Source: a virus. Taken from it: a DNA stretch of 64,000 nt. A model generated the notes under the pieces. The model was not told the origin of the DNA and searched no databases. It saw only the letters and a list, made by a program, of their open reading frames with translations. Made by a program: the position numbers and the translations under genes. Positions 1-64,000 of the stretch are shown piece by piece (the stretch's first letter is position 1; each line of letters starts with the position of its first letter). The DNA lies in the IMG/VR virus record IMGVR_UViG_3300042475_005534, positions 24,124 to 88,123 of that record. One strand, given 5' to 3'.

Positions 1-90
1 GAGCCATTCGAAGCCAGAACTGATTGGCATTCGTGGACTCAGGAGGAAAGGCGGCTCCGGGCAGCCTCACGTCCAATTGAAAATCAGGCA

Positions 91-975
91 TCATGAGGCC
101 TTCGTGATGGATAGAGCGTCTTCGATATAGGCAAGAGCAAGGTCCTCAGCAGGGGTATTCAGGTTTAGGGCTTGGCGATGCATCCCCTTGGTGTAGATAG
201 TGTATCCCCGGGGAATGGAATAAAGGTGATTAGCCTTTCCAAGAACAGAAGCCATAGAAGGGCAGGCCTGCTGCACTTCGTCCTTCAGTAAAAAATTGAC
301 CGTGGCCTCGAGGTCGTCCAGGGAGCCATCATTGACAATCCGGAGATTGAATCGGGGGTAATTCCTTAGGCGCCCTTCACTTGCATGAAAGCGGGATCGC
401 CAGCGCCTAGGGATGAGGCGAGACGCCCAGCTGAGCCACTCCGGCAGTGGGTGATGACGAGGCGTCCCAGGGCGGATGATCTCCCAAAGCTGACCGCCCA
501 GCCGGAGGATTGTGTCGGCTTCATCCGGAAAACGGACATCATCCGCGACAACCCGCAAGTCGGCCAACTCCGGGAAATGAACGCCGGTCATGGGATGGGA
601 TCGAACGTTGAGGTAGATCTGGTACGTGTTCTCCCAACAAAGAAGCCAAAGTCGGCGATTGATCTTCTTTCGCCCCCAGTCGGTGCCAAGGGTCTGGAGG
701 ATATGACGCCCCGTGACACCAAGTTCTGGAATGACTTTTGCTTTGTTCTCGTAGAGATACTCCTCTGCATCTGCAGGTAGAACACCAGCATTGATCAAAA
801 CACCCAAGGCGCACTCCTTGATAGGGCCGGCAAATGGCTCACAGATGAAACCATGGTAGATATCCAGGATTTCAGCAATAGCACTTTTGCCGGATCCGGG
901 CGCGTGCGACACCAAACCGATGAGAGGCGGCTTGGCGCGAGCTGGATGGCTGGACTGATTCGTGGTCATCATCAC
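91..975 (-). CDS. deoxynucleoside monophosphate (dNMP) kinase
   Basis: P-loop APGSGKS, FAGPIK, RxxLQxLGTDWGR, DDVRFPDEA and HASE motifs typical of phage dNMP kinases. Confidence 0.8.
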   Translation of the reverse strand: MMMTTNQSSHPARAKPPLIGLVSHAPGSGKSAIAEILDIYHGFICEPFAGPIKECALGVLINAGVLPADAEEYLYENKAKVIPELGVTGRHILQTLGTDWGRKKINRRLWLLCWENTYQIYLNVRSHPMTGVHFPELADLRVVADDVRFPDEADTILRLGGQLWEIIRPGTPRHHPLPEWLSWASRLIPRRWRSRFHASEGRLRNYPRFNLRIVNDGSLDDLEATVNFLLKDEVQQACPSMASVLGKANHLYSIPRGYTIYTKGMHRQALNLNTPAEDLALAYIEDALSITKAS

Positions 976-1235
976 TCCTGAAATGAAATGTTTACAGTTA
1001 TCTGGTAGGGAACCGCATCATACAAACTGTCGCGGCATTTCCCTTCGCCTAGCGGTTCTTCGCTTGCGCTGTCTGAAACCGTTTTCGGTTCCGTGTATGG
1101 AATGAAAGGGGTACCTATACGGATGTCATCCCATTTCCTAATGGCAAAGCAATCCTTGAGTACCCCGTACACGATCACGTCGCCATCACCGTCCCCATCC
1201 TCCTTGGTTGGCGCTCGATGAGTAATCCAGCTCAT
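972..1235 (-). CDS. hypothetical protein
   Basis: MSWITHRAPTKEDGD start overlaps the upstream stop (ATGA); coupled to the kinase gene. Confidence 0.55.
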   Translation of the reverse strand: MSWITHRAPTKEDGDGDGDVIVYGVLKDCFAIRKWDDIRIGTPFIPYTEPKTVSDSASEEPLGEGKCRDSLYDAVPYQITVNISFQE

Positions 1236-1564
1236 TGGTCCGCCTCGCATGAATCTGACCAGAGCATGCATGCAAGCTCCTTGTGCTGGGCTGGCATGTC
1301 CTCCGGTCCTTCCCAAATCACCTCACTGGCAGAGAGGCCGTCGGCCTCCCTCATGCGCGTTGCTATCCACTGATCAATGCTCCATTCAGTATTGGCCTGC
1401 GTGCACATCTGCCGCGCCTTGGGGGCGTTAGTGGCGTAGGCAATGACATGAAAATCCAAGTTCCGAGGGGAACAGGAGTAAGCCCTGAGTCGCCGTTGGG
1501 TGATCGATAGCCGGCTGCGACCAGGCTTCGCGTGGCTCGCTTTGGTTGCTTTGGCCATGATCAA
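1232..1564 (-). CDS. hypothetical protein
   Basis: ORF overlaps its neighbours by 4 nt within the operon. Confidence 0.5.
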   Translation of the reverse strand: MIMAKATKASHAKPGRSRLSITQRRLRAYSCSPRNLDFHVIAYATNAPKARQMCTQANTEWSIDQWIATRMREADGLSASEVIWEGPEDMPAQHKELACMLWSDSCEADQ

Positions 1565-1884
1565 CCCTCCACGTCGGCGCCGGAGCCAACAGCTTGAACG
1601 GCAATGCTTTCGACAACGTTGGGCTTCCAGCCGGACTCCCAGATCTCCCTGGCGCGAGTCATGAGTTGGTCACGGGTGAGGAACCCCCACCGCTTAGCGA
1701 TAGACCTGAGGCGATCAAGGAGATCTCCTGAGAGGAGAGAGCCCTCGTAACGCAGGACAAGACGGGCTGCATGAGCGATGTCGGCCTCACAAGGAGTGCC
1801 TGCTTGTTCAAGGGAGAGGACGATCTGCCTGTCGATGCCGTCCATTGGATGGCCGCCTGTGGCTGTGGTTCCAGCAGGATTCAT
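1561..1884 (-). CDS. DUF3288-family protein (cyanobacterial)
   Basis: HPMDGIDRQIV...ARLVLRYEG...WG...R.IW.SG...VGSGAD matches my recollection of the DUF3288 pattern. Confidence 0.7.
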   Translation of the reverse strand: MNPAGTTATGGHPMDGIDRQIVLSLEQAGTPCEADIAHAARLVLRYEGSLLSGDLLDRLRSIAKRWGFLTRDQLMTRAREIWESGWKPNVVESIAVQAVGSGADVEG

Positions 1885-2002
1885 GGGGTGAAGGTCTGGC
1901 GTGCGGATTGTAAGCCTTCTGACGCAGATGGGCAATGGTTTGGTATGTAAAGAGCCGGCGGGGTGCCTATCAGGAGGCTTCCCAGAATTTGGAAAAGTAC
2001 AT

Positions 2003-2342
2003 CTTGATACAGTGCCGCGAGTGCCTTCGAGCTTGACACGGGCAAAACGACTGGGGCGGAAGGAGTTTGACGAGGTGTGTCAAGGTCGTCAAGCTTTTCC
2101 TATACCTTCCTAGGGAAATTCCCTTATTCCAGGAAATCCCTTGTCAGCACTGTCTTGTCAAGGATAGCAAGAATTCAACGAGCTAGGCAAGGAAAAAAGC
2201 TTGACACCAAGGGGAACCCAGCAAGAGAGACCTTGGAATTTATTTTTCCCAGAAAAGGTTTGGAGAAAGCTTGACACAGCCAACACCGCAGCTCAAACCC
2301 CTTGCCACAACAGGCGTTTCCCCGTGTCAAACCCCTTGACAC
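2003..2342. repeat. cluster of CTTGACAC octamers (iteron-like; candidate replication origin)
   Basis: Exact CTTGACAC at 2032, 2200, 2270, 2335; reverse copy at 2077; variants at 2003, 2301, 2324; A-rich non-coding region just downstream of the primase gene. Confidence 0.55.
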
Positions 2343-2454
2343 GCAGGCGGCAAGTGGGGACATTCCGGGCGGTAGTCCAGCGAGTCTCACCCGCAAGCAA
2401 GAAAAAGCCCCGCAAGACGCGTCTGACAGGATGCAACACAGGTAGTCGCAGGGG

Positions 2455-4938
2455 CTACCAGTCGAGCGGAATGTCGCTCTTCTCAGAGGGCTCTAACTCC
2501 GTGTTGGGATCGTCAGGGTCGCCCTCCATCCAGTAGTTCTGAGGATTCCGTTTGCCTGGAGGTCTGATCCGGACCTTTCGCAGGCCCAGCCTCTTGAGGA
2601 CATCACCGATCGGCTGCCTCACTCTGTGGAAGTCTTTTTCCTCGATGCTCAAGTGCTTGCAGATATCAGCCATCAAGTAGGCGGGTCGCCCCATGTGGAT
2701 CGTGCTGGGATGGAGCTGCAGGACCCTGGAGACGGCATCCATCAATGGGTCGTCCACCATGAAGTTGGTCATGTACTCCTCCACCTGGCTGATCTCGTCA
2801 GAGCTGAAGCCATGGGGCTCGCCATCGAGGTAAGCCTTTCGAGCAGCAGACCAGATGGCATCCCGATCGGTTTTGACTTTGTCGAGGTCGATGATCAGGT
2901 TCTTCTCGCTGCGAGGGGCGAGAACCTTGCCGGTAACTCGGATGGGAAGAAACCTCCGATTTCCGGTGGGATCCAGCATGAAGCTGTCATGGTTGGTGTT
3001 GCCCGCCAGGACGAAGGATCTGGGATAGGACCTTTCGTTTTGGTATTTGGGAGCGGATCTGTCGGTGGCTACTGAGACGAGGTTCTTGAGTTCTTCGACG
3101 TAGCGGCGCTCAAAGAAGCGGTCGCATTCATCAAGGAGGACAACCCAGCCTGCATGCAAGACGTGGGGCCTGTCCTTGAGGTAGCCGATCCCCTGCTGCA
3201 CGGTGGCGCACATGGGGTAGCGATTGAGGTGGTCCGGCGGGGTGAGGTATTGGAAGAAGAAGGACTTGCCCTTGTTCTGGTCACCGATGAGGATCATCAT
3301 CCAGCTGTGCTCACAGCCAGGTTCAGTGGCCCGGGCAATGGCGCCAATCAGGAATCGCTGCAGGATGACATTGGCCAGCAAGCGGCCATCAGGGAGTCGG
3401 GGGTTGAGGATCTCGTCGTAGGACACCCCGAGGAGTTCTTCTGCGATGGTGTCCCAGTAGGGAGCAGGTGCAGTGGCAGCGCAGGATTCCAGGTAGTCAG
3501 TAACTGGGTTGTAGCGCCGCTCCCATGCCTCCACCTGGAGGATGTCGTGAACGCCACCCTTGGGATAGAGGTCCCCCTTGCGCCCTCTGGAAATACGGGT
3601 GTAGACAGTGGAGGGGTCGGGAACTTCAGTGATGCCGTCCTTGCCGTCGTATTCGATGGTCTGGGTCAGGACGTTCAGTCGCAGGCCTGGATAGAAGATG
3701 CGGATGCGATCCAGGATCTCGTCAGCGGCTCCACCTGCTGATTTGTCCTTGCTACCTGTGGGGCGGCCTCGGCCTCTTTTGGGCGGAGGAGTGACGGGGT
3801 CTGGACTGACGTCGCCGTAACTGATGGTTTCGAAATCGTCATCGAGCTGCGATTCGATTCCTGCGTCATCAAAGGGCGGCGGCTCGGGCATGGGTAGATC
3901 GCTGTCTGCAGGTGCGGGACTGGAGGAATAGGAGGCGCCCCACTCCAGGAGGGATGGGGTGGAAGCTCCCAGGACGGGATCATCTGGGTCGATCTCGTGG
4001 AGACCCAGGAAATCCTGGTGGGAGTAGCCAGCTACACCTGGGATGCCGGCATCGCTGTATTCACTGCGGAGATGATCAGGCAGGTGCTTGCGCCAGCTGG
4101 GGTCCTGCTCTCCCGCCAAAAAGAAGAGAGTCGCCAAGGTGGTATTGCCAGAGAAGCCGCGGAAGAAGCGCTCGCTGGTTTGCCGGCGATTCTTGCCCTG
4201 GCCGTGGTGACCGCGGGAGGCCCAATCGGACCAGACCCCATAGAGAGCGTCACCAACGGATGCTGCTGCTGCTGTGATGCGGATGAAGAGATGCCGCTCG
4301 CCGTCAGCGGTGGGACTGATGACGTTCTGCAGAACCCATTCCGCCTGGGCAATGGAGATGGGATCTGCCTCCTCTGTAGCCTGCCGGCGACGCTTGAGGT
4401 CCTCTTGTAGCTGTTCCCGTGCTGCATTGATAATGGCTTCTGGGAGTGTGGCTTCTGGGTGGAGGAGTTTTTGGGTACCGCCGGAATAGCTATAGAAGAT
4501 GCGGCAGGGGTCTGAGCAACTCTTGTCGCTGCCAAGGGTGCCGATCAGCTGGGTAACGACGGCTTTGTAGAGCTCGGGGTCGTCGATGCGGCAAGGGAGA
4601 CGGAAGACCACCCGGAAGCGATTGGCTCCGGCTCGAGGCTGATGACTGGCGGTTGTGTAATAGAGGAGGGCGGAGGCAGCGAGCTCATGGGCCAGGAAGT
4701 CCTCCAAGTCCATGCCGTAGTCGATGTCGACCACTGCCAGATCTGCGTACTTGAAGGCGGACGTGGTGCGGTGGGTTGAGCTCATGGCAGCAGCAATCCA
4801 GCCAGTGCCCGCCCGGATCAACTGGAGGAGGCCGTCGCTATCGACTGTTCGCTGCTGCCAGTTACTGCCGTACTCCTCACGCCAGGCTGGCTTGTCGTGG
4901 ATTGCCGGGTTGAGTGAGATCGGGAAGGATGGCGGCAT
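2455..4938 (-). CDS. primase / PriCT-like domain fused to VirE (VapE) SF3-like helicase
   Basis: N-terminal VVDID...YTTASH...RFRVVF primase-like motifs; acidic/Pro linker; C-terminal Walker A GDQNKGKS, LLDE, GNTN..FMLDPTGNRRF. Confidence 0.85.
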   Translation of the reverse strand: MPPSFPISLNPAIHDKPAWREEYGSNWQQRTVDSDGLLQLIRAGTGWIAAAMSSTHRTTSAFKYADLAVVDIDYGMDLEDFLAHELAASALLYYTTASHQPRAGANRFRVVFRLPCRIDDPELYKAVVTQLIGTLGSDKSCSDPCRIFYSYSGGTQKLLHPEATLPEAIINAAREQLQEDLKRRRQATEEADPISIAQAEWVLQNVISPTADGERHLFIRITAAAASVGDALYGVWSDWASRGHHGQGKNRRQTSERFFRGFSGNTTLATLFFLAGEQDPSWRKHLPDHLRSEYSDAGIPGVAGYSHQDFLGLHEIDPDDPVLGASTPSLLEWGASYSSSPAPADSDLPMPEPPPFDDAGIESQLDDDFETISYGDVSPDPVTPPPKRGRGRPTGSKDKSAGGAADEILDRIRIFYPGLRLNVLTQTIEYDGKDGITEVPDPSTVYTRISRGRKGDLYPKGGVHDILQVEAWERRYNPVTDYLESCAATAPAPYWDTIAEELLGVSYDEILNPRLPDGRLLANVILQRFLIGAIARATEPGCEHSWMMILIGDQNKGKSFFFQYLTPPDHLNRYPMCATVQQGIGYLKDRPHVLHAGWVVLLDECDRFFERRYVEELKNLVSVATDRSAPKYQNERSYPRSFVLAGNTNHDSFMLDPTGNRRFLPIRVTGKVLAPRSEKNLIIDLDKVKTDRDAIWSAARKAYLDGEPHGFSSDEISQVEEYMTNFMVDDPLMDAVSRVLQLHPSTIHMGRPAYLMADICKHLSIEEKDFHRVRQPIGDVLKRLGLRKVRIRPPGKRNPQNYWMEGDPDDPNTELEPSEKSDIPLDW

Positions 4939-5059
4939 TCGGCCGAGGGAGACTGGAGGGTCTTAGGGCTGCTTAGCTAGTCTGGCGCCTTGCGTGACTT
5001 GTTTTGCAGCACAGGCGCGAAGGCTACTGGGGATCGGGGAAGTTCGCCAGATGTGGTTT

Positions 5060-5085
5060 ATTAAATCTTGCATAAGGGATTTAAT
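5060..5085. promoter_or_regulatory. AT-rich inverted repeat in the divergent primase/HTH intergenic region (candidate operator)
   Basis: ATTAAATC-N10-GATTTAAT. Confidence 0.35.
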
Positions 5086-5190
5086 GTGCAAAAGTTTAAG
5101 CAGAACTATCTCAGAAGCGCAGCCCGACTGGGCGTGAGCGATTGACAGGTGCTACTGTCCGATCTCGCTCAATACGCAAGGTAGGACCCA

Positions 5191-5811
5191 ATGCCGGCAA
5201 GACGAAGCTCAATCAAGGATAACGACTCCACCTATTACGAGAGATTCGCTGCGGCACTCCGTCAAGTGATGGCAAGACACGAATGGAGCGAGAGGCGTCT
5301 TGCATCGGAACTGGGTATCACGATAGGAACGACTCAGAAATATTTTCGTGCAGGGGTGCACCCATTACGGGTGTCGACTGGGATCAACAAGCGCCTCTCC
5401 GTGCTGATGGGGATCACGTTGGACGCGCTGGTCGCGTACTACGAAACAGGAGTCTACGAAAGCGATATCTCGTTTGAGGATGTCGTGTCGTGGATTCGCT
5501 CCAGTGCAGGTGCAGGGCACATCTCGGGAATGCTGGAGGCCATGACGACAGCGAGCCAGAGGAGTATCCCGGCTGCGGCTCTCCCACCGGCAGAAGAGAA
5601 GTCGCTTTACTCGTGGCCCAGGGAGGAGCTTGTAGCAGCGGAGGTGCCCGAGTGGTTGCAGGAGAAGATGGGATTGACGACCGAGGCGCTGGACCTGCTC
5701 GAGAGGGAGGGGACGTTTAGCGATGAGTTGGTTGCTGCGTTCGCGGTGGCCACCAACCTGGAGGAGGAGGCGGTCCGAGAAGCATTCACCAATAGGGAGG
5801 CGGTTGCCTAG
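5191..5811 (+). CDS. XRE/Cro-CI-like helix-turn-helix regulator
   Basis: WSERRLASELGITIGTTQKY HTH pattern; divergent from the primase gene. Confidence 0.7.
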   Translation: MPARRSSIKDNDSTYYERFAAALRQVMARHEWSERRLASELGITIGTTQKYFRAGVHPLRVSTGINKRLSVLMGITLDALVAYYETGVYESDISFEDVVSWIRSSAGAGHISGMLEAMTTASQRSIPAAALPPAEEKSLYSWPREELVAAEVPEWLQEKMGLTTEALDLLEREGTFSDELVAAFAVATNLEEEAVREAFTNREAVA

Positions 5812-5840
5812 GCGGGCAGGATGCATGCTATGGTAATCAC

Positions 5841-5955
5841 GTTCCTTCGATTGAAGGGTCGAAGGAACCTCTTGGTGTGACCGGGGTGAGCCGGACATTA
5901 CGACTAGAGGGTAAGTGGGATTCAGAGCTCTCCGTGGTAGGGGAGCTTTTTTTTT
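5841..5955 (+). ncRNA. candidate small non-coding RNA
   Basis: TGcTATGGT extended -10 at 5826-5834; perfect 10-bp hairpin 5841-5868; intrinsic terminator at the 3' end; no credible ORF. Confidence 0.4.
5926..5955 (+). terminator. intrinsic terminator
   Basis: AGCTCTCC-gtggta-GGGGAGCT followed by a T run. Confidence 0.75.
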
Positions 5956-6049
5956 GGCAAGAAGACAGCGGAGCTATCACCAAGGTGCACGACCAGGATG
6001 GCGGCAATTTCTGGGTGACTAGGATAGGTCGAGAAATAGATCGGTCCCG

Positions 6050-6385
6050 ATGGCGAGAATGGCCGGTCGGTCGGACATTGCACAGCTGCTTCAGGCGGAC
6101 AAGGACCTGAAGTATGGCTTTGGCGAATTAACGGACGGGGACCTCGGCTTGATTGCAAGAGCCGGCAACGAGTACGACCCAGATTCAGCAAGGGTCGAGA
6201 CTGAAAGAATGTCCGCTGTTCCTGGTAGTGCTTATTTCACTGATGGCCAGGGGTTCGAGAGATATCTGTCTCCGGCAGAGGGCAAGATGATGCTTGCGCA
6301 GGCAATGGCGGATCCCCAGGGATTCATGCGGAGTTACGGGGTACCAGCAGCGGACTTCCTGGGTGCCGTTGCAAGGCAGGGATAA
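6050..6385 (+). CDS. hypothetical protein
   Basis: Clean ORF; TAGGAT box upstream. Confidence 0.6.
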   Translation: MARMAGRSDIAQLLQADKDLKYGFGELTDGDLGLIARAGNEYDPDSARVETERMSAVPGSAYFTDGQGFERYLSPAEGKMMLAQAMADPQGFMRSYGVPAADFLGAVARQG

Positions 6386-6387
6386 AC

Positions 6388-7395
6388 ATGAATCGTGCAC
6401 GACGAAGGATACCCCTTGGAACAAGCGCAGCACGACGCCTGCAGCAACTGAGCGCAAGAACCTCACGGCAACGACAGGGACAGTTCAGGGCCGAGCTTGA
6501 GGAGCGTCGCCAGTTCGAAGACCTAGGACTGGATCACGAGGCGGTCCAGAGAGCCAGGGCTGCTGCCTACCTAGAGGCAATGACTGGAGTCATGGAAGAG
6601 CGAAGAGAGCCGTATCAGTTAGAGATTCCTGGGATCAAGGCGACGCTTATGTCGCTGCGCTCTCGAGAACCAATGACAGATGACGAAGCCCGCGCCATGG
6701 GAATTGTTCTACCCATCGAGCCGGTTGCTAGAGGCCCAGCGGGAGAACAGATGGAAATTAACTTTGATGCACCTACGGCTGCCAATCAAATCACCCTCCT
6801 TCCGCGCCAGGTCACGGGTGAATCCGTTTCGGACTATATCGATCAGTTACCTAGACTTAGGGAACAACCAAGGACCAGCAAGGCAATGAGAGGGCTCCCA
6901 CCAGGAAACACTCGCATGGCAGGAGACCCCGCAATCCAGGCTATGGCGCTCAGTATTTTACTGGGACAGGCGGCACCAGGAGCCTATGGCTTGTACGATG
7001 CCGCGACAGGGGAAGAGAGCGGCATAGGCGAGCTGGCGATGAATTACGCCTTGACTGGCTTACCGGCCCTGGGATTCGTTGGAGGAATAGCAGGAGCTCT
7101 AGCAGCAGATCCGGCATCTCGGGCTGCGGCCGATGGATTACGCATTTGGTCAGCCAAGGCCAAGGAAGGTAAACCTCCAACGGCGGAGGAAATGGCAAGC
7201 TTTATGCAAGCCGCTAACGCAGCAGCTGCTCAGAGAATGAAGCAAAACCCAGACATGTCAAGACAGGAAGCGGTGGCCCTGACCGGGAAGAGGGGACAAC
7301 GGAATCTCATGGGAGGCGCGTTGGCGGGCACCTTGGCAGGTGGGATTCCAGCGATAATGCTCATGCAAGATTCCCCTCGGGAGCAAGAGGGTTGA
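6388..7395 (+). CDS. hypothetical Ala/Gly-rich protein (possible internal virion protein)
   Basis: 335-aa ORF with hydrophobic GxxxG-rich segments. Confidence 0.6.
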   Translation: MNRARRRIPLGTSAARRLQQLSARTSRQRQGQFRAELEERRQFEDLGLDHEAVQRARAAAYLEAMTGVMEERREPYQLEIPGIKATLMSLRSREPMTDDEARAMGIVLPIEPVARGPAGEQMEINFDAPTAANQITLLPRQVTGESVSDYIDQLPRLREQPRTSKAMRGLPPGNTRMAGDPAIQAMALSILLGQAAPGAYGLYDAATGEESGIGELAMNYALTGLPALGFVGGIAGALAADPASRAAADGLRIWSAKAKEGKPPTAEEMASFMQAANAAAAQRMKQNPDMSRQEAVALTGKRGQRNLMGGALAGTLAGGIPAIMLMQDSPREQEG

Positions 7396-7399
7396 CCTG

Positions 7400-7519
7400 G
7401 TGACACGCAAAGCCGGAGACAAACTTGCCGCCGCCTGTTGGAAGGGCTATGAGGCTATTGGCACCAAGGTGAAAGATGGTCGCACGGTGCCGAATTGTGT
7501 ACCTGTGAAGAAAGCTTGA
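7400..7519 (+). CDS. small CWKGY-motif protein (39 aa)
   Basis: GTG start; (M)TRKAGDKLAAACWKGYEAIGTKVKDGRTVPNCVPVKKA; stop overlaps the next ATG (TGATG); below the ORF-track cutoff. Confidence 0.65.
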   Translation: MTRKAGDKLAAACWKGYEAIGTKVKDGRTVPNCVPVKKA

Positions 7520-7803
7520 TGGCCAAGATCCGTGTTGCTGGTGAGATCTTTGAGGGATTAAACCAACCCAAGCGCACGCCAGGCGACAGCAAGAAGTTTG
7601 CAGTCGCAGTGCGGGGACCAGGGGGCGACCCCAGGATCGTGCGCTTTGGAGATCCTTCGATGCAGAATTACCGCAACGGACCCCAGGGACAGGGAGGACA
7701 CGGGGACGACGGACGCAGGGCCAACTTCAAGAGTCGCCACAATTGCGATGAGAAAACTGACAAGACCAAGCCTGGCTGGTGGAGTTGTAACTGGAGCTGG
7801 TAG
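7519..7803 (+). CDS. conserved phage protein (KKFAV...VRFGD...RRANFKSRHNC...WWSC)
   Basis: Motif pattern recurrent in aquatic phages; translationally coupled. Confidence 0.7.
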   Translation: MAKIRVAGEIFEGLNQPKRTPGDSKKFAVAVRGPGGDPRIVRFGDPSMQNYRNGPQGQGGHGDDGRRANFKSRHNCDEKTDKTKPGWWSCNWSW

Positions 7804-7886
7804 GCACCCCCCCAGCTAGCGAGCAAAGGGATAGTCCATCCTTGCTAGCCTGGTCTTGCGCTTAAACCCCGGCGAGACTAAGCCCT

Positions 7887-8201
7887 TTGTCTCACAGGAT
7901 TGAAGGATCGGAGTTGGTCTCGAAGCGGGCCACCAAGAACAGTTTCAGGCGAGAGATCATCAACGCGTGGGACGGCTGCTGCAGTTACTGCGGATGCCAG
8001 CCCGAGAAGGTCACCCTTGACCATGTCGTCCCCAAGATCAAGGGCGGCACCACGAAGAGATCGAATCTGGTGCCAGCCTGTGCTTCGTGCAATGTCTCAA
8101 AGAATCACTGCGACGTTTGGCAGTGGTACATGGAGCAGCCGTTCTACTGCGCCGACAAGGAGCAAGCGATCAGGAGCTGGCTATCGAATGGACCGGGCTA
8201 G
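7887..8201 (+). CDS. HNH endonuclease
   Basis: CSYCG...TLDHVVPK.KGG....NLVPACASCN.SK. Confidence 0.85.
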   Translation: MSHRIEGSELVSKRATKNSFRREIINAWDGCCSYCGCQPEKVTLDHVVPKIKGGTTKRSNLVPACASCNVSKNHCDVWQWYMEQPFYCADKEQAIRSWLSNGPG

Positions 8202-8207
8202 CGCTGT

Positions 8208-9893
8208 TCACACTCTTGCGAGTACAACCTTCTCCGGCTGGTGCTGATACTTGCCATCGCGGTCCTCGTAGGTGACATCACAGGGATCCCCCTCGAAAAA
8301 CAGGAGTTGACAGATCCCTTCATTGGCGTAGATGCGGCAGTCAGCCCCTGAGGAGTTGCTGAACTCCAGGGTGAGGTGGCCTTCCCAGCCGGCCTCGGCG
8401 GGAGTTGTGTTGAGAATGATACCGCAGTTCTTGACAAAGACTCCCGCAGACAGGGCAAAGTTTCCTGTCCTGGGAGCGGCGAGGCAGTAGGTTGGATGAA
8501 GACCAGGAACGCGGCGCACATTGCAAATCTTATGGTTTGCAGCCAGCGTTCCTGCCCGGAAGCCTTCGATGATGCTGTGGAACCGGCGAAAAGCGGAGCG
8601 ATCTACGCTCAGCATCCTGGCAGCTCCACGAATGGAACCCGTAGCCAGTAGTGCGTTCGTCAGACTTTCAGAAGTGACATCTTTTCGGCGGCGAAGCGCT
8701 CCCGCGCCAGCGTGTGCCACGGCCGACTGTTTGGCCCTGGCGTCTGGCTGAAGCCAGCGCTTCTTTCTTGCCTTAGCAAGGTTTTGACGGCTCTCTTCCG
8801 AGTCGAGATAAGGACGTCGTCCCTCTAGGGCCTTGCGCTTGCTCTCGTCACAGTGCAAGGCATTCAAGATTTTTTTCCGGTGTTGCGAATCCAACGCAAA
8901 CTTCTCCGCGCTTTTCCGGCCACCATGCAAATGCCTGAGATCTTCCTGGTTGTGAAGTCGCGTGTGCTGCGCTTGCGTCAACAATGCAAGGTTGTCCGGG
9001 TGATTGTTTGTCTTAATTCCGTCTCGATGATGGACGTGCAGATCTTCGCAGTCAAGGATATCCCTGGCGACCATCCGGTGAACCGATGTGCGTGCACCTC
9101 GCCTGTCACTTCCTTTGGAGGCCAGCGCCGAAGCGTGAACCGGATCGTAAACGCCGGGATAGCCGTGGTCCTCCCAGTCGTAGAAAGCGTGCAGGGAATC
9201 CCCAGGCTGGAGGTGCTGGGCCTCTTTCTCAGTACCGTCTCGAAGCAGGAATCCGTGGTCAGGCGTGCAATGAATCAATTCTCCGTTGTCCAGTTCAACT
9301 TCAAGAAGTTGGCTTTCCTCGATAAGACGCGGCGCAACCAATTCCTGAGCGATGATTCGACCGTCCAGGACTCCGAAGCCGTACAACCTTTCTCCAGCCT
9401 TTGCTTTGTCGATCAATTCCAGAAAGGTGAAATCTCCGTCAACAAGGCGAACCTTGGTGTCACCACTGAAGCAACGCGCATAAGTGCTCTTGCCCAGGCA
9501 GATGACCGTGACATTGGCTGGGACCTTGAGCTTTTCCAGGGCGACCCCGAGTCCGTAGGAGTGGGCCGGGAGAATGAAGTAGGCCCCATCACTGTCTGAG
9601 TGCAGGGCAGCAGGCTCCAGGTTGTCGGGGTTGAACCGCTTGGGGTCCATCACCGTGCCGGGTATATGGCGGAAGATCAGGAACTCCTTGGGCGAGAGAC
9701 GCAGGTCATAGCCGTAGGAGCTGCAGCCGTAGGACAGGGCCGGGACGGTGTCGATCTCCCAGACGACCTTGTCCAGTATGGGATCAAAGGAGTAGGGATG
9801 CCTCAGCTCAATGCGGCGTACCAGCTCCGGAGTGAACGGTTCGATCATCCCAGCAGAGGCCTGCTGCTTAATCCAGCGGTCGTTCTTCAGCAT
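8208..9893 (-). CDS. dcd: dCTP deaminase, intein-containing
   Basis: [20 protein letters not shown]|[35 protein letters not shown] motifs. Confidence 0.9.
8427..9473 (-). mobile_element. intein with HNH homing endonuclease (349 aa) in dcd
   Basis: Begins CFSGDTKV; block B CTPDHGF; HNH motif VHR...[15 protein letters not shown]; ends [12 protein letters not shown] followed by Cys+1. Confidence 0.9.
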
Positions 9894-9897
9894 GGGT

Positions 9898-10110
9898 TTA
9901 GGGCACGTAGCCCATGACGATGCCCAGGGGAACGACCCCGATCCCAATAGCCCGGATCACAACCACGCCGCCCAGGGGGTCGAACGACGAGCCAGCAAGC
10001 TTGATGATGTTGCTGGTCCAGCCGTAGGAGCTACCGCCCACGATGGCAGCGAAGAGTAAGCCAACACCGATGCTCTGAAGGCGAAAGACAATCGAAGGAC
10101 CGCGGGCCAT
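9898..10110 (-). CDS. small membrane protein
   Basis: Two hydrophobic segments; GWxxNIIKL...RAIGI.V.PLG. Confidence 0.55.
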
Positions 10111-10241
10111 GGGGTGAAAGGATGGGGCTTTCATTATGACCGCCACGGCAGGCAGTGGCAAGCAATTGGTGCTCGGGGGTGTAAGCACTTATACTCACTG
10201 CTCATTCGGTAGAATGCTTTTGACCTGAATGGAGCGTAAGC

Positions 10242-10532
10242 TTGCACAGGAAAGCAATCAATTGGTCAGGCACAGCACACATCCCCTGGGCGGCGCTGCT
10301 GCTTGGGCTGGCGCTAGGGCAGGCCGTTGCTGCAAATGCAGCACCCGAGGGGCACATGGTGCAGACACTGCGTTACGGGGACAGGCGCCACTGCGTCAAT
10401 GCTGGCGATCTATACGCCCCGGATCGATGGAAGCTGTGGCTGATTTGGGCTCCCAGGAGGGATTGCCAGGAAACGCCTGTAAATCTTGTCGCGCATCGCG
10501 GGGCTGTTGGCGTTTGGCACCCCTTCCAGTGA
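10242..10532 (+). CDS. hypothetical protein with signal-peptide-like segment
   Basis: WAALLLGLALGQAVAA; TAGAAT upstream. Confidence 0.4.
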   Translation: MHRKAINWSGTAHIPWAALLLGLALGQAVAANAAPEGHMVQTLRYGDRRHCVNAGDLYAPDRWKLWLIWAPRRDCQETPVNLVAHRGAVGVWHPFQ

Positions 10533-10652
10533 ACGCCCCGGAACGTAAGGAGTGTCCACCCTGAAGCTAGGCCCCCCCGCAATGGCGTCTTGCAGGAGGG
10601 GCGCTACTTTAGGGCTGAATGCCATTCGCATGGTTAATTGGGGGAGGTGTCC

Positions 10653-11096
10653 TCAATAGCCGCGAAGAAGACGTCTTTTTTGCTCTTCCCGATCCAACGC
10701 GCCACTACCCCCCTGAGCGAAAGTCTTTAAGTCATTGCCGCGGGCATATCGCCTCCAGGCCTCCTCCCCTGGACTGAGCTGTCCGGGGCGCGATGGAGCG
10801 CCTCCCCCGCCCCTCCCAAAGACAGCGTCATTGATTCGCTGTAAAGAATCAGGTGGAGCCACGTCGGGATTGAGGAAATCGGTAGCCCCTTTCACTACCC
10901 CGCCAAACAGTCGACGAGGGTCCATAGCAACTTCGTTACCGTCGTCAGGCATGTATGCGCCAAACTTGGCAGCGTTGAAGCCGTCTGGCCGTCCACCGCC
11001 CTTAGGGATCCCTCGCTGATAATCCTTGATTCGGTCGAGGTAAGGGCTTACGAAGTCACGCAAATTCATGAAGGGGTCAAGAATCCTGTAACCCAA
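10653..11096 (-). CDS. hypothetical protein
   Basis: ORF follows the exonuclease gene. Confidence 0.5.
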   Translation of the reverse strand: MGYRILDPFMNLRDFVSPYLDRIKDYQRGIPKGGGRPDGFNAAKFGAYMPDDGNEVAMDPRRLFGGVVKGATDFLNPDVAPPDSLQRINDAVFGRGGGGAPSRPGQLSPGEEAWRRYARGNDLKTFAQGGSGALDREEQKRRLLRGY

Positions 11097-11106
11097 TCAT
11101 AGTGAA

Positions 11107-11859
11107 CTAGGAAGCGAGGGCTAACGCTTCCTTCTCTAGTGCGACCAAGCGCTTGTATTCGGCGACCTTCTGCAGCCACTTGAAGCGGAAACTCCGCAAT
11201 TCATGGGGGCGCAGGATGAAGGACTGGACGGTCTCTGGAGTTGTGACCAACATGCCACCGAACTCGACATCGATGCCAAGGGTCTCTTCGATTGCGATGG
11301 AGTAGGCGCCGAGCTGGAGGCCGCACTTATTGAATTTCATCCAGCCAGAGAAGTGTGCTCGGTTCTCGTCCTTTGGGAAGTAGCGGCAATAGGGAGAGAC
11401 AGAGGATTTGACGTCAGCCAGCCAGGCGACGCCGCCTCTGAGGCCAACGATGTCAGGACATCCGGAGTAGCCGTGCTCGTGAGACCAGATCCTGGAGATG
11501 CCATCTTCTCCAGTGCAGAAGTCCCATTCCTTACGGAGCGGCTTTTCCGACCAGAGAAAGCCTTCGTAGCGATCGAGGTGCTGGGCAACACCCTCCCAGT
11601 AGGGCAGGAGGTCATCAGGCAGATTGACCTCCTTGCCACGGATGTAGTCTTCGCAGGCGGCGTGGATTGCCGTCCCTCGTTTCGCTGCTGCTTCTCTTGC
11701 GCCAGGGTTATTGAGATTCCATGCTTGGAGCCTCTGATTGGCTTTGGCTCCTGCTGTTTTTCCGAGAATGGAAGTTACCGAAGGGTAGACCCGATTGGGG
11801 TCATCTCCGGCCCTGTAATGCCGAACCCCGTTGATTTCGAATCGGGTCGGCGCTTGCAC
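11107..11859 (-). CDS. PD-(D/E)XK exonuclease (Cas4/lambda-exo-like)
   Basis: YPSVTSIL, RGTAIH, G.PD, ADVKSS, QLGAY motifs. Confidence 0.85.
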   Translation of the reverse strand: MQAPTRFEINGVRHYRAGDDPNRVYPSVTSILGKTAGAKANQRLQAWNLNNPGAREAAAKRGTAIHAACEDYIRGKEVNLPDDLLPYWEGVAQHLDRYEGFLWSEKPLRKEWDFCTGEDGISRIWSHEHGYSGCPDIVGLRGGVAWLADVKSSVSPYCRYFPKDENRAHFSGWMKFNKCGLQLGAYSIAIEETLGIDVEFGGMLVTTPETVQSFILRPHELRSFRFKWLQKVAEYKRLVALEKEALALAS

Positions 11860-11970
11860 ATAGGAATTGATTTCCTTGAGTGTAACTAGATCTCATGGGG
11901 TGAAATTGCGAGCGGCTGATTCGGAAAGCAGGGCCGTCCAATCCGGAATGGAATCAGCTAGGAGCAGCTA

Positions 11971-12225
11971 TCACGGCAATGGCCCATAGGGCTCGTCGTC
12001 ACTGGCGTCAGCATCGACGGTCTCGATGTCCCTCCATTCGCCACAAAGCGCCCGCATGCATCCCTGGTACCATGTGAAGTATCCCTGGAGTTTTAGGTGC
12101 GTCCTGCCTTCCTCGGTCTGGAAGCGAGCCAGGCGGTAAGCGTCGGGCAAGGTTTTGTCGATAGTGGGCGCGCCAATTTGCATCAACATCTGGGAGTCTT
12201 CAGGTCCAGTAAGTGAAATCGTCAT
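11971..12225 (-). CDS. hypothetical protein
   Basis: ATGA-coupled ORF. Confidence 0.55.
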   Translation of the reverse strand: MTISLTGPEDSQMLMQIGAPTIDKTLPDAYRLARFQTEEGRTHLKLQGYFTWYQGCMRALCGEWRDIETVDADASDDEPYGPLP

Positions 12226-12539
12226 GGTGTTTCAGGGGTAGGTGAACAGGCAACTGGCAGGGCGCGTACAGCGTGAGCAAAGCTGATTAAGTCCCGACCG
12301 AGCGTGTGTGAACACATGCTGACAGGGATAAAGCCCGAGCCATAGTCGTCACCTCGCATATGGGGGAAGTGCTCACCCGCAAGGCGCATGATGTCGTCGT
12401 CCAGGGTGGGAGGTTTCTGGGCTTCTGCCCAGTAGGCCTCGATGTCGGCTCTCACGTCAGAAAATGCAATCGTACATAAATTTTTTCGGATGTCATTAAA
12501 ACGGGCTGATTCTAAATCAATTGTAGATCGGTCGGTCAT
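12222..12539 (-). CDS. hypothetical protein
   Basis: Operonic ORF. Confidence 0.55.
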   Translation of the reverse strand: MTDRSTIDLESARFNDIRKNLCTIAFSDVRADIEAYWAEAQKPPTLDDDIMRLAGEHFPHMRGDDYGSGFIPVSMCSHTLGRDLISFAHAVRALPVACSPTPETP

Positions 12540-12544
12540 GGTAG

Positions 12545-12946
12545 TTAAAAATCATCTGGATTGATGCCAATGGATTCAGCAAAATCGTCTAAATCTTGCG
12601 AATCTGAATCCCATAAAACTCGTCCGTTTTCTGTGATTTTCTTGGGAGAGGCATAGCCATCCATTGCTTCAGATAGCGCTTGAATTACGGCCATTCTCAC
12701 TGACTCACACGGGTTAGTCATTGAAGTCATGCATCTGATCTTGTGATAGACAACGCTCTTGCCTTCATCAGGCCTGATCTGCTTGTCAGGCACCGGCACG
12801 GGCGTTTGCTGTGGGCACCAGCGTGAACCAGGATGCTCAAGAATGGCTTTCGCCAAGGACGTGGCCTCCTGATCCGTGCAGTGCTCGCAAGACTCCTGAA
12901 TGATTTGGGCCAAACGAAAAATGTGGCCAACTTTGGGAGTAGTCAT
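12545..12946 (-). CDS. hypothetical protein sharing a VGHI.RLA...AIL.HPGSRW module with 12951-14024
   Basis: Direct protein similarity visible within the window. Confidence 0.6.
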   Translation of the reverse strand: MTTPKVGHIFRLAQIIQESCEHCTDQEATSLAKAILEHPGSRWCPQQTPVPVPDKQIRPDEGKSVVYHKIRCMTSMTNPCESVRMAVIQALSEAMDGYASPKKITENGRVLWDSDSQDLDDFAESIGINPDDF

Positions 12947-12950
12947 GGGT

Positions 12951-14024
12951 TTACGGGCTCTCCTGGCTAGTTGGCACCGGCAGGGCGTAGTGGGGGAGCA
13001 CCTCGACACGCCGAATCTCTAGAGAATGTGGGCCGTCCTGTGAATACTCGGACAAATAGTGCTGGCCTTCGCTCAGTGCTTGGGCGTAGGTGGGAGCGGC
13101 TCCACCGGCCTGTTCTTCGTATTCATTGTTGAATACCGAGAACTCAAACCGCTCCGCCACGGGCGCGGGCTTGATGACGGGGCGGGCGTAGCGGACGAGG
13201 ACGGCGCTGCACAGATCGGCAACATCTTCAGCGCAGACGTTGCCGATCACCTGGACATCGGGTTCCCAGCCGAAGGCGCACTTTTGGACTGCCTTTGCAA
13301 TAGAGATGATACGCTCACTCGGCCCCTCCGGATCGGGCTGGGCTGTTCGCTGTTCGGCGCGGTTGAGGGAGGCCACAACCTCCTCAATCGGAACCATCAC
13401 GCCGTCACGAAGAATTGCTGCTCCATTACCGCAGATTCCTTCCGACCATTGCACAGCCGCCACCGGCTCAGGCTTGGCCAGGGCGGCGTGTGCCGAATCT
13501 TCCAGGCCTTTCAAATAACCCAGCCGCCGCTCTTCGGTGGGGTCGGAGTACGGCTGGGCCAGCTCGGCGCGGGTGCGCCAGCGGCTACCGGGATGACTCA
13601 AGATCGCCTCGGCCAACGCACCAGCGCCTTTATCGTGATTGCCGTCAACCTCGCGGATGATTTCAGCTAGGCGCAGGATATGGCCCACTCTGGGTGGAAG
13701 CCCCTCCGGCTCGGGCTGAGCCAGGGCGGACTTGAGCCGTTGCCTAATGTCCTGCCAAGCATCAAAAGCAGCATTATCCCTGTCATAAGGTTTTAAGCTA
13801 GAAAAGTTATAGCAACCTTCTCCATTGTTAAATGCCAAGACTTCGGCACAAAGCCCTCTCCAATGGGCAAGGCTCACCCCCTCCGGCTCGGGCTGGGCCA
13901 GCTCGGCGCGGGTGCGGGCGATCAGTTGTCTCATGCTTCGCTCAGTGTCACTTTGGACCGTATAGGTCAGCGCGTCGTCTAGGCGATCAGCCAGCTCAGC
14001 ACACCGGGCTTTCCAATCAGTCAT
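12951..14024 (-). CDS. modular hypothetical protein with LAQPEPEG repeats
   Basis: Five LAQPEP-like junctions. Confidence 0.7.
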   Translation of the reverse strand: MTDWKARCAELADRLDDALTYTVQSDTERSMRQLIARTRAELAQPEPEGVSLAHWRGLCAEVLAFNNGEGCYNFSSLKPYDRDNAAFDAWQDIRQRLKSALAQPEPEGLPPRVGHILRLAEIIREVDGNHDKGAGALAEAILSHPGSRWRTRAELAQPYSDPTEERRLGYLKGLEDSAHAALAKPEPVAAVQWSEGICGNGAAILRDGVMVPIEEVVASLNRAEQRTAQPDPEGPSERIISIAKAVQKCAFGWEPDVQVIGNVCAEDVADLCSAVLVRYARPVIKPAPVAERFEFSVFNNEYEEQAGGAAPTYAQALSEGQHYLSEYSQDGPHSLEIRRVEVLPHYALPVPTSQESP

Positions 14025-14610
14025 TTTTCAGATCCTCGGTTGTGATAGTAGATAACTGTTGAAGCAGGGTGGCGATGCGTTCGCGCTCCTCCAGCAATGG
14101 AATGGAATGCCAGTCCCGCAGTCGCCTGACCAGCTCTTCCACCTCTCCCTCCCCCACCTCCGGCTTGATGGCGGGACGGCCCCAGCGGGCGAGGACGGCC
14201 AACATCAGATCACTCAGTTCACAGTGGGCTGATTCCAGGCAGCCACCTCTCCGCAGCCACGTTGCCCATGGCTCCCTCGCAAAAGCAAAGCCAATTAGGT
14301 TTACGTGGTCCGGCGTCACCCCCTCCGGCTCGGGCTGGGCCAGGGCGTCGTCCGGGGCCCAGCCCCCCAGCTCGGCGGCGATGGCGTTTATCTTCCGAAG
14401 CATCCTGATCCGCTCAGTGAGAACCGCAACCTCAAGATCGCTACTCATGGGAGCTGGCTTGTCTTGCGCGAGTTGCTCTTCCAGGGCGAGAAGGGCTTCG
14501 GCAATAAGGACTACCTCAGGGCACTTGGGGCCTTCATGATCGGCCCGCATGTGATAAGCATCCAGTACCGCCTGAGCGGCGGGGGATAACTGTTTAGAAT
14601 CGTTGTCCAT
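14017..14610 (-). CDS. modular hypothetical protein (LSPAAQAVLDA / LAQPEPEG / ARWGRPAI)
   Basis: Shares DNA repeats with the previous gene. Confidence 0.7.
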   Translation of the reverse strand: MDNDSKQLSPAAQAVLDAYHMRADHEGPKCPEVVLIAEALLALEEQLAQDKPAPMSSDLEVAVLTERIRMLRKINAIAAELGGWAPDDALAQPEPEGVTPDHVNLIGFAFAREPWATWLRRGGCLESAHCELSDLMLAVLARWGRPAIKPEVGEGEVEELVRRLRDWHSIPLLEERERIATLLQQLSTITTEDLKND

Positions 14611-14800
14611 GGTAATCGCAGGAAGAACAGTGGATTTTGTATTGAAGAGGGTTGGTTAAGAGTGCTCCGCTTGGGTCGGAGTCATATAGCTCCTCCCCGC
14701 AGACTGGGCAAGCGATTCCATTGAGACGCGGGCTACTAAGCAAAAAGGCCTTTGCTTGGTGCTTGCGATTGTGGTCATATAGTGAGATGAGGTCAGTCAC
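14594..14800 (-). CDS. small zinc-ribbon protein
   Basis: CPVCG...CSSC. Confidence 0.55.
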   Translation of the reverse strand: MTDLISLYDHNRKHQAKAFLLSSPRLNGIACPVCGEELYDSDPSGALLTNPLQYKIHCSSCDYHGQRF

Positions 14801-17019
14801 AGCTCTCGTAGCGATGAATATGGGTTGGGGGTGAATTGTTGGAATGGGTGATCAGCCGTAGCAAAACCGGTCTGGCCATACAACTTCAGATCTGCGATTT
14901 GCATCATGTTGCCATCCGCTCTAAGAGTTGGAAAGACTAGGCGATAACTATTAAATGCTGACAGCCCATCCATTGACACCAATGGTGCTTCCGTATGTCG
15001 CGCAGTGGGCAGCTGCAGCCCACCTGAGATGAGAAGATCCCAGGATCCGTTGCGCTGTCCATAGATCTGGTAAGAGGCAGGATCCCTGCCGGGCATGTCA
15101 TTTGCTGTAGTTATCCTGAACCCAGTGAGACGGGTTGCTGTTGAATATGAGAACTCAACACCTGACCGAGACCCCCCGATATTCAGGTACTTTGTTAAGG
15201 GATCATTATCAAAGGCGTTTTCTACCTGCTCGAACACCGGGGAAGCAGTGAAACCATCAAGATCCACCGCAGTGGTTCTTGATGGCGAGGGGAGAAGCCC
15301 TGGTGGCGCAGGGGCTGGCTTCGGCGGAACTGGCTCAGGGGCTGGTGTTGGAGGTGCTGGTGCCGGTGGCACAGGAGCAGGAGCAGGAGCAGGTGGCGCT
15401 GGAGTGGGAGCTGGCGAGCTGGATTGAGTGCCAAAAAGCTTAAGCTCGGCGATCTGCACGAACCAGTCTTGAACACGCACAGCCGTAAAGATGAGGCGGT
15501 ACTGCGTGAACAGGGACAGTTCGGGGAGCGTGACTGGTGCTGAGTCGGTCTGCCTGGCCTGTGGGAGCGACAGTGCACCCGAGCTGAGTATCTGCCAAGA
15601 GGAACCGTCGTTGGAACCCTCAAGGCGGTAGGCGGTCGGATCGTACTGGGGATTGTCGTGAGCTGAGGTGACGATGAACGACGTCAGGCGGTAGGGAACA
15701 TCGTATGTAAATGAGACGCCCGTGGTTCCGTTTCTTCCGTGGTTGTTGCGGTGTGTGGAACTTCTGTTGTTGTCGAACGCATTGCCCACCTGCCAGCCAC
15801 TGTCTACCAAGCCGTTGACGAAACCAGAGTTCAGGGGCGCGGGCAGGAGGTACGGGGTGGACGACGGCGGGGCTGGTGTTGGAGGTGCTGGTGCCGGTGG
15901 TGCAGGAGTAGGAGCAGGAGTGGGAGCAGGGGGTGGGGTTGGCACCGGAGCCGGTCTTGGAGGTACCGGGGCCGGTGTTGGAGCTGGAAAAACGCCAGTT
16001 GGTGGGGTTGCAAGGAATGCCGCTACATTCAGCCGACCGCCTGTCGCCGTTTTGCCCGCCAACGAGGCTGTTGGAGTGGTACTCGCTAGCAACGCTTCTC
16101 GAATCTGTTGAGCACTGGCGGTGGGATACTTACTGGCATAAAGTGCAATGGCTCCCGTAACATGCGGCGCCGCCATAGAACTGCCGCTCAGGGTTGTGTA
16201 ATTGTTCCCCGGCAGGGTGGAGTAAATACCAGACGCGGGTGCGCCAAGGTCTACCGTTGTCCTTCCATAATTAAATTGTTGATTCCCGTTGCTATCTAGT
16301 CCTGTTACAGAGATGACGGCTTCGTAACCGGCTCTCTGCAAGGTGCTTATCCCAGATGGGTAGGAGACATGAACATCACTGTCCCGACCGGCATTGCCGG
16401 CAGCCGCGACGAAGAGAATGCCCGCTTGCGCGGCTCTAACCATGGCGTCTTCCATCCATGGCCCAGTTCCACCTCCCCATGAGTTGTTACTGGCTACGAT
16501 GTTGAGACCATGACGACGCTTTAGATCCGTCAGGTAATCCAGGGCCAGCTTGACTCCATAGGTCGTTCCGCCCAAATTCCCCAGGAACTTGAGGGGGATA
16601 ATCTTCACGTTCCAGGCCACTCCAGCGACCCCTTCGCCATTGCCGCCAACAGCCCCGATAATTCCGGCTACATGGGTGCCGTGGCCGTCTTGGTGACCAT
16701 CGAAAGTCGTATTGTCATTGCGGTCGAAATCCCAGCCGCGAATATCATCAATGTAGCCGTTTCCATCATTATCAATTCCGTCTCCCTCTATTTCGAAGGG
16801 ATTGCGCCAGATATTCGCAGCCAAATCTGGGTGGGTATGATCAATTCCCGTATCAATAATTCCGATGTAAACATCCCTCGAACCCGTGTGGCCCGTTTTC
16901 CATGCTGCTTCGGCATTGGAGCCGAAGCCAGGGCCCATGCCCCATAAGTGGCCATTGGTGAGGGCGGGGTCATTGATGGTGACGTTGCTCGTGAAGAGCT
17001 GATCCTGTAGCGGTTTCAT
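14797..17019 (-). CDS. subtilisin-family (S8) serine protease with Pro-rich linkers and two discoidin/F5-8-like domains
   Basis: Catalytic IIDTG, HGTHVAG, AAAGN, SGSSMAAPHV; PAP/PTP linkers; two NAFDN...QIA.LKL.G domains. Confidence 0.9.
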   Translation of the reverse strand: MKPLQDQLFTSNVTINDPALTNGHLWGMGPGFGSNAEAAWKTGHTGSRDVYIGIIDTGIDHTHPDLAANIWRNPFEIEGDGIDNDGNGYIDDIRGWDFDRNDNTTFDGHQDGHGTHVAGIIGAVGGNGEGVAGVAWNVKIIPLKFLGNLGGTTYGVKLALDYLTDLKRRHGLNIVASNNSWGGGTGPWMEDAMVRAAQAGILFVAAAGNAGRDSDVHVSYPSGISTLQRAGYEAVISVTGLDSNGNQQFNYGRTTVDLGAPASGIYSTLPGNNYTTLSGSSMAAPHVTGAIALYASKYPTASAQQIREALLASTTPTASLAGKTATGGRLNVAAFLATPPTGVFPAPTPAPVPPRPAPVPTPPPAPTPAPTPAPPAPAPPTPAPPSSTPYLLPAPLNSGFVNGLVDSGWQVGNAFDNNRSSTHRNNHGRNGTTGVSFTYDVPYRLTSFIVTSAHDNPQYDPTAYRLEGSNDGSSWQILSSGALSLPQARQTDSAPVTLPELSLFTQYRLIFTAVRVQDWFVQIAELKLFGTQSSSPAPTPAPPAPAPAPVPPAPAPPTPAPEPVPPKPAPAPPGLLPSPSRTTAVDLDGFTASPVFEQVENAFDNDPLTKYLNIGGSRSGVEFSYSTATRLTGFRITTANDMPGRDPASYQIYGQRNGSWDLLISGGLQLPTARHTEAPLVSMDGLSAFNSYRLVFPTLRADGNMMQIADLKLYGQTGFATADHPFQQFTPNPYSSLREL

Positions 17020-17468
17020 GTTGATGCAGTAGCAGGTGGTTCAGTTGGCGGCTTGATATCTCCAGCCACATGCTCCAGGTAGCTGCGTCCGTCTCCGCGT
17101 TCCTGGTAAGCGTCAAGCTCTCGGAGTAATCGGCGTGCGTAAGGAATAGCGCCTTTGATCATGAGATCCTCGTAGTCGGCCGCCTTGGCAACAACCGAAT
17201 CCAATCGGTCACCCAGGATGGGACCAAGGATGGAGGCGTAGACGATCACCATGGGATCAGTCTGGTACGAGCGGAAGCTGCTGCCACTGGAGGTGAAGCC
17301 GTCGATTAGGCGGTTCAACTCCGAGAGCTGCTCCAGCTGCTTCTGTTGCAATTGCTTCGTCTCCTGAAGAAGCGTGAGCCCCGAAGTGATCCCCATGCGG
17401 ATCGCTCGGAGCTCGATCCCTACTAGATCCTTCGGGGGTGTCGGAGAGTCTTTGGACGAGGACGCCAT
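17016..17468 (-). CDS. hypothetical protein
   Basis: ATGA-coupled to the protease gene. Confidence 0.55.
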   Translation of the reverse strand: MASSSKDSPTPPKDLVGIELRAIRMGITSGLTLLQETKQLQQKQLEQLSELNRLIDGFTSSGSSFRSYQTDPMVIVYASILGPILGDRLDSVVAKAADYEDLMIKGAIPYARRLLRELDAYQERGDGRSYLEHVAGDIKPPTEPPATAST

Positions 17469-17631
17469 CGAATGCTCGGCAGAATTGGAGTGATGCTCGG
17501 TGCACAGGCTCGAGCTGTTTCCAGGCTTGATTGACCTGGCTTACACCGTAGCGCTCAATCAGTTGGCGCACATCCGACTTCTGTACCGCCTCCTGCAGAA
17601 GCTGCAGAAGGCCTGGGTCTGAGAACGACAT
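17257..17631 (-). CDS. hypothetical protein
   Basis: Helical N-terminus; overlaps the next ORF. Confidence 0.4.
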   Translation of the reverse strand: MSFSDPGLLQLLQEAVQKSDVRQLIERYGVSQVNQAWKQLEPVHRASLQFCRAFDGVLVQRLSDTPEGSSRDRAPSDPHGDHFGAHASSGDEAIATEAAGAALGVEPPNRRLHLQWQQLPLVPD

Positions 17632-17914
17632 ACGCGTAATCTCCTGTTGCGGAAGTCATGCCTTCAAGGGGCGCGAAAGAAATGATCAACGCAGTGTCCA
17701 CCAGCTCACGCAAGCAGGCTTTGTGGGTCCACCCAATAGCAGCCTCGCTGTACCTGGAGGAAGGGGGGAGAGTCAAGAGAATGACCTCCCCCTCCCGGGC
17801 TTCGAGAACCGTCGGTGCCGAAGCGACCTGCTCGCAAGCTTCGACCAGGGTGGCTACGAGCCCACTGGTCGTTGAGTGCGTGACAGAACTGTCATCCTGG
17901 AGACTTTGGCTCAT
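17555..17914 (-). CDS. hypothetical protein
   Basis: ORF starting MSQSLQDD. Confidence 0.45.
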   Translation of the reverse strand: MSQSLQDDSSVTHSTTSGLVATLVEACEQVASAPTVLEAREGEVILLTLPPSSRYSEAAIGWTHKACLRELVDTALIISFAPLEGMTSATGDYAYVVLRPRPSAASAGGGTEVGCAPTD

Positions 17915-17948
17915 AGCAGTTAGCGTGTAACGAGAGTGGGCGCAATGA

Positions 17949-18224
17949 ATGACGACTGGATCAGGCATGGAGATGGAGGCAACCCTTGAGGCCCATTTCC
18001 AGTACAGGCAACTGGAGCTTCTTGTTGAGAAGGCAGGGCTCAAGGATCTCAAGGAGTTGTGCCTATTGCTGGGAAAGCACGCGCTGGTTGCACAACCAGC
18101 CGCCCTCCGGTGGGCAGCGATGGAGGCGGCCAGGGCCTTATCCCTTGGGATGCGCAATGACGCAGATCCCGGGGAGGCCCTCCTCCAGCAACTGCAGGAA
18201 AACAGCCAGCCGCCCCACGAGTGA
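17949..18224 (+). CDS. hypothetical protein
   Basis: Short helical ORF. Confidence 0.45.
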   Translation: MTTGSGMEMEATLEAHFQYRQLELLVEKAGLKDLKELCLLLGKHALVAQPAALRWAAMEAARALSLGMRNDADPGEALLQQLQENSQPPHE

Positions 18225-18245
18225 GCGGCCGGGCGTTACAAGCAG

Positions 18246-18941
18246 TTACCAGCCACCACCTGCAGCAACAGCAGTGCTTTCGAGTTCCTCGTCAGCACCG
18301 AGCACATCCCTCCCACCGGCTGGAATCACAGTGGCATTCAGTTGCAGATCTGCACCTGTAGCCCCTGCTGGGGGACCGGCAAAGGGATCACCACCCTCAA
18401 ACATTGCAGGCAGCCAGATCGAGGAGCGGGATGCTTCCCACATCTTGAATGGGGCATCGTTCTTCGAGACGGCCTTCAGCGTTGGAATCGCCGTGTAGGT
18501 GGGCTTGTTGTTTTTTGAAACCTTAGAGATGGTCAGGTAAAAATTCGCAGGCTTACCGTCATCGACCTGGTAGTCCTCGAGGGCGAGGGTCTGCTCGATT
18601 GATGTCTGGAGGGAGGGCTGGGTGATTTCAAAGATCACGGGCTCGTCAGCTCCTTTCATCAGGGCTGCCCAGCTCAGGAAGTAGAAGGGCTCCGCCTTCT
18701 CCTGGCCGTTGAAGGCCATGCCAATGTCAGCGGCGTAACCCCTCGGGAAGAGGGGGAACAAACGGGGGCGCTTCTCCATTGTGAAGTATTTGTAGCCGGA
18801 GATCACATGCCCAGTGGCAGCAGTGCCGCAGAGGCGGATCTCAACTGTCTTTCCCTCTGATAGGGACTTGGCATTGAAGAAGCGGTTACTGGAAAAGCGT
18901 TCGTCGGTCGGTTTGTAGTTGGTTGGGAATGGTGATGTCAT
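18246..18941 (-). CDS. putative phage ssDNA-binding protein (gp32-like)
   Basis: IFEITQ.S, aromatic-rich core, GGDPF, acidic tail; adjacent to the SSB gene. Confidence 0.5.
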   Translation of the reverse strand: MTSPFPTNYKPTDERFSSNRFFNAKSLSEGKTVEIRLCGTAATGHVISGYKYFTMEKRPRLFPLFPRGYAADIGMAFNGQEKAEPFYFLSWAALMKGADEPVIFEITQPSLQTSIEQTLALEDYQVDDGKPANFYLTISKVSKNNKPTYTAIPTLKAVSKNDAPFKMWEASRSSIWLPAMFEGGDPFAGPPAGATGADLQLNATVIPAGGRDVLGADEELESTAVAAGGGW

Positions 18942-18955
18942 GAATTGGCTTGAGT

Positions 18956-19624
18956 TTAGTTCCAGTTGGGATGAATGTCGTGATCGGCCTCAAAAGAGGC
19001 CTGGTCGTAGCCGACTGCCGCAGTACCCGTAGCGGGATCACTGCTGCCGCCGCGCCCTCTGTGGACTCGGAAGGAGCGAACCTTAACCTCACAGTAGGGC
19101 TCATTGGTAGAGGATGTCATCTGGGAGAACGATCCAGAGACCTCCACCAGTGCACCGATATCCACCCTGGAGAAGCGCTCCTGGGTGGTACCGAATACCC
19201 GACAACCATACCAATCGGTCTGCTCAATCGGGTCTCCCCCTTGCGGATTGGGGAGGTACCGATTCAGGGCTACAGAGCGCCGGGTTGATTTCCCGGCTGG
19301 CTTGGGTTCGCTACCGATGCGACCGACAAGAGTGACCTCGTTGAGGTACTGCTCGTCAGTAGCAGGGCAACAGACGAAAGCCGTAATGACAGGCTGGCTG
19401 GAGCCTTCCATGAGCAGGACATCGCCGGAGACCAGGATGCGATCACCGACGATCTTCTGTGCAAGGAGCCCAGCTGAGGGCCCATCCTTGAAGGCCCTCA
19501 CGTCCACAAGGACGGGGGTCTGGCCTGAGGGGATCTCCCCAGTGGCGCAGAGAAATTCACGACTGCCGTCTATAACGGACTGGGGGTTCCCGGTCAGGAC
19601 AACGACAGCTGCCGCATAGGTCAA
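18956..19624 (-). CDS. ssb: single-stranded DNA-binding protein with tandem OB folds
   Basis: LNEVTLVGRIG.EP, TDWY.C.VFG, G.LVEVSG, acidic C-terminus; TTG start inferred from the promoter position. Confidence 0.75.
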   Translation of the reverse strand: MTYAAAVVVLTGNPQSVIDGSREFLCATGEIPSGQTPVLVDVRAFKDGPSAGLLAQKIVGDRILVSGDVLLMEGSSQPVITAFVCCPATDEQYLNEVTLVGRIGSEPKPAGKSTRRSVALNRYLPNPQGGDPIEQTDWYGCRVFGTTQERFSRVDIGALVEVSGSFSQMTSSTNEPYCEVKVRSFRVHRGRGGSSDPATGTAAVGYDQASFEADHDIHPNWN

Positions 19625-19647
19625 GCGAATTCGAGCAGGGCGCAACC

Positions 19648-19675
19648 AAGATATCCAAAATGCGCGAAGTGTCAA
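19648..19675 (-). promoter_or_regulatory. sigma70-type promoter for ssb
   Basis: TTGACA-N16-TATCTT on the minus strand, 23 nt before the TTG start. Confidence 0.55.
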
Positions 19676-19702
19676 GCATTGCCCGATACATCAGGCATTG
19701 CA

Positions 19703-20320
19703 CTAAGCGCCGTACTCCAGTAGCCAGTCAGGCAGGGGCGGGATGGGGACTGCTGTCTGGGGCATCAGCATGGCCACAAGAGAAAGATCCTCTCTCTGTA
19801 GACGTAGGGGGCCATTGGGGTAGGGAGAGACAACCAGTGATTGGGTTGCATCAGCCATAGACCGCATCGCAGAGAGCAGCAGGGGCAAGTCGTATCGCCC
19901 AGAGGATCCCAGCTGGATTGGCGCAGAGCCCCAGAACTCGACGGCCCTGGCAATGACAGAGCGAACCGGGGGGAAGGGGACACTTGTTGTGGCGATGGGA
20001 AATGATTTACCGACGGAGTGCGACTGGTAGTACGTGGTCACTGTGGCCAGCCCGTCTTCAATGGCCAGTTCCCTTTCAGCGCTTTTGATCCCCTTGCTGG
20101 CGGTCTTGATCTCAGGGGTGGGGAGGAACACCGTTGCGGGTTCATCTGTGACGCCCTTGGGGTCGTAGCCGATGACGACCATGGCCTGGGAATCGGCAAG
20201 TGCTGTGACGGTGACGCCCTTGCCGGAGGGGTGCGGTGCTAGCTCAATTCCCTGACAGGGAGCGAACTTCCCGACGACATCGGCTGCGTGGGAGAAGAGG
20301 GAAGAATTGAGGCGAAACAT
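19703..20320 (-). CDS. hypothetical protein, possibly sliding-clamp (DNA pol III beta)-like
   Basis: beta/alpha pattern, PFP..RSVI, terminal AMLMP; weak resemblance only. Confidence 0.4.
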   Translation of the reverse strand: MFRLNSSLFSHAADVVGKFAPCQGIELAPHPSGKGVTVTALADSQAMVVIGYDPKGVTDEPATVFLPTPEIKTASKGIKSAERELAIEDGLATVTTYYQSHSVGKSFPIATTSVPFPPVRSVIARAVEFWGSAPIQLGSSGRYDLPLLLSAMRSMADATQSLVVSPYPNGPLRLQREDLSLVAMLMPQTAVPIPPLPDWLLEYGA

Positions 20321-20455
20321 AGATGGATTAGATGAAAGCCACCAAGCGGAGATCGCTAGGCTAAGGGTGGGCCCCGCGTCGTTCGGTCGTGGTGATTGAC
20401 CAGTGAGTCATTCTGCACGAGCTGTCACGAGCTGGGCTGTTTTCAGGGCACTACC

Positions 20456-21292
20456 ATGTCTCAGCTTCCCGACAAGCCGGAACCAAAGCCCACCTGGCTG
20501 CCGATGGAGGCAGTCGTGGTCTGCGTGAACTATGCAGACTTCCTAGCCCACACGTTGCCGCATAACAAAAGCCAGTTCGATCGCATGGTCGTGGTCACGG
20601 CACCTGGGGACGAGGAGACCGTGAGCCTTTGCCGTTACTACAACGTTGAATGCGTCGAAACAGATGTGTTCTACAGGAACGGGGACGATTTCAACAAGGG
20701 TGCGGGCATCAATGAAGGGCTAGCCAAGCTATCTCTTCGTGGCTGGACAGTCCACATGGATGCAGACATTTACATGCCTCCGCAGACGAGGTCGATAATC
20801 GATCGCCTGCAGCTGGATCCACAGAAGGTCTACGGGGCTGACCGACTGATGTGTCCCAGCTACGAGGCATGGGCTGAATTCATGTGTGCTCCAAAGCCGA
20901 TCCAGGACAGTTGGGTTTTCATTCACCCAACAGCATTTCCGGTTGGGATTCGCTTGGCCCAGTACATGAGCTACTGGGGTGGATACGAACCGCTGGGATA
21001 CTTCCAGCTGTGGAATCCACAGAGTTCTGGAATCACCAGATATCCAACAGAGCATGGAGCGGCAGATCGAACTGACGTGCTGTTCTGCAAGAAGTGGCCA
21101 AGAGCCAAACGGGAATTGCTTCCAGAGATTCTCTTGATCCACTTGGAAAGCACTGACGAGATGGGGGCTAATTGGTGGGGGAGGAAAAGCCCCAGGTTTG
21201 CCCCACCGGCAAGGAAGCCGAAGCGGTCCCTACTGCGGAGATTCGTCGAGTGGTTCAGGGGTCCCGGGCCGCACGTCACCTGGAGCCATTGA
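20456..21292 (+). CDS. glycosyltransferase (GT2/GT-A fold)
   Basis: VVCVNYADFL..TL, FNKG.GIN.GL, DAD (DxD) motif, GYFQL. Confidence 0.75.
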   Translation: MSQLPDKPEPKPTWLPMEAVVVCVNYADFLAHTLPHNKSQFDRMVVVTAPGDEETVSLCRYYNVECVETDVFYRNGDDFNKGAGINEGLAKLSLRGWTVHMDADIYMPPQTRSIIDRLQLDPQKVYGADRLMCPSYEAWAEFMCAPKPIQDSWVFIHPTAFPVGIRLAQYMSYWGGYEPLGYFQLWNPQSSGITRYPTEHGAADRTDVLFCKKWPRAKRELLPEILLIHLESTDEMGANWWGRKSPRFAPPARKPKRSLLRRFVEWFRGPGPHVTWSH

Positions 21293-21439
21293 GGCAAGGA
21301 CCCACTTCCATGGGAGGTTGCGCGCCTGGAGCCCATGATTGGCTTCCAGTAGTTCGTCCATGGTGATCGTTGGCGTCCAGTCAGCGAGGATGGGCGCACC
21401 GGTTTCACGATGGACAAGTCTGACCATCCGGAATGACAT
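21230..21439 (-). CDS. hypothetical protein
   Basis: Short ORF. Confidence 0.4.
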   Translation of the reverse strand: MSFRMVRLVHRETGAPILADWTPTITMDELLEANHGLQARNLPWKWVLASMAPGDVRPGTPEPLDESPQ

Positions 21440-21550
21440 GACAGCTTCATCAGCTGAACCAGGCTAGGAAGTCTGGAGGCCTGCGCTTGATGTGTAAAGC
21501 ATTGTGCCAGCTGGGTTTCAATAGGATAGAAGGCGATTAGCCGCCTTGCC

Positions 21551-21787
21551 TTGAGCGACGAACAGGATCGGGAGGACGTCGATTTCTGGTATCAGATTCG
21601 ACTGAATGCTGTCTCCGCTTTGGTGATGGCAGGTGGTGCTGCGATCTTGTGGATTGGTTACAAGGTGCCACTGCAGTTGGATGCCATCCTCGATAATCAG
21701 AAGGAGCAATCAGAGGAGATCGTGCAGATCAAGGTAGACCTCAAATCACACGATCGCCGAATCACCCAGCTGGAGCTGAGGCCGTGA
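21551..21787 (+). CDS. small membrane protein with coiled coil (holin-like?)
   Basis: One TM helix followed by HDRRITQLE. Confidence 0.5.
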   Translation: MSDEQDREDVDFWYQIRLNAVSALVMAGGAAILWIGYKVPLQLDAILDNQKEQSEEIVQIKVDLKSHDRRITQLELRP

Positions 21788-21984
21788 CTTGCCAAGGAAA
21801 CGAGCGCTGCTGCCGCAGGACTGAGAACGCCATACTGATTGGCGGGTTGGTCATTACGGCAGCGACGTTGATTCTGGGTATCACCTTTAGTCGGCATCTA
21901 CGGGCCTTGGTCACAGGCGGTACCCCGTCGGGATTGGTACGAGTGTTGTCGCCCGCTGCCGAAGCGGCAGGTTCTAATCGCTAG
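21784..21984 (+). CDS. small membrane protein
   Basis: Hydrophobic helix; GTGA-coupled. Confidence 0.4.
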   Translation: MTCQGNERCCRRTENAILIGGLVITAATLILGITFSRHLRALVTGGTPSGLVRVLSPAAEAAGSNR

Positions 21985-22219
21985 TGTGCGGCGCTCTCGT
22001 GTTGGCAGGTGCGAAACGTTTTTGGTAGTAGGGCTCAAGGATCTTAAGCCACTGCTTGGCTGAGTAAATCCGCCGCGTCTTGAGATTAAGCTCTCGATCC
22101 GCCCTTTGGCAGTAGTGGTCAATACGGGCGGCCTCGAGGGAGAGGGCAACGTAGTAACGCAAGAGGCAGTGGCTAGTGATCTCGATGGAGTCAGGCTCCT
22201 GATTTGCGCTTGCTTCCAT
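21974..22219 (-). CDS. hypothetical protein
   Basis: Operonic ORF. Confidence 0.5.
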   Translation of the reverse strand: MEASANQEPDSIEITSHCLLRYYVALSLEAARIDHYCQRADRELNLKTRRIYSAKQWLKILEPYYQKRFAPANTRAPHTSD

Positions 22220-23000
22220 AGCCTGTGAACTCTCCGTTGCGACGACGTATTTTGATGGCCTCTGCGGCGGGGGTGCCAGGGGGCTGGAAGCCGTGGCTCA
22301 GGTGGCAGAAGTGGGAGGGTGTCTCAGTCCAGGCCAGGTAGTCCGTCTTGTCAATGGGGAGTCCCAAGGCTTCTGCTTCGTGCTCATAGTTGAGGACGCG
22401 AGCAGAGCGAGGGAAGATGCCCTGCTCGATCAGGTGATCGAACTTGCCGCCCCATGATGCCGTGACCCTGAGGTTTTGTGGCAGGGGCAGAAGTCTTGGA
22501 GGATTCCCCACCACAAAGAGCGGCAGATTCTTGGTGTAGAAGTAGTGGATCAAGTCAGGAGTTCTTTCCGCGGCGGCAATGATGCCATCACGGAGGGCCA
22601 CTGAGAAGCAGTCGCCGCCAGCAAACCAGCGGACATGGGTGGTCTTGTGCTGCCTGGAGCGCTCGATGCCGCCGAGGAGGATGTCCCTGAGGGCATCTGG
22701 AGCGGCATGGCGCACAAGATCGAAATTGCGCCAGCGGCTATTGCGAGCCGTGGGATAACGCTGCTCCGTGCTGACCTCGTAGCAACGAATGATCTGTTGA
22801 GGGCCATCCGTAATTTGGCCGGTATTCCGATCGGAAAGCGCAAGGCAAGCTAAGGCGCCAGGGCAGGTGTGCCCAGAAGGAAGTGAAAAGGTCAAGAAAG
22901 AATCAGGGAGTTTGCCATTGCCTCGACCGAAGAATGGCAACTCACGGAAGGTGCTGACCTCAAGCGCACGGGTGGGACGAACAAGGACCGTCATGATCAC
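22191..23000 (-). CDS. GP88-like protein (Cys-motif, radical-SAM-like)
   Basis: GN.KL, FSLPSGHTCPGALAC, CY, VRW..GGD, YFYTK, TASWGG. Confidence 0.7.
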   Translation of the reverse strand: MIMTVLVRPTRALEVSTFRELPFFGRGNGKLPDSFLTFSLPSGHTCPGALACLALSDRNTGQITDGPQQIIRCYEVSTEQRYPTARNSRWRNFDLVRHAAPDALRDILLGGIERSRQHKTTHVRWFAGGDCFSVALRDGIIAAAERTPDLIHYFYTKNLPLFVVGNPPRLLPLPQNLRVTASWGGKFDHLIEQGIFPRSARVLNYEHEAEALGLPIDKTDYLAWTETPSHFCHLSHGFQPPGTPAAEAIKIRRRNGEFTGYGSKRKSGA

Positions 23001-23248
23001 TTAGCCGAGTCAGCAGAGACATCACGCTTGAGCTGCTGCAGCTGGACATCAGCCAGGGCTTGCGCTTTTTCAAGTTCAGACTTGAGGCGTGACAGGGTGT
23101 TAGCCAGGGTAAGCGCTTCATCGGTGGTCAAGGGACTGGATGGACCCAGGGAGTCGTAATGCGACTGAAGAGCCAGGAGCTCCCAGTAGAGGAACTCCGC
23201 CTGCCTGGGAGTGTGATCCAGGCGGATCATGTAGGGACGTGGATACAT
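22997..23248 (-). CDS. hypothetical protein
   Basis: First ATG after hairpin element copy 1. Confidence 0.5.
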   Translation of the reverse strand: MYPRPYMIRLDHTPRQAEFLYWELLALQSHYDSLGPSSPLTTDEALTLANTLSRLKSELEKAQALADVQLQQLKRDVSADSAK

Positions 23249-23282
23249 GTGATTAGTGGTTGAATAGAAAAACGAAAGCCCG

Positions 23283-23308
23283 CCCAGCAAGCAGTGCGCA
23301 CTGCTGAG
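23283..23308 (-). repeat. conserved hairpin element, copy 1
   Basis: CTCAGCAG-tgcgcactgc-TTGCTGGG on the minus strand. Confidence 0.85.
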
Positions 23309-23318
23309 AAAGGGCAAT

Positions 23319-23342
23319 AAAAAAGCCGACCCATTGGCCGGC
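23319..23342 (-). terminator. intrinsic terminator
   Basis: GCCGGCC-aatg-GGTCGGC-TTTTTT on the minus strand. Confidence 0.7.
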
Positions 23343-23393
23343 GAGGTGGTGAGTTATGCGACAGTGGAGGCAGTAGCTTGCGCCCCCGTGGAA

Positions 23394-23798
23394 TTAAAGA
23401 TTCGACTCTATCAAGTCAGCGATCTGAAGGAACGAAAAACCGTTGTCATTAACATCGGTCAGATTTTGACTGCTTAGGTCATATTCGTGGTTAGCGCAGG
23501 AAGGGTCGTCAACCCTAAAGTCGGGCAAACTGACGTTGAACTCCCCTGTCAGCGCGAAGTCGGGATCAACAGCAATTATTCCTGCCCACTTGGCAACCTC
23601 CCCAGGGAGAAGCGCGTCGCAGCGCAGATAGGTCGTGTCTTTGTCGTCCCACCCTGGCCCACCCTGGTCGCGATCGTAGAGATCGCAGAGGACCCCCAGA
23701 CAGCAGTAAGTGTCCCCGCAGCGGAGCTGGCCAATGCCCTGCTGGTAGTTACCTGAGCGCAGGGCGTCGACCCAGAGTTTTTTGATGTGTTCGTGCAT
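23394..23798 (-). CDS. conserved phage hypothetical protein
   Basis: WVDALRSG.YQQG...L...CCLGVLC...ND.G.SF.QIAD.IE. Confidence 0.7.
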   Translation of the reverse strand: MHEHIKKLWVDALRSGNYQQGIGQLRCGDTYCCLGVLCDLYDRDQGGPGWDDKDTTYLRCDALLPGEVAKWAGIIAVDPDFALTGEFNVSLPDFRVDDPSCANHEYDLSSQNLTDVNDNGFSFLQIADLIESNL

Positions 23799-23811
23799 GA
23801 GAATTACCGGC

Positions 23812-24102
23812 TCAGGGCCGGGGGGAGGGGATGCGGTAAAAGGGGTTTTCGTAGCGATGAATGACTTCCATGGCGGCTTGGACTTCCGCCCTGATCAGTC
23901 CTTGAACGTAGCGATGTCTATCATCCTGGTGGGCGTTCCCACACTTGAGTGCCATATCAATAGCAGCAACATGCCTGGCAAGAGCGGCGTAGGCATGAGC
24001 CAGATCTGGTTGGATGATTTCGGGCGTTTCCATGAATAGGCCTGGTTGGGTGATCTCGGTCATTTCGATTCGTGTTGGAAGCGAGGGAAGCGTTTTACCC
24101 AT
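23812..24102 (-). CDS. hypothetical protein
   Basis: Operonic ORF. Confidence 0.5.
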   Translation of the reverse strand: MGKTLPSLPTRIEMTEITQPGLFMETPEIIQPDLAHAYAALARHVAAIDMALKCGNAHQDDRHRYVQGLIRAEVQAAMEVIHRYENPFYRIPSPRP

Positions 24103-24493
24103 CAGGGAGAGCCGCTATAGCGCGGCGGAGGATTGCTTTGTGGGCAGGTCGATAAGTTGGCACGCCGGCTTCTATGGCATCAAAGTGCGCCTCAAGCGCT
24201 TCCAAGGCCTGCTCCTTCAAGCTCGGCGGCTTGGGGCGTCGGGCGACGCGGAGATCATCGATCACGGCTTGTGGATACCACTCGGCACGTAAATGATGCA
24301 AGCATGCTTCCAGCTCAGCATCTGCAGCGGCCTGAATCTCCGGCTCGCGCTGGTCCCAGGCCCATCGGGCGGCCTGGGCAATTAAATAATCAGAGAGTTT
24401 GTCATAGTCGGGATAATCCCATGGAGCTTCTTTTCTCCATTTGACTCGCATCTCTTGAGGCGGGCTGCTGGGGTGCTGCTGTTGTTCAGTCAT
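24095..24493 (-). CDS. cyanophage-type hypothetical protein
   Basis: QAARW...ADAELEAC...LR.ARRPKPPSLKEQAL. Confidence 0.7.
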   Translation of the reverse strand: MTEQQQHPSSPPQEMRVKWRKEAPWDYPDYDKLSDYLIAQAARWAWDQREPEIQAAADAELEACLHHLRAEWYPQAVIDDLRVARRPKPPSLKEQALEALEAHFDAIEAGVPTYRPAHKAILRRAIAALPDG

Positions 24494-24504
24494 GGGTTTA
24501 GGTG

Positions 24505-24569
24505 TTGAACTCAGAGGTTTTTCCGGATAGTTGGATTAGGCGGTCAACACCAGGAGTCAGTCATCGTCA
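24505..24569. repeat. 65-bp direct repeat, copy 1
   Basis: 63/65 identical to 25059-25123. Confidence 0.9.
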
Positions 24570-24633
24570 AAGAAGGGTTGGGCGCCGAACAAGGCAACTT
24601 CCACGGCAGGGGGAGCAATCAAAAGTAGTTGTT

Positions 24634-24855
24634 TCATGGGGTAAGGGGGTCACAAGCCCGGGCGAGGTGAGTCACGACGTCTTCGTAGTAGATCCAGCGC
24701 CAGCATTGGACGTAGGCGCCGTCTTCGTCTTCCCTGCTAATCTTGGCGTCGTCGTCGAACTCAAGTTCGCCATCGCGGCCATAGAGTTCGTTGGCGACCT
24801 GGCGGAGGACCTCATCGTTGGGACCTGGAAATAGGTCAGGCATTGAGTGGCTCAT
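24634..24855 (-). CDS. hypothetical protein
   Basis: DGELEFDDDAKIS...GAYVQCWRWI. Confidence 0.6.
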   Translation of the reverse strand: MSHSMPDLFPGPNDEVLRQVANELYGRDGELEFDDDAKISREDEDGAYVQCWRWIYYEDVVTHLARACDPLTP

Positions 24856-25052
24856 GGCAGGAAGTAAGCAGTAGCCCCAGGAGAAGTGGCTTCCCCTTGG
24901 CTGACGCCGATCAGCCTGCGAGAGGTGTCGAGCGTGCGCCACTCCGAGCGGTAGGGCCAGCGGTCGTTGACAATTCGCGGATGAATGTTGATACCTGCTG
25001 TTGAGAGGCGATTGATTTCAGAAAAGAACTGGTTGCGGTCGACGGGTTTCAT
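24852..25052 (-). CDS. hypothetical protein
   Basis: ATGA-coupled. Confidence 0.55.
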   Translation of the reverse strand: MKPVDRNQFFSEINRLSTAGINIHPRIVNDRWPYRSEWRTLDTSRRLIGVSQGEATSPGATAYFLP

Positions 25053-25058
25053 TGGGCT

Positions 25059-25123
25059 TTGAACTCAGAGGTTGTTCCGGATAGTTGGATTAGGCGGTCA
25101 GCACCAGGAGTCAGTCATCGTCA
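25059..25123. repeat. 65-bp direct repeat, copy 2
   Basis: 63/65 identical to 24505-24569. Confidence 0.9.
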
Positions 25124-25275
25124 GACTCTTCTGCGATGTCGATCTGTCGCTGAACCCAGTCCCAGTAGCCGAGACGGGTGTCGCCCTCAAGGGCTTCGTG
25201 GGCCCAGTCACTAGGCGGAAAGGCTGGGTGTTCACCCCAGTGGCCGCCGTAAAGGGAATCCAAATGGATAGTCAT
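25111..25275 (-). CDS. small hypothetical protein (54 aa)
   Basis: MTIHLDSLYGGHWGEHPAFPPSDWAHEALEGDTRLGYWDWV...DDD; below the ORF-track cutoff. Confidence 0.6.
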   Translation of the reverse strand: MTIHLDSLYGGHWGEHPAFPPSDWAHEALEGDTRLGYWDWVQRQIDIAEESDDD

Positions 25276-25476
25276 TGCGAAATGCGAGAACTGAGTGAAT
25301 AAGGGAGGGGCTCACCGTGCAGCACAACAAACGTCAGTGGTGGACACAACGCTTCTCGTGCATCACAGGAGGTTCGCGCCAGGATGTGAGCAATCCCGGG
25401 CAGGGTGAGATGGCGACCTGGGATTGATCTGGGCCAAGCCAGGGCAAACCGGTAGGTAGCCAAGTGGTGTGGATCA

Positions 25477-25800
25477 TCAATGAGTTGATCCAGCCGAACT
25501 CTCCCCTGAAGAAGCAGGTAGAGATCGGTAGCCAGGAAACGCAGCGCCGCATGCAAGGCACCCAGGATCAAGGTCATTGTCCAGGGCCTCGTAGTGAAAT
25601 GCGGCTGCGATGAAGCCCCCGTATTCCGGGTGCTCAGGGAGGGGATCTCCCTCAAGGAGCCAGTCCCGTTCAGGGATCGGCTTTCCGTCGTGGTGGAAGG
25701 GTGCATACCAGGTGCCTTCATGGAGGGACCATCCAGCAGAACGTCGCACACGGGCGACAGGGCTCAGAAGTAAGACAAGTCTGTCAAGGATGTTGATCAT
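25477..25800 (-). CDS. hypothetical protein
   Basis: ORF in the leftward operon. Confidence 0.4.
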   Translation of the reverse strand: MINILDRLVLLLSPVARVRRSAGWSLHEGTWYAPFHHDGKPIPERDWLLEGDPLPEHPEYGGFIAAAFHYEALDNDLDPGCLACGAAFPGYRSLPASSGESSAGSTH

Positions 25801-26015
25801 TGGGATAAGTGGCACAGGCTAGGGTCTGGGAAGGTGACAACGCTCGTCAGCAATCACAACAACGCACGGACCATAGGCCCGCTCGTGTTGTCTTGCAAGC
25901 CGTGCGAGGTCTCTGGCAGTGCCATTGGCCTCGAGGAAGGGTTGCTTTTTGTTGGGCTCGTAGATCTTGAGGGTCATGATGAGTCAGGAGGGGTGAGTGG
26001 AGGGAAGGAGTGGGA

Positions 26016-27413
26016 TCAGTTGGCGCCGATGCAGGCAGCAGTAGCGGCGAGGGCTGGCGGGGTGGACTGCTCCATCAAGGAGGCGACAGCCTTGGCCCAG
26101 ATGGCAGCTTGCGCCCGGTCGTGTTGCACGCTGCCGTCAGTGCCGCAGTCGTGGGCCAACTCATGGACTAGGACCGATAGGAAGGATTCCATCGATACCA
26201 GGGAGCAGCGGGAGACCCTGATTTTTCCAGTGGAGGCGTGATGGGTCCCGAGGATGGTGGGACTAGAGAAGTCGACGATGCTGACGCGCCCGAGCAGGGG
26301 TGCCAACTCGAGCGCAAGTCCAGCGCCGCCGACCAATCCCATGCCACGCAGGTAGATCACCTGCTCGCTTTCTGTGAGATCAGCAATGGTGTAGGTCTGA
26401 GTGATGGCACCGACCTCGCTCTTTTTGATCTGATCAAGATCAAGGTCGCTGCCCTTGAAGAAATCACAGAGGAGCTTGGAGGAGAGGATTCCCATCCGTC
26501 CGTAGTGGCCGGCCTCCTTGTAGTCGGAGGCGGAGTGGACAGGGATGGCGGTGTCGCCATGGGCATCTCGGAAGAGTCCCTCGACGCAAGCGCGGAGGCC
26601 ATGATCGGGAGTGGCGAACTCGTAGTAGCAGAGGTCTTGCTTGCCAGAAGCCAGGAGATCCAGGACTTGCTGGGCCACGGATTCGGAGCCGATGCTGTCG
26701 GTGAATGCTTCTCGGCTCTCCTCGAAGTGGTTAAACAACTGCTCCCACAGCTTGACCCTGTTGTACTTGGCGTCATAGCTGTTGACCATGCGCCGGTCCC
26801 GATCGGTCGAGGCATGGAGAAAGTTGTAGCCGTACTGAAGGTTGTCATCGCCTTCCACCCAGATGCCTTTGACGTAGGACTGGCTGTGGAATTTGGGCTC
26901 CATCAGGACCTGGCCGCTGGTGGTCTTGATGGCTGTTGTGTCCTGGAAATCGAGGAAGCGATCACGGAAGGAACGCCATTCGGCAAGAGTGATTTGGACT
27001 TCAACGACGAAATCCTCTGCGGCCCTAGGGAGATGACGGGTGCGGATGGTCAGAACGTCCTGGCCGAACTCCTTGGATGGAGCAATGAGTGGCGTCCAGG
27101 ATTCGTCACCATTGAGGAAGCGGATCTGACGACCAGCCCGGGCTAGAGCAAGGGCGCCGAGCTTGAGGCCTTCACCGAAGTGACCGCGCTGGGAGTCATC
27201 ACCAGCCTTGGTGGTCTGGCCCATGAGCCAGACATTGCGCTGCAGCTTGGCGCCACTGCTACTGACACGCAAGTGGCGGCCGGTGTGACTGATGGAGAGC
27301 TCGTGGCCGATATCACGGGCATCGAGGGCGTTCTGGATGACTTCGCGAACACCCTCGTAGATGCCCCAGTCACTGACGTATTCGGGGCTGATGGTGAGCT
27401 GAAATGTTGCCAT
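26016..27413 (-). CDS. GHKL-type ATPase with C-terminal HExxH motif
   Basis: REVIQNALD, G.T.K...GHFGEGLKLG; VLVHELAH. Confidence 0.75.
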   Translation of the reverse strand: MATFQLTISPEYVSDWGIYEGVREVIQNALDARDIGHELSISHTGRHLRVSSSGAKLQRNVWLMGQTTKAGDDSQRGHFGEGLKLGALALARAGRQIRFLNGDESWTPLIAPSKEFGQDVLTIRTRHLPRAAEDFVVEVQITLAEWRSFRDRFLDFQDTTAIKTTSGQVLMEPKFHSQSYVKGIWVEGDDNLQYGYNFLHASTDRDRRMVNSYDAKYNRVKLWEQLFNHFEESREAFTDSIGSESVAQQVLDLLASGKQDLCYYEFATPDHGLRACVEGLFRDAHGDTAIPVHSASDYKEAGHYGRMGILSSKLLCDFFKGSDLDLDQIKKSEVGAITQTYTIADLTESEQVIYLRGMGLVGGAGLALELAPLLGRVSIVDFSSPTILGTHHASTGKIRVSRCSLVSMESFLSVLVHELAHDCGTDGSVQHDRAQAAIWAKAVASLMEQSTPPALAATAACIGAN

Positions 27414-27461
27414 GAATGAAATGAGGTAGAGAGTTCAGGGATAAGGGGAACTGCGCACCGA

Positions 27462-27484
27462 AACAGGCAGTGTGCACTGCTGAG
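27462..27484 (-). repeat. conserved hairpin element, copy 2
   Basis: CTCAGCAG-tgcacactgc-CTGTT. Confidence 0.85.
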
Positions 27485-27533
27485 TGGGCCCAACGAACTA
27501 GGAATCAGCGGCTCCGGGGAAAGCGCTGAATAC

Positions 27534-27965
27534 TCAAACCACTGAGCGCTGTGGGGGTGCTTCCTTGAAAAGATGTCTGTAGGCTCCTCGCGGCATGAGC
27601 CAATCTGTTCTCCATTCCCCATCGGAAGAGAAGGAGAAAGCGGGGCAGTGGTGGGCTATACGCAAGAGACAGAGACAGACGGCTAGGTCATAGGGTTTGT
27701 GCGCTGTTTTGCAGAAGTTGAATTCCCTATCAGCGCGACCAGGACTGAATGGGACATGAAAAGTCTCGTAGCCGTCCCCACCAGCACCGTTAAGTCGAAT
27801 TTCCGACTTTGTTACAAGAGGAGGGAGATTGTTGTCGTATTCGGCCTGTAGAGCGATTCCCTGCTCCCCGCAGTACGAGACAATCTTGCGAGTATCTCTG
27901 CAGATTGCAGACCATTGATCAAGGGTAAAGTCTTTGGATTGCTGCCAGTAATGTGTGTAGCCCAT
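27534..27965 (-). CDS. conserved hypothetical protein
   Basis: MGYTHYW...NG.....ETF...FCKTA.KPYD.AV...SSDG. Confidence 0.7.
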   Translation of the reverse strand: MGYTHYWQQSKDFTLDQWSAICRDTRKIVSYCGEQGIALQAEYDNNLPPLVTKSEIRLNGAGGDGYETFHVPFSPGRADREFNFCKTAHKPYDLAVCLCLLRIAHHCPAFSFSSDGEWRTDWLMPRGAYRHLFKEAPPQRSVV

Positions 27966-28033
27966 TTGATAGTGGGTGCAGGTGGAAATAGAAGGAGAAG
28001 GGCCGCCAAGCGCGGCCCCGTTGGCGGAAGCGA

Positions 28034-29122
28034 TCAGGCATGGACCAGTTCGCGGGCGACTTCATTGGCCCGCTTGATGACACCAGCGCCGGTGCCGAAG
28101 AGGGCCGAGTGGATGCGGCGCTTGCCGGCGCCTTGGGTCTTGCCGGAGGATTCGACTTCGGTGACGGCATTGAGGCCCCAGTAGAGGGTGCCTGCAACGC
28201 CCGGGATGTCACGGCCGAGGCCGTAATTCCAGGCGTGCTCGAGCTTGGCCCACTTGCGGGGCATGTCTTCGATGGAGCCAGGGCGGGTGTCGCCGTTGTC
28301 CATGCGGACAGATGGGATTTGCTTTTCGTAGACCTGCTCAAGGAAGTGCCGGTAGAGATCGGTGGTCATGGGCACCTCCCGCATGGCGCGGTACTCATCG
28401 ACGACCTGGGCAAAGCTCTGGCGAGCAATGTCGATACTGGAGAGGATGCGATCGATTTGGGCCACATCGTTCTCGGTGTGCTTGATGGTGAACTGCCGGC
28501 CGTGGCGGTTAGCGTCGTTCATGGCGTAGCCGAGGGTGTTCAAACAGACGACCCTGGTGTCAGTGAAGATCCCTCCGAAGGCAGTGCTGCCGTCGTGGCC
28601 GAGGTAGCCGACGATGTTGCGGTAGACCTTGTCACCAGGGATGACCTGCTGGTCAGTGCCGCGGATCTTGGCAGTGAAGGCCACCTTGGCACCCTCGCGC
28701 AGGACGATCACAGCATCCATGTCGCATTCTTCCCGTAGGGCAGAAGCGAAATCCAGCAGGCGCTGGTTGGGGATGATCTTGTAATCGGGGCTGGCGGTGC
28801 CGAGGATCTTGCGGGTGTCGGGACGCCAGATGGCAACACGGCTGTCCGCCATGCTGATCAGGTGCTGATACGCGGCCTGGTGGATGGCTTCTCCACGCTC
28901 TTGCGGGGTAGAGAAGGGCTGGTCAGCCGCCAGGGCAATGGCATCGAGGAGCTCAGGATTGCTGAGGTCGCCGGCCCAGAGCTGGAGCTTCTCCACAGGG
29001 AAGAGAGCTCCGTAGCGACGGAAGGCGTCAGGGGCGGGCATGGTGCCTTCGATGACGTCGCCTTCGGGGTGCCAGGCGGCAGTGCCGTGCATGAAGACTG
29101 CAGAAGTGACTTCGTGTGCCAT
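28034..29122 (-). CDS. DUF932-family phage/plasmid protein
   Basis: MAHE...AWH, HDG, T.TRVVC.NTL, HT, GTLY..LNAVTE. Confidence 0.8.
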   Translation of the reverse strand: MAHEVTSAVFMHGTAAWHPEGDVIEGTMPAPDAFRRYGALFPVEKLQLWAGDLSNPELLDAIALAADQPFSTPQERGEAIHQAAYQHLISMADSRVAIWRPDTRKILGTASPDYKIIPNQRLLDFASALREECDMDAVIVLREGAKVAFTAKIRGTDQQVIPGDKVYRNIVGYLGHDGSTAFGGIFTDTRVVCLNTLGYAMNDANRHGRQFTIKHTENDVAQIDRILSSIDIARQSFAQVVDEYRAMREVPMTTDLYRHFLEQVYEKQIPSVRMDNGDTRPGSIEDMPRKWAKLEHAWNYGLGRDIPGVAGTLYWGLNAVTEVESSGKTQGAGKRRIHSALFGTGAGVIKRANEVARELVHA

Positions 29123-29165
29123 GGGATTTAAGAAATGGATGAGAAAGTGAAAGGAGAAGACGGGG

Positions 29166-29750
29166 CTAGCGGCTGGGGAGGGCCACTACCCCTTGCTGAA
29201 GGGATTGATTGATTTGGGCGATGGCTGCAACCATGTCGGCTTTGGAGCCGCCGATGTTTTCAGCTCTGACCTGGGCGATGGATTCCCAGTCAGGACCGCA
29301 GACGCAGACATTGATGAACGTCGGCTTGCGGTTCTTGACTCGACCCTCACCCTTTGAGGTGATCAGCTTGACTGCCTGGGTAGTCAGATCAAGAACGAGC
29401 AGCGCCCCTAGAAGGCTTTTGATGGAGTTGGAAGTAGAAACCTGGCCAGGTTCTCTGTCCACGGGACGCTCATCAGCGGGCAGAAGCAGACGAAACGGCT
29501 GAGTAGGAGCACCAGAGATCATGCGTACCTCGAGGTAATCACGAGGGCCTGACTCGGTGTTCCCTGCTAGCTGGATCAAGCGGAGGGCAGTGATTGCCCC
29601 GCGGATCTCAGGGAAGATGACGTCCTTGCGGTCATACAGGTAGAAATTGGCTAGGGGGTCGATGCCGATGGTCATCGGCTGAGGAGGGGGAGGAGTGGGA
29701 GTCGCCCAGTGGGGTAGCTCGGGTGATTGAGTGGATAGAGAGGAAGTCAT
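29166..29750 (-). CDS. hypothetical protein
   Basis: First ATG after hairpin copy 3. Confidence 0.6.
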   Translation of the reverse strand: MTSSLSTQSPELPHWATPTPPPPQPMTIGIDPLANFYLYDRKDVIFPEIRGAITALRLIQLAGNTESGPRDYLEVRMISGAPTQPFRLLLPADERPVDREPGQVSTSNSIKSLLGALLVLDLTTQAVKLITSKGEGRVKNRKPTFINVCVCGPDWESIAQVRAENIGGSKADMVAAIAQINQSLQQGVVALPSR

Positions 29751-29768
29751 GGGCAAATGAAATGAACG

Positions 29769-29791
29769 CAGCAGGTCGTGCGCACTGCTGA
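29769..29791 (-). repeat. conserved hairpin element, copy 3
   Basis: TCAGCAG-tgcgcacgac-CTGCTG. Confidence 0.85.
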
Positions 29792-29808
29792 ACAGGCGCA
29801 AGAATTTG

Positions 29809-30390
29809 TCACATGGTCATGCCTTTGACGTCGTCCTCACTGAGTTCGACGCCTGCTGCCCTGTAATAGGGAATACAAGCAATAGCTGTAAGTTTCTGAG
29901 CGACGTCAGCTCGGCGTGCCTCGTTGACGACAGGCGAGATCAGCCTGTATATCATGCAGTAGCAGGAGGCAATTTCACTTGCGATCCGGACGAGGGCAGC
30001 TGGAAGGGTTTGAGCCCCCTCCTCCCTGGCCCGCTTACGGGCGGTATGGGGATGGGGCGGTCGATGCCCGTTGCTGCCGTGTCCTAATTCCGCGGTAGGG
30101 AGACAGTCAGGATCTCCCCACCCGGCCTCAGGGTTAGGAGGGATCGAAGGCTCTTCCATTTGCTGCGGCTCATGGAAGTCCAATTCGAGGACAGAAGCAC
30201 CGAGAGTTGGTTCGAAGCGGAGCTGGCTTTCGTCGAACTGAAATCCAGGTTTGATGATGTCTGAAATTGCGGGCGAGAAGACAGCGACGGACTGCCCGCC
30301 TGCGTTGGTGGGTTTATCGAAGTAGGAATAGTCCCAGCCGGGGATTTTGTAGCTGGGCTTGGGATGGGTTGTGACGGTGTGAATTGGCAT
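29809..30390 (-). CDS. hypothetical protein
   Basis: ORF; start uncertain because it overlaps 30084-30584. Confidence 0.45.
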   Translation of the reverse strand: MPIHTVTTHPKPSYKIPGWDYSYFDKPTNAGGQSVAVFSPAISDIIKPGFQFDESQLRFEPTLGASVLELDFHEPQQMEEPSIPPNPEAGWGDPDCLPTAELGHGSNGHRPPHPHTARKRAREEGAQTLPAALVRIASEIASCYCMIYRLISPVVNEARRADVAQKLTAIACIPYYRAAGVELSEDDVKGMTM

Positions 30391-30580
30391 TGGAGGGATG
30401 AAAGGAAAGAGCACATCGCGCTCAGCTGCTCAGGAGGGAGCAGGACTGATTCGCCGATGCGCTCAAATTGGTAGAGAGGGAAGAGGGTGATGAGTGCGCT
30501 TTTGGCCCGACCATTGATGGGCGTGATTAGCCCATCTCCGGTCGGGGTGTAACTCACTTGCAGCCATGGCGGCTGGAGCG

Positions 30581-31369
30581 TCACTTGATGGACCAGGTCT
30601 TCTTGCGAACGACCTCAGCGCCAGGGACTGCGTCTGATCTCAGGACGACCGCATGCGTTGCTGGGCCGTAAGCCGCTGAGAGGGAGCGGACTTCTTCGGG
30701 GGCTGGATTTTGCTTGATGCGTTCCTTGACAAGATTCTTGATTGGATAGGAATTAAGGGTTGGCAAGAGATAATCACCTCCCGACACACCAGTGATGAGC
30801 TCAGCAATGAAATCACTGATTTCCTTGTGAAGCATGGGGCCTAAATCACCCTTGCCAGCAGGGACTTGGATGATGATTTCGTGCCGGCACAAATCCGGCG
30901 GGACCTGCTGGTCATCCAGGATCTCGGTGGAGTCACTCTGACGTGAGCAGAGGTCGTAATCCGAAAGATGGAATTCCTTCTTGCCAGGGTGGAGGGCCGC
31001 CAAGGTTCGAACCAGGTAGCGGAGCAAGCGATCGGAATCGGCCTGGTCGCGATTGCTCTTCTCCTTGTAGGTCTCGACCTGCTGCTTGAAGTAATCAGCA
31101 CGGTTCTCCAGTGACTTAACAACAAAGGCCATTTGATTGACCTTGTCCAGCAATGACTGCTGGCTGGTATTGGCGCGTTGGAGGATAGAGGAGATGAGCT
31201 CTTCTGCAGTAGCTACCTCTTCGGGGTCCTCAGAGGAGAGCTGGGCGACGGCAATCGCAAGCTCGCCGTCAATCTCCTGGGCCTCCATGGCCAGATGGAA
31301 GAGGGATCTGCCATTGGCCTGAACAATGGGCTCAAAGGTGGTGGGCTTGGGTGGTGGAGCGACGGTCAT
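30581..31369 (-). CDS. Siphovirus Gp157-like coiled-coil protein
   Basis: SLFHL...DKV....VK.LE...RL..YL...RQS....I.D...VP; terminal VPGA......W.IK. Confidence 0.6.
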   Translation of the reverse strand: MTVAPPPKPTTFEPIVQANGRSLFHLAMEAQEIDGELAIAVAQLSSEDPEEVATAEELISSILQRANTSQQSLLDKVNQMAFVVKSLENRADYFKQQVETYKEKSNRDQADSDRLLRYLVRTLAALHPGKKEFHLSDYDLCSRQSDSTEILDDQQVPPDLCRHEIIIQVPAGKGDLGPMLHKEISDFIAELITGVSGGDYLLPTLNSYPIKNLVKERIKQNPAPEEVRSLSAAYGPATHAVVLRSDAVPGAEVVRKKTWSIK

Positions 31370-31430
31370 AGGAGTGAGATGGAAGGATGGAGTGTCTGGC
31401 GGTATGCCCGACGTGGCGGTCATTGAAGCA

Positions 31431-31456
31431 GAAAAGCCCCGGCTTGCGCCAGGGCT
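31431..31456 (-). terminator. intrinsic terminator
   Basis: AGCCCTGG-cgcaag-CCGGGGCT-TTT on the minus strand. Confidence 0.65.
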
Positions 31457-31482
31457 CGTTGCTACCGAAACAGATGTTGGTC

Positions 31483-31902
31483 TTAGGCGGTTTGAGCCTC
31501 GCCGGAGTCGTCGGACTTGCTGGGAGCGTCAGTGATGTTGATCACTTTGGCTTGCTTCCTGGCGTCCTGCAGCTGCTTGAGCTGACAGGCACGCATGCCG
31601 ACCTGGAGGGCGCTCAGCCGGTATGGCTTCCCTTCCTCCGGGGATTGGACGATCTTGGCGAAGTAGGTCACTCCGTTGATCTCGACGGACTCGGATGGAT
31701 CATCCTCGCCAAACATCTCGATGGCGTGGTCGGACTTGAAGCCAACCTTGACGGCTGTCTCACGAACAGCGATGCCGTCCTTGCGGCCGGTCACGAAAGC
31801 CAGGGTGGCCTCAGTCCAGTTGGACTTTTCGGAGTTGTCGCTGTCGAGAATGTTGTACCAGCGAAGCTCGATGGGAACGAGGGGAAGAGAGATTTGGGGC
31901 AT
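31483..31902 (-). CDS. hypothetical protein
   Basis: Single gene bracketed by hairpin copy 4 and a terminator. Confidence 0.65.
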   Translation of the reverse strand: MPQISLPLVPIELRWYNILDSDNSEKSNWTEATLAFVTGRKDGIAVRETAVKVGFKSDHAIEMFGEDDPSESVEINGVTYFAKIVQSPEEGKPYRLSALQVGMRACQLKQLQDARKQAKVINITDAPSKSDDSGEAQTA

Positions 31903-31935
31903 GATCAGAGGAAAGGGTAAAGGGACATTGGCCCG

Positions 31936-31961
31936 CTCAACAGGCAGTGTGCACTGCTGAG
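31936..31961 (-). repeat. conserved hairpin element, copy 4
   Basis: CTCAGCAG-tgcacactgc-CTGTTGAG. Confidence 0.85.
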
Positions 31962-32009
31962 AAGGCTCACAAAACAGGAACTAGACTGAGAGGGATCCAG
32001 GATCGAGTT

Positions 32010-32513
32010 ATGGGCATGAATCCGCTGAAATGGCTGGGTGGCATCGAGCAGAAGATGATCGATAAAGCCATTGCAGACGAGATTGCCCATAGGACGTCGG
32101 GCGTGGCAAGGCAGGCCAACCTCGTCGGGAAGCTCTACAAGGACAATCCCGACAGAATGATCCAGGAGATTGCCGATCGGGCCAGGGATGGATCTGGTAA
32201 GCAGATCGAGATGGGAGCGATTCGGAAGGACTTCAGCGAGATGGGGGAGAGCGACTTCGTGGCAAGGTATTCATCCCAGATGAAACGAGGAATGGGTGGA
32301 CATGGCTCACTGGGGCCAAGGGAGCGCCTGAGCCACCAGTTCGCGAATAGTGCGCTTGTGCGGCGTGGCGCCTACCCAGCATTGGCCGCTGGCGGTGCAG
32401 TGGCCGGCGGTGCGGCCATGACTGAAGGCGCTCAGCAACTGATGGCTCTGATGGGCTTCATGCAGCAGGGGCAGCAACAGGTCCAGCGGACTGAGGAGAG
32501 CCCACTGGCCTGA
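32010..32513 (+). CDS. hypothetical protein
   Basis: TAGACT upstream; Gly/Ala-rich C-terminus. Confidence 0.6.
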   Translation: MGMNPLKWLGGIEQKMIDKAIADEIAHRTSGVARQANLVGKLYKDNPDRMIQEIADRARDGSGKQIEMGAIRKDFSEMGESDFVARYSSQMKRGMGGHGSLGPRERLSHQFANSALVRRGAYPALAAGGAVAGGAAMTEGAQQLMALMGFMQQGQQQVQRTEESPLA

Positions 32514-32695
32514 TGCGATACGCAGGGGAGGAGACTGAGCTGGCGCAGTTGATCGAGGACGCCATGCGGCGCGATTTAGAGCTGGCCATTCTTCAGCACT
32601 CCCTGCTGGAGGGATTCCGCCGGAAGTTCGCAACTGAAGACCTGGCGGGCCTCCAGCTGCCTGGATGGGATGCACTAATGCATGACATGGGGTAA
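32513..32695 (+). CDS. hypothetical protein
   Basis: TGATG-coupled. Confidence 0.5.
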   Translation: MRYAGEETELAQLIEDAMRRDLELAILQHSLLEGFRRKFATEDLAGLQLPGWDALMHDMG

Positions 32696-32722
32696 GTTGT
32701 CGGGCATTGCGCAACACACGTC

Positions 32723-33121
32723 ATGCAGTGCGAATGCGGTGGTGAGACAAAGGTGGCTCACACCTACAAGGGGGAAGACGGGATACGAGTGAGAGCTAGG
32801 AAGTGCGACTGTTGCAGTCAAATGCTGTGGACGTCTCAACAGCCAGAGGAGGTGATCCCAGCTGAGCTGAGGCAGTGGACAGATGGGAAGCCATGCCGTG
32901 CGGCGGAGCCGAGACAGAAGGGGTCTCGCATGCCACCGACGATCGAGGAGTGGGAGGCCAATCCAGAGATGGCCTATGGCCTCAAGGCTGACGAGTTGAG
33001 GACGCTGGCAAGGCTCAAGGGTTTAACTGGAGCATGGATGTTCAACAAGACTGAGTTGCTGGAGTTCCTGATGGAAGGAGCCTGGCAGACGGGCCTAGCG
33101 AGTGAGAACCACGCGCAATAG
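32723..33121 (+). CDS. zinc-ribbon protein with C-terminal Rho-N-like helical domain
   Basis: C.CG.ETKV..T....R.RKC..C; ELR.LAR.KGL.G....K.EL. Confidence 0.6.
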   Translation: MQCECGGETKVAHTYKGEDGIRVRARKCDCCSQMLWTSQQPEEVIPAELRQWTDGKPCRAAEPRQKGSRMPPTIEEWEANPEMAYGLKADELRTLARLKGLTGAWMFNKTELLEFLMEGAWQTGLASENHAQ

Positions 33122-33272
33122 GGCCCTCCAAGGAAGAAGTCCTTGGCATCGTTAGCTGCTGCAACCCCGAGGTAGAGGAATAGGGCCGCAGAAATGGAGA
33201 GCCGGAGGCTTTTACCGAGCTTAGGTCGATGGAGAGAAGTCATGGGGTTGAGAAAGAAGTGAAGTGTGTTGG

Positions 33273-33704
33273 TCAGGAGGGCGGAAGACAGATCACACGA
33301 AAGCCGATGTAGTCGTCGGTATAGCCGGGCAGGTCAATGCCGCGGTGAGCCAAGCGGCGGTCTGAGGGGAGACTGTCCCAGCCGCCGCCGCGCAATACCG
33401 CCCGGCATGGTGCTTCTTCCTGGGGGAGGCACACCACGCGAAACCCGATGACGTCGTTGGCATAGCCGGGCTGGTCGCGGTAGCGGTAGACCGAGCGGCA
33501 GTTCCTGGGGAAGTTGAACCAGGAGCCACCGCGCATTGACAAGTCGCAGCGTGCGGTGGAGGCCCCTGGAGGGACGCACACCACGCGGAAACCGATGTTG
33601 TCGATTGGCTCGCCGGGTTCTCCGGGAAAGCGATGGGCAGAGCGGCAATGCCTAAGGAAGAAGTCCCAGGGACCGCCGCGTAACGCCCGATTGGGGATCG
33701 TCAT
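33273..33704 (-). CDS. protein made of 3 tandem DGR-VR-like units (RGG.W...CRS..R...GFRV)
   Basis: Starts MTIPNRAL, ATGA-coupled; three units of the FGE/CLec C-terminal motif. Confidence 0.7.
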   Translation of the reverse strand: MTIPNRALRGGPWDFFLRHCRSAHRFPGEPGEPIDNIGFRVVCVPPGASTARCDLSMRGGSWFNFPRNCRSVYRYRDQPGYANDVIGFRVVCLPQEEAPCRAVLRGGGWDSLPSDRRLAHRGIDLPGYTDDYIGFRVICLPPS

Positions 33705-34153
33705 GGTGTCATCCCCCGCGGAAGACAGATCACACGAAAGCCGAGGTCGTAGTCGGCATAGTCGGGCGAATGGGAAATGCCGCGACAGGTCGAGCGGCAC
33801 CAGGGGTAGCTGAGCTGGGCGTGGGAGCCGCCGCGCATGGTTACCTGCGTGGGCTTGACCCCCAGAGGGAGGCACACCACGCGGAAGCCCAAGCCGCTGC
33901 TGGCATAGCCGGGCTGGAAGCGTCCGAAGCCGCGGCAGGCCGAGCGGCAGAACCCGGGGTTGTTGCCCCAGGAGCCACCGCGCAGTGGCGGTAGCATCCG
34001 AGGTGGTGCCACCTCCCGAGGGAGGCACACCACGCGGAAACCGACGAGATCGTCTTGGTAGTGCGGAGCGGCGCGTCGGTAGGACAAGCGTAAATACGCC
34101 TGTTGTTCCGTCCTGAAAAACCAAGTACCGCCGCGTTGCACTTGATACGTCAT
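33701..34153 (-). CDS. protein made of 3 tandem DGR-VR-like units
   Basis: RGGTW/RGGSW/RGGSH ... GFRVVC x3; ATGA-coupled at both ends. Confidence 0.7.
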   Translation of the reverse strand: MTYQVQRGGTWFFRTEQQAYLRLSYRRAAPHYQDDLVGFRVVCLPREVAPPRMLPPLRGGSWGNNPGFCRSACRGFGRFQPGYASSGLGFRVVCLPLGVKPTQVTMRGGSHAQLSYPWCRSTCRGISHSPDYADYDLGFRVICLPRGMTP

Positions 34154-34554
34154 GACCTGCTCAGCAGGAGGAGCAGGTCAGAGCGGCGAGCTCGGGAGAC
34201 CTTGTTGCCGCGGTGCCCCCGCTCGCGAGCCAGGGCACGCAGCTGGGACACATTGAGGCTGAGGTCGATTCCATTGAGAGCGCAGCGGAAGGCTGTTAGC
34301 TCCGGGTCTTCTGTAATGGGCACAGAGAGAGTCATAGGAGGGATGGATTGGGGTTCAGGGGGAGTGAGGCCGAGGAGGTGGAGATGGAGGGCTGCTAGCT
34401 GCTGGCTGCGCTCTTCCAGGGCAAGACGCAGCTGGCCGCCGGCGGCGTAGGAGGCGTCGGCAAGATGCCAGAGCAGGGCAATAGCAATGCAGAAAAAAGG
34501 GGCGGCTTGATGCATGAAATGTCGAAGCCGGCCCCCAATCAGATCGGAATGCAT
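34150..34554 (-). CDS. hypothetical protein with hydrophobic segment and C-terminal Rho-N-like motif
   Basis: LNVSQLRALARERG...RARRSDLL. Confidence 0.55.
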   Translation of the reverse strand: MHSDLIGGRLRHFMHQAAPFFCIAIALLWHLADASYAAGGQLRLALEERSQQLAALHLHLLGLTPPEPQSIPPMTLSVPITEDPELTAFRCALNGIDLSLNVSQLRALARERGHRGNKVSRARRSDLLLLLSRS

Positions 34555-34564
34555 GGGCAGGGAA

Positions 34565-35284
34565 TCAATAGGGCCTGTATTCGTTGCGGCACCACTCGAA
34601 GACCTGGCCGTGCATGTCGTAGAGGCCCCAGGCATTGGGTTGGTACTGCTTGACATCGCAGGTGGAATCTGCGTTGAAGCGTGCCTGGGACTCATCGAGG
34701 GTGTCACCGAAAGCGAATTCAGTGGTGGTGCCTGCGCGGCAGGCGTATTCCCACTGTTCTTCTGTGGGGAGGGTGTAGGTCTTACCTGTAGCCCGGCTGA
34801 GGCGGGCACAGAATTCCATGGCGTCATACCAGGAGACGCATTCGACGGGGCGGTCATCGCCCTTGAAGCGTGAGGGATCGGGATTGAGATCGCGCTCGAC
34901 CTTGGGCAGGTTCTCGGCGACCCATCGCCACTGGGCTTGAGTGGTCGGAGTTTCCGCCATCTCAAAGCCCTCGTCGATGATCACCTCATGGACCGGCTTC
35001 TCATCAGAGAAAGCGGACGGTGAATCAGATCCCATCATGAAGCGCCCTGGAGCGATGGAAACCATCGGCAGGTTGAGGGCGGAAGCGGAGATGCTGTGAT
35101 TGGAGGTAGTCATGGTTCCTGAAGAAATGGAAGATGGATGGAGGAGGCGGCAGGGGCGAATCCCGATGATGGGGAGGGCGCAGGCCTTGTTGACGCTGCC
35201 CCGGAGGGTGGCACGGCAGTTGCGTGGTTCGTCACTGATCCAGGAGCCACCGCGCAGCTGCCGATGGGCGTCAAGGGCTGTCAT
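34565..35284 (-). CDS. FGE-sulfatase / C-type-lectin-fold protein, C-terminally truncated or circularly permuted
   Basis: MV.I.PG.F.MGS, E.PVHEV, TQAQW, PVE.VSW.DA.EFC, LPTE.QWEYACRAG, PNAWGLYDMHG..FEWC then stop; RGGSW unit at the N-terminus. Confidence 0.85.
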   Translation of the reverse strand: MTALDAHRQLRGGSWISDEPRNCRATLRGSVNKACALPIIGIRPCRLLHPSSISSGTMTTSNHSISASALNLPMVSIAPGRFMMGSDSPSAFSDEKPVHEVIIDEGFEMAETPTTQAQWRWVAENLPKVERDLNPDPSRFKGDDRPVECVSWYDAMEFCARLSRATGKTYTLPTEEQWEYACRAGTTTEFAFGDTLDESQARFNADSTCDVKQYQPNAWGLYDMHGQVFEWCRNEYRPY

Positions 35285-35643
35285 GGCGCCACCTCCCGAG
35301 AGAGGCGGACCACACGAAAGCCGAGGCCGTAGCCGCGGTAGCTACCGACGGGCGGGTCGTCTTCGCGGAAGGCCGAGCGGCAATAGCTGGGAGCTTCGTC
35401 CCAGCCGCCGCCGCGCAGCACCGCCCGGCATGGTGCCACTTCCCGAGGGAGGCGCACCACGCGAAACCCGACGTCGGTAAGGTTTCCCTCTTCGCCTAAG
35501 ACGGCCTCACTTAGCTCTGCCTCGTGGCGGCCAGCCGAACGGCAGGTATAGGAGGCTTCGCCATAGGAACCACCGCGAATGGAGTTTCCCAGGGAAAGCG
35601 GTAAATCAAGAGACAGTAGAAAAGGGGACAAGCGATAACCCAT
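35281..35643 (-). CDS. protein made of 2 tandem DGR-VR-like units
   Basis: RGGSY...CRSA...GFRVV and RGGGW...CRSA...GFRVV. Confidence 0.7.
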   Translation of the reverse strand: MGYRLSPFLLSLDLPLSLGNSIRGGSYGEASYTCRSAGRHEAELSEAVLGEEGNLTDVGFRVVRLPREVAPCRAVLRGGGWDEAPSYCRSAFREDDPPVGSYRGYGLGFRVVRLSREVAP

Positions 35644-35675
35644 GAGACATCAGAGAGGGGTGCATGCCATGGTGA

Positions 35676-36335
35676 TCAGGAAGGGGTCACAACAGGCGCC
35701 TCTCGGATGAGCCGCAACAGGGATTCCCGCTGCCGGCGAGTTTCGGCGGCCCTGGCGGCGGCCCCGGCGGCGTCCCTGGCGGCGTCCCAGGCGGCCCAGG
35801 CGGCCCCGGCGGCGTCCCTGGCGGCGTCCCAGGCGGCCCAGGCGGCCCTGGCGGCGTCCCTGGCGGCGTCCCAGGCGGCCCAGGCGGCCCTGGCGGCGGC
35901 CCCGGCGGCGGCCCAGGCGTTTTTCTCCCAGACGTTGCCAGAAGCCAGTAAATCCATGCCATCAATAACTGGGTCAATAACGGCCTGGATTTCGAGCCGC
36001 TGAGGAGGGAGATTCCTTAGGGTTTCACCGAGGAAGGCCCAATGGATCAAGGAGAGGTCTTTACCGTCCGTAGCCACAGCGTCGGGGAAGTCGTAGAAGA
36101 ATTGCTTAGCTTCCTCGAGCGGAAGAGATTCAAAGATGTGTTCCGCGATGCGAAGAATGGACTCAGTGAGCCCAAATCGCTCCACAGCAGGAGTGGAGTC
36201 GTTTGAATGGGTCAGGCACCCGATGAAGCAGCCTTTGCCGTCTGACCAGTAATTACCCTGGACGACGGAATCCGCCGTGATGTGTTCGTGGACCTCCTGT
36301 TTGAGGAGGTCGGTGTTCTTGGTGAGGGTGGTCAT
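35676..36335 (-). CDS. hypothetical protein with AAWAAWDAARDAA repeats
   Basis: YW..GKGC.IGC..H N-terminus; Ala-rich tandem repeats at 35745-35920. Confidence 0.75.
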   Translation of the reverse strand: MTTLTKNTDLLKQEVHEHITADSVVQGNYWSDGKGCFIGCLTHSNDSTPAVERFGLTESILRIAEHIFESLPLEEAKQFFYDFPDAVATDGKDLSLIHWAFLGETLRNLPPQRLEIQAVIDPVIDGMDLLASGNVWEKNAWAAAGAAARAAWAAWDAARDAARAAWAAWDAARDAAGAAWAAWDAARDAAGAAARAAETRRQRESLLRLIREAPVVTPS

Positions 36336-36524
36336 AAGAAAAGAATTGAGAGGAGGTTAGCCCGCATGCCATGGCTAACAAGTCGCCCGGCACGGCTCTG
36401 TAAGAGCGCTAGGACACGCAATTGCTTAATGGCCATGGACTCCAGGAGAGGCCGAGCGACGGCCATGGAAGGGGCCACTGGATGGATTAGGGCCCCGCCC
36501 GGGTGGATGGGGCCTGGATGTACC

Positions 36525-37088
36525 TCAGAAGGGAACTTCCTCTGAGGTGGGCTCACCCGAGAAGGGAGCCTCGGGCTCGCTCATCGGAGAGGGGCTATCC
36601 AGCCTTGCAACGGGCTGGAAGGACACAACGATCCATTCGGTGTTGCGAGTGCTTACAGGGCCCTCTGGACCGGCAGTGGTGCCGTGCCAGGGGCGCTCGT
36701 ATGCAGTGATGCGCACGAGGCGATCGTCTGTGTTGAAGAATTCACCGATGGTCTCAGCGAGTTCGCCGTATGCGGTGAAGTTCTTCCAGTCGCCGAAGAC
36801 CCTGGAATTGGTCTTCTTGCTGAGGTATCCATATTGGGCACCAAACTTGATAAAGGCTGTGCCGTTAGGAGTGAAGCCTTGGCGAGAGCCTTTGGGGGGA
36901 GTCCTTTGGAGCCAAAGGGTCTGATTGAGCTGTTCGCCTGAGGACTCCAGCTCAGTGATTCTTGCCTTGGCGGCTTCGAGCTCAGCGACGAGCTCTTCGT
37001 AGATGCCAAAGATGGGCTGTTCTTCGGGAGCTTCAGGTGCCACGGGGGTGGCGGTAGAGGAAGGCTTGGACTTGGTGGCAGTGGACAT
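36525..37088 (-). CDS. possible OB-fold/SSB-like protein
   Basis: DWKNFTAYGELAE; acidic EEVPF C-terminus reminiscent of SSB tails. Confidence 0.45.
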   Translation of the reverse strand: MSTATKSKPSSTATPVAPEAPEEQPIFGIYEELVAELEAAKARITELESSGEQLNQTLWLQRTPPKGSRQGFTPNGTAFIKFGAQYGYLSKKTNSRVFGDWKNFTAYGELAETIGEFFNTDDRLVRITAYERPWHGTTAGPEGPVSTRNTEWIVVSFQPVARLDSPSPMSEPEAPFSGEPTSEEVPF

Positions 37089-37110
37089 GGGGATTTCCAG
37101 TGAGGGGTAT

Positions 37111-37151
37111 TGAGCCGCACAACAGGCGGTGTGCACTGCTGATTTGGCTCA
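37111..37151 (-). repeat. conserved hairpin element, copy 5
   Basis: TGAGCC-aaat-CAGCAG-tgcacaccgc-CTGTTG-tgc-GGCTCA. Confidence 0.9.
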
Positions 37152-37202
37152 GTGAATAGGATCAAAGGGAGGGGTGCCAGGTATGACACCCCAGAAGATA
37201 CA

Positions 37203-37472
37203 TCAAGCAGCCGCTCGCCGCAGCTGGCGAAGCGTTTGCTGATTATCGAGGCAGAGGGTGCGTGCTGTGGTGACAGCGGCGACCATCTGCTGGGTGATGG
37301 TGAGGCCATCTTGCTTGGCCCAGAGGGCATCAAGGATGACCTCACGGAGGGCTTCGATTTTGCGATCGATAGAGCCTTGGAGGACCCGCCCAGTGGAGGG
37401 GCAGGTCCAGATGCTTGCCCTTGCGAGCAAGCGTAGATCAATAGACAGAGAATGAAGGTTGTTCTCGGTCAT
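37203..37472 (-). CDS. small hypothetical protein
   Basis: Cassette gene downstream of hairpin copy 6. Confidence 0.6.
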   Translation of the reverse strand: MTENNLHSLSIDLRLLARASIWTCPSTGRVLQGSIDRKIEALREVILDALWAKQDGLTITQQMVAAVTTARTLCLDNQQTLRQLRRAAA

Positions 37473-37509
37473 TGAGGGGTAGCCCGGTTGCTAACCGGGG
37501 CGAAGGGAT

Positions 37510-37614
37510 GTGAGCCGTAGACAGCAGGTGGCACTGCTGAGAAGGCTCACTAAAAAAGCCCCACCCGGGGGATAGCCGGATGGGGCGGGGTAGGGGGTGC
37601 CAGATGTGGCACTA
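37510..37614 (-). repeat. composite intergenic repeat (GTGCCA hairpin + terminator + hairpin copy 6)
   Basis: Near-identical blocks at 37799-37900 and 38319-38414. Confidence 0.9.
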
Positions 37615-37616
37615 GC

Positions 37617-37763
37617 TCATCGGTGGATGAGGGGATAGAGGGGGTCGAAGAACAGACCCATGTCGCCATGGCATAGAGCCAGGCGAAGAATGAAGCCGAG
37701 AGCCAGACACCCAGCGAGGTAGGTCTTGGGGTTGGCTTCGGCGAAGGAGGCGATGGTGCGCAT
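37617..37763 (-). CDS. small membrane protein (48 aa)
   Basis: MRTIASFAEANPKTYLAGCLALGFILRLALCHGDMGLFFDPLYPLIHR; fills the space between two repeats. Confidence 0.55.
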   Translation of the reverse strand: MRTIASFAEANPKTYLAGCLALGFILRLALCHGDMGLFFDPLYPLIHR

Positions 37764-37798
37764 GTGAGTAGCCGGCGGCTAGCCGGGGGCAAGGGATG

Positions 37799-37900
37799 TG
37801 AGCCGTAGCAGGTGGTGTGCACTGCTGATTTGGCTCAATGGAAAGCCCCACTTGGATGGTTCCGAGCGGGGCGGGGTAGGGGGTGCCAGATGTGGCACTA
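37799..37900 (-). repeat. composite intergenic repeat including hairpin copy 7
   Basis: TAGTGCCACATCTGGCACCCCCTACCCCGCCCC...GGGGCTTT...TGAGCCAAATCAGCAGTGCACACCACCTGCTACGGCTCA. Confidence 0.9.
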
Positions 37901-38089
37901 GGTGTACCAGCGGGGATCATCCTCCTCCGGGGAGAGGAGCATGTCCCCTATGGGCATGAAGGAGGAGGAGGAGAAGAGATCCCATCCGGCGTTGTAGTCG
38001 GGATGGGATCGGTAGTCTCCATCGCTATCGATAGCACGCATGTGCATGCATTCGATCGCGGAGCCCATCCAGGCGTGGTTGATGCTCAT
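37898..38089 (-). CDS. small hypothetical protein
   Basis: Stop codon supplied by the repeat. Confidence 0.55.
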   Translation of the reverse strand: MSINHAWMGSAIECMHMRAIDSDGDYRSHPDYNAGWDLFSSSSFMPIGDMLLSPEEDDPRWYT

Positions 38090-38091
38090 AA

Positions 38092-38310
38092 TCAGTTGAT
38101 GACAGGGATTTCGGCTACTTGCTCACGGCAGGACGTGTCGAAGAAAGCCTGCATGGAGTGGTCATCTATGGCGTGCTCACGGCGGGATATTTCGCGGAAG
38201 ACCTCCATGAGGCGATCATCCACAGATGGGTCTTCCGTGAGGCGGTATTGGTCGGCGAGCTGGTCAGCTAGCTGATGGAGCTGGAAATCGGAAAGGGATG
38301 TAAGGGACAT
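38092..38310 (-). CDS. small hypothetical protein
   Basis: ATG just after hairpin copy 8. Confidence 0.55.
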   Translation of the reverse strand: MSLTSLSDFQLHQLADQLADQYRLTEDPSVDDRLMEVFREISRREHAIDDHSMQAFFDTSCREQVAEIPVIN

Positions 38311-38318
38311 AGAAACGA

Positions 38319-38414
38319 AGAAGGTGGTGTCCACTGCTGAGTGGACTCAGTAAAAAAGCCCCACTCGGATGACTCCAAGCGGGGCGGGGGTAGGGGGTGC
38401 CAGAGGTGGCACTA
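38319..38414 (-). repeat. composite intergenic repeat including hairpin copy 8
   Basis: Same architecture as the other two; hairpin stem has one mismatch. Confidence 0.85.
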
Positions 38415-38708
38415 GAGGGGAGTGTGCTCATGATCAAGGGTGTCGCAGAGGCGATCCCAAATGCTCTGGAGCCTGTCGGGTCCGGAGCCCCGGAGGCTCT
38501 CCCACCAGGCATCACGGGGGCGATACCCGAAGGCATCTTTGTGTAGGTCGCTAAAGAGATCAATGCGGTAGGAATAGCCCTCGAGCGGGAAGGACTGGGT
38601 GGACCAGGCCTCCGGGGAGATATAGGAGCCGTAGATTTCGCGGTCGAAGGATTCCCGTTCTTGCCGCCAAGCAAGGTCTTCAGGTGAAAGGGTTGCGGAA
38701 TTAGTCAT
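38412..38708 (-). CDS. small hypothetical protein
   Basis: FSDLHKDAFGYRPR motif seen in phage early proteins; stop supplied by the repeat. Confidence 0.65.
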   Translation of the reverse strand: MTNSATLSPEDLAWRQERESFDREIYGSYISPEAWSTQSFPLEGYSYRIDLFSDLHKDAFGYRPRDAWWESLRGSGPDRLQSIWDRLCDTLDHEHTPL

Positions 38709-38733
38709 GGAAATTGCGGGTAGCGAATGGATG

Positions 38734-38772
38734 TGAGCCGTAGCAGGTGGTGTGCACTGCTGATTTGGCTCA
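38734..38772 (-). repeat. conserved hairpin element, copy 9
   Basis: Identical to the copy 7 core. Confidence 0.9.
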
Positions 38773-38816
38773 ATGGAAAAAGCCCCTGATCCAGTAAAGG
38801 ACCAGAGGCGAAGGGA

Positions 38817-38996
38817 TCAAGCAATCGCTTGAGTCCGAAGTGTGGCGAGAAGGCGGCGAGCCCTCTCGATGCAGTAACTCGTGGACTGGGGCCATAGTCC
38901 ACGCGCTCCCTTGAGGGGGTAGACGCTAACTGCAACGGTCTCAGGATTGAGAGTGCTGAAGCGGTAGACCCGATCAGCAAGAATGACGGTAGCCAT
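38817..38996 (-). CDS. small hypothetical protein (59 aa)
   Basis: MATVILADRVYRF...; first gene after hairpin copy 10. Confidence 0.5.
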   Translation of the reverse strand: MATVILADRVYRFSTLNPETVAVSVYPLKGARGLWPQSTSYCIERARRLLATLRTQAIA

Positions 38997-39059
38997 TGAG
39001 GTTGCTGCTGCAATAGCAGTAGTTGTCGGGCGCTTATCTCCCGTGAAAGCGCTATGCTT

Positions 39060-39085
39060 CTCAACAGATGGTGTGCACTGCTGAG
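39060..39085 (-). repeat. conserved hairpin element, copy 10
   Basis: CTCAGCAG-tgcacaccat-CTGTTGAG. Confidence 0.85.
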
Positions 39086-39119
39086 TTGCTTCACTGATGA
39101 TGTGATCATGAGTAGTGCA

Positions 39120-39580
39120 ACCGCGCTGCGTGCGTGAGTGTGTGCGAAAGGGAGCGGGAGTGGGAGCGTAGCGTAGGGAGCTAGGGAAGCGAGAGATAGC
39201 AGGTGCTGCAAGGGAAGGGGAGGATGAGAGATGTAAGGGTAAGATAGAGATAGTGAGGGTAGAGTATAAGAGTAGAGCGTAGTATAGGGAGTGTAGCAAA
39301 AGTATAGAAAGGATAAAAGGAACCAGGGAGGCATAGCATATGCCGCAACTATCGCTGCTGCTGCTGCATCCGCTGCATTGGCGCTAGCTGCTGCTATGCA
39401 TTAGCTACGCGACCTGCTGCTACGCGTTGCGGCAAGGCACGTATCCCCCCTCGCTGCTCCGCTCGCGGCGCTTGCTGCTGCTGCTGACAGGGGCGCTACA
39501 TGCCTAATCTTTTTTTTCCTCCCAGGTTCCCATTTTGCGTGGGGGGTTTTTGATGTATGGAGCGCGCCGCAAAAAATTTT
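39120..39580. other. low-complexity non-coding strand-switch region (possible genome terminus / pac region)
   Basis: Purine-dominated tract, (GCT)n runs, and T9, G7, A6T4 homopolymers; gene orientation flips here. Confidence 0.45.
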
Positions 39581-39660
39581 CAGAATTCCATAGGGGAGCT
39601 TGCTTCTGTTGCTTGATTCATGGGGTGAAAGGCGTTATGATTCGCAGTGCGCGACACAGC

Positions 39661-40239
39661 ATGCAAGCGCAACCAACCATCGGAGCAACCCCAATGACCG
39701 ATCCAAAACCCCAGCACCCAACGAATCCCCCTAATTCGCCGGATCACTTCTGGGCTGTGGAATCCGGACGACAGGGCTGGCGTCTCCCCACAGGAGGAAG
39801 CGCAGGAGGAGGGGCTGCTGCGGCGTCTTGTAATCCGGCTAGCGGCCTGTCCGCTTTTGCAGGGCGGGTCCCTGGGCATGACGATTCACGCCTGTTCCCC
39901 GTTTCACAGGCCGAGATGGCAGCCCCCACCGAAGCAACCCCGATGACCGCAAAGGCCGCGCTGCAACGAGCTCGCGACGAGGAACTGGAAGAGTGCGCAA
40001 AGTACCTGGTGGAAAAGGGACAACAAAGGCTTGCTGAGGAGCTCCGCGCAGTCCGCCGCCCACCAGACACCAGCGAGGCCGCCGATGCCGCACGCATGCG
40101 CTGGATACTGCAAGGGAATGGCTATTTCATGGAGGAACGCGGGTTATGCGGCCACGGACCCTGCAGCGAGAAAGAAATGAATGGCGCTCGTAAAGAGATT
40201 GACGAGAAAATGGCCGAAGACGAGTCACGCAAGGGCTGA
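39661..40239 (+). CDS. hypothetical protein
   Basis: ARDEELEEC...LRAVRRP module similar to 24095-24493; start uncertain. Confidence 0.5.
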   Translation: MQAQPTIGATPMTDPKPQHPTNPPNSPDHFWAVESGRQGWRLPTGGSAGGGAAAASCNPASGLSAFAGRVPGHDDSRLFPVSQAEMAAPTEATPMTAKAALQRARDEELEECAKYLVEKGQQRLAEELRAVRRPPDTSEAADAARMRWILQGNGYFMEERGLCGHGPCSEKEMNGARKEIDEKMAEDESRKG

Positions 40240-40326
40240 TTCAGGGAAAATCAGGCGCCCCGTGTCCCCGTAAGACAACAAAATCAACCCCGATAGACTG
40301 GTCTGACAGCAAGACGCGCTCGATTC

Positions 40327-43086
40327 GTGGTGCAATCAGGGTTTTTTGGCTCTCCAGGTCGCTTCGCGAATCGCTGGGATGCTGTTGGACAGCGCAGGTC
40401 CCGGGTGCCAACACCAATTAGCGGCGCGGTTTTCGGGGGCGTACCCCCTCAGCCGGGTGCCGCGCTGGATCTCTTGGGGGGATTCATACGCGAACAGCGA
40501 ATTGCTGCGCTGGCACAGGAGATTGGGCTGCCCGAGCGCACTGCTGAGTGGTTAATCGATCAAGAAAGCCAGGGCTCGAAGGCAATCCGGCGGGCATTGG
40601 GCTCGCGGAGCCAGAAATTTGCGAACATCCTCGAACAGGAAGGCGTTATCCCCTCCGCGGCTGACGTCGCGGGCGCACCCCTCGGTGAATTGATTGCCCA
40701 ATCCGGGGAAATCCGCGAAGATCCGCTGAATCGAGCCCTGCGAGCGGCCAACCAGCGACTTTACTCCCAGCGAAACGAGACTTTCCTGGACGAAGCCGGC
40801 TACGAAAGAAGCCTAGAAACTGGTTCCATTGTCGACCGAGGAATTGCAGACCCCGTAGAGCGCCCAATTGACGCTGGAGCGCTCTCAGCGGACGAACTTG
40901 CCGCTCTAATGCCGGATTCTCCCTCGGCAGCAAGACTCCCCTACGGGGCCAGGGCGATGACACAAGCCGAAACACGAGACGCTTTCGAGGGATCAGGCGC
41001 GTCAAAAACTAGCGGCGGACGGCGGAACTCTTTGGCGAAAGAACCAAACATAGGGCTCAGGGAGAACCCCAGGGACGTCTATCCCGGGACAACCACCTTG
41101 CAAAATCCCTCGAATCGCAGTGCTGATCCAGACGAGCGCTACGCATGGTTCACGCCCGGTGGCGTTCTTGGCAGGAATTTCGAGCCCGATCCCGCCAGCG
41201 CGGCAATTCCGTTACTTATTGCCCCTCGATCGCAAGAGCGGTTTGATCAGATTGGACAGTTTCGCGCTCCAAGCGTCTATCTAAACCGTTCGGAAAAGTT
41301 CGTTCCGGGCCTCGGAGATGCGCGCATTTTAGATGTCAACCCACTTGCACAGCTTCCACCCCGCATAGCAGAGGCATTATCAGCTGAACTCGGTGACGAC
41401 TTTTACACGATGGAAGAGCTCGACAAAGTAGTCACCGGTGGCTACGCAGGACGAGCAACCAACGTTCCGGTACCAGACCCCGCCACGGGAGGGGGTGGCT
41501 TTGACCCGATTTACGACCCCGCCGCCGGAACTGTTAGCGCAACCAGCAGTAAGCGCCCAATGACAGTTGCAGAGGCCGTCACCCGGATCGCCAGGCGCAA
41601 TCTCGCTCCGATTACACCTGTGATGATAGACCAGCTAGTGGGCGACGGCCAGGTCGAAGTGCGGACACCCCTGGTGAACAAAAGGTTGGCACTACTGAGG
41701 CGCGATGGATTCATTGGCGAACAACCACTGGTAGAGTCCGGCCGGGAATTCGACACGCCGAGTGGACGACGACCAAGCCGCCCAGGACCGGCATCGCTCG
41801 TAGATGTGTATCCATTGGGTATTCCATCCCCCGAAGAAGAGGGGCTTTCACCCGCTCAGCGACTGACCTTACGCGCCGACAATTCGGGACAGAACTTTGT
41901 CGACGCTCGCATTGGCAGCCCCGGTAGGTACAGGCCAGAGCTATACGGAGAACTGGACACTCTCGTTGGACTTCTCGCGGCAGAGGCCTTCCCAAATGAG
42001 CGCGCACGCTTCCAGATCCACGGCACCGCCTACGATCCCCAGACCAGGGCGGTCAGTGAAGTTAGAGATCGCTTTGATCCCATGGTCATAGAAAGACCAA
42101 TTGGGAAAGACTGGTCACTATTGGTCAACTCTGCAGGTCGGGACCCATTGATTTCGCGGTATCAAAATCAACTGCTTTCCGCATCTGGAATGGAGGCCGC
42201 CGGGGACAGCAACCCCCTCCTGTCCCTCGTGGACAACTTGAAATCTCTTGCAGGCGTACCGATCTCGGACAGGGCCATTGCACCCGCGTCGTCCGCCGCG
42301 CAAAGAGTAGTTCCCGGGGGACCAGAACTGGAGAATGCCCTGCGACTCGCGAAGAAGAAAGCTAACCAAGCGGCGCGAAGTGGGCTAGTGCCAGCAGAAA
42401 GCGGTTCCACGATGTTCGCTCCCGACACCAATGCATTTGCGCGCAGAAACTACGAAGCCAGCGCCAGAGCGGTCCTTGCTGGCGCCCTGGACGGACGGAT
42501 CCCCTTGGCCACCACTCAAGAGCGCTCCAGCCGCCCAATTCCCTCCCGCGGTGAACTGCAGCAGTTGCCGCCAAACGAGTTCTGGAAGACTTGGAGGCCC
42601 CAGAGCTTCGAAAACGCCCCCGCAGCCCCGCAGGCGGGCCCGACAGTCCCCCGGATTGGACCGGAATACGAAGAGATGATCAAGACGCTTGCCACCAAGT
42701 ATGGCTTCAATCCTGAAGAGGTTGCTCAACCCGATGCATCTACTCGGAGAGTGCTGCGCCAGTCGGGCCAGGTGTCCCTACCGGTGAGCGACCTTGGCGG
42801 CCAGTACGTTCCAAGCTACATCGACGAAGTAGCAGACTATATGGCGCGCCGGGCCGCAAGTATGCCCCGCGGAGGGGTTAGAGATATATCTGTTGAACAG
42901 GGAGAACTCTTCCCCGCTTCGCGCACAAATCCCCCCACCTCAAACCCCTCCACCTCAGCCCTAGGGAGGGAGCAGGTGGAGCCCGTTCTTCGACCACTAG
43001 GCAGAGATGAATTGCCGGCTACACAGCAACAGCTGGCCAGGTTCGGGCTGCTCGCTCAACTCAGAAGCAGGAACAGGGTTTTTTAG
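40327..43086 (+). CDS. large hypothetical protein (probable virion-associated)
   Basis: 919-aa ORF heading the structural block; TAGACT upstream. Confidence 0.7.
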   Translation: MVQSGFFGSPGRFANRWDAVGQRRSRVPTPISGAVFGGVPPQPGAALDLLGGFIREQRIAALAQEIGLPERTAEWLIDQESQGSKAIRRALGSRSQKFANILEQEGVIPSAADVAGAPLGELIAQSGEIREDPLNRALRAANQRLYSQRNETFLDEAGYERSLETGSIVDRGIADPVERPIDAGALSADELAALMPDSPSAARLPYGARAMTQAETRDAFEGSGASKTSGGRRNSLAKEPNIGLRENPRDVYPGTTTLQNPSNRSADPDERYAWFTPGGVLGRNFEPDPASAAIPLLIAPRSQERFDQIGQFRAPSVYLNRSEKFVPGLGDARILDVNPLAQLPPRIAEALSAELGDDFYTMEELDKVVTGGYAGRATNVPVPDPATGGGGFDPIYDPAAGTVSATSSKRPMTVAEAVTRIARRNLAPITPVMIDQLVGDGQVEVRTPLVNKRLALLRRDGFIGEQPLVESGREFDTPSGRRPSRPGPASLVDVYPLGIPSPEEEGLSPAQRLTLRADNSGQNFVDARIGSPGRYRPELYGELDTLVGLLAAEAFPNERARFQIHGTAYDPQTRAVSEVRDRFDPMVIERPIGKDWSLLVNSAGRDPLISRYQNQLLSASGMEAAGDSNPLLSLVDNLKSLAGVPISDRAIAPASSAAQRVVPGGPELENALRLAKKKANQAARSGLVPAESGSTMFAPDTNAFARRNYEASARAVLAGALDGRIPLATTQERSSRPIPSRGELQQLPPNEFWKTWRPQSFENAPAAPQAGPTVPRIGPEYEEMIKTLATKYGFNPEEVAQPDASTRRVLRQSGQVSLPVSDLGGQYVPSYIDEVADYMARRAASMPRGGVRDISVEQGELFPASRTNPPTSNPSTSALGREQVEPVLRPLGRDELPATQQQLARFGLLAQLRSRNRVF

Positions 43087-43129
43087 CCAAATTGATTCCT
43101 CCTAGACTACCCAAAGGCGAGTATCTGCA

Positions 43130-43447
43130 TTGGCGTTTCAGCTCACAGGACCAGGGTCGAAGGGTGAGGCTCGTCAGCGGACCCTTAACTACGCGCTTGC
43201 GAATGCGGCTCGCAAGCGGACAGAGCAAGACGATACCGGCAGCTTCGGAGATACGGGCGCCATTACACACACCGCCGGATTGCCGCAGAAGCAACAGTCT
43301 CGCACCTTTGATCAGGTTGGCGGGTTTGGGGAGTTCGGTGAAGCTGCAAAGGATCCGAAAAACAGGAGGTATTTCGAGGACGTCATGGGAGGCCTAGCAA
43401 ATTTCCAGAACTTCATGAATCCACCCCAACCAGGCCCTTCCGCCTAA
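43130..43447 (+). CDS. hypothetical protein
   Basis: Operonic ORF. Confidence 0.55.
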   Translation: MAFQLTGPGSKGEARQRTLNYALANAARKRTEQDDTGSFGDTGAITHTAGLPQKQQSRTFDQVGGFGEFGEAAKDPKNRRYFEDVMGGLANFQNFMNPPQPGPSA

Positions 43448-43453
43448 CACGCC

Positions 43454-44092
43454 ATGCTCCCCCTTCGATTTGCAGCTGCCGCTCCGTTCGCCTCGAAGGC
43501 ACTTAAGGCCCTCTACCCGGGGTTGGCCGCTGGTCCGCGCATTCGCTCTATGGAGTCCCTCTCCGCTGCGGCGCCAGATATCGCCATGGACCTGGGCAGC
43601 AACCTCCTTTTTGCCGGAATGACTGGCTTCTCCCTGCCCGGACAGGACAGGGCCTCAGGATACGAAGGCGCGTCATTCGGGGAAAGAGCCGGTGCCGTAG
43701 CATTTGACGCGGCCACCTCGATTCCCGTCGGGATGGGGGGACGACTGCTCGGCGCGGGCTTGAGTAGAGGGATTGGCCGTGTCAGCAAGCGCCCGCTATC
43801 TCCAGGCTGGGAAATGGGCATCCAGGGCGTGGCCGGCATGGGGGCCGAAACAGCACTCTGGGGGTCTGGTGTTATCCAAAACCCCTTCACCAATAGCGCC
43901 ATCGAGCGCTACAACCAGGCCGCCATGGCCATGCAGGAGAACGACAAGCGCGCCTATCGCGAACAGATCCTGGCAGAAGCGGAACAAGAGCGGCAGCGCC
44001 GGACCCAAGCACTAGCTGGCTATGGCGGGGCCGGAGCAGCGCTGTCCTCGTATGGCTTCGAGGGCTTCCCTGGCCTCGGGGGACTTGGCTGA
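43454..44092 (+). CDS. Gly/Ala-rich putative internal virion protein
   Basis: GxxxG segments plus a coiled coil. Confidence 0.6.
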   Translation: MLPLRFAAAAPFASKALKALYPGLAAGPRIRSMESLSAAAPDIAMDLGSNLLFAGMTGFSLPGQDRASGYEGASFGERAGAVAFDAATSIPVGMGGRLLGAGLSRGIGRVSKRPLSPGWEMGIQGVAGMGAETALWGSGVIQNPFTNSAIERYNQAAMAMQENDKRAYREQILAEAEQERQRRTQALAGYGGAGAALSSYGFEGFPGLGGLG

Positions 44093-45408
44093 TGGAGTTC
44101 CCGAAGATCCCGCGAACGGGGCTGGGGCTAAGAGATATCGCCGCTCACGCCTACCGGGCCTCCACTCGGATCAACGGGGAAAACCGTGAATTAAGCCCCT
44201 TCGAGGTGCTCGCCCAAAGGCCCCAGTCTCTACATGCAATCCGCCAGGCCATGGCAGGCCTCCCCGGCGGGTACAGCAAAAAGCAAATGGAGGAGTTCGA
44301 CCGTGAACGCCTCGAGGATCCGGTTTTCCGTGATCAAACAATAAGGCTGGGCCAATACCCCGACTCGATTCCAGAGAAAGACGGGATTGCTGCAGAGGCG
44401 GCACGACGAGCAGCCCAAGGAGCAGGAATACTTGCGGCGGACGCCACCAGCCAAGGCGCGCAATCCCTGTGGTGGTTCATCAACGCCTTCCAGGCAGCCT
44501 CATCTGCCGCAGGGCAGCAGGCTATGCATCATTCCCTCAGGGGAATACCAGGCGCGCCGAAGACTCCATTCACTCGCCAGCACTACGCAGTCTCTGCGAC
44601 TTTCCCCCTTGTCCTAGGGGCTAGCGCCGCAGTCGGGAACCTCTTCCGGCAGCCTGGATATTCGGCGGTACTCCCCGACGAGGAGGATCGAACTGAGTCC
44701 TCCAATCCGCTCATGGAGACCGGACTGCGCTCGCTTGGCATGACAGGAAGCCTGCTGCCGTACAAGGATTTCATCCAGGAACGACCAGACGTCTCCAGGG
44801 ACGAGTACGAGTCCTACAAGGCCTACCTTCATGGAAACCCCATGCCCGTGAAGGTCAACATGGACGGGATTCACGGAGCGGAAGTCAACCTGTTGGGCAA
44901 GCCGATTCCACTGTTGACCGGGATTCTCCCCGTCGCGGCTGGCGTTGCCGGAGGGGCCCTTGGAGTGAGGATGGCCGGCAAGCGACTGGCATCCAGCGGG
45001 AGGGTCAATAAATTCCAGGCCCAACAAAGGATGGACGATAAAATCGGCCAACTCCGCAAGCAAGCACTGGAAGTGGATCGCGAGATCGAGAGACTGGATC
45101 GCATGTCTCCCACCTCCGAGGATTCACGTCTATCCGGGTGGGCCGCCTCTATTAACCAGGAGCGCGAGAGGGCCGAGCAAAAAAGCAGAGACCTCAACAG
45201 GTTGATCTCCGAAACCTCACAACGGAAGAGACAGGCTCAGAACCAAATAGAAGATGCGCTCTTCCTCGGAGGCGTTGGCGGCTCAGCAGCCGGGCTCAGC
45301 ATCACGGCTGCCGGGGCCTCCCTGATGGAGCAGATGCGCAGGGCGGCCAATGCGGAGGAAAATCGCCAGAAGCAGTCAGAAGAATTAACACCCGTGGAAG
45401 CGTACTAG
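44092..45408 (+). CDS. putative internal virion / ejection protein
   Basis: Hydrophobic Gly-rich helices and a coiled coil. Confidence 0.65.
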   Translation: MEFPKIPRTGLGLRDIAAHAYRASTRINGENRELSPFEVLAQRPQSLHAIRQAMAGLPGGYSKKQMEEFDRERLEDPVFRDQTIRLGQYPDSIPEKDGIAAEAARRAAQGAGILAADATSQGAQSLWWFINAFQAASSAAGQQAMHHSLRGIPGAPKTPFTRQHYAVSATFPLVLGASAAVGNLFRQPGYSAVLPDEEDRTESSNPLMETGLRSLGMTGSLLPYKDFIQERPDVSRDEYESYKAYLHGNPMPVKVNMDGIHGAEVNLLGKPIPLLTGILPVAAGVAGGALGVRMAGKRLASSGRVNKFQAQQRMDDKIGQLRKQALEVDREIERLDRMSPTSEDSRLSGWAASINQERERAEQKSRDLNRLISETSQRKRQAQNQIEDALFLGGVGGSAAGLSITAAGASLMEQMRRAANAEENRQKQSEELTPVEAY

Positions 45409-45432
45409 AATTGAAACCGGGCACCTTTTCCC

Positions 45433-45867
45433 ATGTTCGATCCGTTTAACCCAGGAGCGAGTCCGTTCAGCAACGCCTTCGAGGGCGGCGGATATCGCGC
45501 CTTTGCGGGTAGGGAAGACCAGATGGAAAGACAAAAGCTTGCACTGGAGCGTGCCCGAGAGAAGAAGCGCGAACTACTTGAAAATGAATACAAACAAGGA
45601 GAGAAAATGGCTAAGGAATACAAGGTGCCATTCCAGCCGAAGGATTGGGTATCGTCTGCGGCCAACGCTGCTTCAACTGCTTTAGGAATTGCAAAGGAGC
45701 AGGGATTGTTCCGGCCAAAAACTGACAACACTCGGCCCGTAGAGACGACCTTCAATATGTCGAGGCGGAATGAGGTTCCACAGGCAGCAAGGGATGTAAC
45801 CTCTGATTTTCTAAACAGGCCTTCTAGCTCTTGGGGCTTTGACCTCTCGAAAGCCTTTAACCCATGA
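45433..45867 (+). CDS. hypothetical protein
   Basis: N-terminus AGR.D.M..QKLA..RAR shared with the next gene. Confidence 0.6.
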   Translation: MFDPFNPGASPFSNAFEGGGYRAFAGREDQMERQKLALERAREKKRELLENEYKQGEKMAKEYKVPFQPKDWVSSAANAASTALGIAKEQGLFRPKTDNTRPVETTFNMSRRNEVPQAARDVTSDFLNRPSSSWGFDLSKAFNP

Positions 45868-46331
45868 GTTACTACTCCGCCGGTAGAGACGATCGAATGC
45901 AGTCTCAAAAACTCGCATTTGATCGAGCACGCGCCGCTAGGAAAGCACGCTCCAGCGCCTGGCCTTCCTTCGACAAGGACCCCGCCTACAAAAGCAATAT
46001 CTCCAGCAGCTTCAATCCATTTGACAATAAGTTTGGCAGCTCCCAGTTCAAATACAGCGGCGCCAAGGACAGCTTCGCGCAGGACTCACTTGAGGACTGG
46101 CAAAAAGCCTACGAGGATGACGAACACGACTTTGCGCTCGAGGCTCAGGAAAGAGGCTTCAAACTGCAAGACAGTACCTCCAAGATCGCGAAGGAGGCCC
46201 AGGAGGAAGCACAAAAGAGGGCTCAAGGACAACAAAGGAGAAGAGGAGTCCTCGGCCTTGTCAGCTCTGCTGCAAGCTTTATCCCAGGCGTCGGGCCTCT
46301 CATCAGTGCCGGTATCAATGCTTTCTCCTAA
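45864..46331 (+). CDS. hypothetical protein (pilot-like C-terminus)
   Basis: GLVSSAASFIPGVGP. Confidence 0.6.
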   Translation: MSYYSAGRDDRMQSQKLAFDRARAARKARSSAWPSFDKDPAYKSNISSSFNPFDNKFGSSQFKYSGAKDSFAQDSLEDWQKAYEDDEHDFALEAQERGFKLQDSTSKIAKEAQEEAQKRAQGQQRRRGVLGLVSSAASFIPGVGPLISAGINAFS

Positions 46332-46383
46332 CAGGTCACCTATCGATGCTCACTAGAATCAACACAATGAGGAGCCCTGAACA

Positions 46384-47058
46384 ATGCCGCTGCCCGCTCT
46401 AGCCGCAGGTGGCTCATTCCTGTCTGGATTGTCGGGACTCATGACCCGCCAGGGGCTGATGGCTGCTGCGACCTACGGGCCACTCATCTTCCAAGCAGCA
46501 AGCCAGCTGAATAACCCCGATCCCACGCGTGATACGTCTGACAACATAGGTGCCGCAGTGGGCAGCCTTGGTGTTGGAATTCCCGGGGCGCTCCTTGGCT
46601 CGTACCTGGGCAGGAGGGGCGGGCGATCCCTTGCTTACCGCACTGGCGAGGCATTAAACCCAGACGCTGCTGGACTGAGACGTGGTGGTCGAGTGGGCGG
46701 AACCATTGGTGGGGCCCTTGGCGGATTGGCTCTTGCAGGGGTAGGGGCCAACGTCGGTCAAGGGGTGATGGGGCTTACAAAGGGGGACGCCCTCTCGCAG
46801 CAGATCAGGACGAATGAGCGGCTGTTCGAGTCTCAGGCGCGACTCCAAAGAGAAGCCCAGGAGGCTTCGCTTCCCTTGATGCGCAGTCAGCAAGATTTGG
46901 CGTTACGCGGGTACGCAGATCAAATGCTGCTTGACGAGAGAGCCCGCGGACTCGATGCCTATCGTTATGCTCTTTACGGGGTAGCCAATCGGCCACCCGT
47001 GCAGGACAACGGGTTCTCCACCGCTCTCGCTCAATATGCTCTTGGGGGATTCGCCTAA
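46384..47058 (+). CDS. glycine-zipper putative internal virion protein
   Basis: GGxxGGxxGG motifs. Confidence 0.65.
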   Translation: MPLPALAAGGSFLSGLSGLMTRQGLMAAATYGPLIFQAASQLNNPDPTRDTSDNIGAAVGSLGVGIPGALLGSYLGRRGGRSLAYRTGEALNPDAAGLRRGGRVGGTIGGALGGLALAGVGANVGQGVMGLTKGDALSQQIRTNERLFESQARLQREAQEASLPLMRSQQDLALRGYADQMLLDERARGLDAYRYALYGVANRPPVQDNGFSTALAQYALGGFA

Positions 47059-47591
47059 TGGCATACATCCTGCCGCAAAGCACATTCGCAGACCTAACAA
47101 GGGGACTGCCGGCCCCGCAGATTATCCCCGGCGCTGGTGGGTTCGCCGCTGCCCAGCGGAGCAGAGATGAGCTGGACGCCGAGCTCAGAGCGAGCCAGCT
47201 GCGTCTTGATACGGAACTGGAGTCCGATAGATGGAAGCACGAGCAAAGCTTGCGAGAACTTGCACCCGGCAGCGCGAAGTCGGCCAAGCCCAAATTCAGT
47301 GATCGCCTCTTTGCTCTTGCCAATACAGGTGCGTTAGCCAATATCGCTAATGCTGTAGCTGGCTTCCCTACCGAGGGGGGCAAATCCCTGATGAATGCTT
47401 ATCAGAAGTCCATAGAACAACGACCATCCATGACTGACGTGGGGATCAAAGCACTTCAGGACGCAAGCGAGATAGCTGCCAATGTCAACAACTTGGGAGC
47501 AGCTGTGCCCCTTGCATTTCAGGCGGATCTAATCAACTCAAACAAGGATCTATGGACCGCACCTCGACTCTCCTATTTCCGGCCGGGCTAG
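47058..47591 (+). CDS. hypothetical protein
   Basis: TAATG-coupled. Confidence 0.6.
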   Translation: MAYILPQSTFADLTRGLPAPQIIPGAGGFAAAQRSRDELDAELRASQLRLDTELESDRWKHEQSLRELAPGSAKSAKPKFSDRLFALANTGALANIANAVAGFPTEGGKSLMNAYQKSIEQRPSMTDVGIKALQDASEIAANVNNLGAAVPLAFQADLINSNKDLWTAPRLSYFRPG

Positions 47592-47628
47592 CATGACTGA
47601 CAAGTCTGGCATCCGAGGAGATTAGGCC

Positions 47629-48267
47629 ATGGTTGGGAACTTTCTCTACGGGGTCGGCAAAGCTATTGACCCCAACCAGTCGACAGCGGCGCGAAACGAT
47701 CAAAGGAGACTGCGGCTGGAGAAGGAGGCCGAAGGTCGAACGCGGCGAGCCCTGGCCCAGCAGGATTTCCTTGGGCAACTGAGAGGGCTCACCGCAATTG
47801 AGGAGCAGAACGCAAACAATGCGTTCAACCGTGGGGAGCAAGGCAAGGATAACGATCTAACGCGTGGTATCGCAAAGCAGGCTAGTGAAACCGACCTGCT
47901 GGAAAGGATCATTCCTGTCAAGACGGCATCGACCATACAGATAGGCGAAGGCAAGGGAGAGCAGGACAGAAGGACCATAGTGACCGCGGGGCAAGCAGGC
48001 GAAAGTTATGACGCCACGCAGAGGAAGGGTGCTACGACCGCTTTTCAGGCTGTGTTCCCCATGGTCAACGATGGGGTCCTGGCACAGCAGTCTAATCTTC
48101 TCACAAACGGCCTTCAGTACGCGATCAACGCTGAAGAGCGGGAAAGGGAAAGAAACTACCAACGAATGATGGAAATGCAGGAAAGAATGAGACCCAAGCT
48201 CGGAACAGTGCTAGCGGCAAACGCACCAGCACTGCTGGGGACGGTTCTGGGGATGTTCGGGGCGTAA
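47629..48267 (+). CDS. hypothetical coiled-coil protein
   Basis: Operonic ORF. Confidence 0.6.
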   Translation: MVGNFLYGVGKAIDPNQSTAARNDQRRLRLEKEAEGRTRRALAQQDFLGQLRGLTAIEEQNANNAFNRGEQGKDNDLTRGIAKQASETDLLERIIPVKTASTIQIGEGKGEQDRRTIVTAGQAGESYDATQRKGATTAFQAVFPMVNDGVLAQQSNLLTNGLQYAINAEERERERNYQRMMEMQERMRPKLGTVLAANAPALLGTVLGMFGA

Positions 48268-48270
48268 ACA

Positions 48271-51102
48271 ATGGCTCCTAAAAAGTCGAACAACAAGAGC
48301 AACTCCTCTAGCAAGAGCAAGTCCTCTAGCAAAAGCAAGTCCTCTAGTAAGGACAACCAGAAGTCCGCTGCTGATCGGGCGAGGGCCTATAAAGAGGCGG
48401 CAGAAGAAGACTTCCAAATGGGGAAGCGCATCGGTGAAGAGCAGCTTGGCTTAAACATCAGGTACACCGATGCCATGGCGCCAAAGGCGTTGGACTATGC
48501 CCGGCAGTCCCAGTCCATCGCCGATGACAGTTACACCAGGCAGTCCGGGGTCGACAGAGATATTCAGCTTCAACTGAGACAGGCCGACACGGACAGCGAA
48601 AGTTACCTACAGCAGGGGCAGGGAGACATTCAAAGCCGCCTGCAGAATGAAAGAGGAGTCATTGATCGGGACCTTGAGGGCATCAGGGTCGGCGGACAGA
48701 AGTACGCCTACGACAGACAACTAGAGGGGACAAAGTACGCCCAAGACGCAGAAAGCGGCAGGAGCCGTTATACGACTGATGCTCAGACAGCAATCAATCG
48801 TTATTCCCAGGACGCAGAAACAGGACGATCACGTTACGGGCAAGACCAGGAGACTGGCCGCTTCCGCTTCGGCCAAGAGCAGGAGACAGGCAGATTCACC
48901 CTTGGCCAGCGAGAAGAGACCGGCCGCGTTCGCTACGCACAAGACGCAGAAACGGGTCGATTCAATCTCGGCCAAAGAGAAGAGACTGGACGTCTTCGTT
49001 ACGCTCAAGACGCCGAGACTGACAGGTTTGGTCTTGGCCAAAGAGAAGAAACTGGACGTGTCAGATACTCTCAGGACGCGGAGACAGGTCGATTTAATCT
49101 CGGCCAAAGAGAAGAGACTGGACGTCTTCGTTACGCCCAGGACGCCGAGACTGACAGGTTTGGTCTTGGTCAAAGAGAAGAAACTGGACGTGTCAGATAC
49201 TCTCAGGACGCGGAGACAGGTCGATTTAATCTTGGTCAAAGAGAAGAGACCGGCCGCCTTCGTTACGCCCAGGACGCCGAGACTGACAGGTTTGGTCTTG
49301 GCCAAAGAGAAGAAACTGGACGCGTCAGGTATTCCCAGGATGCCGAGACGGGGCGCTCTCGATTCACTCAAGAACAAGAGACTGGTCGCCTTCGGTATGC
49401 CCAGGATGCCGAGACCGACAGGTTTGGTCTTGGCCAAAGAGAGGAAACTGGCCGAGTCAGATATTCCCAGGACGCAGAGACGGGTCGTTCCCGATTTGCC
49501 CAAGAGCAAGAGACTGGCAGATTCAGGTTTGGTCAAAGACAGGAGACCGGGCGAGTCAGGTATTCGCAAGACGCAGAAACCGCCCGCTCTCGATACAGCC
49601 AGGATCAAGAGACCGGAAGGTTCACTCTTGGCCAAAGAGAGGAGACTGGTCGCCTCCGTTACGCGCAAGATGCCGAAACCGACAGGTTCGGCCTTGGTCA
49701 GCGAGAAGAGACCGGGCGGGTCAGATACTCACAGGATGCGGAGAGCGCCCGCTCTCGCTACGCCCAGGATCAAGAAACTGGCAGGTTCACCCTTGGCCAG
49801 CGGGAAGAGACTGGACGCCTTCGCTATGCACAGGACGCCGAAACTGACCGATTTGGCCTTGGTCAGCGGGAGGAGACTGGCCGTGTTCGGTACTCACAAG
49901 ATGCCGAAACGGGGCGCACCAGGTACACAGCTGACACCCAGCGGGACATCAACCGGTACTCCCAGGACCGGGAGAGCGAGCGATTCGCCCTTGGTCAAAA
50001 AGAGGAGACCGGACGCACACGTTACACCGCGGACTCCCAGGAGAGAACCAGCAAGTACGGCGCTGATCAGACCCTAAGAGGCACCAGAGCTCAGGTTCGC
50101 GGTCAGATGTACGGCGCTGATCGCTCCCTTGATGCCACCCGGTATTCCTCTGATAGCCAAGAGCGATCCTCTCGCTATGGACAGGACGCGGAAAGCGGCA
50201 GGACGAGATACACGGCTGACACCCAGCGGGCCATTAGCCGCTACAGCCAGGACGCAGAGAGTGGCCGGACCAAGTACACGGCCGATTCTCAAGAGAGGAC
50301 CAGTAAGTATGGTGCTGATCAAACCCTAAGGGGGACCCAGGCTCAGGTTCGCGGCCAAATGTATGGCGCTGACCGCTCTCTTGACGCCACCCGGTATTCC
50401 TCTGATAGCCAGGAGAGGGCATCCCGTTTTGGTCAGCAACAAGAATCTGAGCGGACTCGCTACACAGCTGATTCTCAAGAGAGGACTAGCAAGTATGGTG
50501 CCGATCAAGCCCTCAAAGGCACCCAGACCCAGGTCCGCGGCCAGATGTATGGGGCTGATCGGGCTCTCGAGGGAACCCGGTATTCCTCTGATAGCCAGGA
50601 GCGATCCTCTCGTTTCGGTCAGCAACAAGAATCTGAGCGGACTCGCTATACAGCTGATTCTCAAGAGAGGACTAGCAAGTATGGTGCCGATCAAGCCCTC
50701 AAAGGCACCCAGACCCAGGTCCGCGGCCAGATGTATGGGGCTGATCGGGCCCTCGAGGGAACCCGGTATTCCTCTGATAGCCAGGAGCGGGCATCCCGCT
50801 TTGGGCAAGAGCAGGAATCCGAGCGGACACGTTACACGTCCGACTCTCAGGAGCGCCTCACCAAGTACAGCGATGACAGCCGGGAGCGCCTTGGCCGGTA
50901 CAGCGCCGATTCTCAAGAGCGCATAGGCCGCGACCGCAACACCAGCGAGGAGCGCCGAATCGGCATGGCTGGAGAGCAAGAGCGCAAGACCCTCACCCAG
51001 GGAACCGATGAGACCTTGCGCCTAAGGGCCGACGCGAGGGGTGCCATTAGCCGTTACTCTCCGTTCTCCCGCGGCAAGGCCGCCGCCAGATACTTTGGCT
51101 GA
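48271..51102 (+). CDS. 11-residue-repeat coiled-coil protein (943 aa)
   Basis: Q(D/R/E)(A/E/Q)ETGRxx(Y/L/F)(G/A/S) repeated dozens of times. Confidence 0.85.
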   Translation: MAPKKSNNKSNSSSKSKSSSKSKSSSKDNQKSAADRARAYKEAAEEDFQMGKRIGEEQLGLNIRYTDAMAPKALDYARQSQSIADDSYTRQSGVDRDIQLQLRQADTDSESYLQQGQGDIQSRLQNERGVIDRDLEGIRVGGQKYAYDRQLEGTKYAQDAESGRSRYTTDAQTAINRYSQDAETGRSRYGQDQETGRFRFGQEQETGRFTLGQREETGRVRYAQDAETGRFNLGQREETGRLRYAQDAETDRFGLGQREETGRVRYSQDAETGRFNLGQREETGRLRYAQDAETDRFGLGQREETGRVRYSQDAETGRFNLGQREETGRLRYAQDAETDRFGLGQREETGRVRYSQDAETGRSRFTQEQETGRLRYAQDAETDRFGLGQREETGRVRYSQDAETGRSRFAQEQETGRFRFGQRQETGRVRYSQDAETARSRYSQDQETGRFTLGQREETGRLRYAQDAETDRFGLGQREETGRVRYSQDAESARSRYAQDQETGRFTLGQREETGRLRYAQDAETDRFGLGQREETGRVRYSQDAETGRTRYTADTQRDINRYSQDRESERFALGQKEETGRTRYTADSQERTSKYGADQTLRGTRAQVRGQMYGADRSLDATRYSSDSQERSSRYGQDAESGRTRYTADTQRAISRYSQDAESGRTKYTADSQERTSKYGADQTLRGTQAQVRGQMYGADRSLDATRYSSDSQERASRFGQQQESERTRYTADSQERTSKYGADQALKGTQTQVRGQMYGADRALEGTRYSSDSQERSSRFGQQQESERTRYTADSQERTSKYGADQALKGTQTQVRGQMYGADRALEGTRYSSDSQERASRFGQEQESERTRYTSDSQERLTKYSDDSRERLGRYSADSQERIGRDRNTSEERRIGMAGEQERKTLTQGTDETLRLRADARGAISRYSPFSRGKAAARYFG

Positions 51103-51580
51103 TTCCCATCCTGGGGTATCGGCTTTTCTCTCCTCGCTAAATAACGAGCAACGGGAAAGATTCCTAACAGAGGCCGACAATCGCGATTCCGTATACCAGC
51201 TCTGGATGTACGCCAGTGCCATGGGATATGAGTCGTGTTTCCTCGAGCTGGAGTCCTGGCAGAAAGAACGTTATCCCAGGCTGAATCGAAAACTGGCGCT
51301 CACCGCAGAGGCCGTGCGGCTCCAGCAGGATATCGCAGCGCTTCGAGCCTGCGAAAATCCGGACCCGAGGCTCATCGCTGCCCTGACAAAGGAGTTGCGA
51401 GGGCACCTGGTGGAGATCGAGCGGATGGAGCGTGGCCACGATCGACGGGGGCTCCTACTGGCTGGAGCTGATCGACTCCTGAAAACTGTGCAGGATTCCT
51501 TTCCTGACGACCCCGAAATGCAGAGCGTCTTGGAGGAATCGTTCGAGACCTTCCTCGCCCAGCTGAGAGAGGAGCGCTGA
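51095..51580 (+). CDS. hypothetical protein, candidate terminase small subunit
   Basis: Helical protein of about 160 aa directly upstream of terL; positional inference. Confidence 0.45.
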   Translation: MADSHPGVSAFLSSLNNEQRERFLTEADNRDSVYQLWMYASAMGYESCFLELESWQKERYPRLNRKLALTAEAVRLQQDIAALRACENPDPRLIAALTKELRGHLVEIERMERGHDRRGLLLAGADRLLKTVQDSFPDDPEMQSVLEESFETFLAQLREER

Positions 51581-51598
51581 GTTGTTAAATTGCCAGTT

Positions 51599-53128
51599 AT
51601 GGCTGGCACTTCGATAGCCCAGGCACGCAGGCGCTCCACGCTTGCTGCTGCTAAAAGGCTCCCAAAGAGAACATCCGCTGATGCGGCGGTTCCAGAAGAC
51701 ATTCAACTGGCCCGTGACAATTTCGCGGCCTTTTGCACCCGAATGGGGAAGCCGCCAGCGCCGCACATGATGCTGTGGCACGAGAAGTTCATCACCGGCA
51801 AAAGCAGCGACCACCTCCTTGATGTTGCCGGGCCCAACGAATGCCTACTGAGTCCCAGGGGGTCTGCAAAGAGCACCTTCGTGGGATTGCTATGCGCCTG
51901 GCTGATCGGGCGGCATGCCCTGCAAAGGAAGCTGTTGCGGATTCTTTATGTGTCCTACAACATCGACGTAGCCAGGGGGAAGAGCCTGGCCATCAAGACC
52001 TTAATTCAGTCATCGGACTATCAGGAAGTTTTCCCGATGGTTCGCCTCTCCAAGGCGAGAACAGCAGACGAGTTGTGGTCGATTGATTTTGATTTTGCAG
52101 GAATTGATGTCAGAGGAGAAGACGCCTTTACCGTCGCCTGCGCGGGCCTGCGTGGAACCATTGCTTCCAAGAGAAGCAGTCTTGTGATTCTCGATGACTT
52201 GATCAAATCCAAGCAGTCCATTGCGAATCCAGAAATCCGCAGGGAAATGGAAGCCAACTGGAACAGCGTCATTGTTCCAACCATGTTCGAGGGCGCCCGC
52301 GCCATCGCCCTGGGCACCCGGTTCCATTTTGACGACATGTTCGCCACTACGTTCATCGAGCGCAATGGGTGGGCTGTCACGATCCAGGCCGCCCTTGAAT
52401 ACAACAACGACGGAGATGTGCGCTCCTACTGGCCGCAAATGTGGGGGCTCGAATATCTGCTAGGCCTGCAGCGCAAGGACGGAGTCTCCTTTGCGTATCA
52501 GTACATGAACCAGGCGGTGCGATCCGCAGAGCTGGGGATTTCACCTGAGTTGTTTATCAAGGGATCCATTCCCGACACGTTCGACATGATCGGCGTCGGG
52601 ATGGACCTCTCCTCTGGCCTGAAAGAGCGCAATGACTGGACCGTGTTCATGCTCGGCGGCAGGGATGGGGAGAAGGGCTACTTGATTGATTACAGGCGAG
52701 TGCGCTCCATGGGGAACATTGAGAAGGTAGAAGCCCTGTGCGAACTCTTGTCTGACTGGAATTTGCTGATCCGCGATGGCAGCAAGTACCGGCCCACTCG
52801 CTCTGATGTGATGATCTGGCCTGAATCGGTGGCCTATCAAAAATCGTTCCAGGGTGATTTCCAGAGGATTGCCCACCAAGACTGGGGCCTCACTAATCTG
52901 AGGGTGTCTCCAGTCACCGGGATTCGTGGTGACAAGCTATCCCGGTTCCGCGGCATTATGGGCCTATTCCAGACCCATCGCGTGATATTCAACAAGTACA
53001 GGGACTGGTCTGTCGTGCTGGAAGAGGTGCTGAACCTTGGGCACACAGCCCATGACGACTGTGCCGACGGAGTTCAGATCCTGTTGGACCAGCTGTTCAG
53101 ACGCGGTCCAGCAGAGCTCGAGTATTAG
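51599..53128 (+). CDS. terL: terminase large subunit
   Basis: PRGSAKST Walker A, ILDD Walker B, GTRFH.DD, FAYQYMN, GMDL, HDDC.D nuclease motifs. Confidence 0.9.
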   Translation: MAGTSIAQARRRSTLAAAKRLPKRTSADAAVPEDIQLARDNFAAFCTRMGKPPAPHMMLWHEKFITGKSSDHLLDVAGPNECLLSPRGSAKSTFVGLLCAWLIGRHALQRKLLRILYVSYNIDVARGKSLAIKTLIQSSDYQEVFPMVRLSKARTADELWSIDFDFAGIDVRGEDAFTVACAGLRGTIASKRSSLVILDDLIKSKQSIANPEIRREMEANWNSVIVPTMFEGARAIALGTRFHFDDMFATTFIERNGWAVTIQAALEYNNDGDVRSYWPQMWGLEYLLGLQRKDGVSFAYQYMNQAVRSAELGISPELFIKGSIPDTFDMIGVGMDLSSGLKERNDWTVFMLGGRDGEKGYLIDYRRVRSMGNIEKVEALCELLSDWNLLIRDGSKYRPTRSDVMIWPESVAYQKSFQGDFQRIAHQDWGLTNLRVSPVTGIRGDKLSRFRGIMGLFQTHRVIFNKYRDWSVVLEEVLNLGHTAHDDCADGVQILLDQLFRRGPAELEY

Positions 53129-53158
53129 CCCCTTCTCTGGCGAACTTAGGATAGACCA

Positions 53159-55435
53159 ATGAGCGAATACAACGATTCCCGGTCCTCCCCATTCCAGCAA
53201 CTCCTGGAAGCTGCGCGCAGTCGCAAGGGCGGAAGCGGCGACACCACCGTCATCACTGGGCATCTTGCTCAGATGCGGCTTTTCATGATGCGCCAGGGGG
53301 TTGAGTTCTACCCTCGGCAGGATTCCTACGGATTCCGGAAGTCATTCCTGGAGAGGATCATCGAAGAAAACGAGATCGACGCCAGGCTCGAGGGGATTGG
53401 AGATGACTTCGTGCTTGACGGGCTAGGGCTTTGGTTCTTTCGCCCGGTCAAGGACACCTACCGCATCATGTGGTTCACCCGTAACAACTACAGGTCCTAC
53501 TACGACGCGGATGAGCAGATCGATGAGATCGACCTGATCTACTCCTACAAAGAGCGCAGCCAGGCAAACAAGCTCAATGTTTCAACTACTGGCGGCTTCA
53601 CGACGAAATGGGTCCGGCTAGTCGTTCGAAAAGACGAGATCATTGAGGAAATCAGTAACGAGAGGCCGTCCTTTGAGGACCCCATCGGAAGCCGTTTCTC
53701 CCCCTCCCGCGTCTCCGCTGCTGCCTCTTCGTCGGTGATTGGGAAGTCGACTCGGACGACACGGAACTCCCTGGGCTTCATTCCTGCGGTCGAGGCGTTC
53801 AACAACATGCGCTCTTCCGGTATGGATGCCACCGGAGACTTTGATGGCCTGGAAGGGCACATCATGGTGCATGACTCCTTGGTTCGTAATATCCGCGAAA
53901 ACATTCGCTTCTACGGCAACCCCACACTTGTTTCCAGTCGGGCCAAGCACGAGATGATGGAGTCCGGGGACGAGCAGTCTCGCCGGCCAACCATTGCCAG
54001 CAGGGCCGGTTTCGAGTCGACCGCTCCTCGCTCTAACTGGTCCAATTCAGGCGGAGGCCGCTTTGATTTAACAGGAGCCCCATCCCTGGGATCCAACATG
54101 AGAGTGCCTCGCCTGATTGCCAATCTCGAGGCCACCGACCGGGTGCAATACATCACGCCCAACGCGGTCAGCGGCGATCAGAACATGTATGCCAGGCAGT
54201 ATCGGGAGGAAATCCGCACAGCCCTAGGCGGCGTTGATGAACTCGGTATTTCCTCCGGCGCGACCGCCTACGAGATCAAGAGCCTCTTCGGCCGTGCGGC
54301 AACAACGGCCCTCAGGAAGTGTCGCGGGTTGCTGACCTACGGATTGTGCAAACTGCTAGGCCTGATGATCCATCACGAGGAGAAGATTTTCCGCGACTCC
54401 TTCTCTGCTGCATTAGGGATTGCGCCGCCAAGTGCGCCAATCTTTGAGCAGTTTGAAGCCGATGGCGCTACTGCGGAGTATGAGGAGGCGGAGCGTATCT
54501 ACAGAGAGGAATACGCCGCCTGGGAGCAGGAGATAGAGGCCAACCTCTCGGAGGCACTGGAGAACCAGGATCTCCCAGTTGGAGTTGTCGGGCTGATTCC
54601 TGACGGGGATCGGCGAGTGGAGTGGCGCTGGAGGGGGCCGGTCTTTGAAGAGAGCCCTGAAGACGTTCTCAACGCATCGATCGTGGTGCGGAACCTTCAA
54701 GAACTTGGGGTGGACTCGGTGGAAGCACTGAAGCATTTATTCCCTTCAAAAACAGATGAGGAACGCAGCGCTATGCTGTCAGGGTATCCATTCAGGATGG
54801 CCCAGGCCACGCAACAGAGCATTGGAACATTCCTCTCGCTCATCGGGGACATGCAGCAGATTCCTCATCCGCAGCAGCCCGATCTTCCACTCCTGGCAGA
54901 CCCCAGGCTCGACCTGGTTCCATTCGTTTATCGGGCTTTCGATTTCCTCAAGCGAGAACTGACCTATGCAGGACAATTCAACGATGCCGCAGGTGCCTCA
55001 GGCCCCAGCGAACTCGATGCCATCGGTAGAGCACGCGCAGGCGCCGGTCTCCCCGCAGAGCTACCAGGCAGCAGCGGCCCCTTCTTCCTACCAGACAGCA
55101 CCCGGTCCAGCACCGCAAATGGTGGATCCGTGGCAGGCGGCCTATCAGCGCCTGAGCGGCGGGCTGAACGGGATGCCCCAATCCCAGCCCCAGGCACCGT
55201 ATTGGCAACAAGCGCCACAGGCGGCTCCCTCCCCGGCTTACTACCCTTCGCCTACAACCAGCTACCCAGCGGCGTTCAGTACGGGGATCCCGATTTCGCT
55301 GCCCCAAGTAACGCCGGTCTATTCGCCGAGCTATCCGAGCGCGCTGCAGAACGTGCCAGCGCAGTACGCCCCGACCCAGACCCCGCAAGAGGTCGAGGAC
55401 GGGTACCTAAGCGGCGTAAGCAACGAAAGTCTTGA
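53159..55435 (+). CDS. portal protein (putative)
   Basis: Follows terL; N.LGFIP.V motif; helical; low-complexity C-terminal tail. Confidence 0.7.
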   Translation: MSEYNDSRSSPFQQLLEAARSRKGGSGDTTVITGHLAQMRLFMMRQGVEFYPRQDSYGFRKSFLERIIEENEIDARLEGIGDDFVLDGLGLWFFRPVKDTYRIMWFTRNNYRSYYDADEQIDEIDLIYSYKERSQANKLNVSTTGGFTTKWVRLVVRKDEIIEEISNERPSFEDPIGSRFSPSRVSAAASSSVIGKSTRTTRNSLGFIPAVEAFNNMRSSGMDATGDFDGLEGHIMVHDSLVRNIRENIRFYGNPTLVSSRAKHEMMESGDEQSRRPTIASRAGFESTAPRSNWSNSGGGRFDLTGAPSLGSNMRVPRLIANLEATDRVQYITPNAVSGDQNMYARQYREEIRTALGGVDELGISSGATAYEIKSLFGRAATTALRKCRGLLTYGLCKLLGLMIHHEEKIFRDSFSAALGIAPPSAPIFEQFEADGATAEYEEAERIYREEYAAWEQEIEANLSEALENQDLPVGVVGLIPDGDRRVEWRWRGPVFEESPEDVLNASIVVRNLQELGVDSVEALKHLFPSKTDEERSAMLSGYPFRMAQATQQSIGTFLSLIGDMQQIPHPQQPDLPLLADPRLDLVPFVYRAFDFLKRELTYAGQFNDAAGASGPSELDAIGRARAGAGLPAELPGSSGPFFLPDSTRSSTANGGSVAGGLSAPERRAERDAPIPAPGTVLATSATGGSLPGLLPFAYNQLPSGVQYGDPDFAAPSNAGLFAELSERAAERASAVRPDPDPARGRGRVPKRRKQRKS

Positions 55436-55940
55436 GGTTCTTCAGCACTTCGGCGCTGAGGCCCCGGCTCTTCTCAACCGTTACGCCTGCACCGTAGAGG
55501 ATGCCCTGCTGGCCCAGGCTGAGCAAACCGGCACCACGATGCAGCAATTGCAGCAACTGGCGCAGAACATGAGCCAAATGGAGGTGATCCTTAATGCTGC
55601 CATTGAAGACAACAACGCCTACAACTATCTGACCACTGATCCCGACCTGCTGGCTGATTACGTCAACGACTTCTTCGGACCCGAGGGCCCTGCTCCCGTG
55701 GAGCTCCCTCAGGACCGCCTGCGTGCTGAGGTAGAAGCCAACCAGCGCCCCTATCAGAGGCCCGAGATGCCCATGCCCGCGCCATCTGGCCGTGGCGGTG
55801 GCGTCAATCCAGAGGACTTCTGGGCTCAGTTCAACCAGGTAGCCACCACCAGGCCCGACCAGCTCTGGATGTTGCTGGATCAAGTCCAGAGCCAGGCTCC
55901 TGAACTGCTGACCTCTAAGTGGCTCGTGAGCGAGGGCTGA
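54966..55940 (+). CDS. scaffolding-like protein (Pro/Gln-rich N-terminus, coiled coil)
   Basis: Follows and overlaps the portal gene; acidic coiled-coil core. Confidence 0.6.
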   Translation: MQDNSTMPQVPQAPANSMPSVEHAQAPVSPQSYQAAAAPSSYQTAPGPAPQMVDPWQAAYQRLSGGLNGMPQSQPQAPYWQQAPQAAPSPAYYPSPTTSYPAAFSTGIPISLPQVTPVYSPSYPSALQNVPAQYAPTQTPQEVEDGYLSGVSNESLEVLQHFGAEAPALLNRYACTVEDALLAQAEQTGTTMQQLQQLAQNMSQMEVILNAAIEDNNAYNYLTTDPDLLADYVNDFFGPEGPAPVELPQDRLRAEVEANQRPYQRPEMPMPAPSGRGGGVNPEDFWAQFNQVATTRPDQLWMLLDQVQSQAPELLTSKWLVSEG

Positions 55941-55941
55941 G

Positions 55942-56298
55942 ATGGCCAACTTCCCCGCTGGAGCCATGCGCCCTCCCAATACTGGCCCACAGGGCCAAGC
56001 TATTGGTGCTTTTGACCAGATCCAGAACAGGAATCAGCAGGTCAACAATCGGGCGCGCTTGCTCATTGCCACGGCCGACACTGCAGGCATCAACACTGTC
56101 ACCGATGGCGCCCGCGCCTTGCAGGTTGCCAGCAACACCCAGGAGCACCAACTCCGAACCGCTGCCAATGCAACACTGAACACCCAGGCGGCGCAGAAAT
56201 GCTGCCTGGATGGGCGGCTGAACGCAGCGTCGAAATACGGCCAAGAGGGATACGTGCCTGCGATGTACAAGCTGGCAAATCTTCTCTCTTCGGCCTAG
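55942..56298 (+). CDS. hypothetical protein
   Basis: Operonic ORF. Confidence 0.6.
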   Translation: MANFPAGAMRPPNTGPQGQAIGAFDQIQNRNQQVNNRARLLIATADTAGINTVTDGARALQVASNTQEHQLRTAANATLNTQAAQKCCLDGRLNAASKYGQEGYVPAMYKLANLLSSA

Positions 56299-56345
56299 GG
56301 GTAATACAAGGCAATCATTCGGCCTAGGGGTAATACAAGGCAATC
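56289..56345. repeat. 29-bp tandem duplication
   Basis: TTCGGCCTAGGGGTAATACAAGGCAATC(A) x2. Confidence 0.9.
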
Positions 56346-56394
56346 GGGATGTATGCCAGCTGTGGCTAGCATGGGACTACTCTCGCGGTAGACC

Positions 56395-56673
56395 ATGCGC
56401 CTTGCTGGCAGCCCGGAAATTTACGAGGCGCTAGCCAAGCACTTCGTCAGCGACGATGTACCTCGTCCAGCCGCAGAACACATGGCCGCAGAGGTCATGG
56501 TGCATGGGGATGACGCCGACATCCGCATTGATGAATTCATGCGGTACTACGGAATGTACAAGGACAAGGGCTTCTCCGATCAAGCCGCTCAGCACCTTGC
56601 GGTCGAGGCACTAGAGGGAGAGAGCGACCCTCCGGCCATGACGCGGCGATTCGCTGGCACCTACGAAGACTGA
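56395..56673 (+). CDS. hypothetical protein
   Basis: Internal repeat AAEHMAAE/AAQHLAVE. Confidence 0.6.
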   Translation: MRLAGSPEIYEALAKHFVSDDVPRPAAEHMAAEVMVHGDDADIRIDEFMRYYGMYKDKGFSDQAAQHLAVEALEGESDPPAMTRRFAGTYED

Positions 56674-56674
56674 C

Positions 56675-57421
56675 ATGATTTCCCTGCGCCAATACGCCAT
56701 CCATACATCAGAAGAGCCTCATCAGTTGGCCTTCTGGGATGCCTTGGAAGCTCGCCTAACCCCAGAGCAGCGAGCTCTCTATGCCGATGGCGGCGAACTT
56801 CGAGAAGGTGTCTGGAAAAAACCACCACAGGAGCGCCCCGCCGATGAGGTCAGGGCCGAGGTCAACGAGTGGAAGACCAAGGTCAAAGCCCTCAAACTCA
56901 GCCAGCCCGATGCTTTCACCTGTCAGGCGGCTTGTATTGCCATGGCAGTGCGGGATCCCGATATCAGGGACATTCGCCGCCGGCTGACCAGTATCGGCAC
57001 AGCTGGTGATCCGGCAGTCATGGCCCGGGTTATCAAGGGATACGACCATGTCGCCTATACCTACACAAGCAACGCCTCTTTGGACGAGGTTTACCAGTGG
57101 CTGAAAGCAGGAGAGCTGCTGATCACGCATGGTTGGTTCACAGGCTCTGGGCATGTAATTGTGCTTGATGGCCTGATGCGGGACCACAAGAGCGATCGAT
57201 ACCTCATCAACGTGGCGGATCCATGGTCGGAGTTCTTCGCACCGGCCTGGAAGTATCCCGCGTCTGGCGTGAAATTCCATGACGGCTTCTATACGGAGCC
57301 TTGCATTTACGCAGCCTGTGTTGCCGGTGCGAGCGTGAGTGACGCCCGCAATGTTTACCGTTCAGGCAAGGTGGACCGATCCCGTAAGGGGATGTGGGTC
57401 CATCGCATCACAACTCTTTGA
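56675..57421 (+). CDS. C39-like (papain-fold) peptidase, candidate lysin
   Basis: SQ....TC..AC.AM, HG.FT.SGH.IV..G, V.DPW (Cys-His-Asp). Confidence 0.7.
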   Translation: MISLRQYAIHTSEEPHQLAFWDALEARLTPEQRALYADGGELREGVWKKPPQERPADEVRAEVNEWKTKVKALKLSQPDAFTCQAACIAMAVRDPDIRDIRRRLTSIGTAGDPAVMARVIKGYDHVAYTYTSNASLDEVYQWLKAGELLITHGWFTGSGHVIVLDGLMRDHKSDRYLINVADPWSEFFAPAWKYPASGVKFHDGFYTEPCIYAACVAGASVSDARNVYRSGKVDRSRKGMWVHRITTL

Positions 57422-57818
57422 TAACAATCTGCCCAGTGGCAAAGCGATACACGTCACCCGTGGCGACAACAGCTGCGGGCGAGAGTAGGCCGTAGGTAAT
57501 GAAATTACCTCCAGTAGGTGCATCCCAAATACCAAGATGCGTGACGGTCTGAGCCGAAGCGGCTGAACTGGAAGCCGTAACCGTGGCCGTATTGCTGACC
57601 TGGAAACCCCCTCCCGCGCTAACCGCTGGCACACTCAAGCTCGAAGTAGCCAAGGTAGTCCGCCCCCCAGCCAGAGCCGTACTGACATCACTATTGACCC
57701 CGGAGGAGCCGGGATCCGCGGTGTGATGACTGAGGTACACATTGCTCAGTGCCGCTGGAAATGTAGTTCCCCGGAGCCAGTTGAGCTTATTGGTGGCGTG
57801 GTATTGAGAGGATGGCAT
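57408..57818 (-). CDS. phage tail-associated structural protein
   Basis: YL..HTADPG, VTH.GIWDA.TGGN. Confidence 0.7.
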   Translation of the reverse strand: MPSSQYHATNKLNWLRGTTFPAALSNVYLSHHTADPGSSGVNSDVSTALAGGRTTLATSSLSVPAVSAGGGFQVSNTATVTASSSAASAQTVTHLGIWDAPTGGNFITYGLLSPAAVVATGDVYRFATGQIVIKEL

Positions 57819-57856
57819 GAATGGCCTGGCAGTCAACTTATTCTGACAGGTCGAGA

Positions 57857-58654
57857 CTAGCCATAAGGGGAAAGAATTGTTGGTGATGCGGTGATCGTTG
57901 TTTCCCCCTCTATCAAGATGCTGGGCTCCAGGGTTTGAACCGCGCGTGCCGTGAGTTCAGTGCTCATTTCGATAGCCGCGGAACCCGCAGATAGGGCTGC
58001 CCGGGCCAGGACCTGAGACTCCATCTCCAGGACAGCCTCCGACTCGGACAGGGGTATTACGGCAAGCTGAACCCTGTAAGGAAGTTCTGTCCACTGGCTG
58101 CTCGAGACAAGGAACCAATACTTTCCAGGTGGCAGGAGGATCCCGTAGTTTGATGTGAACGGTTCGTCAGCCTCTGCCTCGCTGGCTAGGACAACTGCAG
58201 AGCCGCCATCGCGCAATGCATAGTCATAGGTGGCGTAGCCCCTCTGCCAGTAACCGGCATTGACGTAGCCGAGGTCAACCGAATAGGGAGACTTGAGGAC
58301 TTCCACCGGATAGAGCTCGGAGCCTGCAAATCCGTCATCGCCAAGGGCAATAGGCCCAGCGTTGTTACGCAGGCTGACCATGACGTATTGATCGGTGTAT
58401 TTGTTGATTCGGATACGCCTGAGGCCAATTCGAGAGGGGGCCTCTATGTCAAAGGAAAAGAACAGGGTCTGCGTCCCGCTTTTCGCTCCGACGACACCGC
58501 GAAAGTCGAGCTTGGCATTCGAGATTGGGCCTAGGTCCCTAGAGTCGTGGACAGAATTGTACTTGACGTAGGCCTGGCGATTGAAGTCCGGCCGTGTGCT
58601 GTCACTGCCGCCATAGGTGCGATTAGCAAGGAGGACTGAGTCGGATTGGTCCAC
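57857..58654 (-). CDS. hypothetical structural protein
   Basis: Beta-rich ORF in the tail operon. Confidence 0.55.
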   Translation of the reverse strand: MDQSDSVLLANRTYGGSDSTRPDFNRQAYVKYNSVHDSRDLGPISNAKLDFRGVVGAKSGTQTLFFSFDIEAPSRIGLRRIRINKYTDQYVMVSLRNNAGPIALGDDGFAGSELYPVEVLKSPYSVDLGYVNAGYWQRGYATYDYALRDGGSAVVLASEAEADEPFTSNYGILLPPGKYWFLVSSSQWTELPYRVQLAVIPLSESEAVLEMESQVLARAALSAGSAAIEMSTELTARAVQTLEPSILIEGETTITASPTILSPYG

Positions 58655-58660
58655 AGCGAT

Positions 58661-59086
58661 TCAGAGGGGGTAGGTACCGTCAAGGTGCCCAGCACTAAGG
58701 GCCGAGCGGAACTCAGTCAGCTGATCTGGAGTGAACGAGCCGGCGGATAGGACTGCGCTTATTCCCCTTTGGATGGCAGGCACGTTGGCGCGACCGTTTT
58801 TTGCATCCCCTAGAAGGGCGATGAACTCAGTGGCCAGAGTGTTCAGTGGGAGGCTGGTGAAGGACTGCTCACGGATAGATGCATAGACAGAACTCTCAAT
58901 CAGGGAATCCCAGAACGCCTGGTAATCAGGACCAGGAGGCGGGGAAGGAGCCGGCGGATCCGGGGTGTTGCCCTCGTCCAGCCACTTCTGAAAGGCGATG
59001 TAATCCAAGTTCTGAGAGTCCGAAGGGATGAACGCTCCATCCTCCAGCCTGATAACGGTACTGCCATTGGTGAGTTGGTACGTCAT
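58661..59086 (-). CDS. tail-fibre-associated protein
   Basis: DGAFIP.D..N.DY..F..WL.EGNTP motif, typically found after tail fibre genes. Confidence 0.65.
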   Translation of the reverse strand: MTYQLTNGSTVIRLEDGAFIPSDSQNLDYIAFQKWLDEGNTPDPPAPSPPPGPDYQAFWDSLIESSVYASIREQSFTSLPLNTLATEFIALLGDAKNGRANVPAIQRGISAVLSAGSFTPDQLTEFRSALSAGHLDGTYPL

Positions 59087-59101
59087 TTGAGTCGAAAGCT
59101 T

Positions 59102-62100
59102 TTAGTCAATTAAATTGTTCTCAGCATCGGCAGCGACCTGGAATGCGAGCGCATAGGAGTCGCTTACGCTGTTGATTCCCTGGATGGCATGCCTAGCCCC
59201 AATGGGACTGATGGACTCAATTAGGTTTTGTTGAATATTGGCAGAAAAGCCAACACCTGAAACAAAGCTGCAACTTGGCGCTGCTCTCATGGTTACTGGC
59301 CAGACAATGGGTGTCTCCAACCAGTTCGACCCACCATTGTATCCACGAGTATTAGCAAGAGCAACGCAATAGTATCTTTGGCAAAGCGCGAGCTCCTGCT
59401 GGGCGGGTCTTCGCCAGAACTGAGGGTCGCCAGAGCCCGGCACCACTTGTACTTGTGCAATGTCGTAGAACCCGTTTGTGATCAAACTGTTGTTCATGCT
59501 ATTCATTTGCGCCTGGGTTTGTTCTGTCCCCACAAAGCCAGATGGGCGAGTGGAATAAGCGTTCCCAGACCTCCTCCACATGCCAAGGGACCATGCAAAT
59601 TTTATGTCAACCTGGTACAGCCAATTGCTCAGTGGCTGTAAAGCGGCTTCACCAAGAGGGGTGTAGGCTGGATTGGTCTGCGTTGTAATGACCGCATTTG
59701 GATTGTACGCAGAGGCTACAACCTGCGCATAGGTTGGCATCGTGTATGTATGTGTAAACTTTTGCCAAGATGTCGTAAGATTGAAGGTTTTGCATATCGT
59801 GGGGGTCCAGAAGCGCCCTGCACCAATGGTAAAGATTTGAGATTCAGAAACCACTTGTGTCGCAGCAGAAGCCCTAGCCCAGAAGGATAAGGTCACTGTC
59901 TGACCAAGGATAGACGCCGCGTCCTCAACGTTTTGGAGTGCAAGTAGCCCAAAGCTGTCAGTAGTCAGGCTGTTCAAGCTCGTTGTCCCGGGAGATATGC
60001 TACTTGTTGCAATCCTTTGATAGTAGCTAGCGCTAAAGCTTGCTAATTCAGTTGAAGTGCATGCTTGTCTTGAAACGGTATAGGTGCCCGAGGCGTTATT
60101 AGACGCTGCAAACAGGACAGCGGAAGCCCACCTATCTGCGACCTTTGGAGGACCAGCTGTCACGGCGAGCGACCCCGACGAAGTGCGTCGCTGCCATATG
60201 TCAAAGTTTCCATTGGTGATCAGGTTGCTTGCAGTCGCGACGCCCGGAGCCGACACGCCTACATTCTGTACTGCTGTCAGCCTCCCCTTCGCGTCAACAG
60301 TGAAGGTGGGCACCTGAGACGAACTGCCATAGGTTCCTGACGCCAGGCCTGAGACGGTGGGCAGATCTGCTGTAGCCAGGGTTCTAAAACCTGGCGTTGC
60401 AGCACCACCTGTAACAGGCCCTGCAAAGACGACATTGGCGTTCTGAGTATTCAGAGCCCCGGTCAGAGTCCCAGAACCTGTTACGGGGCTATTCGAGACC
60501 GTAAAGATATTCGGCAGGGACAGTCCAACACTGGTTACTGTTCCGCCACCTCCACCCCCGCCGACTGGAGGTGCTGCCCAGCTTCCATCGGCGCGCAGGA
60601 AATTGGTTGTCCCACCCCCTGAGGCAGGAGCAAACCCGGAGGTCGTGTTGTTAAAAACACTATGGGAATGGGCTGGGATGTCGGCTGCAACAAGTGTCCT
60701 AAAACCTGGCGTTGCCGCATTACCGGCAGTGGGCCCTGCAAAGACGAGATTGGCGTTCTGAGTATTCAGAGCCCCGGTCAGAGTCCCAGAACCTGTTACG
60801 GGGCTATTCGAGACCGTAAAGATATTCGGCAGGGACAGTCCAACACTGGTTACTGTTCCGCCACCTCCACCCCCGCCGACTGGAGGTGCTGCCCAGCTTC
60901 CATCGGCGCGCAGGAAATTGGTTGTCCCACCCCCTGAGGCAGGAGCAAACCCGGAGGTCGTGTTGTTGAAAACACTATGGGAATGGGCTGTAGGTGTCCT
61001 GGCATCAGTCAATCGGGTATCGCTCCCGAGTACGACCTCGGTAGCGGCGGCATTTGTGCTCCCGCCGCCTCCCCCAGTTCCCTGGATGCCGGTCATCTTG
61101 AGCTCAGCAATCTGCATGGATGCTGTGCCGCTGACACGAAGCGTGGGGAATACCACTCGGTATTGCGTCAGTGAAGGCAAATTGCCGGGGAGCGTGATTG
61201 ACGCTGAGTCGGCCTGCCTTGCCGTAGGCAGGCTCAGGGAACCGGAAGTTAACAGCTGCCAGGATCCGCCTTGGAATCCATAAACCTGGTAAGAGGCAGG
61301 GTCTCGATCGGTAGAATCATTTGCTGTTGTAATAACAAATGATGTAAGTTGTGTTGCCGTCCCGTATGAGAACTCCAAGCCGGAGTTAGCTCCCCCAGTG
61401 TTGCGATACTTAGTGTTGATATTGTTATCAAAGGCTTTATCAGCTTCCTCCCCCGCGGATGAACCGCTGCCACCACCGCTGACCACCTGGTAACGGATGA
61501 TGACAATACCGGAACCGCCAGCAGCCCCAGGTCGGCTTTGAGAGCCACCACCACCACCACCGCCAGTATTGGCGGACCCGGCTACAGCATTCGTTGTATT
61601 GCCAGTAGCCCCAGCGCCCCCGCCAGCGGAAGCGCTGCCTCCCCCACCAGGGGACGTGTAGTCGGCACCACCACCACCGCCGCCACGGGCAACGGAAGAG
61701 CCAGTAATAGCCGATGTGATACCAGCGCCGCCGCTCCCGCCCGTCGCCGAGTCACTACTGCCGGTCGCCGCCTGTCCCGCCCCACCTGCGCCGCCACCAC
61801 CGTGTCCAGCCCAGTCACCAGCGTTTCCACTGCCGCCACCGAAGCCCTGCCCGGCCGTCCCCGCACCGGCAGTACTGCCATCGCCCACGGCGCCGCCCCC
61901 CGAGCCCCCATTGGAGGCTGCGACACTCTTTACAGCTCCTCGACCACCTCCGGTGGCGATAATCCCAGAAAATGACGAGTTACCGCCCGATGTGCCCGTG
62001 GGGCCCCCGGCACCCACAACAACTGCGTAAGTCCCCGCTGACAGGCTGAGTCGGCTTTCAGCAGACGATCCCCTCCCGCTGGTTTCGCCGACAACTGAGC

Positions 62101-64000
62101 ATCGGTAACCCCCCGCACCACCACCACCACCACCGGTGGCATCACTACCGGAGCCACCGCCGCCACCACCACCGATGACAAGATATTCGACATTGCTAAT
62201 TGCACTTGTTACGACAAAGTTTCCATCAGCTGTGAATGTGTGAACTCTGTAAGTAACGCCGCCCGGCGTTATTGTGGATTCTGTGCCGCCTGTAGCAACG
62301 CTTCCGCCCGACCCCCCATCGAGGTCGATTCCTGAAACCGAGGCCGGGGCCGGAAGAAGACTAGGAGTGCTGGAACCGCCTCCCCCTGAAGGGACGTTGC
62401 GGGTTGACGCAGTCCCCAGGCCGCTGACGGCGGTATTAGCAATGGAGATAGCCGTATTGCTTATTACAGTGATTCGACCCTTTGCGTCAACAGTCAGCGT
62501 GGGCACGCTTGATGCGCTGCCATAGCCTGCTGCCGTCAGGCCTGAGACATTAGGCAGGTCTCCAGCAGACAAAGCCCTGAAAGTAGGCGCGGCCGCAGTA
62601 GTGCCAGACGATGGACCGGCGAGCACCAGATTGGGATTCTGATTACCGGTAGACAGCGCATCTGTAATCCCGTAACCGGATATAGTCGTCGGAGTGCCGG
62701 TTATTGTGGACCACGCCTGAGTGTGTGCTGATGGTGTACGAGCATCACTCAGTCTGCTGTCGTTACCTTGACAGAAAGAATTCGCAGTGTTTCCAAATGT
62801 ACCTGTAGTTAGCAAGCCACTAGTTGTCGTAATGACTGGCAAGTTGGGATTTGTACCAATCGCTCCACCGTTGGTGATATTGCCGTGGGCGTGTGCCACG
62901 GGTGTACGAGAATCACTGAGTCTGCTGTCGTTACCTTGACAGAAAGAATTCGCAGTGTTTCCAAATGTACCTGTAGTCAGCAAGCCACTAGTTGTCGTAA
63001 TGACTGGCAAGTTGGGATTTGTACCAATCGCTCCACCGTTGGTGATATTGCCGTGGGTGTGTGCCACGGGTGTACGAGAATCACTGAGTCTGCTGTCGTT
63101 ACCTTGACAGAAAGAATTCGCAGTGTTTCCAAATGTACCTGTAGTTAGCAAGCCACTAGTTGTAGTAATGACTGGCAGGTTGGGATTTGTACCAATCGCT
63201 CCACCGTTGGTGATATTGCCGTGGGCGTGAGAACCGCTAGCCGCGTCTGTAATACCGTATCCAGATAAATTCGTCGGAGTGCCGGTTATTGTGGACCACG
63301 CCTGGGTGTGTGCTGATGGTGTACGAGCATCACTCAGTCTGCTGTCGTTACCTTGACAGAAAGAATTTGCAGTGTTTCCAAATGTACCTGTAGTTAACAA
63401 GCCACTAGTTGTCGTAATGACTGGCAAGTTGGGATTTGTACCAATCGCTCCACCGTTGGTGATATTGCCGTGGGCGTGTGCTAATGGTGTACGAGAATCA
63501 CTGAGCCTGCTGTCGTTGCCTTGACAGAAAGAATTCGCAGTGTTTCCAAATGTACCTGTAGTTAGCAAGCCACTGGTTGTCGTAATGACTGGCAAGTTGG
63601 GATTTGCACCAATCGCTCCACCGTTGGTGATATTGCCGTGGGTATGCGCTAATGGTGTACGAGCATCACTCAGTCTGCTGTCTGCACTACTAACAGCATC
63701 TGTAATACCGTATCCAGACAGATTTGTCGGAGTGCCGGTTATTGTGGACCACGCCTGGGTGTGTGCTGATGGTGTACGAGCATCACTCAGTCTGCTGTCG
63801 TTACCTTGACAGAAAGAATTTGCAGTGTTTCCAAATGTACCTGTAGTTAACAAGCCACTAGTTGTCGTAATGACTGGCAAGTTGGGATTTGTACCAATCG
63901 CTCCACCGTTGGTGATATTGCCGTGGGCGTGTGCCACGGGTGTACGAGAATCACTGAGTCTGCTGTCGTTACCTTGACAGAAAGAATTCGCAGTGTTTCC
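59102..64000 (-). CDS. tail fibre protein (5' end outside the window)
   Basis: 56-aa tandem repeats, VDAKGR repeats, Gly-rich domain, discoidin-like domain, NLITNGNFDIWQR...ELALCQRYY C-terminal module. Confidence 0.85.
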   Translation of the reverse strand, partial: GNTANSFCQGNDSRLSDSRTPVAHAHGNITNGGAIGTNPNLPVITTTSGLLTTGTFGNTANSFCQGNDSRLSDARTPSAHTQAWSTITGTPTNLSGYGITDAVSSADSRLSDARTPLAHTHGNITNGGAIGANPNLPVITTTSGLLTTGTFGNTANSFCQGNDSRLSDSRTPLAHAHGNITNGGAIGTNPNLPVITTTSGLLTTGTFGNTANSFCQGNDSRLSDARTPSAHTQAWSTITGTPTNLSGYGITDAASGSHAHGNITNGGAIGTNPNLPVITTTSGLLTTGTFGNTANSFCQGNDSRLSDSRTPVAHTHGNITNGGAIGTNPNLPVITTTSGLLTTGTFGNTANSFCQGNDSRLSDSRTPVAHAHGNITNGGAIGTNPNLPVITTTSGLLTTGTFGNTANSFCQGNDSRLSDARTPSAHTQAWSTITGTPTTISGYGITDALSTGNQNPNLVLAGPSSGTTAAAPTFRALSAGDLPNVSGLTAAGYGSASSVPTLTVDAKGRITVISNTAISIANTAVSGLGTASTRNVPSGGGGSSTPSLLPAPASVSGIDLDGGSGGSVATGGTESTITPGGVTYRVHTFTADGNFVVTSAISNVEYLVIGGGGGGGSGSDATGGGGGGAGGYRCSVVGETSGRGSSAESRLSLSAGTYAVVVGAGGPTGTSGGNSSFSGIIATGGGRGAVKSVAASNGGSGGGAVGDGSTAGAGTAGQGFGGGSGNAGDWAGHGGGGAGGAGQAATGSSDSATGGSGGAGITSAITGSSVARGGGGGGADYTSPGGGGSASAGGGAGATGNTTNAVAGSANTGGGGGGGSQSRPGAAGGSGIVIIRYQVVSGGGSGSSAGEEADKAFDNNINTKYRNTGGANSGLEFSYGTATQLTSFVITTANDSTDRDPASYQVYGFQGGSWQLLTSGSLSLPTARQADSASITLPGNLPSLTQYRVVFPTLRVSGTASMQIAELKMTGIQGTGGGGGSTNAAATEVVLGSDTRLTDARTPTAHSHSVFNNTTSGFAPASGGGTTNFLRADGSWAAPPVGGGGGGGTVTSVGLSLPNIFTVSNSPVTGSGTLTGALNTQNANLVFAGPTAGNAATPGFRTLVAADIPAHSHSVFNNTTSGFAPASGGGTTNFLRADGSWAAPPVGGGGGGGTVTSVGLSLPNIFTVSNSPVTGSGTLTGALNTQNANVVFAGPVTGGAATPGFRTLATADLPTVSGLASGTYGSSSQVPTFTVDAKGRLTAVQNVGVSAPGVATASNLITNGNFDIWQRRTSSGSLAVTAGPPKVADRWASAVLFAASNNASGTYTVSRQACTSTELASFSASYYQRIATSSISPGTTSLNSLTTDSFGLLALQNVEDAASILGQTVTLSFWARASAATQVVSESQIFTIGAGRFWTPTICKTFNLTTSWQKFTHTYTMPTYAQVVASAYNPNAVITTQTNPAYTPLGEAALQPLSNWLYQVDIKFAWSLGMWRRSGNAYSTRPSGFVGTEQTQAQMNSMNNSLITNGFYDIAQVQVVPGSGDPQFWRRPAQQELALCQRYYCVALANTRGYNGGSNWLETPIVWPVTMRAAPSCSFVSGVGFSANIQQNLIESISPIGARHAIQGINSVSDSYALAFQVAADAENNLID
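60384..60990. repeat. 315-bp-period tandem duplication inside the tail fibre gene
   Basis: 60384-60675 nearly identical to 60699-60990. Confidence 0.85.
62690..64000. repeat. 168-bp (56-aa) near-identical repeats in the tail fibre gene
   Basis: Six full HGNITNGG...DSRLSD.RTP units, a partial one at the window edge, and three HTQAWSTITGTP spacers. Confidence 0.9.

Follow-up and report, generated by a model that had tools for sequence, protein, structure and literature searches.

The leftward early arm of an uncultured lake phage (genome 88,123 bp) carries ten copies of an intergenic signal that we read, with about half of our credence, as the core of a lineage-specific promoter set within terminator-promoter cassettes of the PeSL (promoter-early stem-loop) kind. 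The window, that is, the whole stretch of DNA analysed, is 64,000 nt long. A regular-expression search of the whole genome finds the full core, TG-N7-TCAGCAGTGCACA, at ten places and no more. All ten copies are intergenic and in one orientation (minus strand), about 30-88 nt upstream of a leftward ATG, and none lies beyond the first 16 kb of the leftward arm. The first plausible ATG begins 30-88 nt past the first T of the core, and the core-to-ATG distance is variable, at 29-88 nt. The word TCAGCAGTG is matched 11 times in the window, always on the minus strand, whereas 100 shuffles gave a mean of 0.84 and at most 4; the eleventh, at 40547, is antisense within a gene and lacks the remaining motif. 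A covariance model returns the ten copies at E <= 6e-7, and its next match has E = 1. These results bear out the ten dispersed, same-orientation copies described in an earlier note on this DNA. The consensus given there overlooked two parts of the signal: a near-invariant TG at -9/-8, and TGCACA, which forms the first half of the loop and is constant.

Conservation of the core and exchange of cassettes

The same core is found in a single orientation in seven related IMG/VR contigs, with 2-9 copies each. The eight genomes together hold 47 unique copies; 46 of these retain T-9 and G-8, and each position from +1 to +13 is retained in 43-47. At one copy the core is invariant across lineages, even though the orthologous protein next to it shares just 32-42% identity. 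In one conserved gene family the start codon is located at about +34 to +41, and neither core nor leader contains a Shine-Dalgarno sequence (AGGAG). Cellular genomes do not carry the motif as a repeated element: in 185,579 species genomes, the pattern with the hairpin had six single matches, in unrelated taxa. Most of the genes served are orphans (12 of 20 without a PHROG family, 2 of 20 with a named function); they include a Mu Gam-like protein, a typical early function. Between two genomes of 95-97% identity, cassettes have been exchanged, and the junctions of these exchanges lie at the modules: segments 38987-38418 and 37841-37615 of G000 are replaced in G001, between flanks of 95-97% identity.

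An optional hairpin on the sense strand

We delimit each copy as -13 to +42 around T1, the first T of TCAGCAG, in plus-strand coordinates; z values refer to folding, and bits are covariance-model scores. Seven of the ten window copies form the hairpin, with z from -1.6 to -4.8. Copy 1 (23266..23320, T1 23307, core 23295-23307; z -2.5, 48.6 bits) precedes an ATG at 23248. Copy 4 (31919..31973, T1 31960; z -3.1) precedes the ATG at 31902 of a conserved 139-aa gene, which served for tracing orthologous sites. Copy 5 (37101..37155, T1 37142; z -3.6, ATG 37088) adds an outer TGAGCC/GGCTCA stem, as do copies 6, 7 and 9. The loop of copy 6 (37499..37553, T1 37540; z -4.8) is only 6 nt with both stems retained, and a second, CCGG hairpin stands before its ATG at 37472. 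Copy 7 (37787..37841, T1 37828; z -2.7) serves a 48-aa gene kept in relatives (ATG 37763), and copy 9 (38722..38776, T1 38763; z -3.2) has its ATG at 38708. Copy 10 (39043..39097, T1 39084; z -1.6, first ATG 38996) is the first of the leftward arm and borders the non-coding control region. The other three copies have no motif hairpin. Copy 2 (27442..27496, T1 27483) has the core, z -0.2 and 59.6 bits, upstream of the ATG (27413) of a 465-aa phrog_6077 gene; copy 3 (29750..29804, T1 29791; z -0.9, 37.6 bits) has the core variant TGCGCA and an ATG at 29750, just 41 nt past T1; and copy 8 (38299..38353, T1 38340) has the variant TGGACA and a z of -1.7 that belongs to a different fold. Across genomes, about a quarter to a third of full-core copies lack the hairpin, which is real but optional. 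The hairpin that the earlier note placed in all ten copies thus holds for seven and fails for three, while its outer stem in four copies stands.

The covariation that had also been noted is thin within the window alone; related phages have to be included before it convinces. Sequence conservation in the hairpin is confined to its invariant 5' arm, whereas the outer stem varies in sequence and register across lineages with pairing retained. Stems of 8 and 6 pairs (about 14 in total) enclose a loop of 9-14 nt, copy 6 excepted. Because G.T outnumbers A.C (87 against 21 among 630 stem cells), the hairpin appears to form on the sense strand, and the sense fold is the more stable in 20 of 24 strong hairpins. 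In three copies the outer stem extends to the start codon; at G003_18895 and G001_22957 it pairs with the start codon region by different sequences. Many leaders also carry a second, invariant CCGG hairpin downstream. Rfam gave no match at gathering score in the 64 kb, and at E <= 10 the 36900-39600 interval gave weak terminator-like matches only. The signal thus matches no Rfam family, ribozymes and nut/put-like, leader and antitermination RNAs included.

Terminators, promoters and the control region

A terminator lies directly before five of the ten copies, and the other five have none. Four were found by scan as terminator-like hairpins with T runs that end about 10 nt before a copy: stems of 11-12 pairs upstream of copies 6 (37558-37586), 8 (38358-38385) and 9 (38782-38809), and a stem of 7 pairs upstream of copy 1 (23325-23342). 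The fifth, GGGGC with a T-rich tail upstream of copy 7, was recognized by eye and is absent from the scan list. An association of several copies with intrinsic terminators had been noted before and holds up. In the relatives, a crude regular expression finds a G-run and T-tract before 21 of 50 copies. Transcription of the genes past these terminators must be initiated anew, and between terminator and ATG only the motif is conserved.

No sigma70-like sites were found at the copies, as the earlier note had also observed: a consensus scan of 19 kb gave 2 against 5.0 expected, both on the plus strand. Inspection by eye showed no TAnnnT that keeps a set position downstream. The non-coding control region (39098..39535) occupies about 440 nt between the divergent arms and consists of GCAGCAGC repeats followed by a G-poor, CT-rich half; its GGAGGAAAAAAAAGA block is conserved in relatives. 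A comparison of four lineages upstream of the first copy (39084) revealed no conserved leftward promoter of the sigma70 type. Ordinary promoters do exist in this phage, as is shown by a canonical sigma70-like promoter (TTGATT-17-TATGAT, 39613..39641, plus strand) of the rightward arm, behind an A/T-rich stretch. The -10 elements of the sigma70 family need an A at the second position; TGCACA has none, and the core matches no known promoter consensus. Sigma54 promoters have GG at -24 and GC at -12 with fixed spacing. The copies do not fit this pattern: both possible registers read TG instead of the required GG; in one of them the GC position is GT in about half of the copies and the spacing to the core varies by 1-4 nt.

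Search for a phage-encoded reader

The phage encodes no recognizable RNA polymerase or sigma factor, which the earlier note had suggested looking for in the rest of the genome. PF00940 has no match in the phage (the control genomes likewise gave no signal), and T7-like or two-barrel (DxDGD) polymerase motifs are absent from every frame. The pattern R-x3-K-x6-8-YG occurs once, in a DUF932 protein. The sole ORF above 1,000 aa matches tail-fibre families, and the 919-aa ORF (of low complexity) and 943-aa ORF match no polymerase family. The protein at 5191-5811, which had been taken for a helix-turn-helix protein, shows that resemblance only below threshold (HTH_31, E 0.039, 14.7 bits against a cut-off of 27) and has no PHROG family. 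No repressor was found in the phage. An integrase has no Pfam match and a weak match to phrog_1 (E 8.6e-7).

A candidate promoter within a terminator-promoter cassette

Among the functions proposed in the earlier note, a phage-specific promoter fits best: the signal often follows strong terminators, heads the first leftward unit, keeps one orientation, and stands at variable distances from the ATG. In the proposed cassette, the terminator or stop codon of the previous unit would be followed by a T-rich tract, TG, seven variable bases, TCAGCAGTGCACA, CTGYT, a CU-rich leader, and ATG. On the DNA, the transcribing enzyme or its specificity factor would recognize TG and the 13-mer. Transcription would have to begin before about +30, since certain conserved start codons come as early as 29-41 nt past the first T, and TGCACA would therefore fall at the place of a -10 element. 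Because no phage polymerase or sigma factor was recognized, we infer that the reader is most likely the host polymerase with a host or phage factor. The inverted repeat that surrounds the core may be an optional second layer on the sense strand. Two forms are conceivable: RNA within read-through transcripts, working as attenuator or insulator in the manner of PeSL cassettes, or a DNA hairpin of the non-template strand with TGCA... shown in the loop.

Several observations argue for a promoter. The first leftward unit is headed by a copy (39084) that has no conserved sigma70-type promoter upstream; the variable core-to-ATG distance is normal for promoters, unlike translational operators; and the cassette replacement at the modules resembles PeSL shuffling. 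On the other side, the G.T excess and an outer stem that reaches the start codon are expected of an RNA structure, and an RNA holding the whole hairpin must start upstream of the core. In addition, the core fits no known consensus, and no candidate reader was found in the phage. A variant in which a cellular multi-subunit RNA polymerase, with no phage polymerase, uses a promoter presented by the hairpin seems unlikely. In supercoiled DNA, the sense-strand fold would show the invariant 5' arm and the TGCA... loop pre-melted, so as to replace the -10 element for the host enzyme and a host or injected factor. If true, the promoters of the N4 virion-polymerase system would cease to be the only structure-dependent class.

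The closest parallels come from four known systems, of which the N4 promoters and the Cluster A stoperators are compared further below. PeSL cassettes of T4-type phages, as described by Arbiol et al. (2010, PMC2839356), are likewise repeated composite modules of terminator or stem-loop plus start signal, located between small orphan early genes; their stem-loop can overlap the promoter and carries G-T pairs, and what distinguishes close relatives is that cassettes have been inserted or replaced at the modules. In that description, however, they have strong sigma70-type -35/-10 promoters and Shine-Dalgarno sites. Here, sigma70 boxes are absent, and there are instead an invariant 13-mer, a separate canonical upstream terminator, and a second hairpin wrapped around the core. 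The SAS/ESAS motifs of Cluster K mycobacteriophages, whose function is given as unknown in the account of Pope et al. (2011, PMC3203893), are also 13-nt asymmetric motifs in one orientation before many non-structural genes, kept across subclusters before different genes. By that account, about half of SAS sites have an imperfect inverted repeat with the left arm better conserved. They differ in lying 3-7 bp from the start codon (~30-88 nt here) and in containing AGGAG, and the inverted repeat precedes the motif in ESAS, whereas here it encloses the core.

Alternative explanations

The main rival, a possibility that we hold more tentatively, is an RNA cis-element on early transcripts read from upstream, to which a host or phage protein would attach by way of the 5' arm and the beginning of the loop (CAGCAG UGCA). 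It could serve to process RNA between cistrons, protect 5' ends, bring about antitermination or control translation. The sense-strand bias of pairing and stability would follow directly, as would an outer stem that covaries and shifts register around a fixed 5' arm and reaches the start codon region in two relatives. The second CCGG hairpin in leaders also favors it, and the five window copies without an upstream terminator would be contained in read-through RNA. However, the strong terminators before about 40% of copies would halt most RNA earlier, and an element downstream of a terminator cannot suppress that terminator. The missing promoter upstream of the first copy, the full-core copies without a hairpin, the unfixed AUG distance, and the lack of an Rfam family also weigh against it. 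A regulator's DNA site, at which a phage repressor would block or tune early transcription, is improbable. The pattern does recall the stoperators of Cluster A phages, which are many 13-bp asymmetric intergenic sites oriented with transcription; as reported, though, these are genome-wide in temperate phages and bound by the immunity repressor (PMC9283540, PMC3203893). Here there is one 16-kb block, with no repressor seen and weak integrase evidence, and such a site would leave the copy-specific covarying stems unexplained and the genes past terminators without a promoter.

Two further readings are both very improbable. One is a recombination signal, either a single-strand hairpin of the integron attC kind or a homology patch that moves gene cassettes. 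Cassette replacement between near-identical genomes is what it would predict, and the strand-specific structure with one conserved arm and a variable remainder is in keeping with it. Yet attC sites have an integrase nearby and core sites on both arms, neither of which is seen here; orthologous sites are stable where the adjacent proteins have diverged widely; and repeated regulatory cassettes are described as exchanging without a dedicated site (PMC2839356). The other is an N4-type hairpin promoter, which would require an injected phage RNA polymerase that has diverged beyond recognition; the earlier note had entertained a hairpin-type promoter. The early promoters described for N4 share with our signal an inverted repeat of fixed and pair-only stem bases and a conserved loop (PMC4496689), and the signal does head the very first early unit. 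Against this, the source describes a giant injected polymerase and, on the template strand, a short hairpin with its centre at -11 (PMC4496689). In this phage no signature of such a polymerase was found, the loop has 9-14 nt instead of 3, wobble pairs point to the sense strand, and some copies have no hairpin, so the N4-type proposal fares poorly.

Implications for cyanobacterial phages

S-EIVl-like phages of lake picocyanobacteria are common, and we know of no work on their gene expression. The host of our phage, which looks S-EIVl-like, is probably cyanobacterial, as judged solely from one distant protein match to S-EIVl. The signal matches no known promoter, RNA family or operator; because its core is invariant and the phage has no recognizable polymerase or sigma factor, the 13-letter word, with its optional hairpin, would be read by some other factor at the start of infection. 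If the signal is a promoter, then either cyanobacterial polymerase has a new specificity or a new phage factor redirects that polymerase, and cyanobacterial genetics would gain a compact, portable, phage-controlled start signal. Distant relatives carry the core variants TGCACT, TGCATT and TGCCCA, which make the reader traceable via co-variation.

Ten copies of a short signal ahead of leftward genes

The string TCAGCAGTG occurs 11 times in the window, always on the minus strand, against 0.84 occurrences expected, and none of 100 shuffles reached 11. Ten of the 11 continue as TCAGCAGTG(C/G)-(A/G)CAC, or with a loop one base shorter, and these are the sole such sites genome-wide. We name the copies by the plus-strand coordinate of the T of TCAGCAG, which we number +1 (23307, 27483, 29791, 31960, 37142, 37540, 37828, 38340, 38763, and 39084), and call the 13-mer at +1 to +13 the core. 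All ten are on the minus strand, with the first plausible leftward ATG 30-88 nt downstream of each, in agreement with an earlier note on this DNA that described ten copies in one orientation ahead of minus-strand starts. That note also placed several copies right after terminators; indeed, T-run terminator-like hairpins end ∼10 nt upstream of 23307, 37540, 38340, and 38763, and copy 37828 is preceded by GGGGC and a T-rich tail. It saw no obvious sigma70 boxes, and our sigma70 scan of 19 kb likewise found 2 sites where 5.0 were expected, with none at any copy. Its account of the hairpin held in part: the described structure folds in 7 of the 10 copies (z from -1.6 to -4.8) and does not fold in 27483, 29791, or 38340.

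Two other small features were noted. Two partial cores, TCAGCAGTGCGCT, are antisense to the genes that contain them and do not have the TG that precedes the full copies (window 40539-40547, the eleventh TCAGCAGTG match, and genome 4507-4519, outside the window, both minus strand); they are probably chance matches or weak antisense starts. Many leaders, here (window 37203-37500 and 37617-37790) and in relatives, carry a second small hairpin, CCCGG-N6-8-CCGGG, ∼8-10 nt upstream of the ATG. Its stem letters are invariant, without covariation, and its loop is variable; it may be a 5′-terminal or ribosome-related structure.

The core is conserved across a lineage

Scanning IMG/VR with an exact 14-mer returned 77 stretches, mostly single chance matches, with several matches each in four contigs; a second 14-mer identified three further contigs. 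We searched the related records G001 to G007 on both strands, allowing up to two mismatches and using the reversed pattern as a control. The copies were concentrated on one strand, with 9 versus 0 on the other in G001 (reversed control, 1 and 1), 7 versus 0 in both G002 and G003, 6 versus 0 in G004, 8 versus 1 in G005, and 2 versus 0 in G007 (reversed control 0 in these five), and 6 versus 2 in G006 (reversed control, 1 and 0). Leaving out five two-mismatch matches that had neither the TG nor the remainder of the module (G005_49254, G005_59973, G006_58117, G006_61813, and G006_67724), we retained 53 copies from eight genomes, of which 50 are standard. The other three, variants found at the control-region edge (G002_54528, G004_12892, and G006_643), were excluded from the logo and alignment, and identical rows were merged, which reduced the 53 copies to 50 and then to 47 or 45 unique ones.

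The logo, built on 47 copies, shows a partial T-rich tract at -17 to -12, T at -9 and G at -8 (46/47 each), C at -1 (42/47), TCAGCAGTGCACA at +1 to +13 (43-47 of 47), and a partial CTGYT from +17 onward. Copy 31960 precedes a gene for a 139-aa protein whose identity between lineages is just 32-42%, so the invariance of the core reflects strong selection and not recent common descent. We conclude that the element is genuine, under strong constraint, and shared throughout the lineage. The same protein led to more distant relatives in IMG/VR and in JGI/ENA metagenomes, in which the cores have drifted, to nCAGCTGTGCACT in the relative G008 and to TCAGCAGTGCATT, TCAACAGTGCATT, and TCAGCAGTGCCCA in others. 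Most of these drifted-core copies retain the hairpin, and TG at -9/-8 is retained in G008 and in one metagenome copy examined.

A covariance model, as the earlier note had suggested, was trained on 45 unique copies. In the 88-kb genome it recovered the ten copies only (E ≤ 6e-7; next match, E = 1), and in contigs outside its training set it gave 11 matches, 9 of them distinct. The Rfam search suggested alongside it yielded no family at the gathering score and only weak terminator-like matches at E ≤ 10. The element matched nothing in any library searched.

An optional hairpin that covaries

When the 45 unique copies were aligned with MAFFT, the 14 proposed pairings were of standard type in 72.2% of cells, compared with 35-46% after sliding the partner by 1-3 columns. 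Covariation scored 0.195 versus 0.165 in shuffles (0/500 reached it), and 24 cells held double changes versus 14.3 expected (1/500). Held-out copies, in an alignment biased toward the model to which it was fitted, paired in 77.0% of cells versus 32-50% when slid, with a covariation score of 0.270 versus 0.156 (0/500). As an alignment-free test, we joined the 5′ half of each copy to the 3′ halves of other copies; native copies averaged -19.5 kcal/mol versus -16.3 for the chimeras, with a bimodal distribution. The native copy beat the chimera mean in 26/45 cases and ranked within the best tenth in 11/45, and about a dozen native copies were worse than almost all chimeras.

The hairpin-less state is kept at orthologous sites, e.g., G002_46147, G004_21422, G005_44620, and G006_76533. 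Upstream of the 139-aa gene, the hairpin is present in all lineages seen, with a different outer stem each time and sometimes a different register. RNAalifold predicted no consensus structure from all 45 unique copies, because the hairpin is missing in a quarter to a third of them and registers shift. The pairing and stability counts are not independent events, as many rows are orthologous copies: stem cells comprised 368 Watson-Crick, 87 G·T, 21 A·C, and 154 other combinations, and the sense fold was the more stable in 20/24 strong hairpins and in 26/45 copies overall (Wilcoxon p = 0.10). Because G·T exceeds A·C and the strong hairpins favor the sense fold, we assign the hairpin to the sense strand, whether in RNA or in the non-template strand of DNA.

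A transcription start signal is the most likely function

The sequence context suggests that the element is most likely a transcription start signal. Several copies directly follow, at a fixed distance, terminators that have T runs and stems of 11-12 pairs, so transcription would need to restart before the next ATG, and no element other than the core is conserved in that interval. A crude regular expression found a terminator pattern upstream of 21/50 copies across relatives. The first leftward unit is itself headed by a copy, the genes served are early-type orphans and a Mu Gam-like protein, and the core-to-ATG distance varies from 29 to 88 nt. Comparing window 36000-39600 with G001 (21237-26375), which is 95-97% identical, we found gene cassettes replaced at window 38987-38418 and 37841-37615, with the junctions at terminator-plus-signal modules. 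Hairpin-less copies are followed, at +29 to +41, by start codons with protein-level conservation. These would put the transcription start upstream of ∼+30 and TGCACA in the -10 position, and they rule out TGCACA as a -35 element. We file the element under promoter-terminator cassettes, with an optional covarying sense-strand hairpin.

However, the core is unlike any known promoter, which counts against this reading, and sigma70, sigma54, ECF, and Bacteroidota-type interpretations of the motif were rejected by eye. The RNA polymerase or sigma factor that the earlier note proposed looking for in the rest of the genome did not appear, with no PF00940 or PF04542 match and negative motif scans. Its candidate DNA binder, a helix-turn-helix protein (5191-5811), had no significant match to a DNA-binding family, nor did the other candidate readers scanned. 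We weighed the 919-aa open reading frame adjoining the control region as a possible hidden polymerase and set it aside; it is low-complexity and rich in Pro, Gly, Ala, and Arg, it matched no family, and its best Atlas neighbor (0.77) was uninformative. Given the unmatched core and the lack of a polymerase, sigma factor, or reader, together with a wobble bias toward the sense strand and, in three copies, outer stems extending to the start codon, both of them expected of an RNA element, we retain an RNA cis-element as a serious, if rather unlikely, rival to a start signal. An RNA containing the whole hairpin must start upstream of the core, which argues against the core as a promoter.

Other explanations fare less well. 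A palindromic dimer site does not fit, as the left half is variable and, instead of mirroring the right half, changes in concert with the 3′ arm. We also rejected a trans-acting ribozyme or guide RNA, as neither hammerhead nor other ribozyme models matched and the only sequences in the genome that are complementary to the core are CTGCTG runs at 39347-39489, on the opposite strand. A stoperator-like site, a recombination site, and an N4-type hairpin promoter are weaker candidates than the RNA cis-element. As described in excerpts of PMC4496689, N4 early promoters resemble the element in mixing fixed stem bases with merely pairing ones, but they differ in enzyme, strand, and loop size, and the hairpin is required in N4 and optional here.

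The nearest known kind is the promoter-early stem-loop (PeSL) cassette of T4-type phages, in which, according to PMC2839356, cassettes are replaced at modules and a G-T-paired stem-loop may overlap the promoter and attenuate upstream transcription. Architecture, genomic setting, and shuffling are alike; the start signal differs, in that our element has no sigma70 boxes. The SAS/ESAS sites of Cluster K mycobacteriophages, as portrayed in part of PMC3203893, share a 13-nt asymmetric motif and an optional left-biased inverted repeat, but they sit on the ribosome-binding site. The core 12-mer occurs in 11 papers, none of which has a phage subject in its title. Our literature searches returned nothing on this lineage for cyanophage early promoters with stem-loops, and no paper on transcription of S-EIV1.

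Phage, host, and control region

The 88,123-bp record, of which the window is bases 24,124-88,123, has terminal repeats and is rated complete. Its gene content is that of a tailed phage, with a primase/helicase (2455-4938), a dCTP-deaminase-like gene split by an intein that bears an HNH endonuclease domain (8208-9947, minus strand; PF22769, PF14890, and PF13392), a subtilase (14797-17019), and virion and tail-fiber proteins. No near-identical or close DNA relative was found among 50,697 GenBank phages, and in a protein search of the same set the 758-aa virion protein matched a single record, Synechococcus phage S-EIVl (42% identity). This match, the lack of a Shine-Dalgarno sequence in most genes, and the source of the 24 runs that contain this DNA, all of them lake-water metagenome DNA, make a picocyanobacterial host likely. 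HIP1, a cyanobacterial mark, has 0 sites in the genome and is hence uninformative on the host; no tRNAs were found. The covariance model did not detect the motif in S-EIVl positions 1-45,000. S-EIVl (L190) has its own upstream repeat, CCTGTCCYAAGCATGACAYTAAACTGC, which occurs four times (42957, 38756, 33554, and 29121) and holds a TAAACT box, and two copies of CTGATCCGTCAAAGCGGGT (43732 and 43419), each followed by a hairpin with covarying stems and a TGCAAAC loop close to the TGCACAC loop here.

The leftward arm starts at ∼39.1 kb with small orphan genes followed by DNA metabolism, and includes the Mu Gam-like end-protection protein (30581-31423) and a DUF932 protein (28034-29122), both on the minus strand; the rightward arm, of virion genes, starts at ∼39.7 kb. 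These divergent arms are separated by ∼440 nt of non-coding DNA (window 39098-39535), with GCAGCAGC repeats followed by a G-poor, CT-rich half in which three TATACT boxes are peculiar to this genome. Four lineages conserve a GGAGGAAAAAAAAGA block, and the region could be a replication origin or the source of a long non-coding RNA. The rightward arm has a canonical promoter, TTGATT-17-TATGAT; comparison of four lineages revealed no conserved leftward sigma70-type promoter in the region upstream of the first leftward copy. Three relatives (G002:54528, G004:12892, and G006:643; loci L102, L094, and L176) carry a variant signal, TCAGCGGTACACAC or TCAGCAGTACACAC, on the far border of the non-coding region; it keeps TG at -9/-8 and is absent from this genome and G005. 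Finally, a giant tail-fiber-like gene with in-frame coding repeats (period, ∼168 bp) occupies window 62700-64000 and genome 1-2848 on the minus strand, and seems to span both ends of the record.

Follow-up and report, generated by a model that had tools for sequence, protein, structure and literature searches.

A probable circular permutant of the FGE-type C-type-lectin fold, with its variable segment first, in the genome of a lake phage

We describe a phage gene that is probably a real and conserved circular permutant of the FGE-type C-type-lectin domain, probably functional and with a predicted structure. On balance, we read it as a conserved and functional form of this lectin-fold binding domain in which the variable segment comes first. 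The product would be a small binding protein of the FGE-type C-type-lectin fold, stand-alone, non-enzymatic and circularly permuted, whose chain would run from a variable segment of about 35 residues (RGGSW...G-x-R) through a linker of about 25 residues to a core ending just past the EWC strand. The phage is of lake origin and its genome is complete (88,123 bp, with direct terminal repeats). The window referred to below is the whole stretch that was analysed, i.e. 64,000 nucleotides covering positions 24,124 to 88,123 of IMG/VR record IMGVR_UViG_3300042475_005534.

The gene is the second of five ORFs that occupy positions 35643-33273 of the minus strand. Three of their four junctions are ATGA stop/start overlaps and the fourth is a 10-nt gap. 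The features of the locus are as follows.

35281..35643, minus strand: ORF of two units (U1, U2), whose TGA overlaps the ATG of the permuted gene as ATGA
35292..35296, minus strand: GGAGG, Shine-Dalgarno-like motif 7 nt before the ATG of the permuted gene; similar in L005, L006 and L086
34565..35284, minus strand: permuted gene (239 aa), composed of unit U3, a linker and a C-terminally short FGE core
35153..35254, minus strand: N-terminal unit, residues 11-44, RGGSW...IGIRP; profile positions 213-252, scaffold residues kept
35114..35152, minus strand: low-complexity linker, residues 45-57, from the last strand of the unit to the core; pLDDT 92 (residues 41-50) and 55 (residues 51-60)
35111..35113, minus strand: internal Met58 (MTTSN), conserved, a possible alternative start from which only the core would be made
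34574..35065, minus strand: FGE-sulfatase core, residues 74-237, Pfam profile positions 5-194 of 255
34150..34554, minus strand: ORF of 134 aa starting MHSDLIGG, which begins 10 nt past the core stop and holds no unit
33701..34153, minus strand: ORF of three units (U4-U6), whose ATG overlaps the preceding stop
33273..33704, minus strand: ORF of three units (U7-U9), whose ATG overlaps the preceding stop
30581-31423, in the leftward block of the permuted gene: Mu Gam-like gene

Comparison with Pfam revealed that the greater part of the protein (residues 74-237) corresponds to positions 5-194 of the 255-position FGE-sulfatase profile (PF03781), with a score of 142.5 bits against a cut-off of 23.3. 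When residues 1-57 were scanned alone, residues 6-43 matched positions 213-252 of the same profile (E 0.005; 17 bits, below the 23.3-bit cut-off). The two parts of the domain therefore lie in rotated order: at the level of sequence the protein reads as positions 213-252, linker and positions 5-194, and about 18 profile positions that join the two parts in canonical proteins are missing. Both segments of the FGE domain are thus found in one chain (the match of the unit being below the Pfam cut-off), and 34565-35284 does not encode a domain of canonical order, in which profile positions ~195-255 come after the core. The weak match of the unit is raised above chance by the recurrence of the unit-then-core order in homologues down to about 50% identity; in the equivalent position, the units reach 40.9 bits (L086) and 42.2 bits (L008) against PF03781.

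The core ends with EWC, RNEYRPY and the stop codon; within the ORF no unit comes after it, nor do the last ~60 profile positions. The original prediction had correctly noted that the usual terminal RGGSW...GFR segment is lacking, since the Pfam match ends at position 194 of 255, and it placed the end of the core six residues past MHGQVFEWC, where there are in fact seven (RNEYRPY). It was likewise right that an in-frame unit precedes the core and that its ATG overlaps the upstream stop (ATGA at 35281-35284). No further domains were found in the 239-aa protein. Pipelines based on Pfam see only a truncated FGE domain in such a gene, and would therefore call it broken.

The same arrangement was found in other proteins. 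In 12 of the best 120 database homologues the core is preceded by one to four units and has none behind it; about nine more have units on both sides, and the rest are canonical, with the core followed by one unit. The contig of one of the 12, P0010, is 904 nt long and perhaps cut. The original prediction had proposed a search for further permuted FGE proteins in viral data, and this was productive: seven of the best 78 viral loci have N-terminal units and no in-frame C-terminal unit. In four of these loci, carrying two units (L008, L009), three (L029) or four (L025), the 700 nt downstream hold no unit in any frame. The GFRV of the last unit in L008 and L025 is about 10 residues from the first strand of the core, a spacing expected of a hairpin that joins the old C- and N-termini. 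A member of the window's own clade, the metagenome contig L086 (78% identical), carries two in-frame N-terminal units; its core ends with EWCLNRYQSY and a stop, cut at the same position as in the window, and its downstream genes are unrelated and lie in a lower-GC context.

Among bacterial loci (the best 80 of at least 596), 57 were canonical, with the core followed by the unit, and none of these 80 had a unit directly before the core without a C-terminal unit. These architectures were counted by regular expressions, which left 11 of the 80 bacterial and 4 of the 78 viral loci unclassified, together with the viral loci L053 and L063. Residues 1-110 were also compared with 1.84 billion representatives; most of the matches were proteins in which canonical domains lie in tandem, and the permuted family was enlarged little. 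The 148 representatives that were classified added, as new unit-first matches, two fragments (P0121, P0193) and two unit-only ORFs (P0180, P0248). In P0224 the unit comes first and the core last, while P0002 (the cluster of the gene itself) and P0089 were already among the best 120. The frequency of unit-to-core junctions in tandem canonical proteins suggests an origin via duplication and truncation.

The core is under purifying selection. Over the 182 codons from Met58 to the stop, dN/dS was 0.08 at a dS of 0.38 in comparison with the L006 orthologue, and 0.20 at a dS of 0.07 in comparison with L005. The end of the core falls at an identical position in the window, L005, L006, L086 and the proteins P0002-P0005. 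The unit presents a different picture, in that a few scaffold residues are fixed (R11, G12 and R43 invariant; G13, R24 and G41 at least 90% conserved among 28 aligned sequences, down to about 40-50% identity) and almost all of the residues between them differ among orthologues that are 80-90% identical overall. The N-terminal unit is therefore hypervariable between close relatives. Non-conservation of the unit in homologues, which the original prediction had named, together with predicted disorder, as grounds for abandoning the permutation, was not found; the unit is conserved.

Codon usage within the unit resembles that of the variable regions of diversity-generating retroelements (DGRs), with adenine-poor NNC-type codons between fixed scaffold codons. 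In L006, C is the third base of 26 of the 33 unit codons and A of none, whereas 89 of the 182 core codons end in C (p 0.002). The footprint is weaker in the window, where 24 of the 34 unit codons end in C, against 90 of 182 in the core (p 0.03), the exceptions including AGT, GAA, AAG and ATT. Other features of a DGR were not found: the genome holds no reverse transcriptase accompanied by a template repeat, and the variable region is not C-terminal. Contigs of four other lake metagenome runs match the window from position 33200 and stop inside the unit, at 35160; those that span 33200-35160 as a whole (runs X8 and X19) show 26-27 differences from the window.

It is conceivable that the locus is a decaying remnant, i.e. 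that a wrecked array of units surrounds a broken gene, that the frames are open by chance, and that no product matters. Such a reading would account for units lying in three different frames, for the lack of a reverse transcriptase in a complete 88-kb genome, and for the degenerate state of the window unit, which scores 17 against 23.3 bits, has IGIRP in place of GFRV and a T where at least 90% of the homologues have A, and is two codons shorter than its L006 orthologue. It is, however, disfavoured and in our view highly improbable, since it fits poorly with the purifying selection measured on the core (0.08 at a dS of 0.38), with the identical end of the core in the window, three relatives and P0002-P0005, and with the presence of the same architecture in differing genomic contexts.

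If the gene is expressed, the question arises of which start codon is used. The upstream ATG lies at 35282-35284 and overlaps the TGA of ORF 35281-35643. A Shine-Dalgarno-like motif precedes it in all four clade members, and we infer that translation starts there. Before the internal ATG such a motif is absent in three of four relatives; the window has AGGA at a distance of 3 nt. The original prediction had raised the alternative start MTTSN, which would yield a core with no variable segment, the upstream unit being either untranslated or an irrelevant leftover of the array. One part of this proposal stands, because Met58 and the motif MTT(T)SNH are conserved and two proteins, P0006 (193 aa) and P0007 (187 aa), have been called from this codon, although both sit on short contigs (1544 and 941 nt). 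The appearance of units and core as former separate cistrons joined in frame also accords with it. The position of the Shine-Dalgarno-like motif before the upstream, not the internal, ATG in three of four relatives nevertheless speaks against a core-only product, as does the retention of the frame and scaffold residues of the unit over about 50% sequence divergence. Moreover, a core missing about 60 profile positions would be unlikely to fold alone. We thus regard a start at Met58 as the source of the relevant product as distinctly unlikely, and continue with the full-length, permuted protein.

The structure of this protein was predicted in two ways. AlphaFold2, applied to the whole ORF with 116 aligned sequences, gave a mean pLDDT of 82.6, with values above 85 for the core. 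Within the unit, the pLDDT was 81 for residues 31-40 and 92 for residues 41-50 (with a strand at 45-47), and below 50 for residues 1-26, which comprise the RGGSW half. The two-unit homologue L008 behaved similarly, its distal unit remaining below 50 and its proximal unit reaching 32-55 in the RGGSW half and 85-86 in the GFRV part. The predicted core resembles known structures of the family (Z 13-16 for PvdO, TvpA and FGEs in VIA-align). The top structural match was PvdO (5hha; Z 16.2, rmsd 2.1 over 169 residues), and the superposition of model residues 66-239 on TvpA (2y3c) gave Z 15.9 and an rmsd of 1.6 A over 159 residues, with 33% identity.

In the second approach, the core (residues 58-239) and the unit (residues 1-57) were folded by ESMFold2 as two separate chains, the input being a 28-row alignment of permuted homologues. 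The pair scored 0.94 as opposed to 0.06 for the best of three controls; in calibration, 58 of 80 solved complexes attained the mark, as did 2 of 110 mismatched pairs. At least 96% of the contacts agreed between runs, and the pLDDT of the partner was at least 82. The interface of the two-chain fold involves unit residues 4-5, 7-30 and 33-49, with L10 and R11 placed against F229-C232, I39-G41 against residues 148-151 and 228-231, and R43 and P44 against residues 109-114. The model fits a unit that fills the slot of the missing C-terminal segment, but a pass in this assay may stem from the model's memory of solved FGE structures.

According to these predictions, the unit would occupy the site of the canonical C-terminal segment, with L10 and R11 lying against the last strand of the core (F229-C232) and its own last strand (I39-P44) against core residues 109-114 and 148-151. 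The outcome would be one complete binding domain in which the variable loop comes early in the chain, ahead of the core. Structure prediction had been suggested as a check on the permutation, and it gave a divided answer: the whole unit docks in the two-chain fold and residues 31-50 are placed with confidence, while AlphaFold2 leaves residues 1-26 below a pLDDT of 50. The proposal that the variable strand has moved to the N-terminus is accordingly well founded as regards the rotated order in a single frame and its conservation in relatives; as regards folding, AlphaFold2 is confident only for residues 31-50.

The two-chain fold is compatible with completion of the core in cis as well as in trans. 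Unit-coding sequences are also found after the core. In the window, L005 and L006 a separate ORF starts 10-12 nt past the core stop. In L002 and L006 this ORF begins 12 nt past the stop, in the +1 frame, with MHSDLRGGSW, and the window and L001 keep the MHSDL start (as MHSDLIGG), which is followed by an insert of ~400 nt. ORF 34150-34554 of the window thus consists of a leftover unit-ORF start, recognizable from L002, and this insert, which is absent from L002. In L003 and L017, an ORF starting MALQAKLLRGGSW begins 2 nt past the core stop in the other frame, and the core has no N-terminal unit. L017 and L065 have truncated cores that no N-terminal unit precedes, and unit-coding sequence comes after these cores in another frame; the downstream sequence has its own ATG in L017, and none was seen in L065. 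Together with the unit ORFs that come after the core in the clade, L017 and L065 indicate that the fold can apparently also be encoded in two pieces.

These arrangements raise the possibility of a split domain, in which the core would be completed in trans by a separate unit polypeptide (from U4-U6, U7-U9 or U1-U2) and the fused unit would be a member of the pool or a spare. Several observations are consistent with this: the unit ORFs just past the core stop in L002/L006 and L003/L017, the MHSDL start kept in the window and L001, the absence of any N-terminal unit from L017 and L065, the existence elsewhere of unit-only ORFs as protein clusters (P0180, P0248), and the predicted docking of a free unit. 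The ATGA overlaps at three of the four junctions suggest coupled translation, which points in the same direction. On the other hand, L086, L008, L009, L025 and L029 carry fused N-terminal units only and have no separate unit ORF nearby, so that in these loci the cis unit alone is on hand, and in the window and L001 the ORF after the core carries the ~400-nt insert in place of a unit. We consider completion in trans to be unlikely for this gene, and retain the fused unit of the permutant as the segment that would complete its core.

A programmed frameshift leading from the core into the downstream units was also considered. As a general mechanism it was rejected, because the frame of the unit ORF differs between relatives (+1 in L002, the other in L003) and both ORFs have an ATG of their own. 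No intron or RNA element was indicated in the 411-nt in-frame gap that separates U4 from the core, as its four Rfam matches (E up to 10) were all far below the gathering scores and the fold z-score was -0.93. The only Pfam match of the gap ORF 34150-34554 was DUF7368, at E 0.15.

The original prediction further held that the N-terminal position could receive upstream units by exchange. We compared all units of the window, L001, L002, L003 and L086, and found the N-terminal unit of the window in one of the 25 best pairs, where its partner was its own orthologue. This orthologue, in L001 (99%), is its only close relative, and no array unit resembles it; cassette exchange is thus not supported. 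Orthologous N-terminal units share CRA(A/T), and five of six end in RP(C); the array units (CRSA...GFRVVC) have neither feature. Array units on opposite sides of the core are alike across phages, as exemplified by U8 of the window, which is 81% identical to the first upstream unit of L001. The best direct repeat involving units in the region 32500-36500 (89% over 79 nt) lies between two unit junctions.

A broader proposal is that of a modular scaffold, i.e. a conserved core completed by interchangeable mini-modules of ~45 residues, either N-terminal and in cis or supplied in trans from coupled cistrons, with the modules written, now or formerly, by a retroelement of the host. We judge this to be unlikely as a whole.

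Among characterized proteins, TvpA (Treponema denticola variable protein 1, PDB 2Y3C), a DGR target, is the closest solved relative. Both proteins have the same core fold, both are non-enzymatic, and both have a variable segment with a scaffold of the RGGSW...G-F-R type, the unit matching the same Pfam positions, 213-252. In TvpA the variable segment is C-terminal, after the core, in agreement with the order of the Pfam profile. The phage gene differs in that its variable segment is N-terminal, its core stops at profile position 194, and the phage has no reverse transcriptase.

PvdO (5HHA) and the formylglycine-generating enzymes (1Y1E, 2Q17) have the same fold as the gene product, but their order, unlike that of the gene, is canonical. 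In the enzymes, a pair of catalytic cysteines lies after GGS(Y/W) (Cys336 and Cys341 of human FGE), within the segment equivalent to the unit. The unit, which reads RGGSWISDEPRNCRATLRG, has a single cysteine in the equivalent stretch and thus lacks the catalytic pair, and for this reason the protein is read as a non-enzymatic binding domain.

The closest relatives in sequence (45-66% identity to the core) are the canonical-order FGE-type DGR-target domains of cyanobacteria and phages (Fischerella, Hapalosiphon, Nostoc and Cyanobium MAGs). The cyanobacterial and phage domains share with the gene the unit consensus LRGGSW..P..CRSA.R....P.......GFRV, but in the cyanobacterial ones, unlike in the gene, the core precedes the unit and the domain is often fused to others. 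Tandem canonical FGE proteins (P0122-P0268) contain local junctions, from a unit to the next core, like that of the gene. Unlike the gene, these proteins begin with a core and end with a unit, the core-unit pair being repeated. Duplication and truncation of such proteins could plausibly have given rise to the gene, and a likely origin would be a tandem array of canonical domains or variable units from which the piece after the last core was lost.

In this stand-alone form the break falls exactly at the junction of core and variable segment, and spare units and split cistrons surround it. Roux et al. 2021 (PMC8144416) describe the variable regions of DGR targets as near-universally C-terminal; one reason given is that such a position allows the retrohoming signals in the DNA to fall outside the coding sequence. 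Among the papers listed by a full-text literature search, none described circular permutation combined with the FGE-sulfatase/C-type-lectin fold, and the two that mention both circular permutation and formylglycine are unrelated engineering studies.

The permuted gene sits among leftward early and DNA-metabolism genes, outside the virion module. Besides the Mu Gam-like gene, the leftward block holds a DUF932 protein, a VapE-like primase/helicase and an intein-bearing dCTP-deaminase-like gene, and the terminase and virion genes lie on the opposite strand from about 40 kb. In PHROGs, 35676-36335 had no family and other neighbours gave little. The FGE core of 34565-35284 is the only one in the whole genome, and no match to the reverse transcriptase profile PF00078 was found across the complete 88,123 bp. 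The permuted protein presumably binds a ligand, and it might act inside the infected cell or at its surface, for example as a mimic or decoy of host hypervariable lectin-domain proteins.

To conclude, the existence of a conserved family in which the variable segment comes first shows that this fold tolerates rewiring at the junction of core and variable segment. It further invites the question of how diversification acts, or once acted, on variable regions at internal or N-terminal positions. If the modular reading were true, a single phage lacking a reverse transcriptase of its own would present a small repertoire of binding sites generated by combination. For protein engineers, the family is a precedent from nature for a C-type-lectin display scaffold that is permuted and might also be splittable.

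Within one lake metagenome run, two variants of the N-terminal unit of the permuted FGE gene (34565-35284, minus strand) and of the array upstream of it coexist. Contigs of 10.8 kb and 11.3 kb, assembled from two lake runs other than that of the window (X8 and X19, respectively), match the window over positions 33200-35160, as do shorter contigs from runs X7 and X24; the contigs of all four runs diverge from the window at 35160, that is, inside the N-terminal unit. The coexistence in X8 follows from the presence of a second contig of lower depth, which matches positions 35131-35670 of the window exactly, while the long contig of the same run diverges.

The units which flank the core on opposite sides are related across phages, since unit U8 of the downstream array (33424-33535) is 81% identical at the DNA level to the first unit of the upstream array at locus L001 (4031-4130), and both contain the motif RGGSWFNFPR(N/D)C. 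The phage carrying L001 is 97% related to that of the window. The unit and core cistrons are connected by three ATGA stop/start overlaps (35281-35284, 34150-34153 and 33701-33704), and the linker that follows most units (LPREVAP and similar) includes a stretch resembling GGAGG or GGAAG, together with an ATG whose frame varies. Three other genes of the window are listed below.

Other genes in the window
34150-34554, minus strand: ORF of 134 aa that contains the motif LNVSQLRALARERG as well as a hydrophobic segment, AAPFFCIAIALLW
35676-36335, minus strand: 219-aa ORF neighbouring the unit and core cistrons, with a GC-rich 42-nt tandem repeat at 35715-35931
8208-9947, minus strand: dCTP-deaminase-like gene split by an intein that carries an HNH endonuclease domain

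The first of these, in which LNVSQLRALARERG is a helix-extension-helix-like motif, had no significant match in Pfam. It lies within an insert of approximately 400 nt, placed directly after the MHSDL start of a former unit ORF, which is present in the window and L001 and absent from the related phage locus L002. The tandem repeat of the 219-aa ORF encodes AAWAAWDAARDAA-type repeats, and no family of Pfam or PHROG was matched by this ORF.

In the 78%-identical clade member L086, the GC content of the permuted FGE gene (0.51-0.58; positions 1201-2200) is higher than that of the preceding 1.2 kb (0.34-0.39; 1-1200) and of the region just 3' of the gene (0.45-0.47; 2101-2700), which hints at its recent acquisition by this phage.

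In many homologues, the interval between the core and an in-frame C-terminal unit contains one to five unit-like copies in the +1 frame.

Homologues with unit-like copies in the +1 frame
Proteins P0008, P0014, P0022, P0030, P0032, P0038, P0044, P0047, P0070 and P0115
Related locus L007, 2911-4584: five consecutive copies

These copies read SLGK.SGA..CAAAPG...AARP..TTRP...LGSASA, in which CAAAPG is LRGGSW after a one-base shift. Because their threonine runs would correspond to AAC runs in the unit frame, the translated "linkers" of these homologues look like template-repeat-like copies embedded inside the gene.
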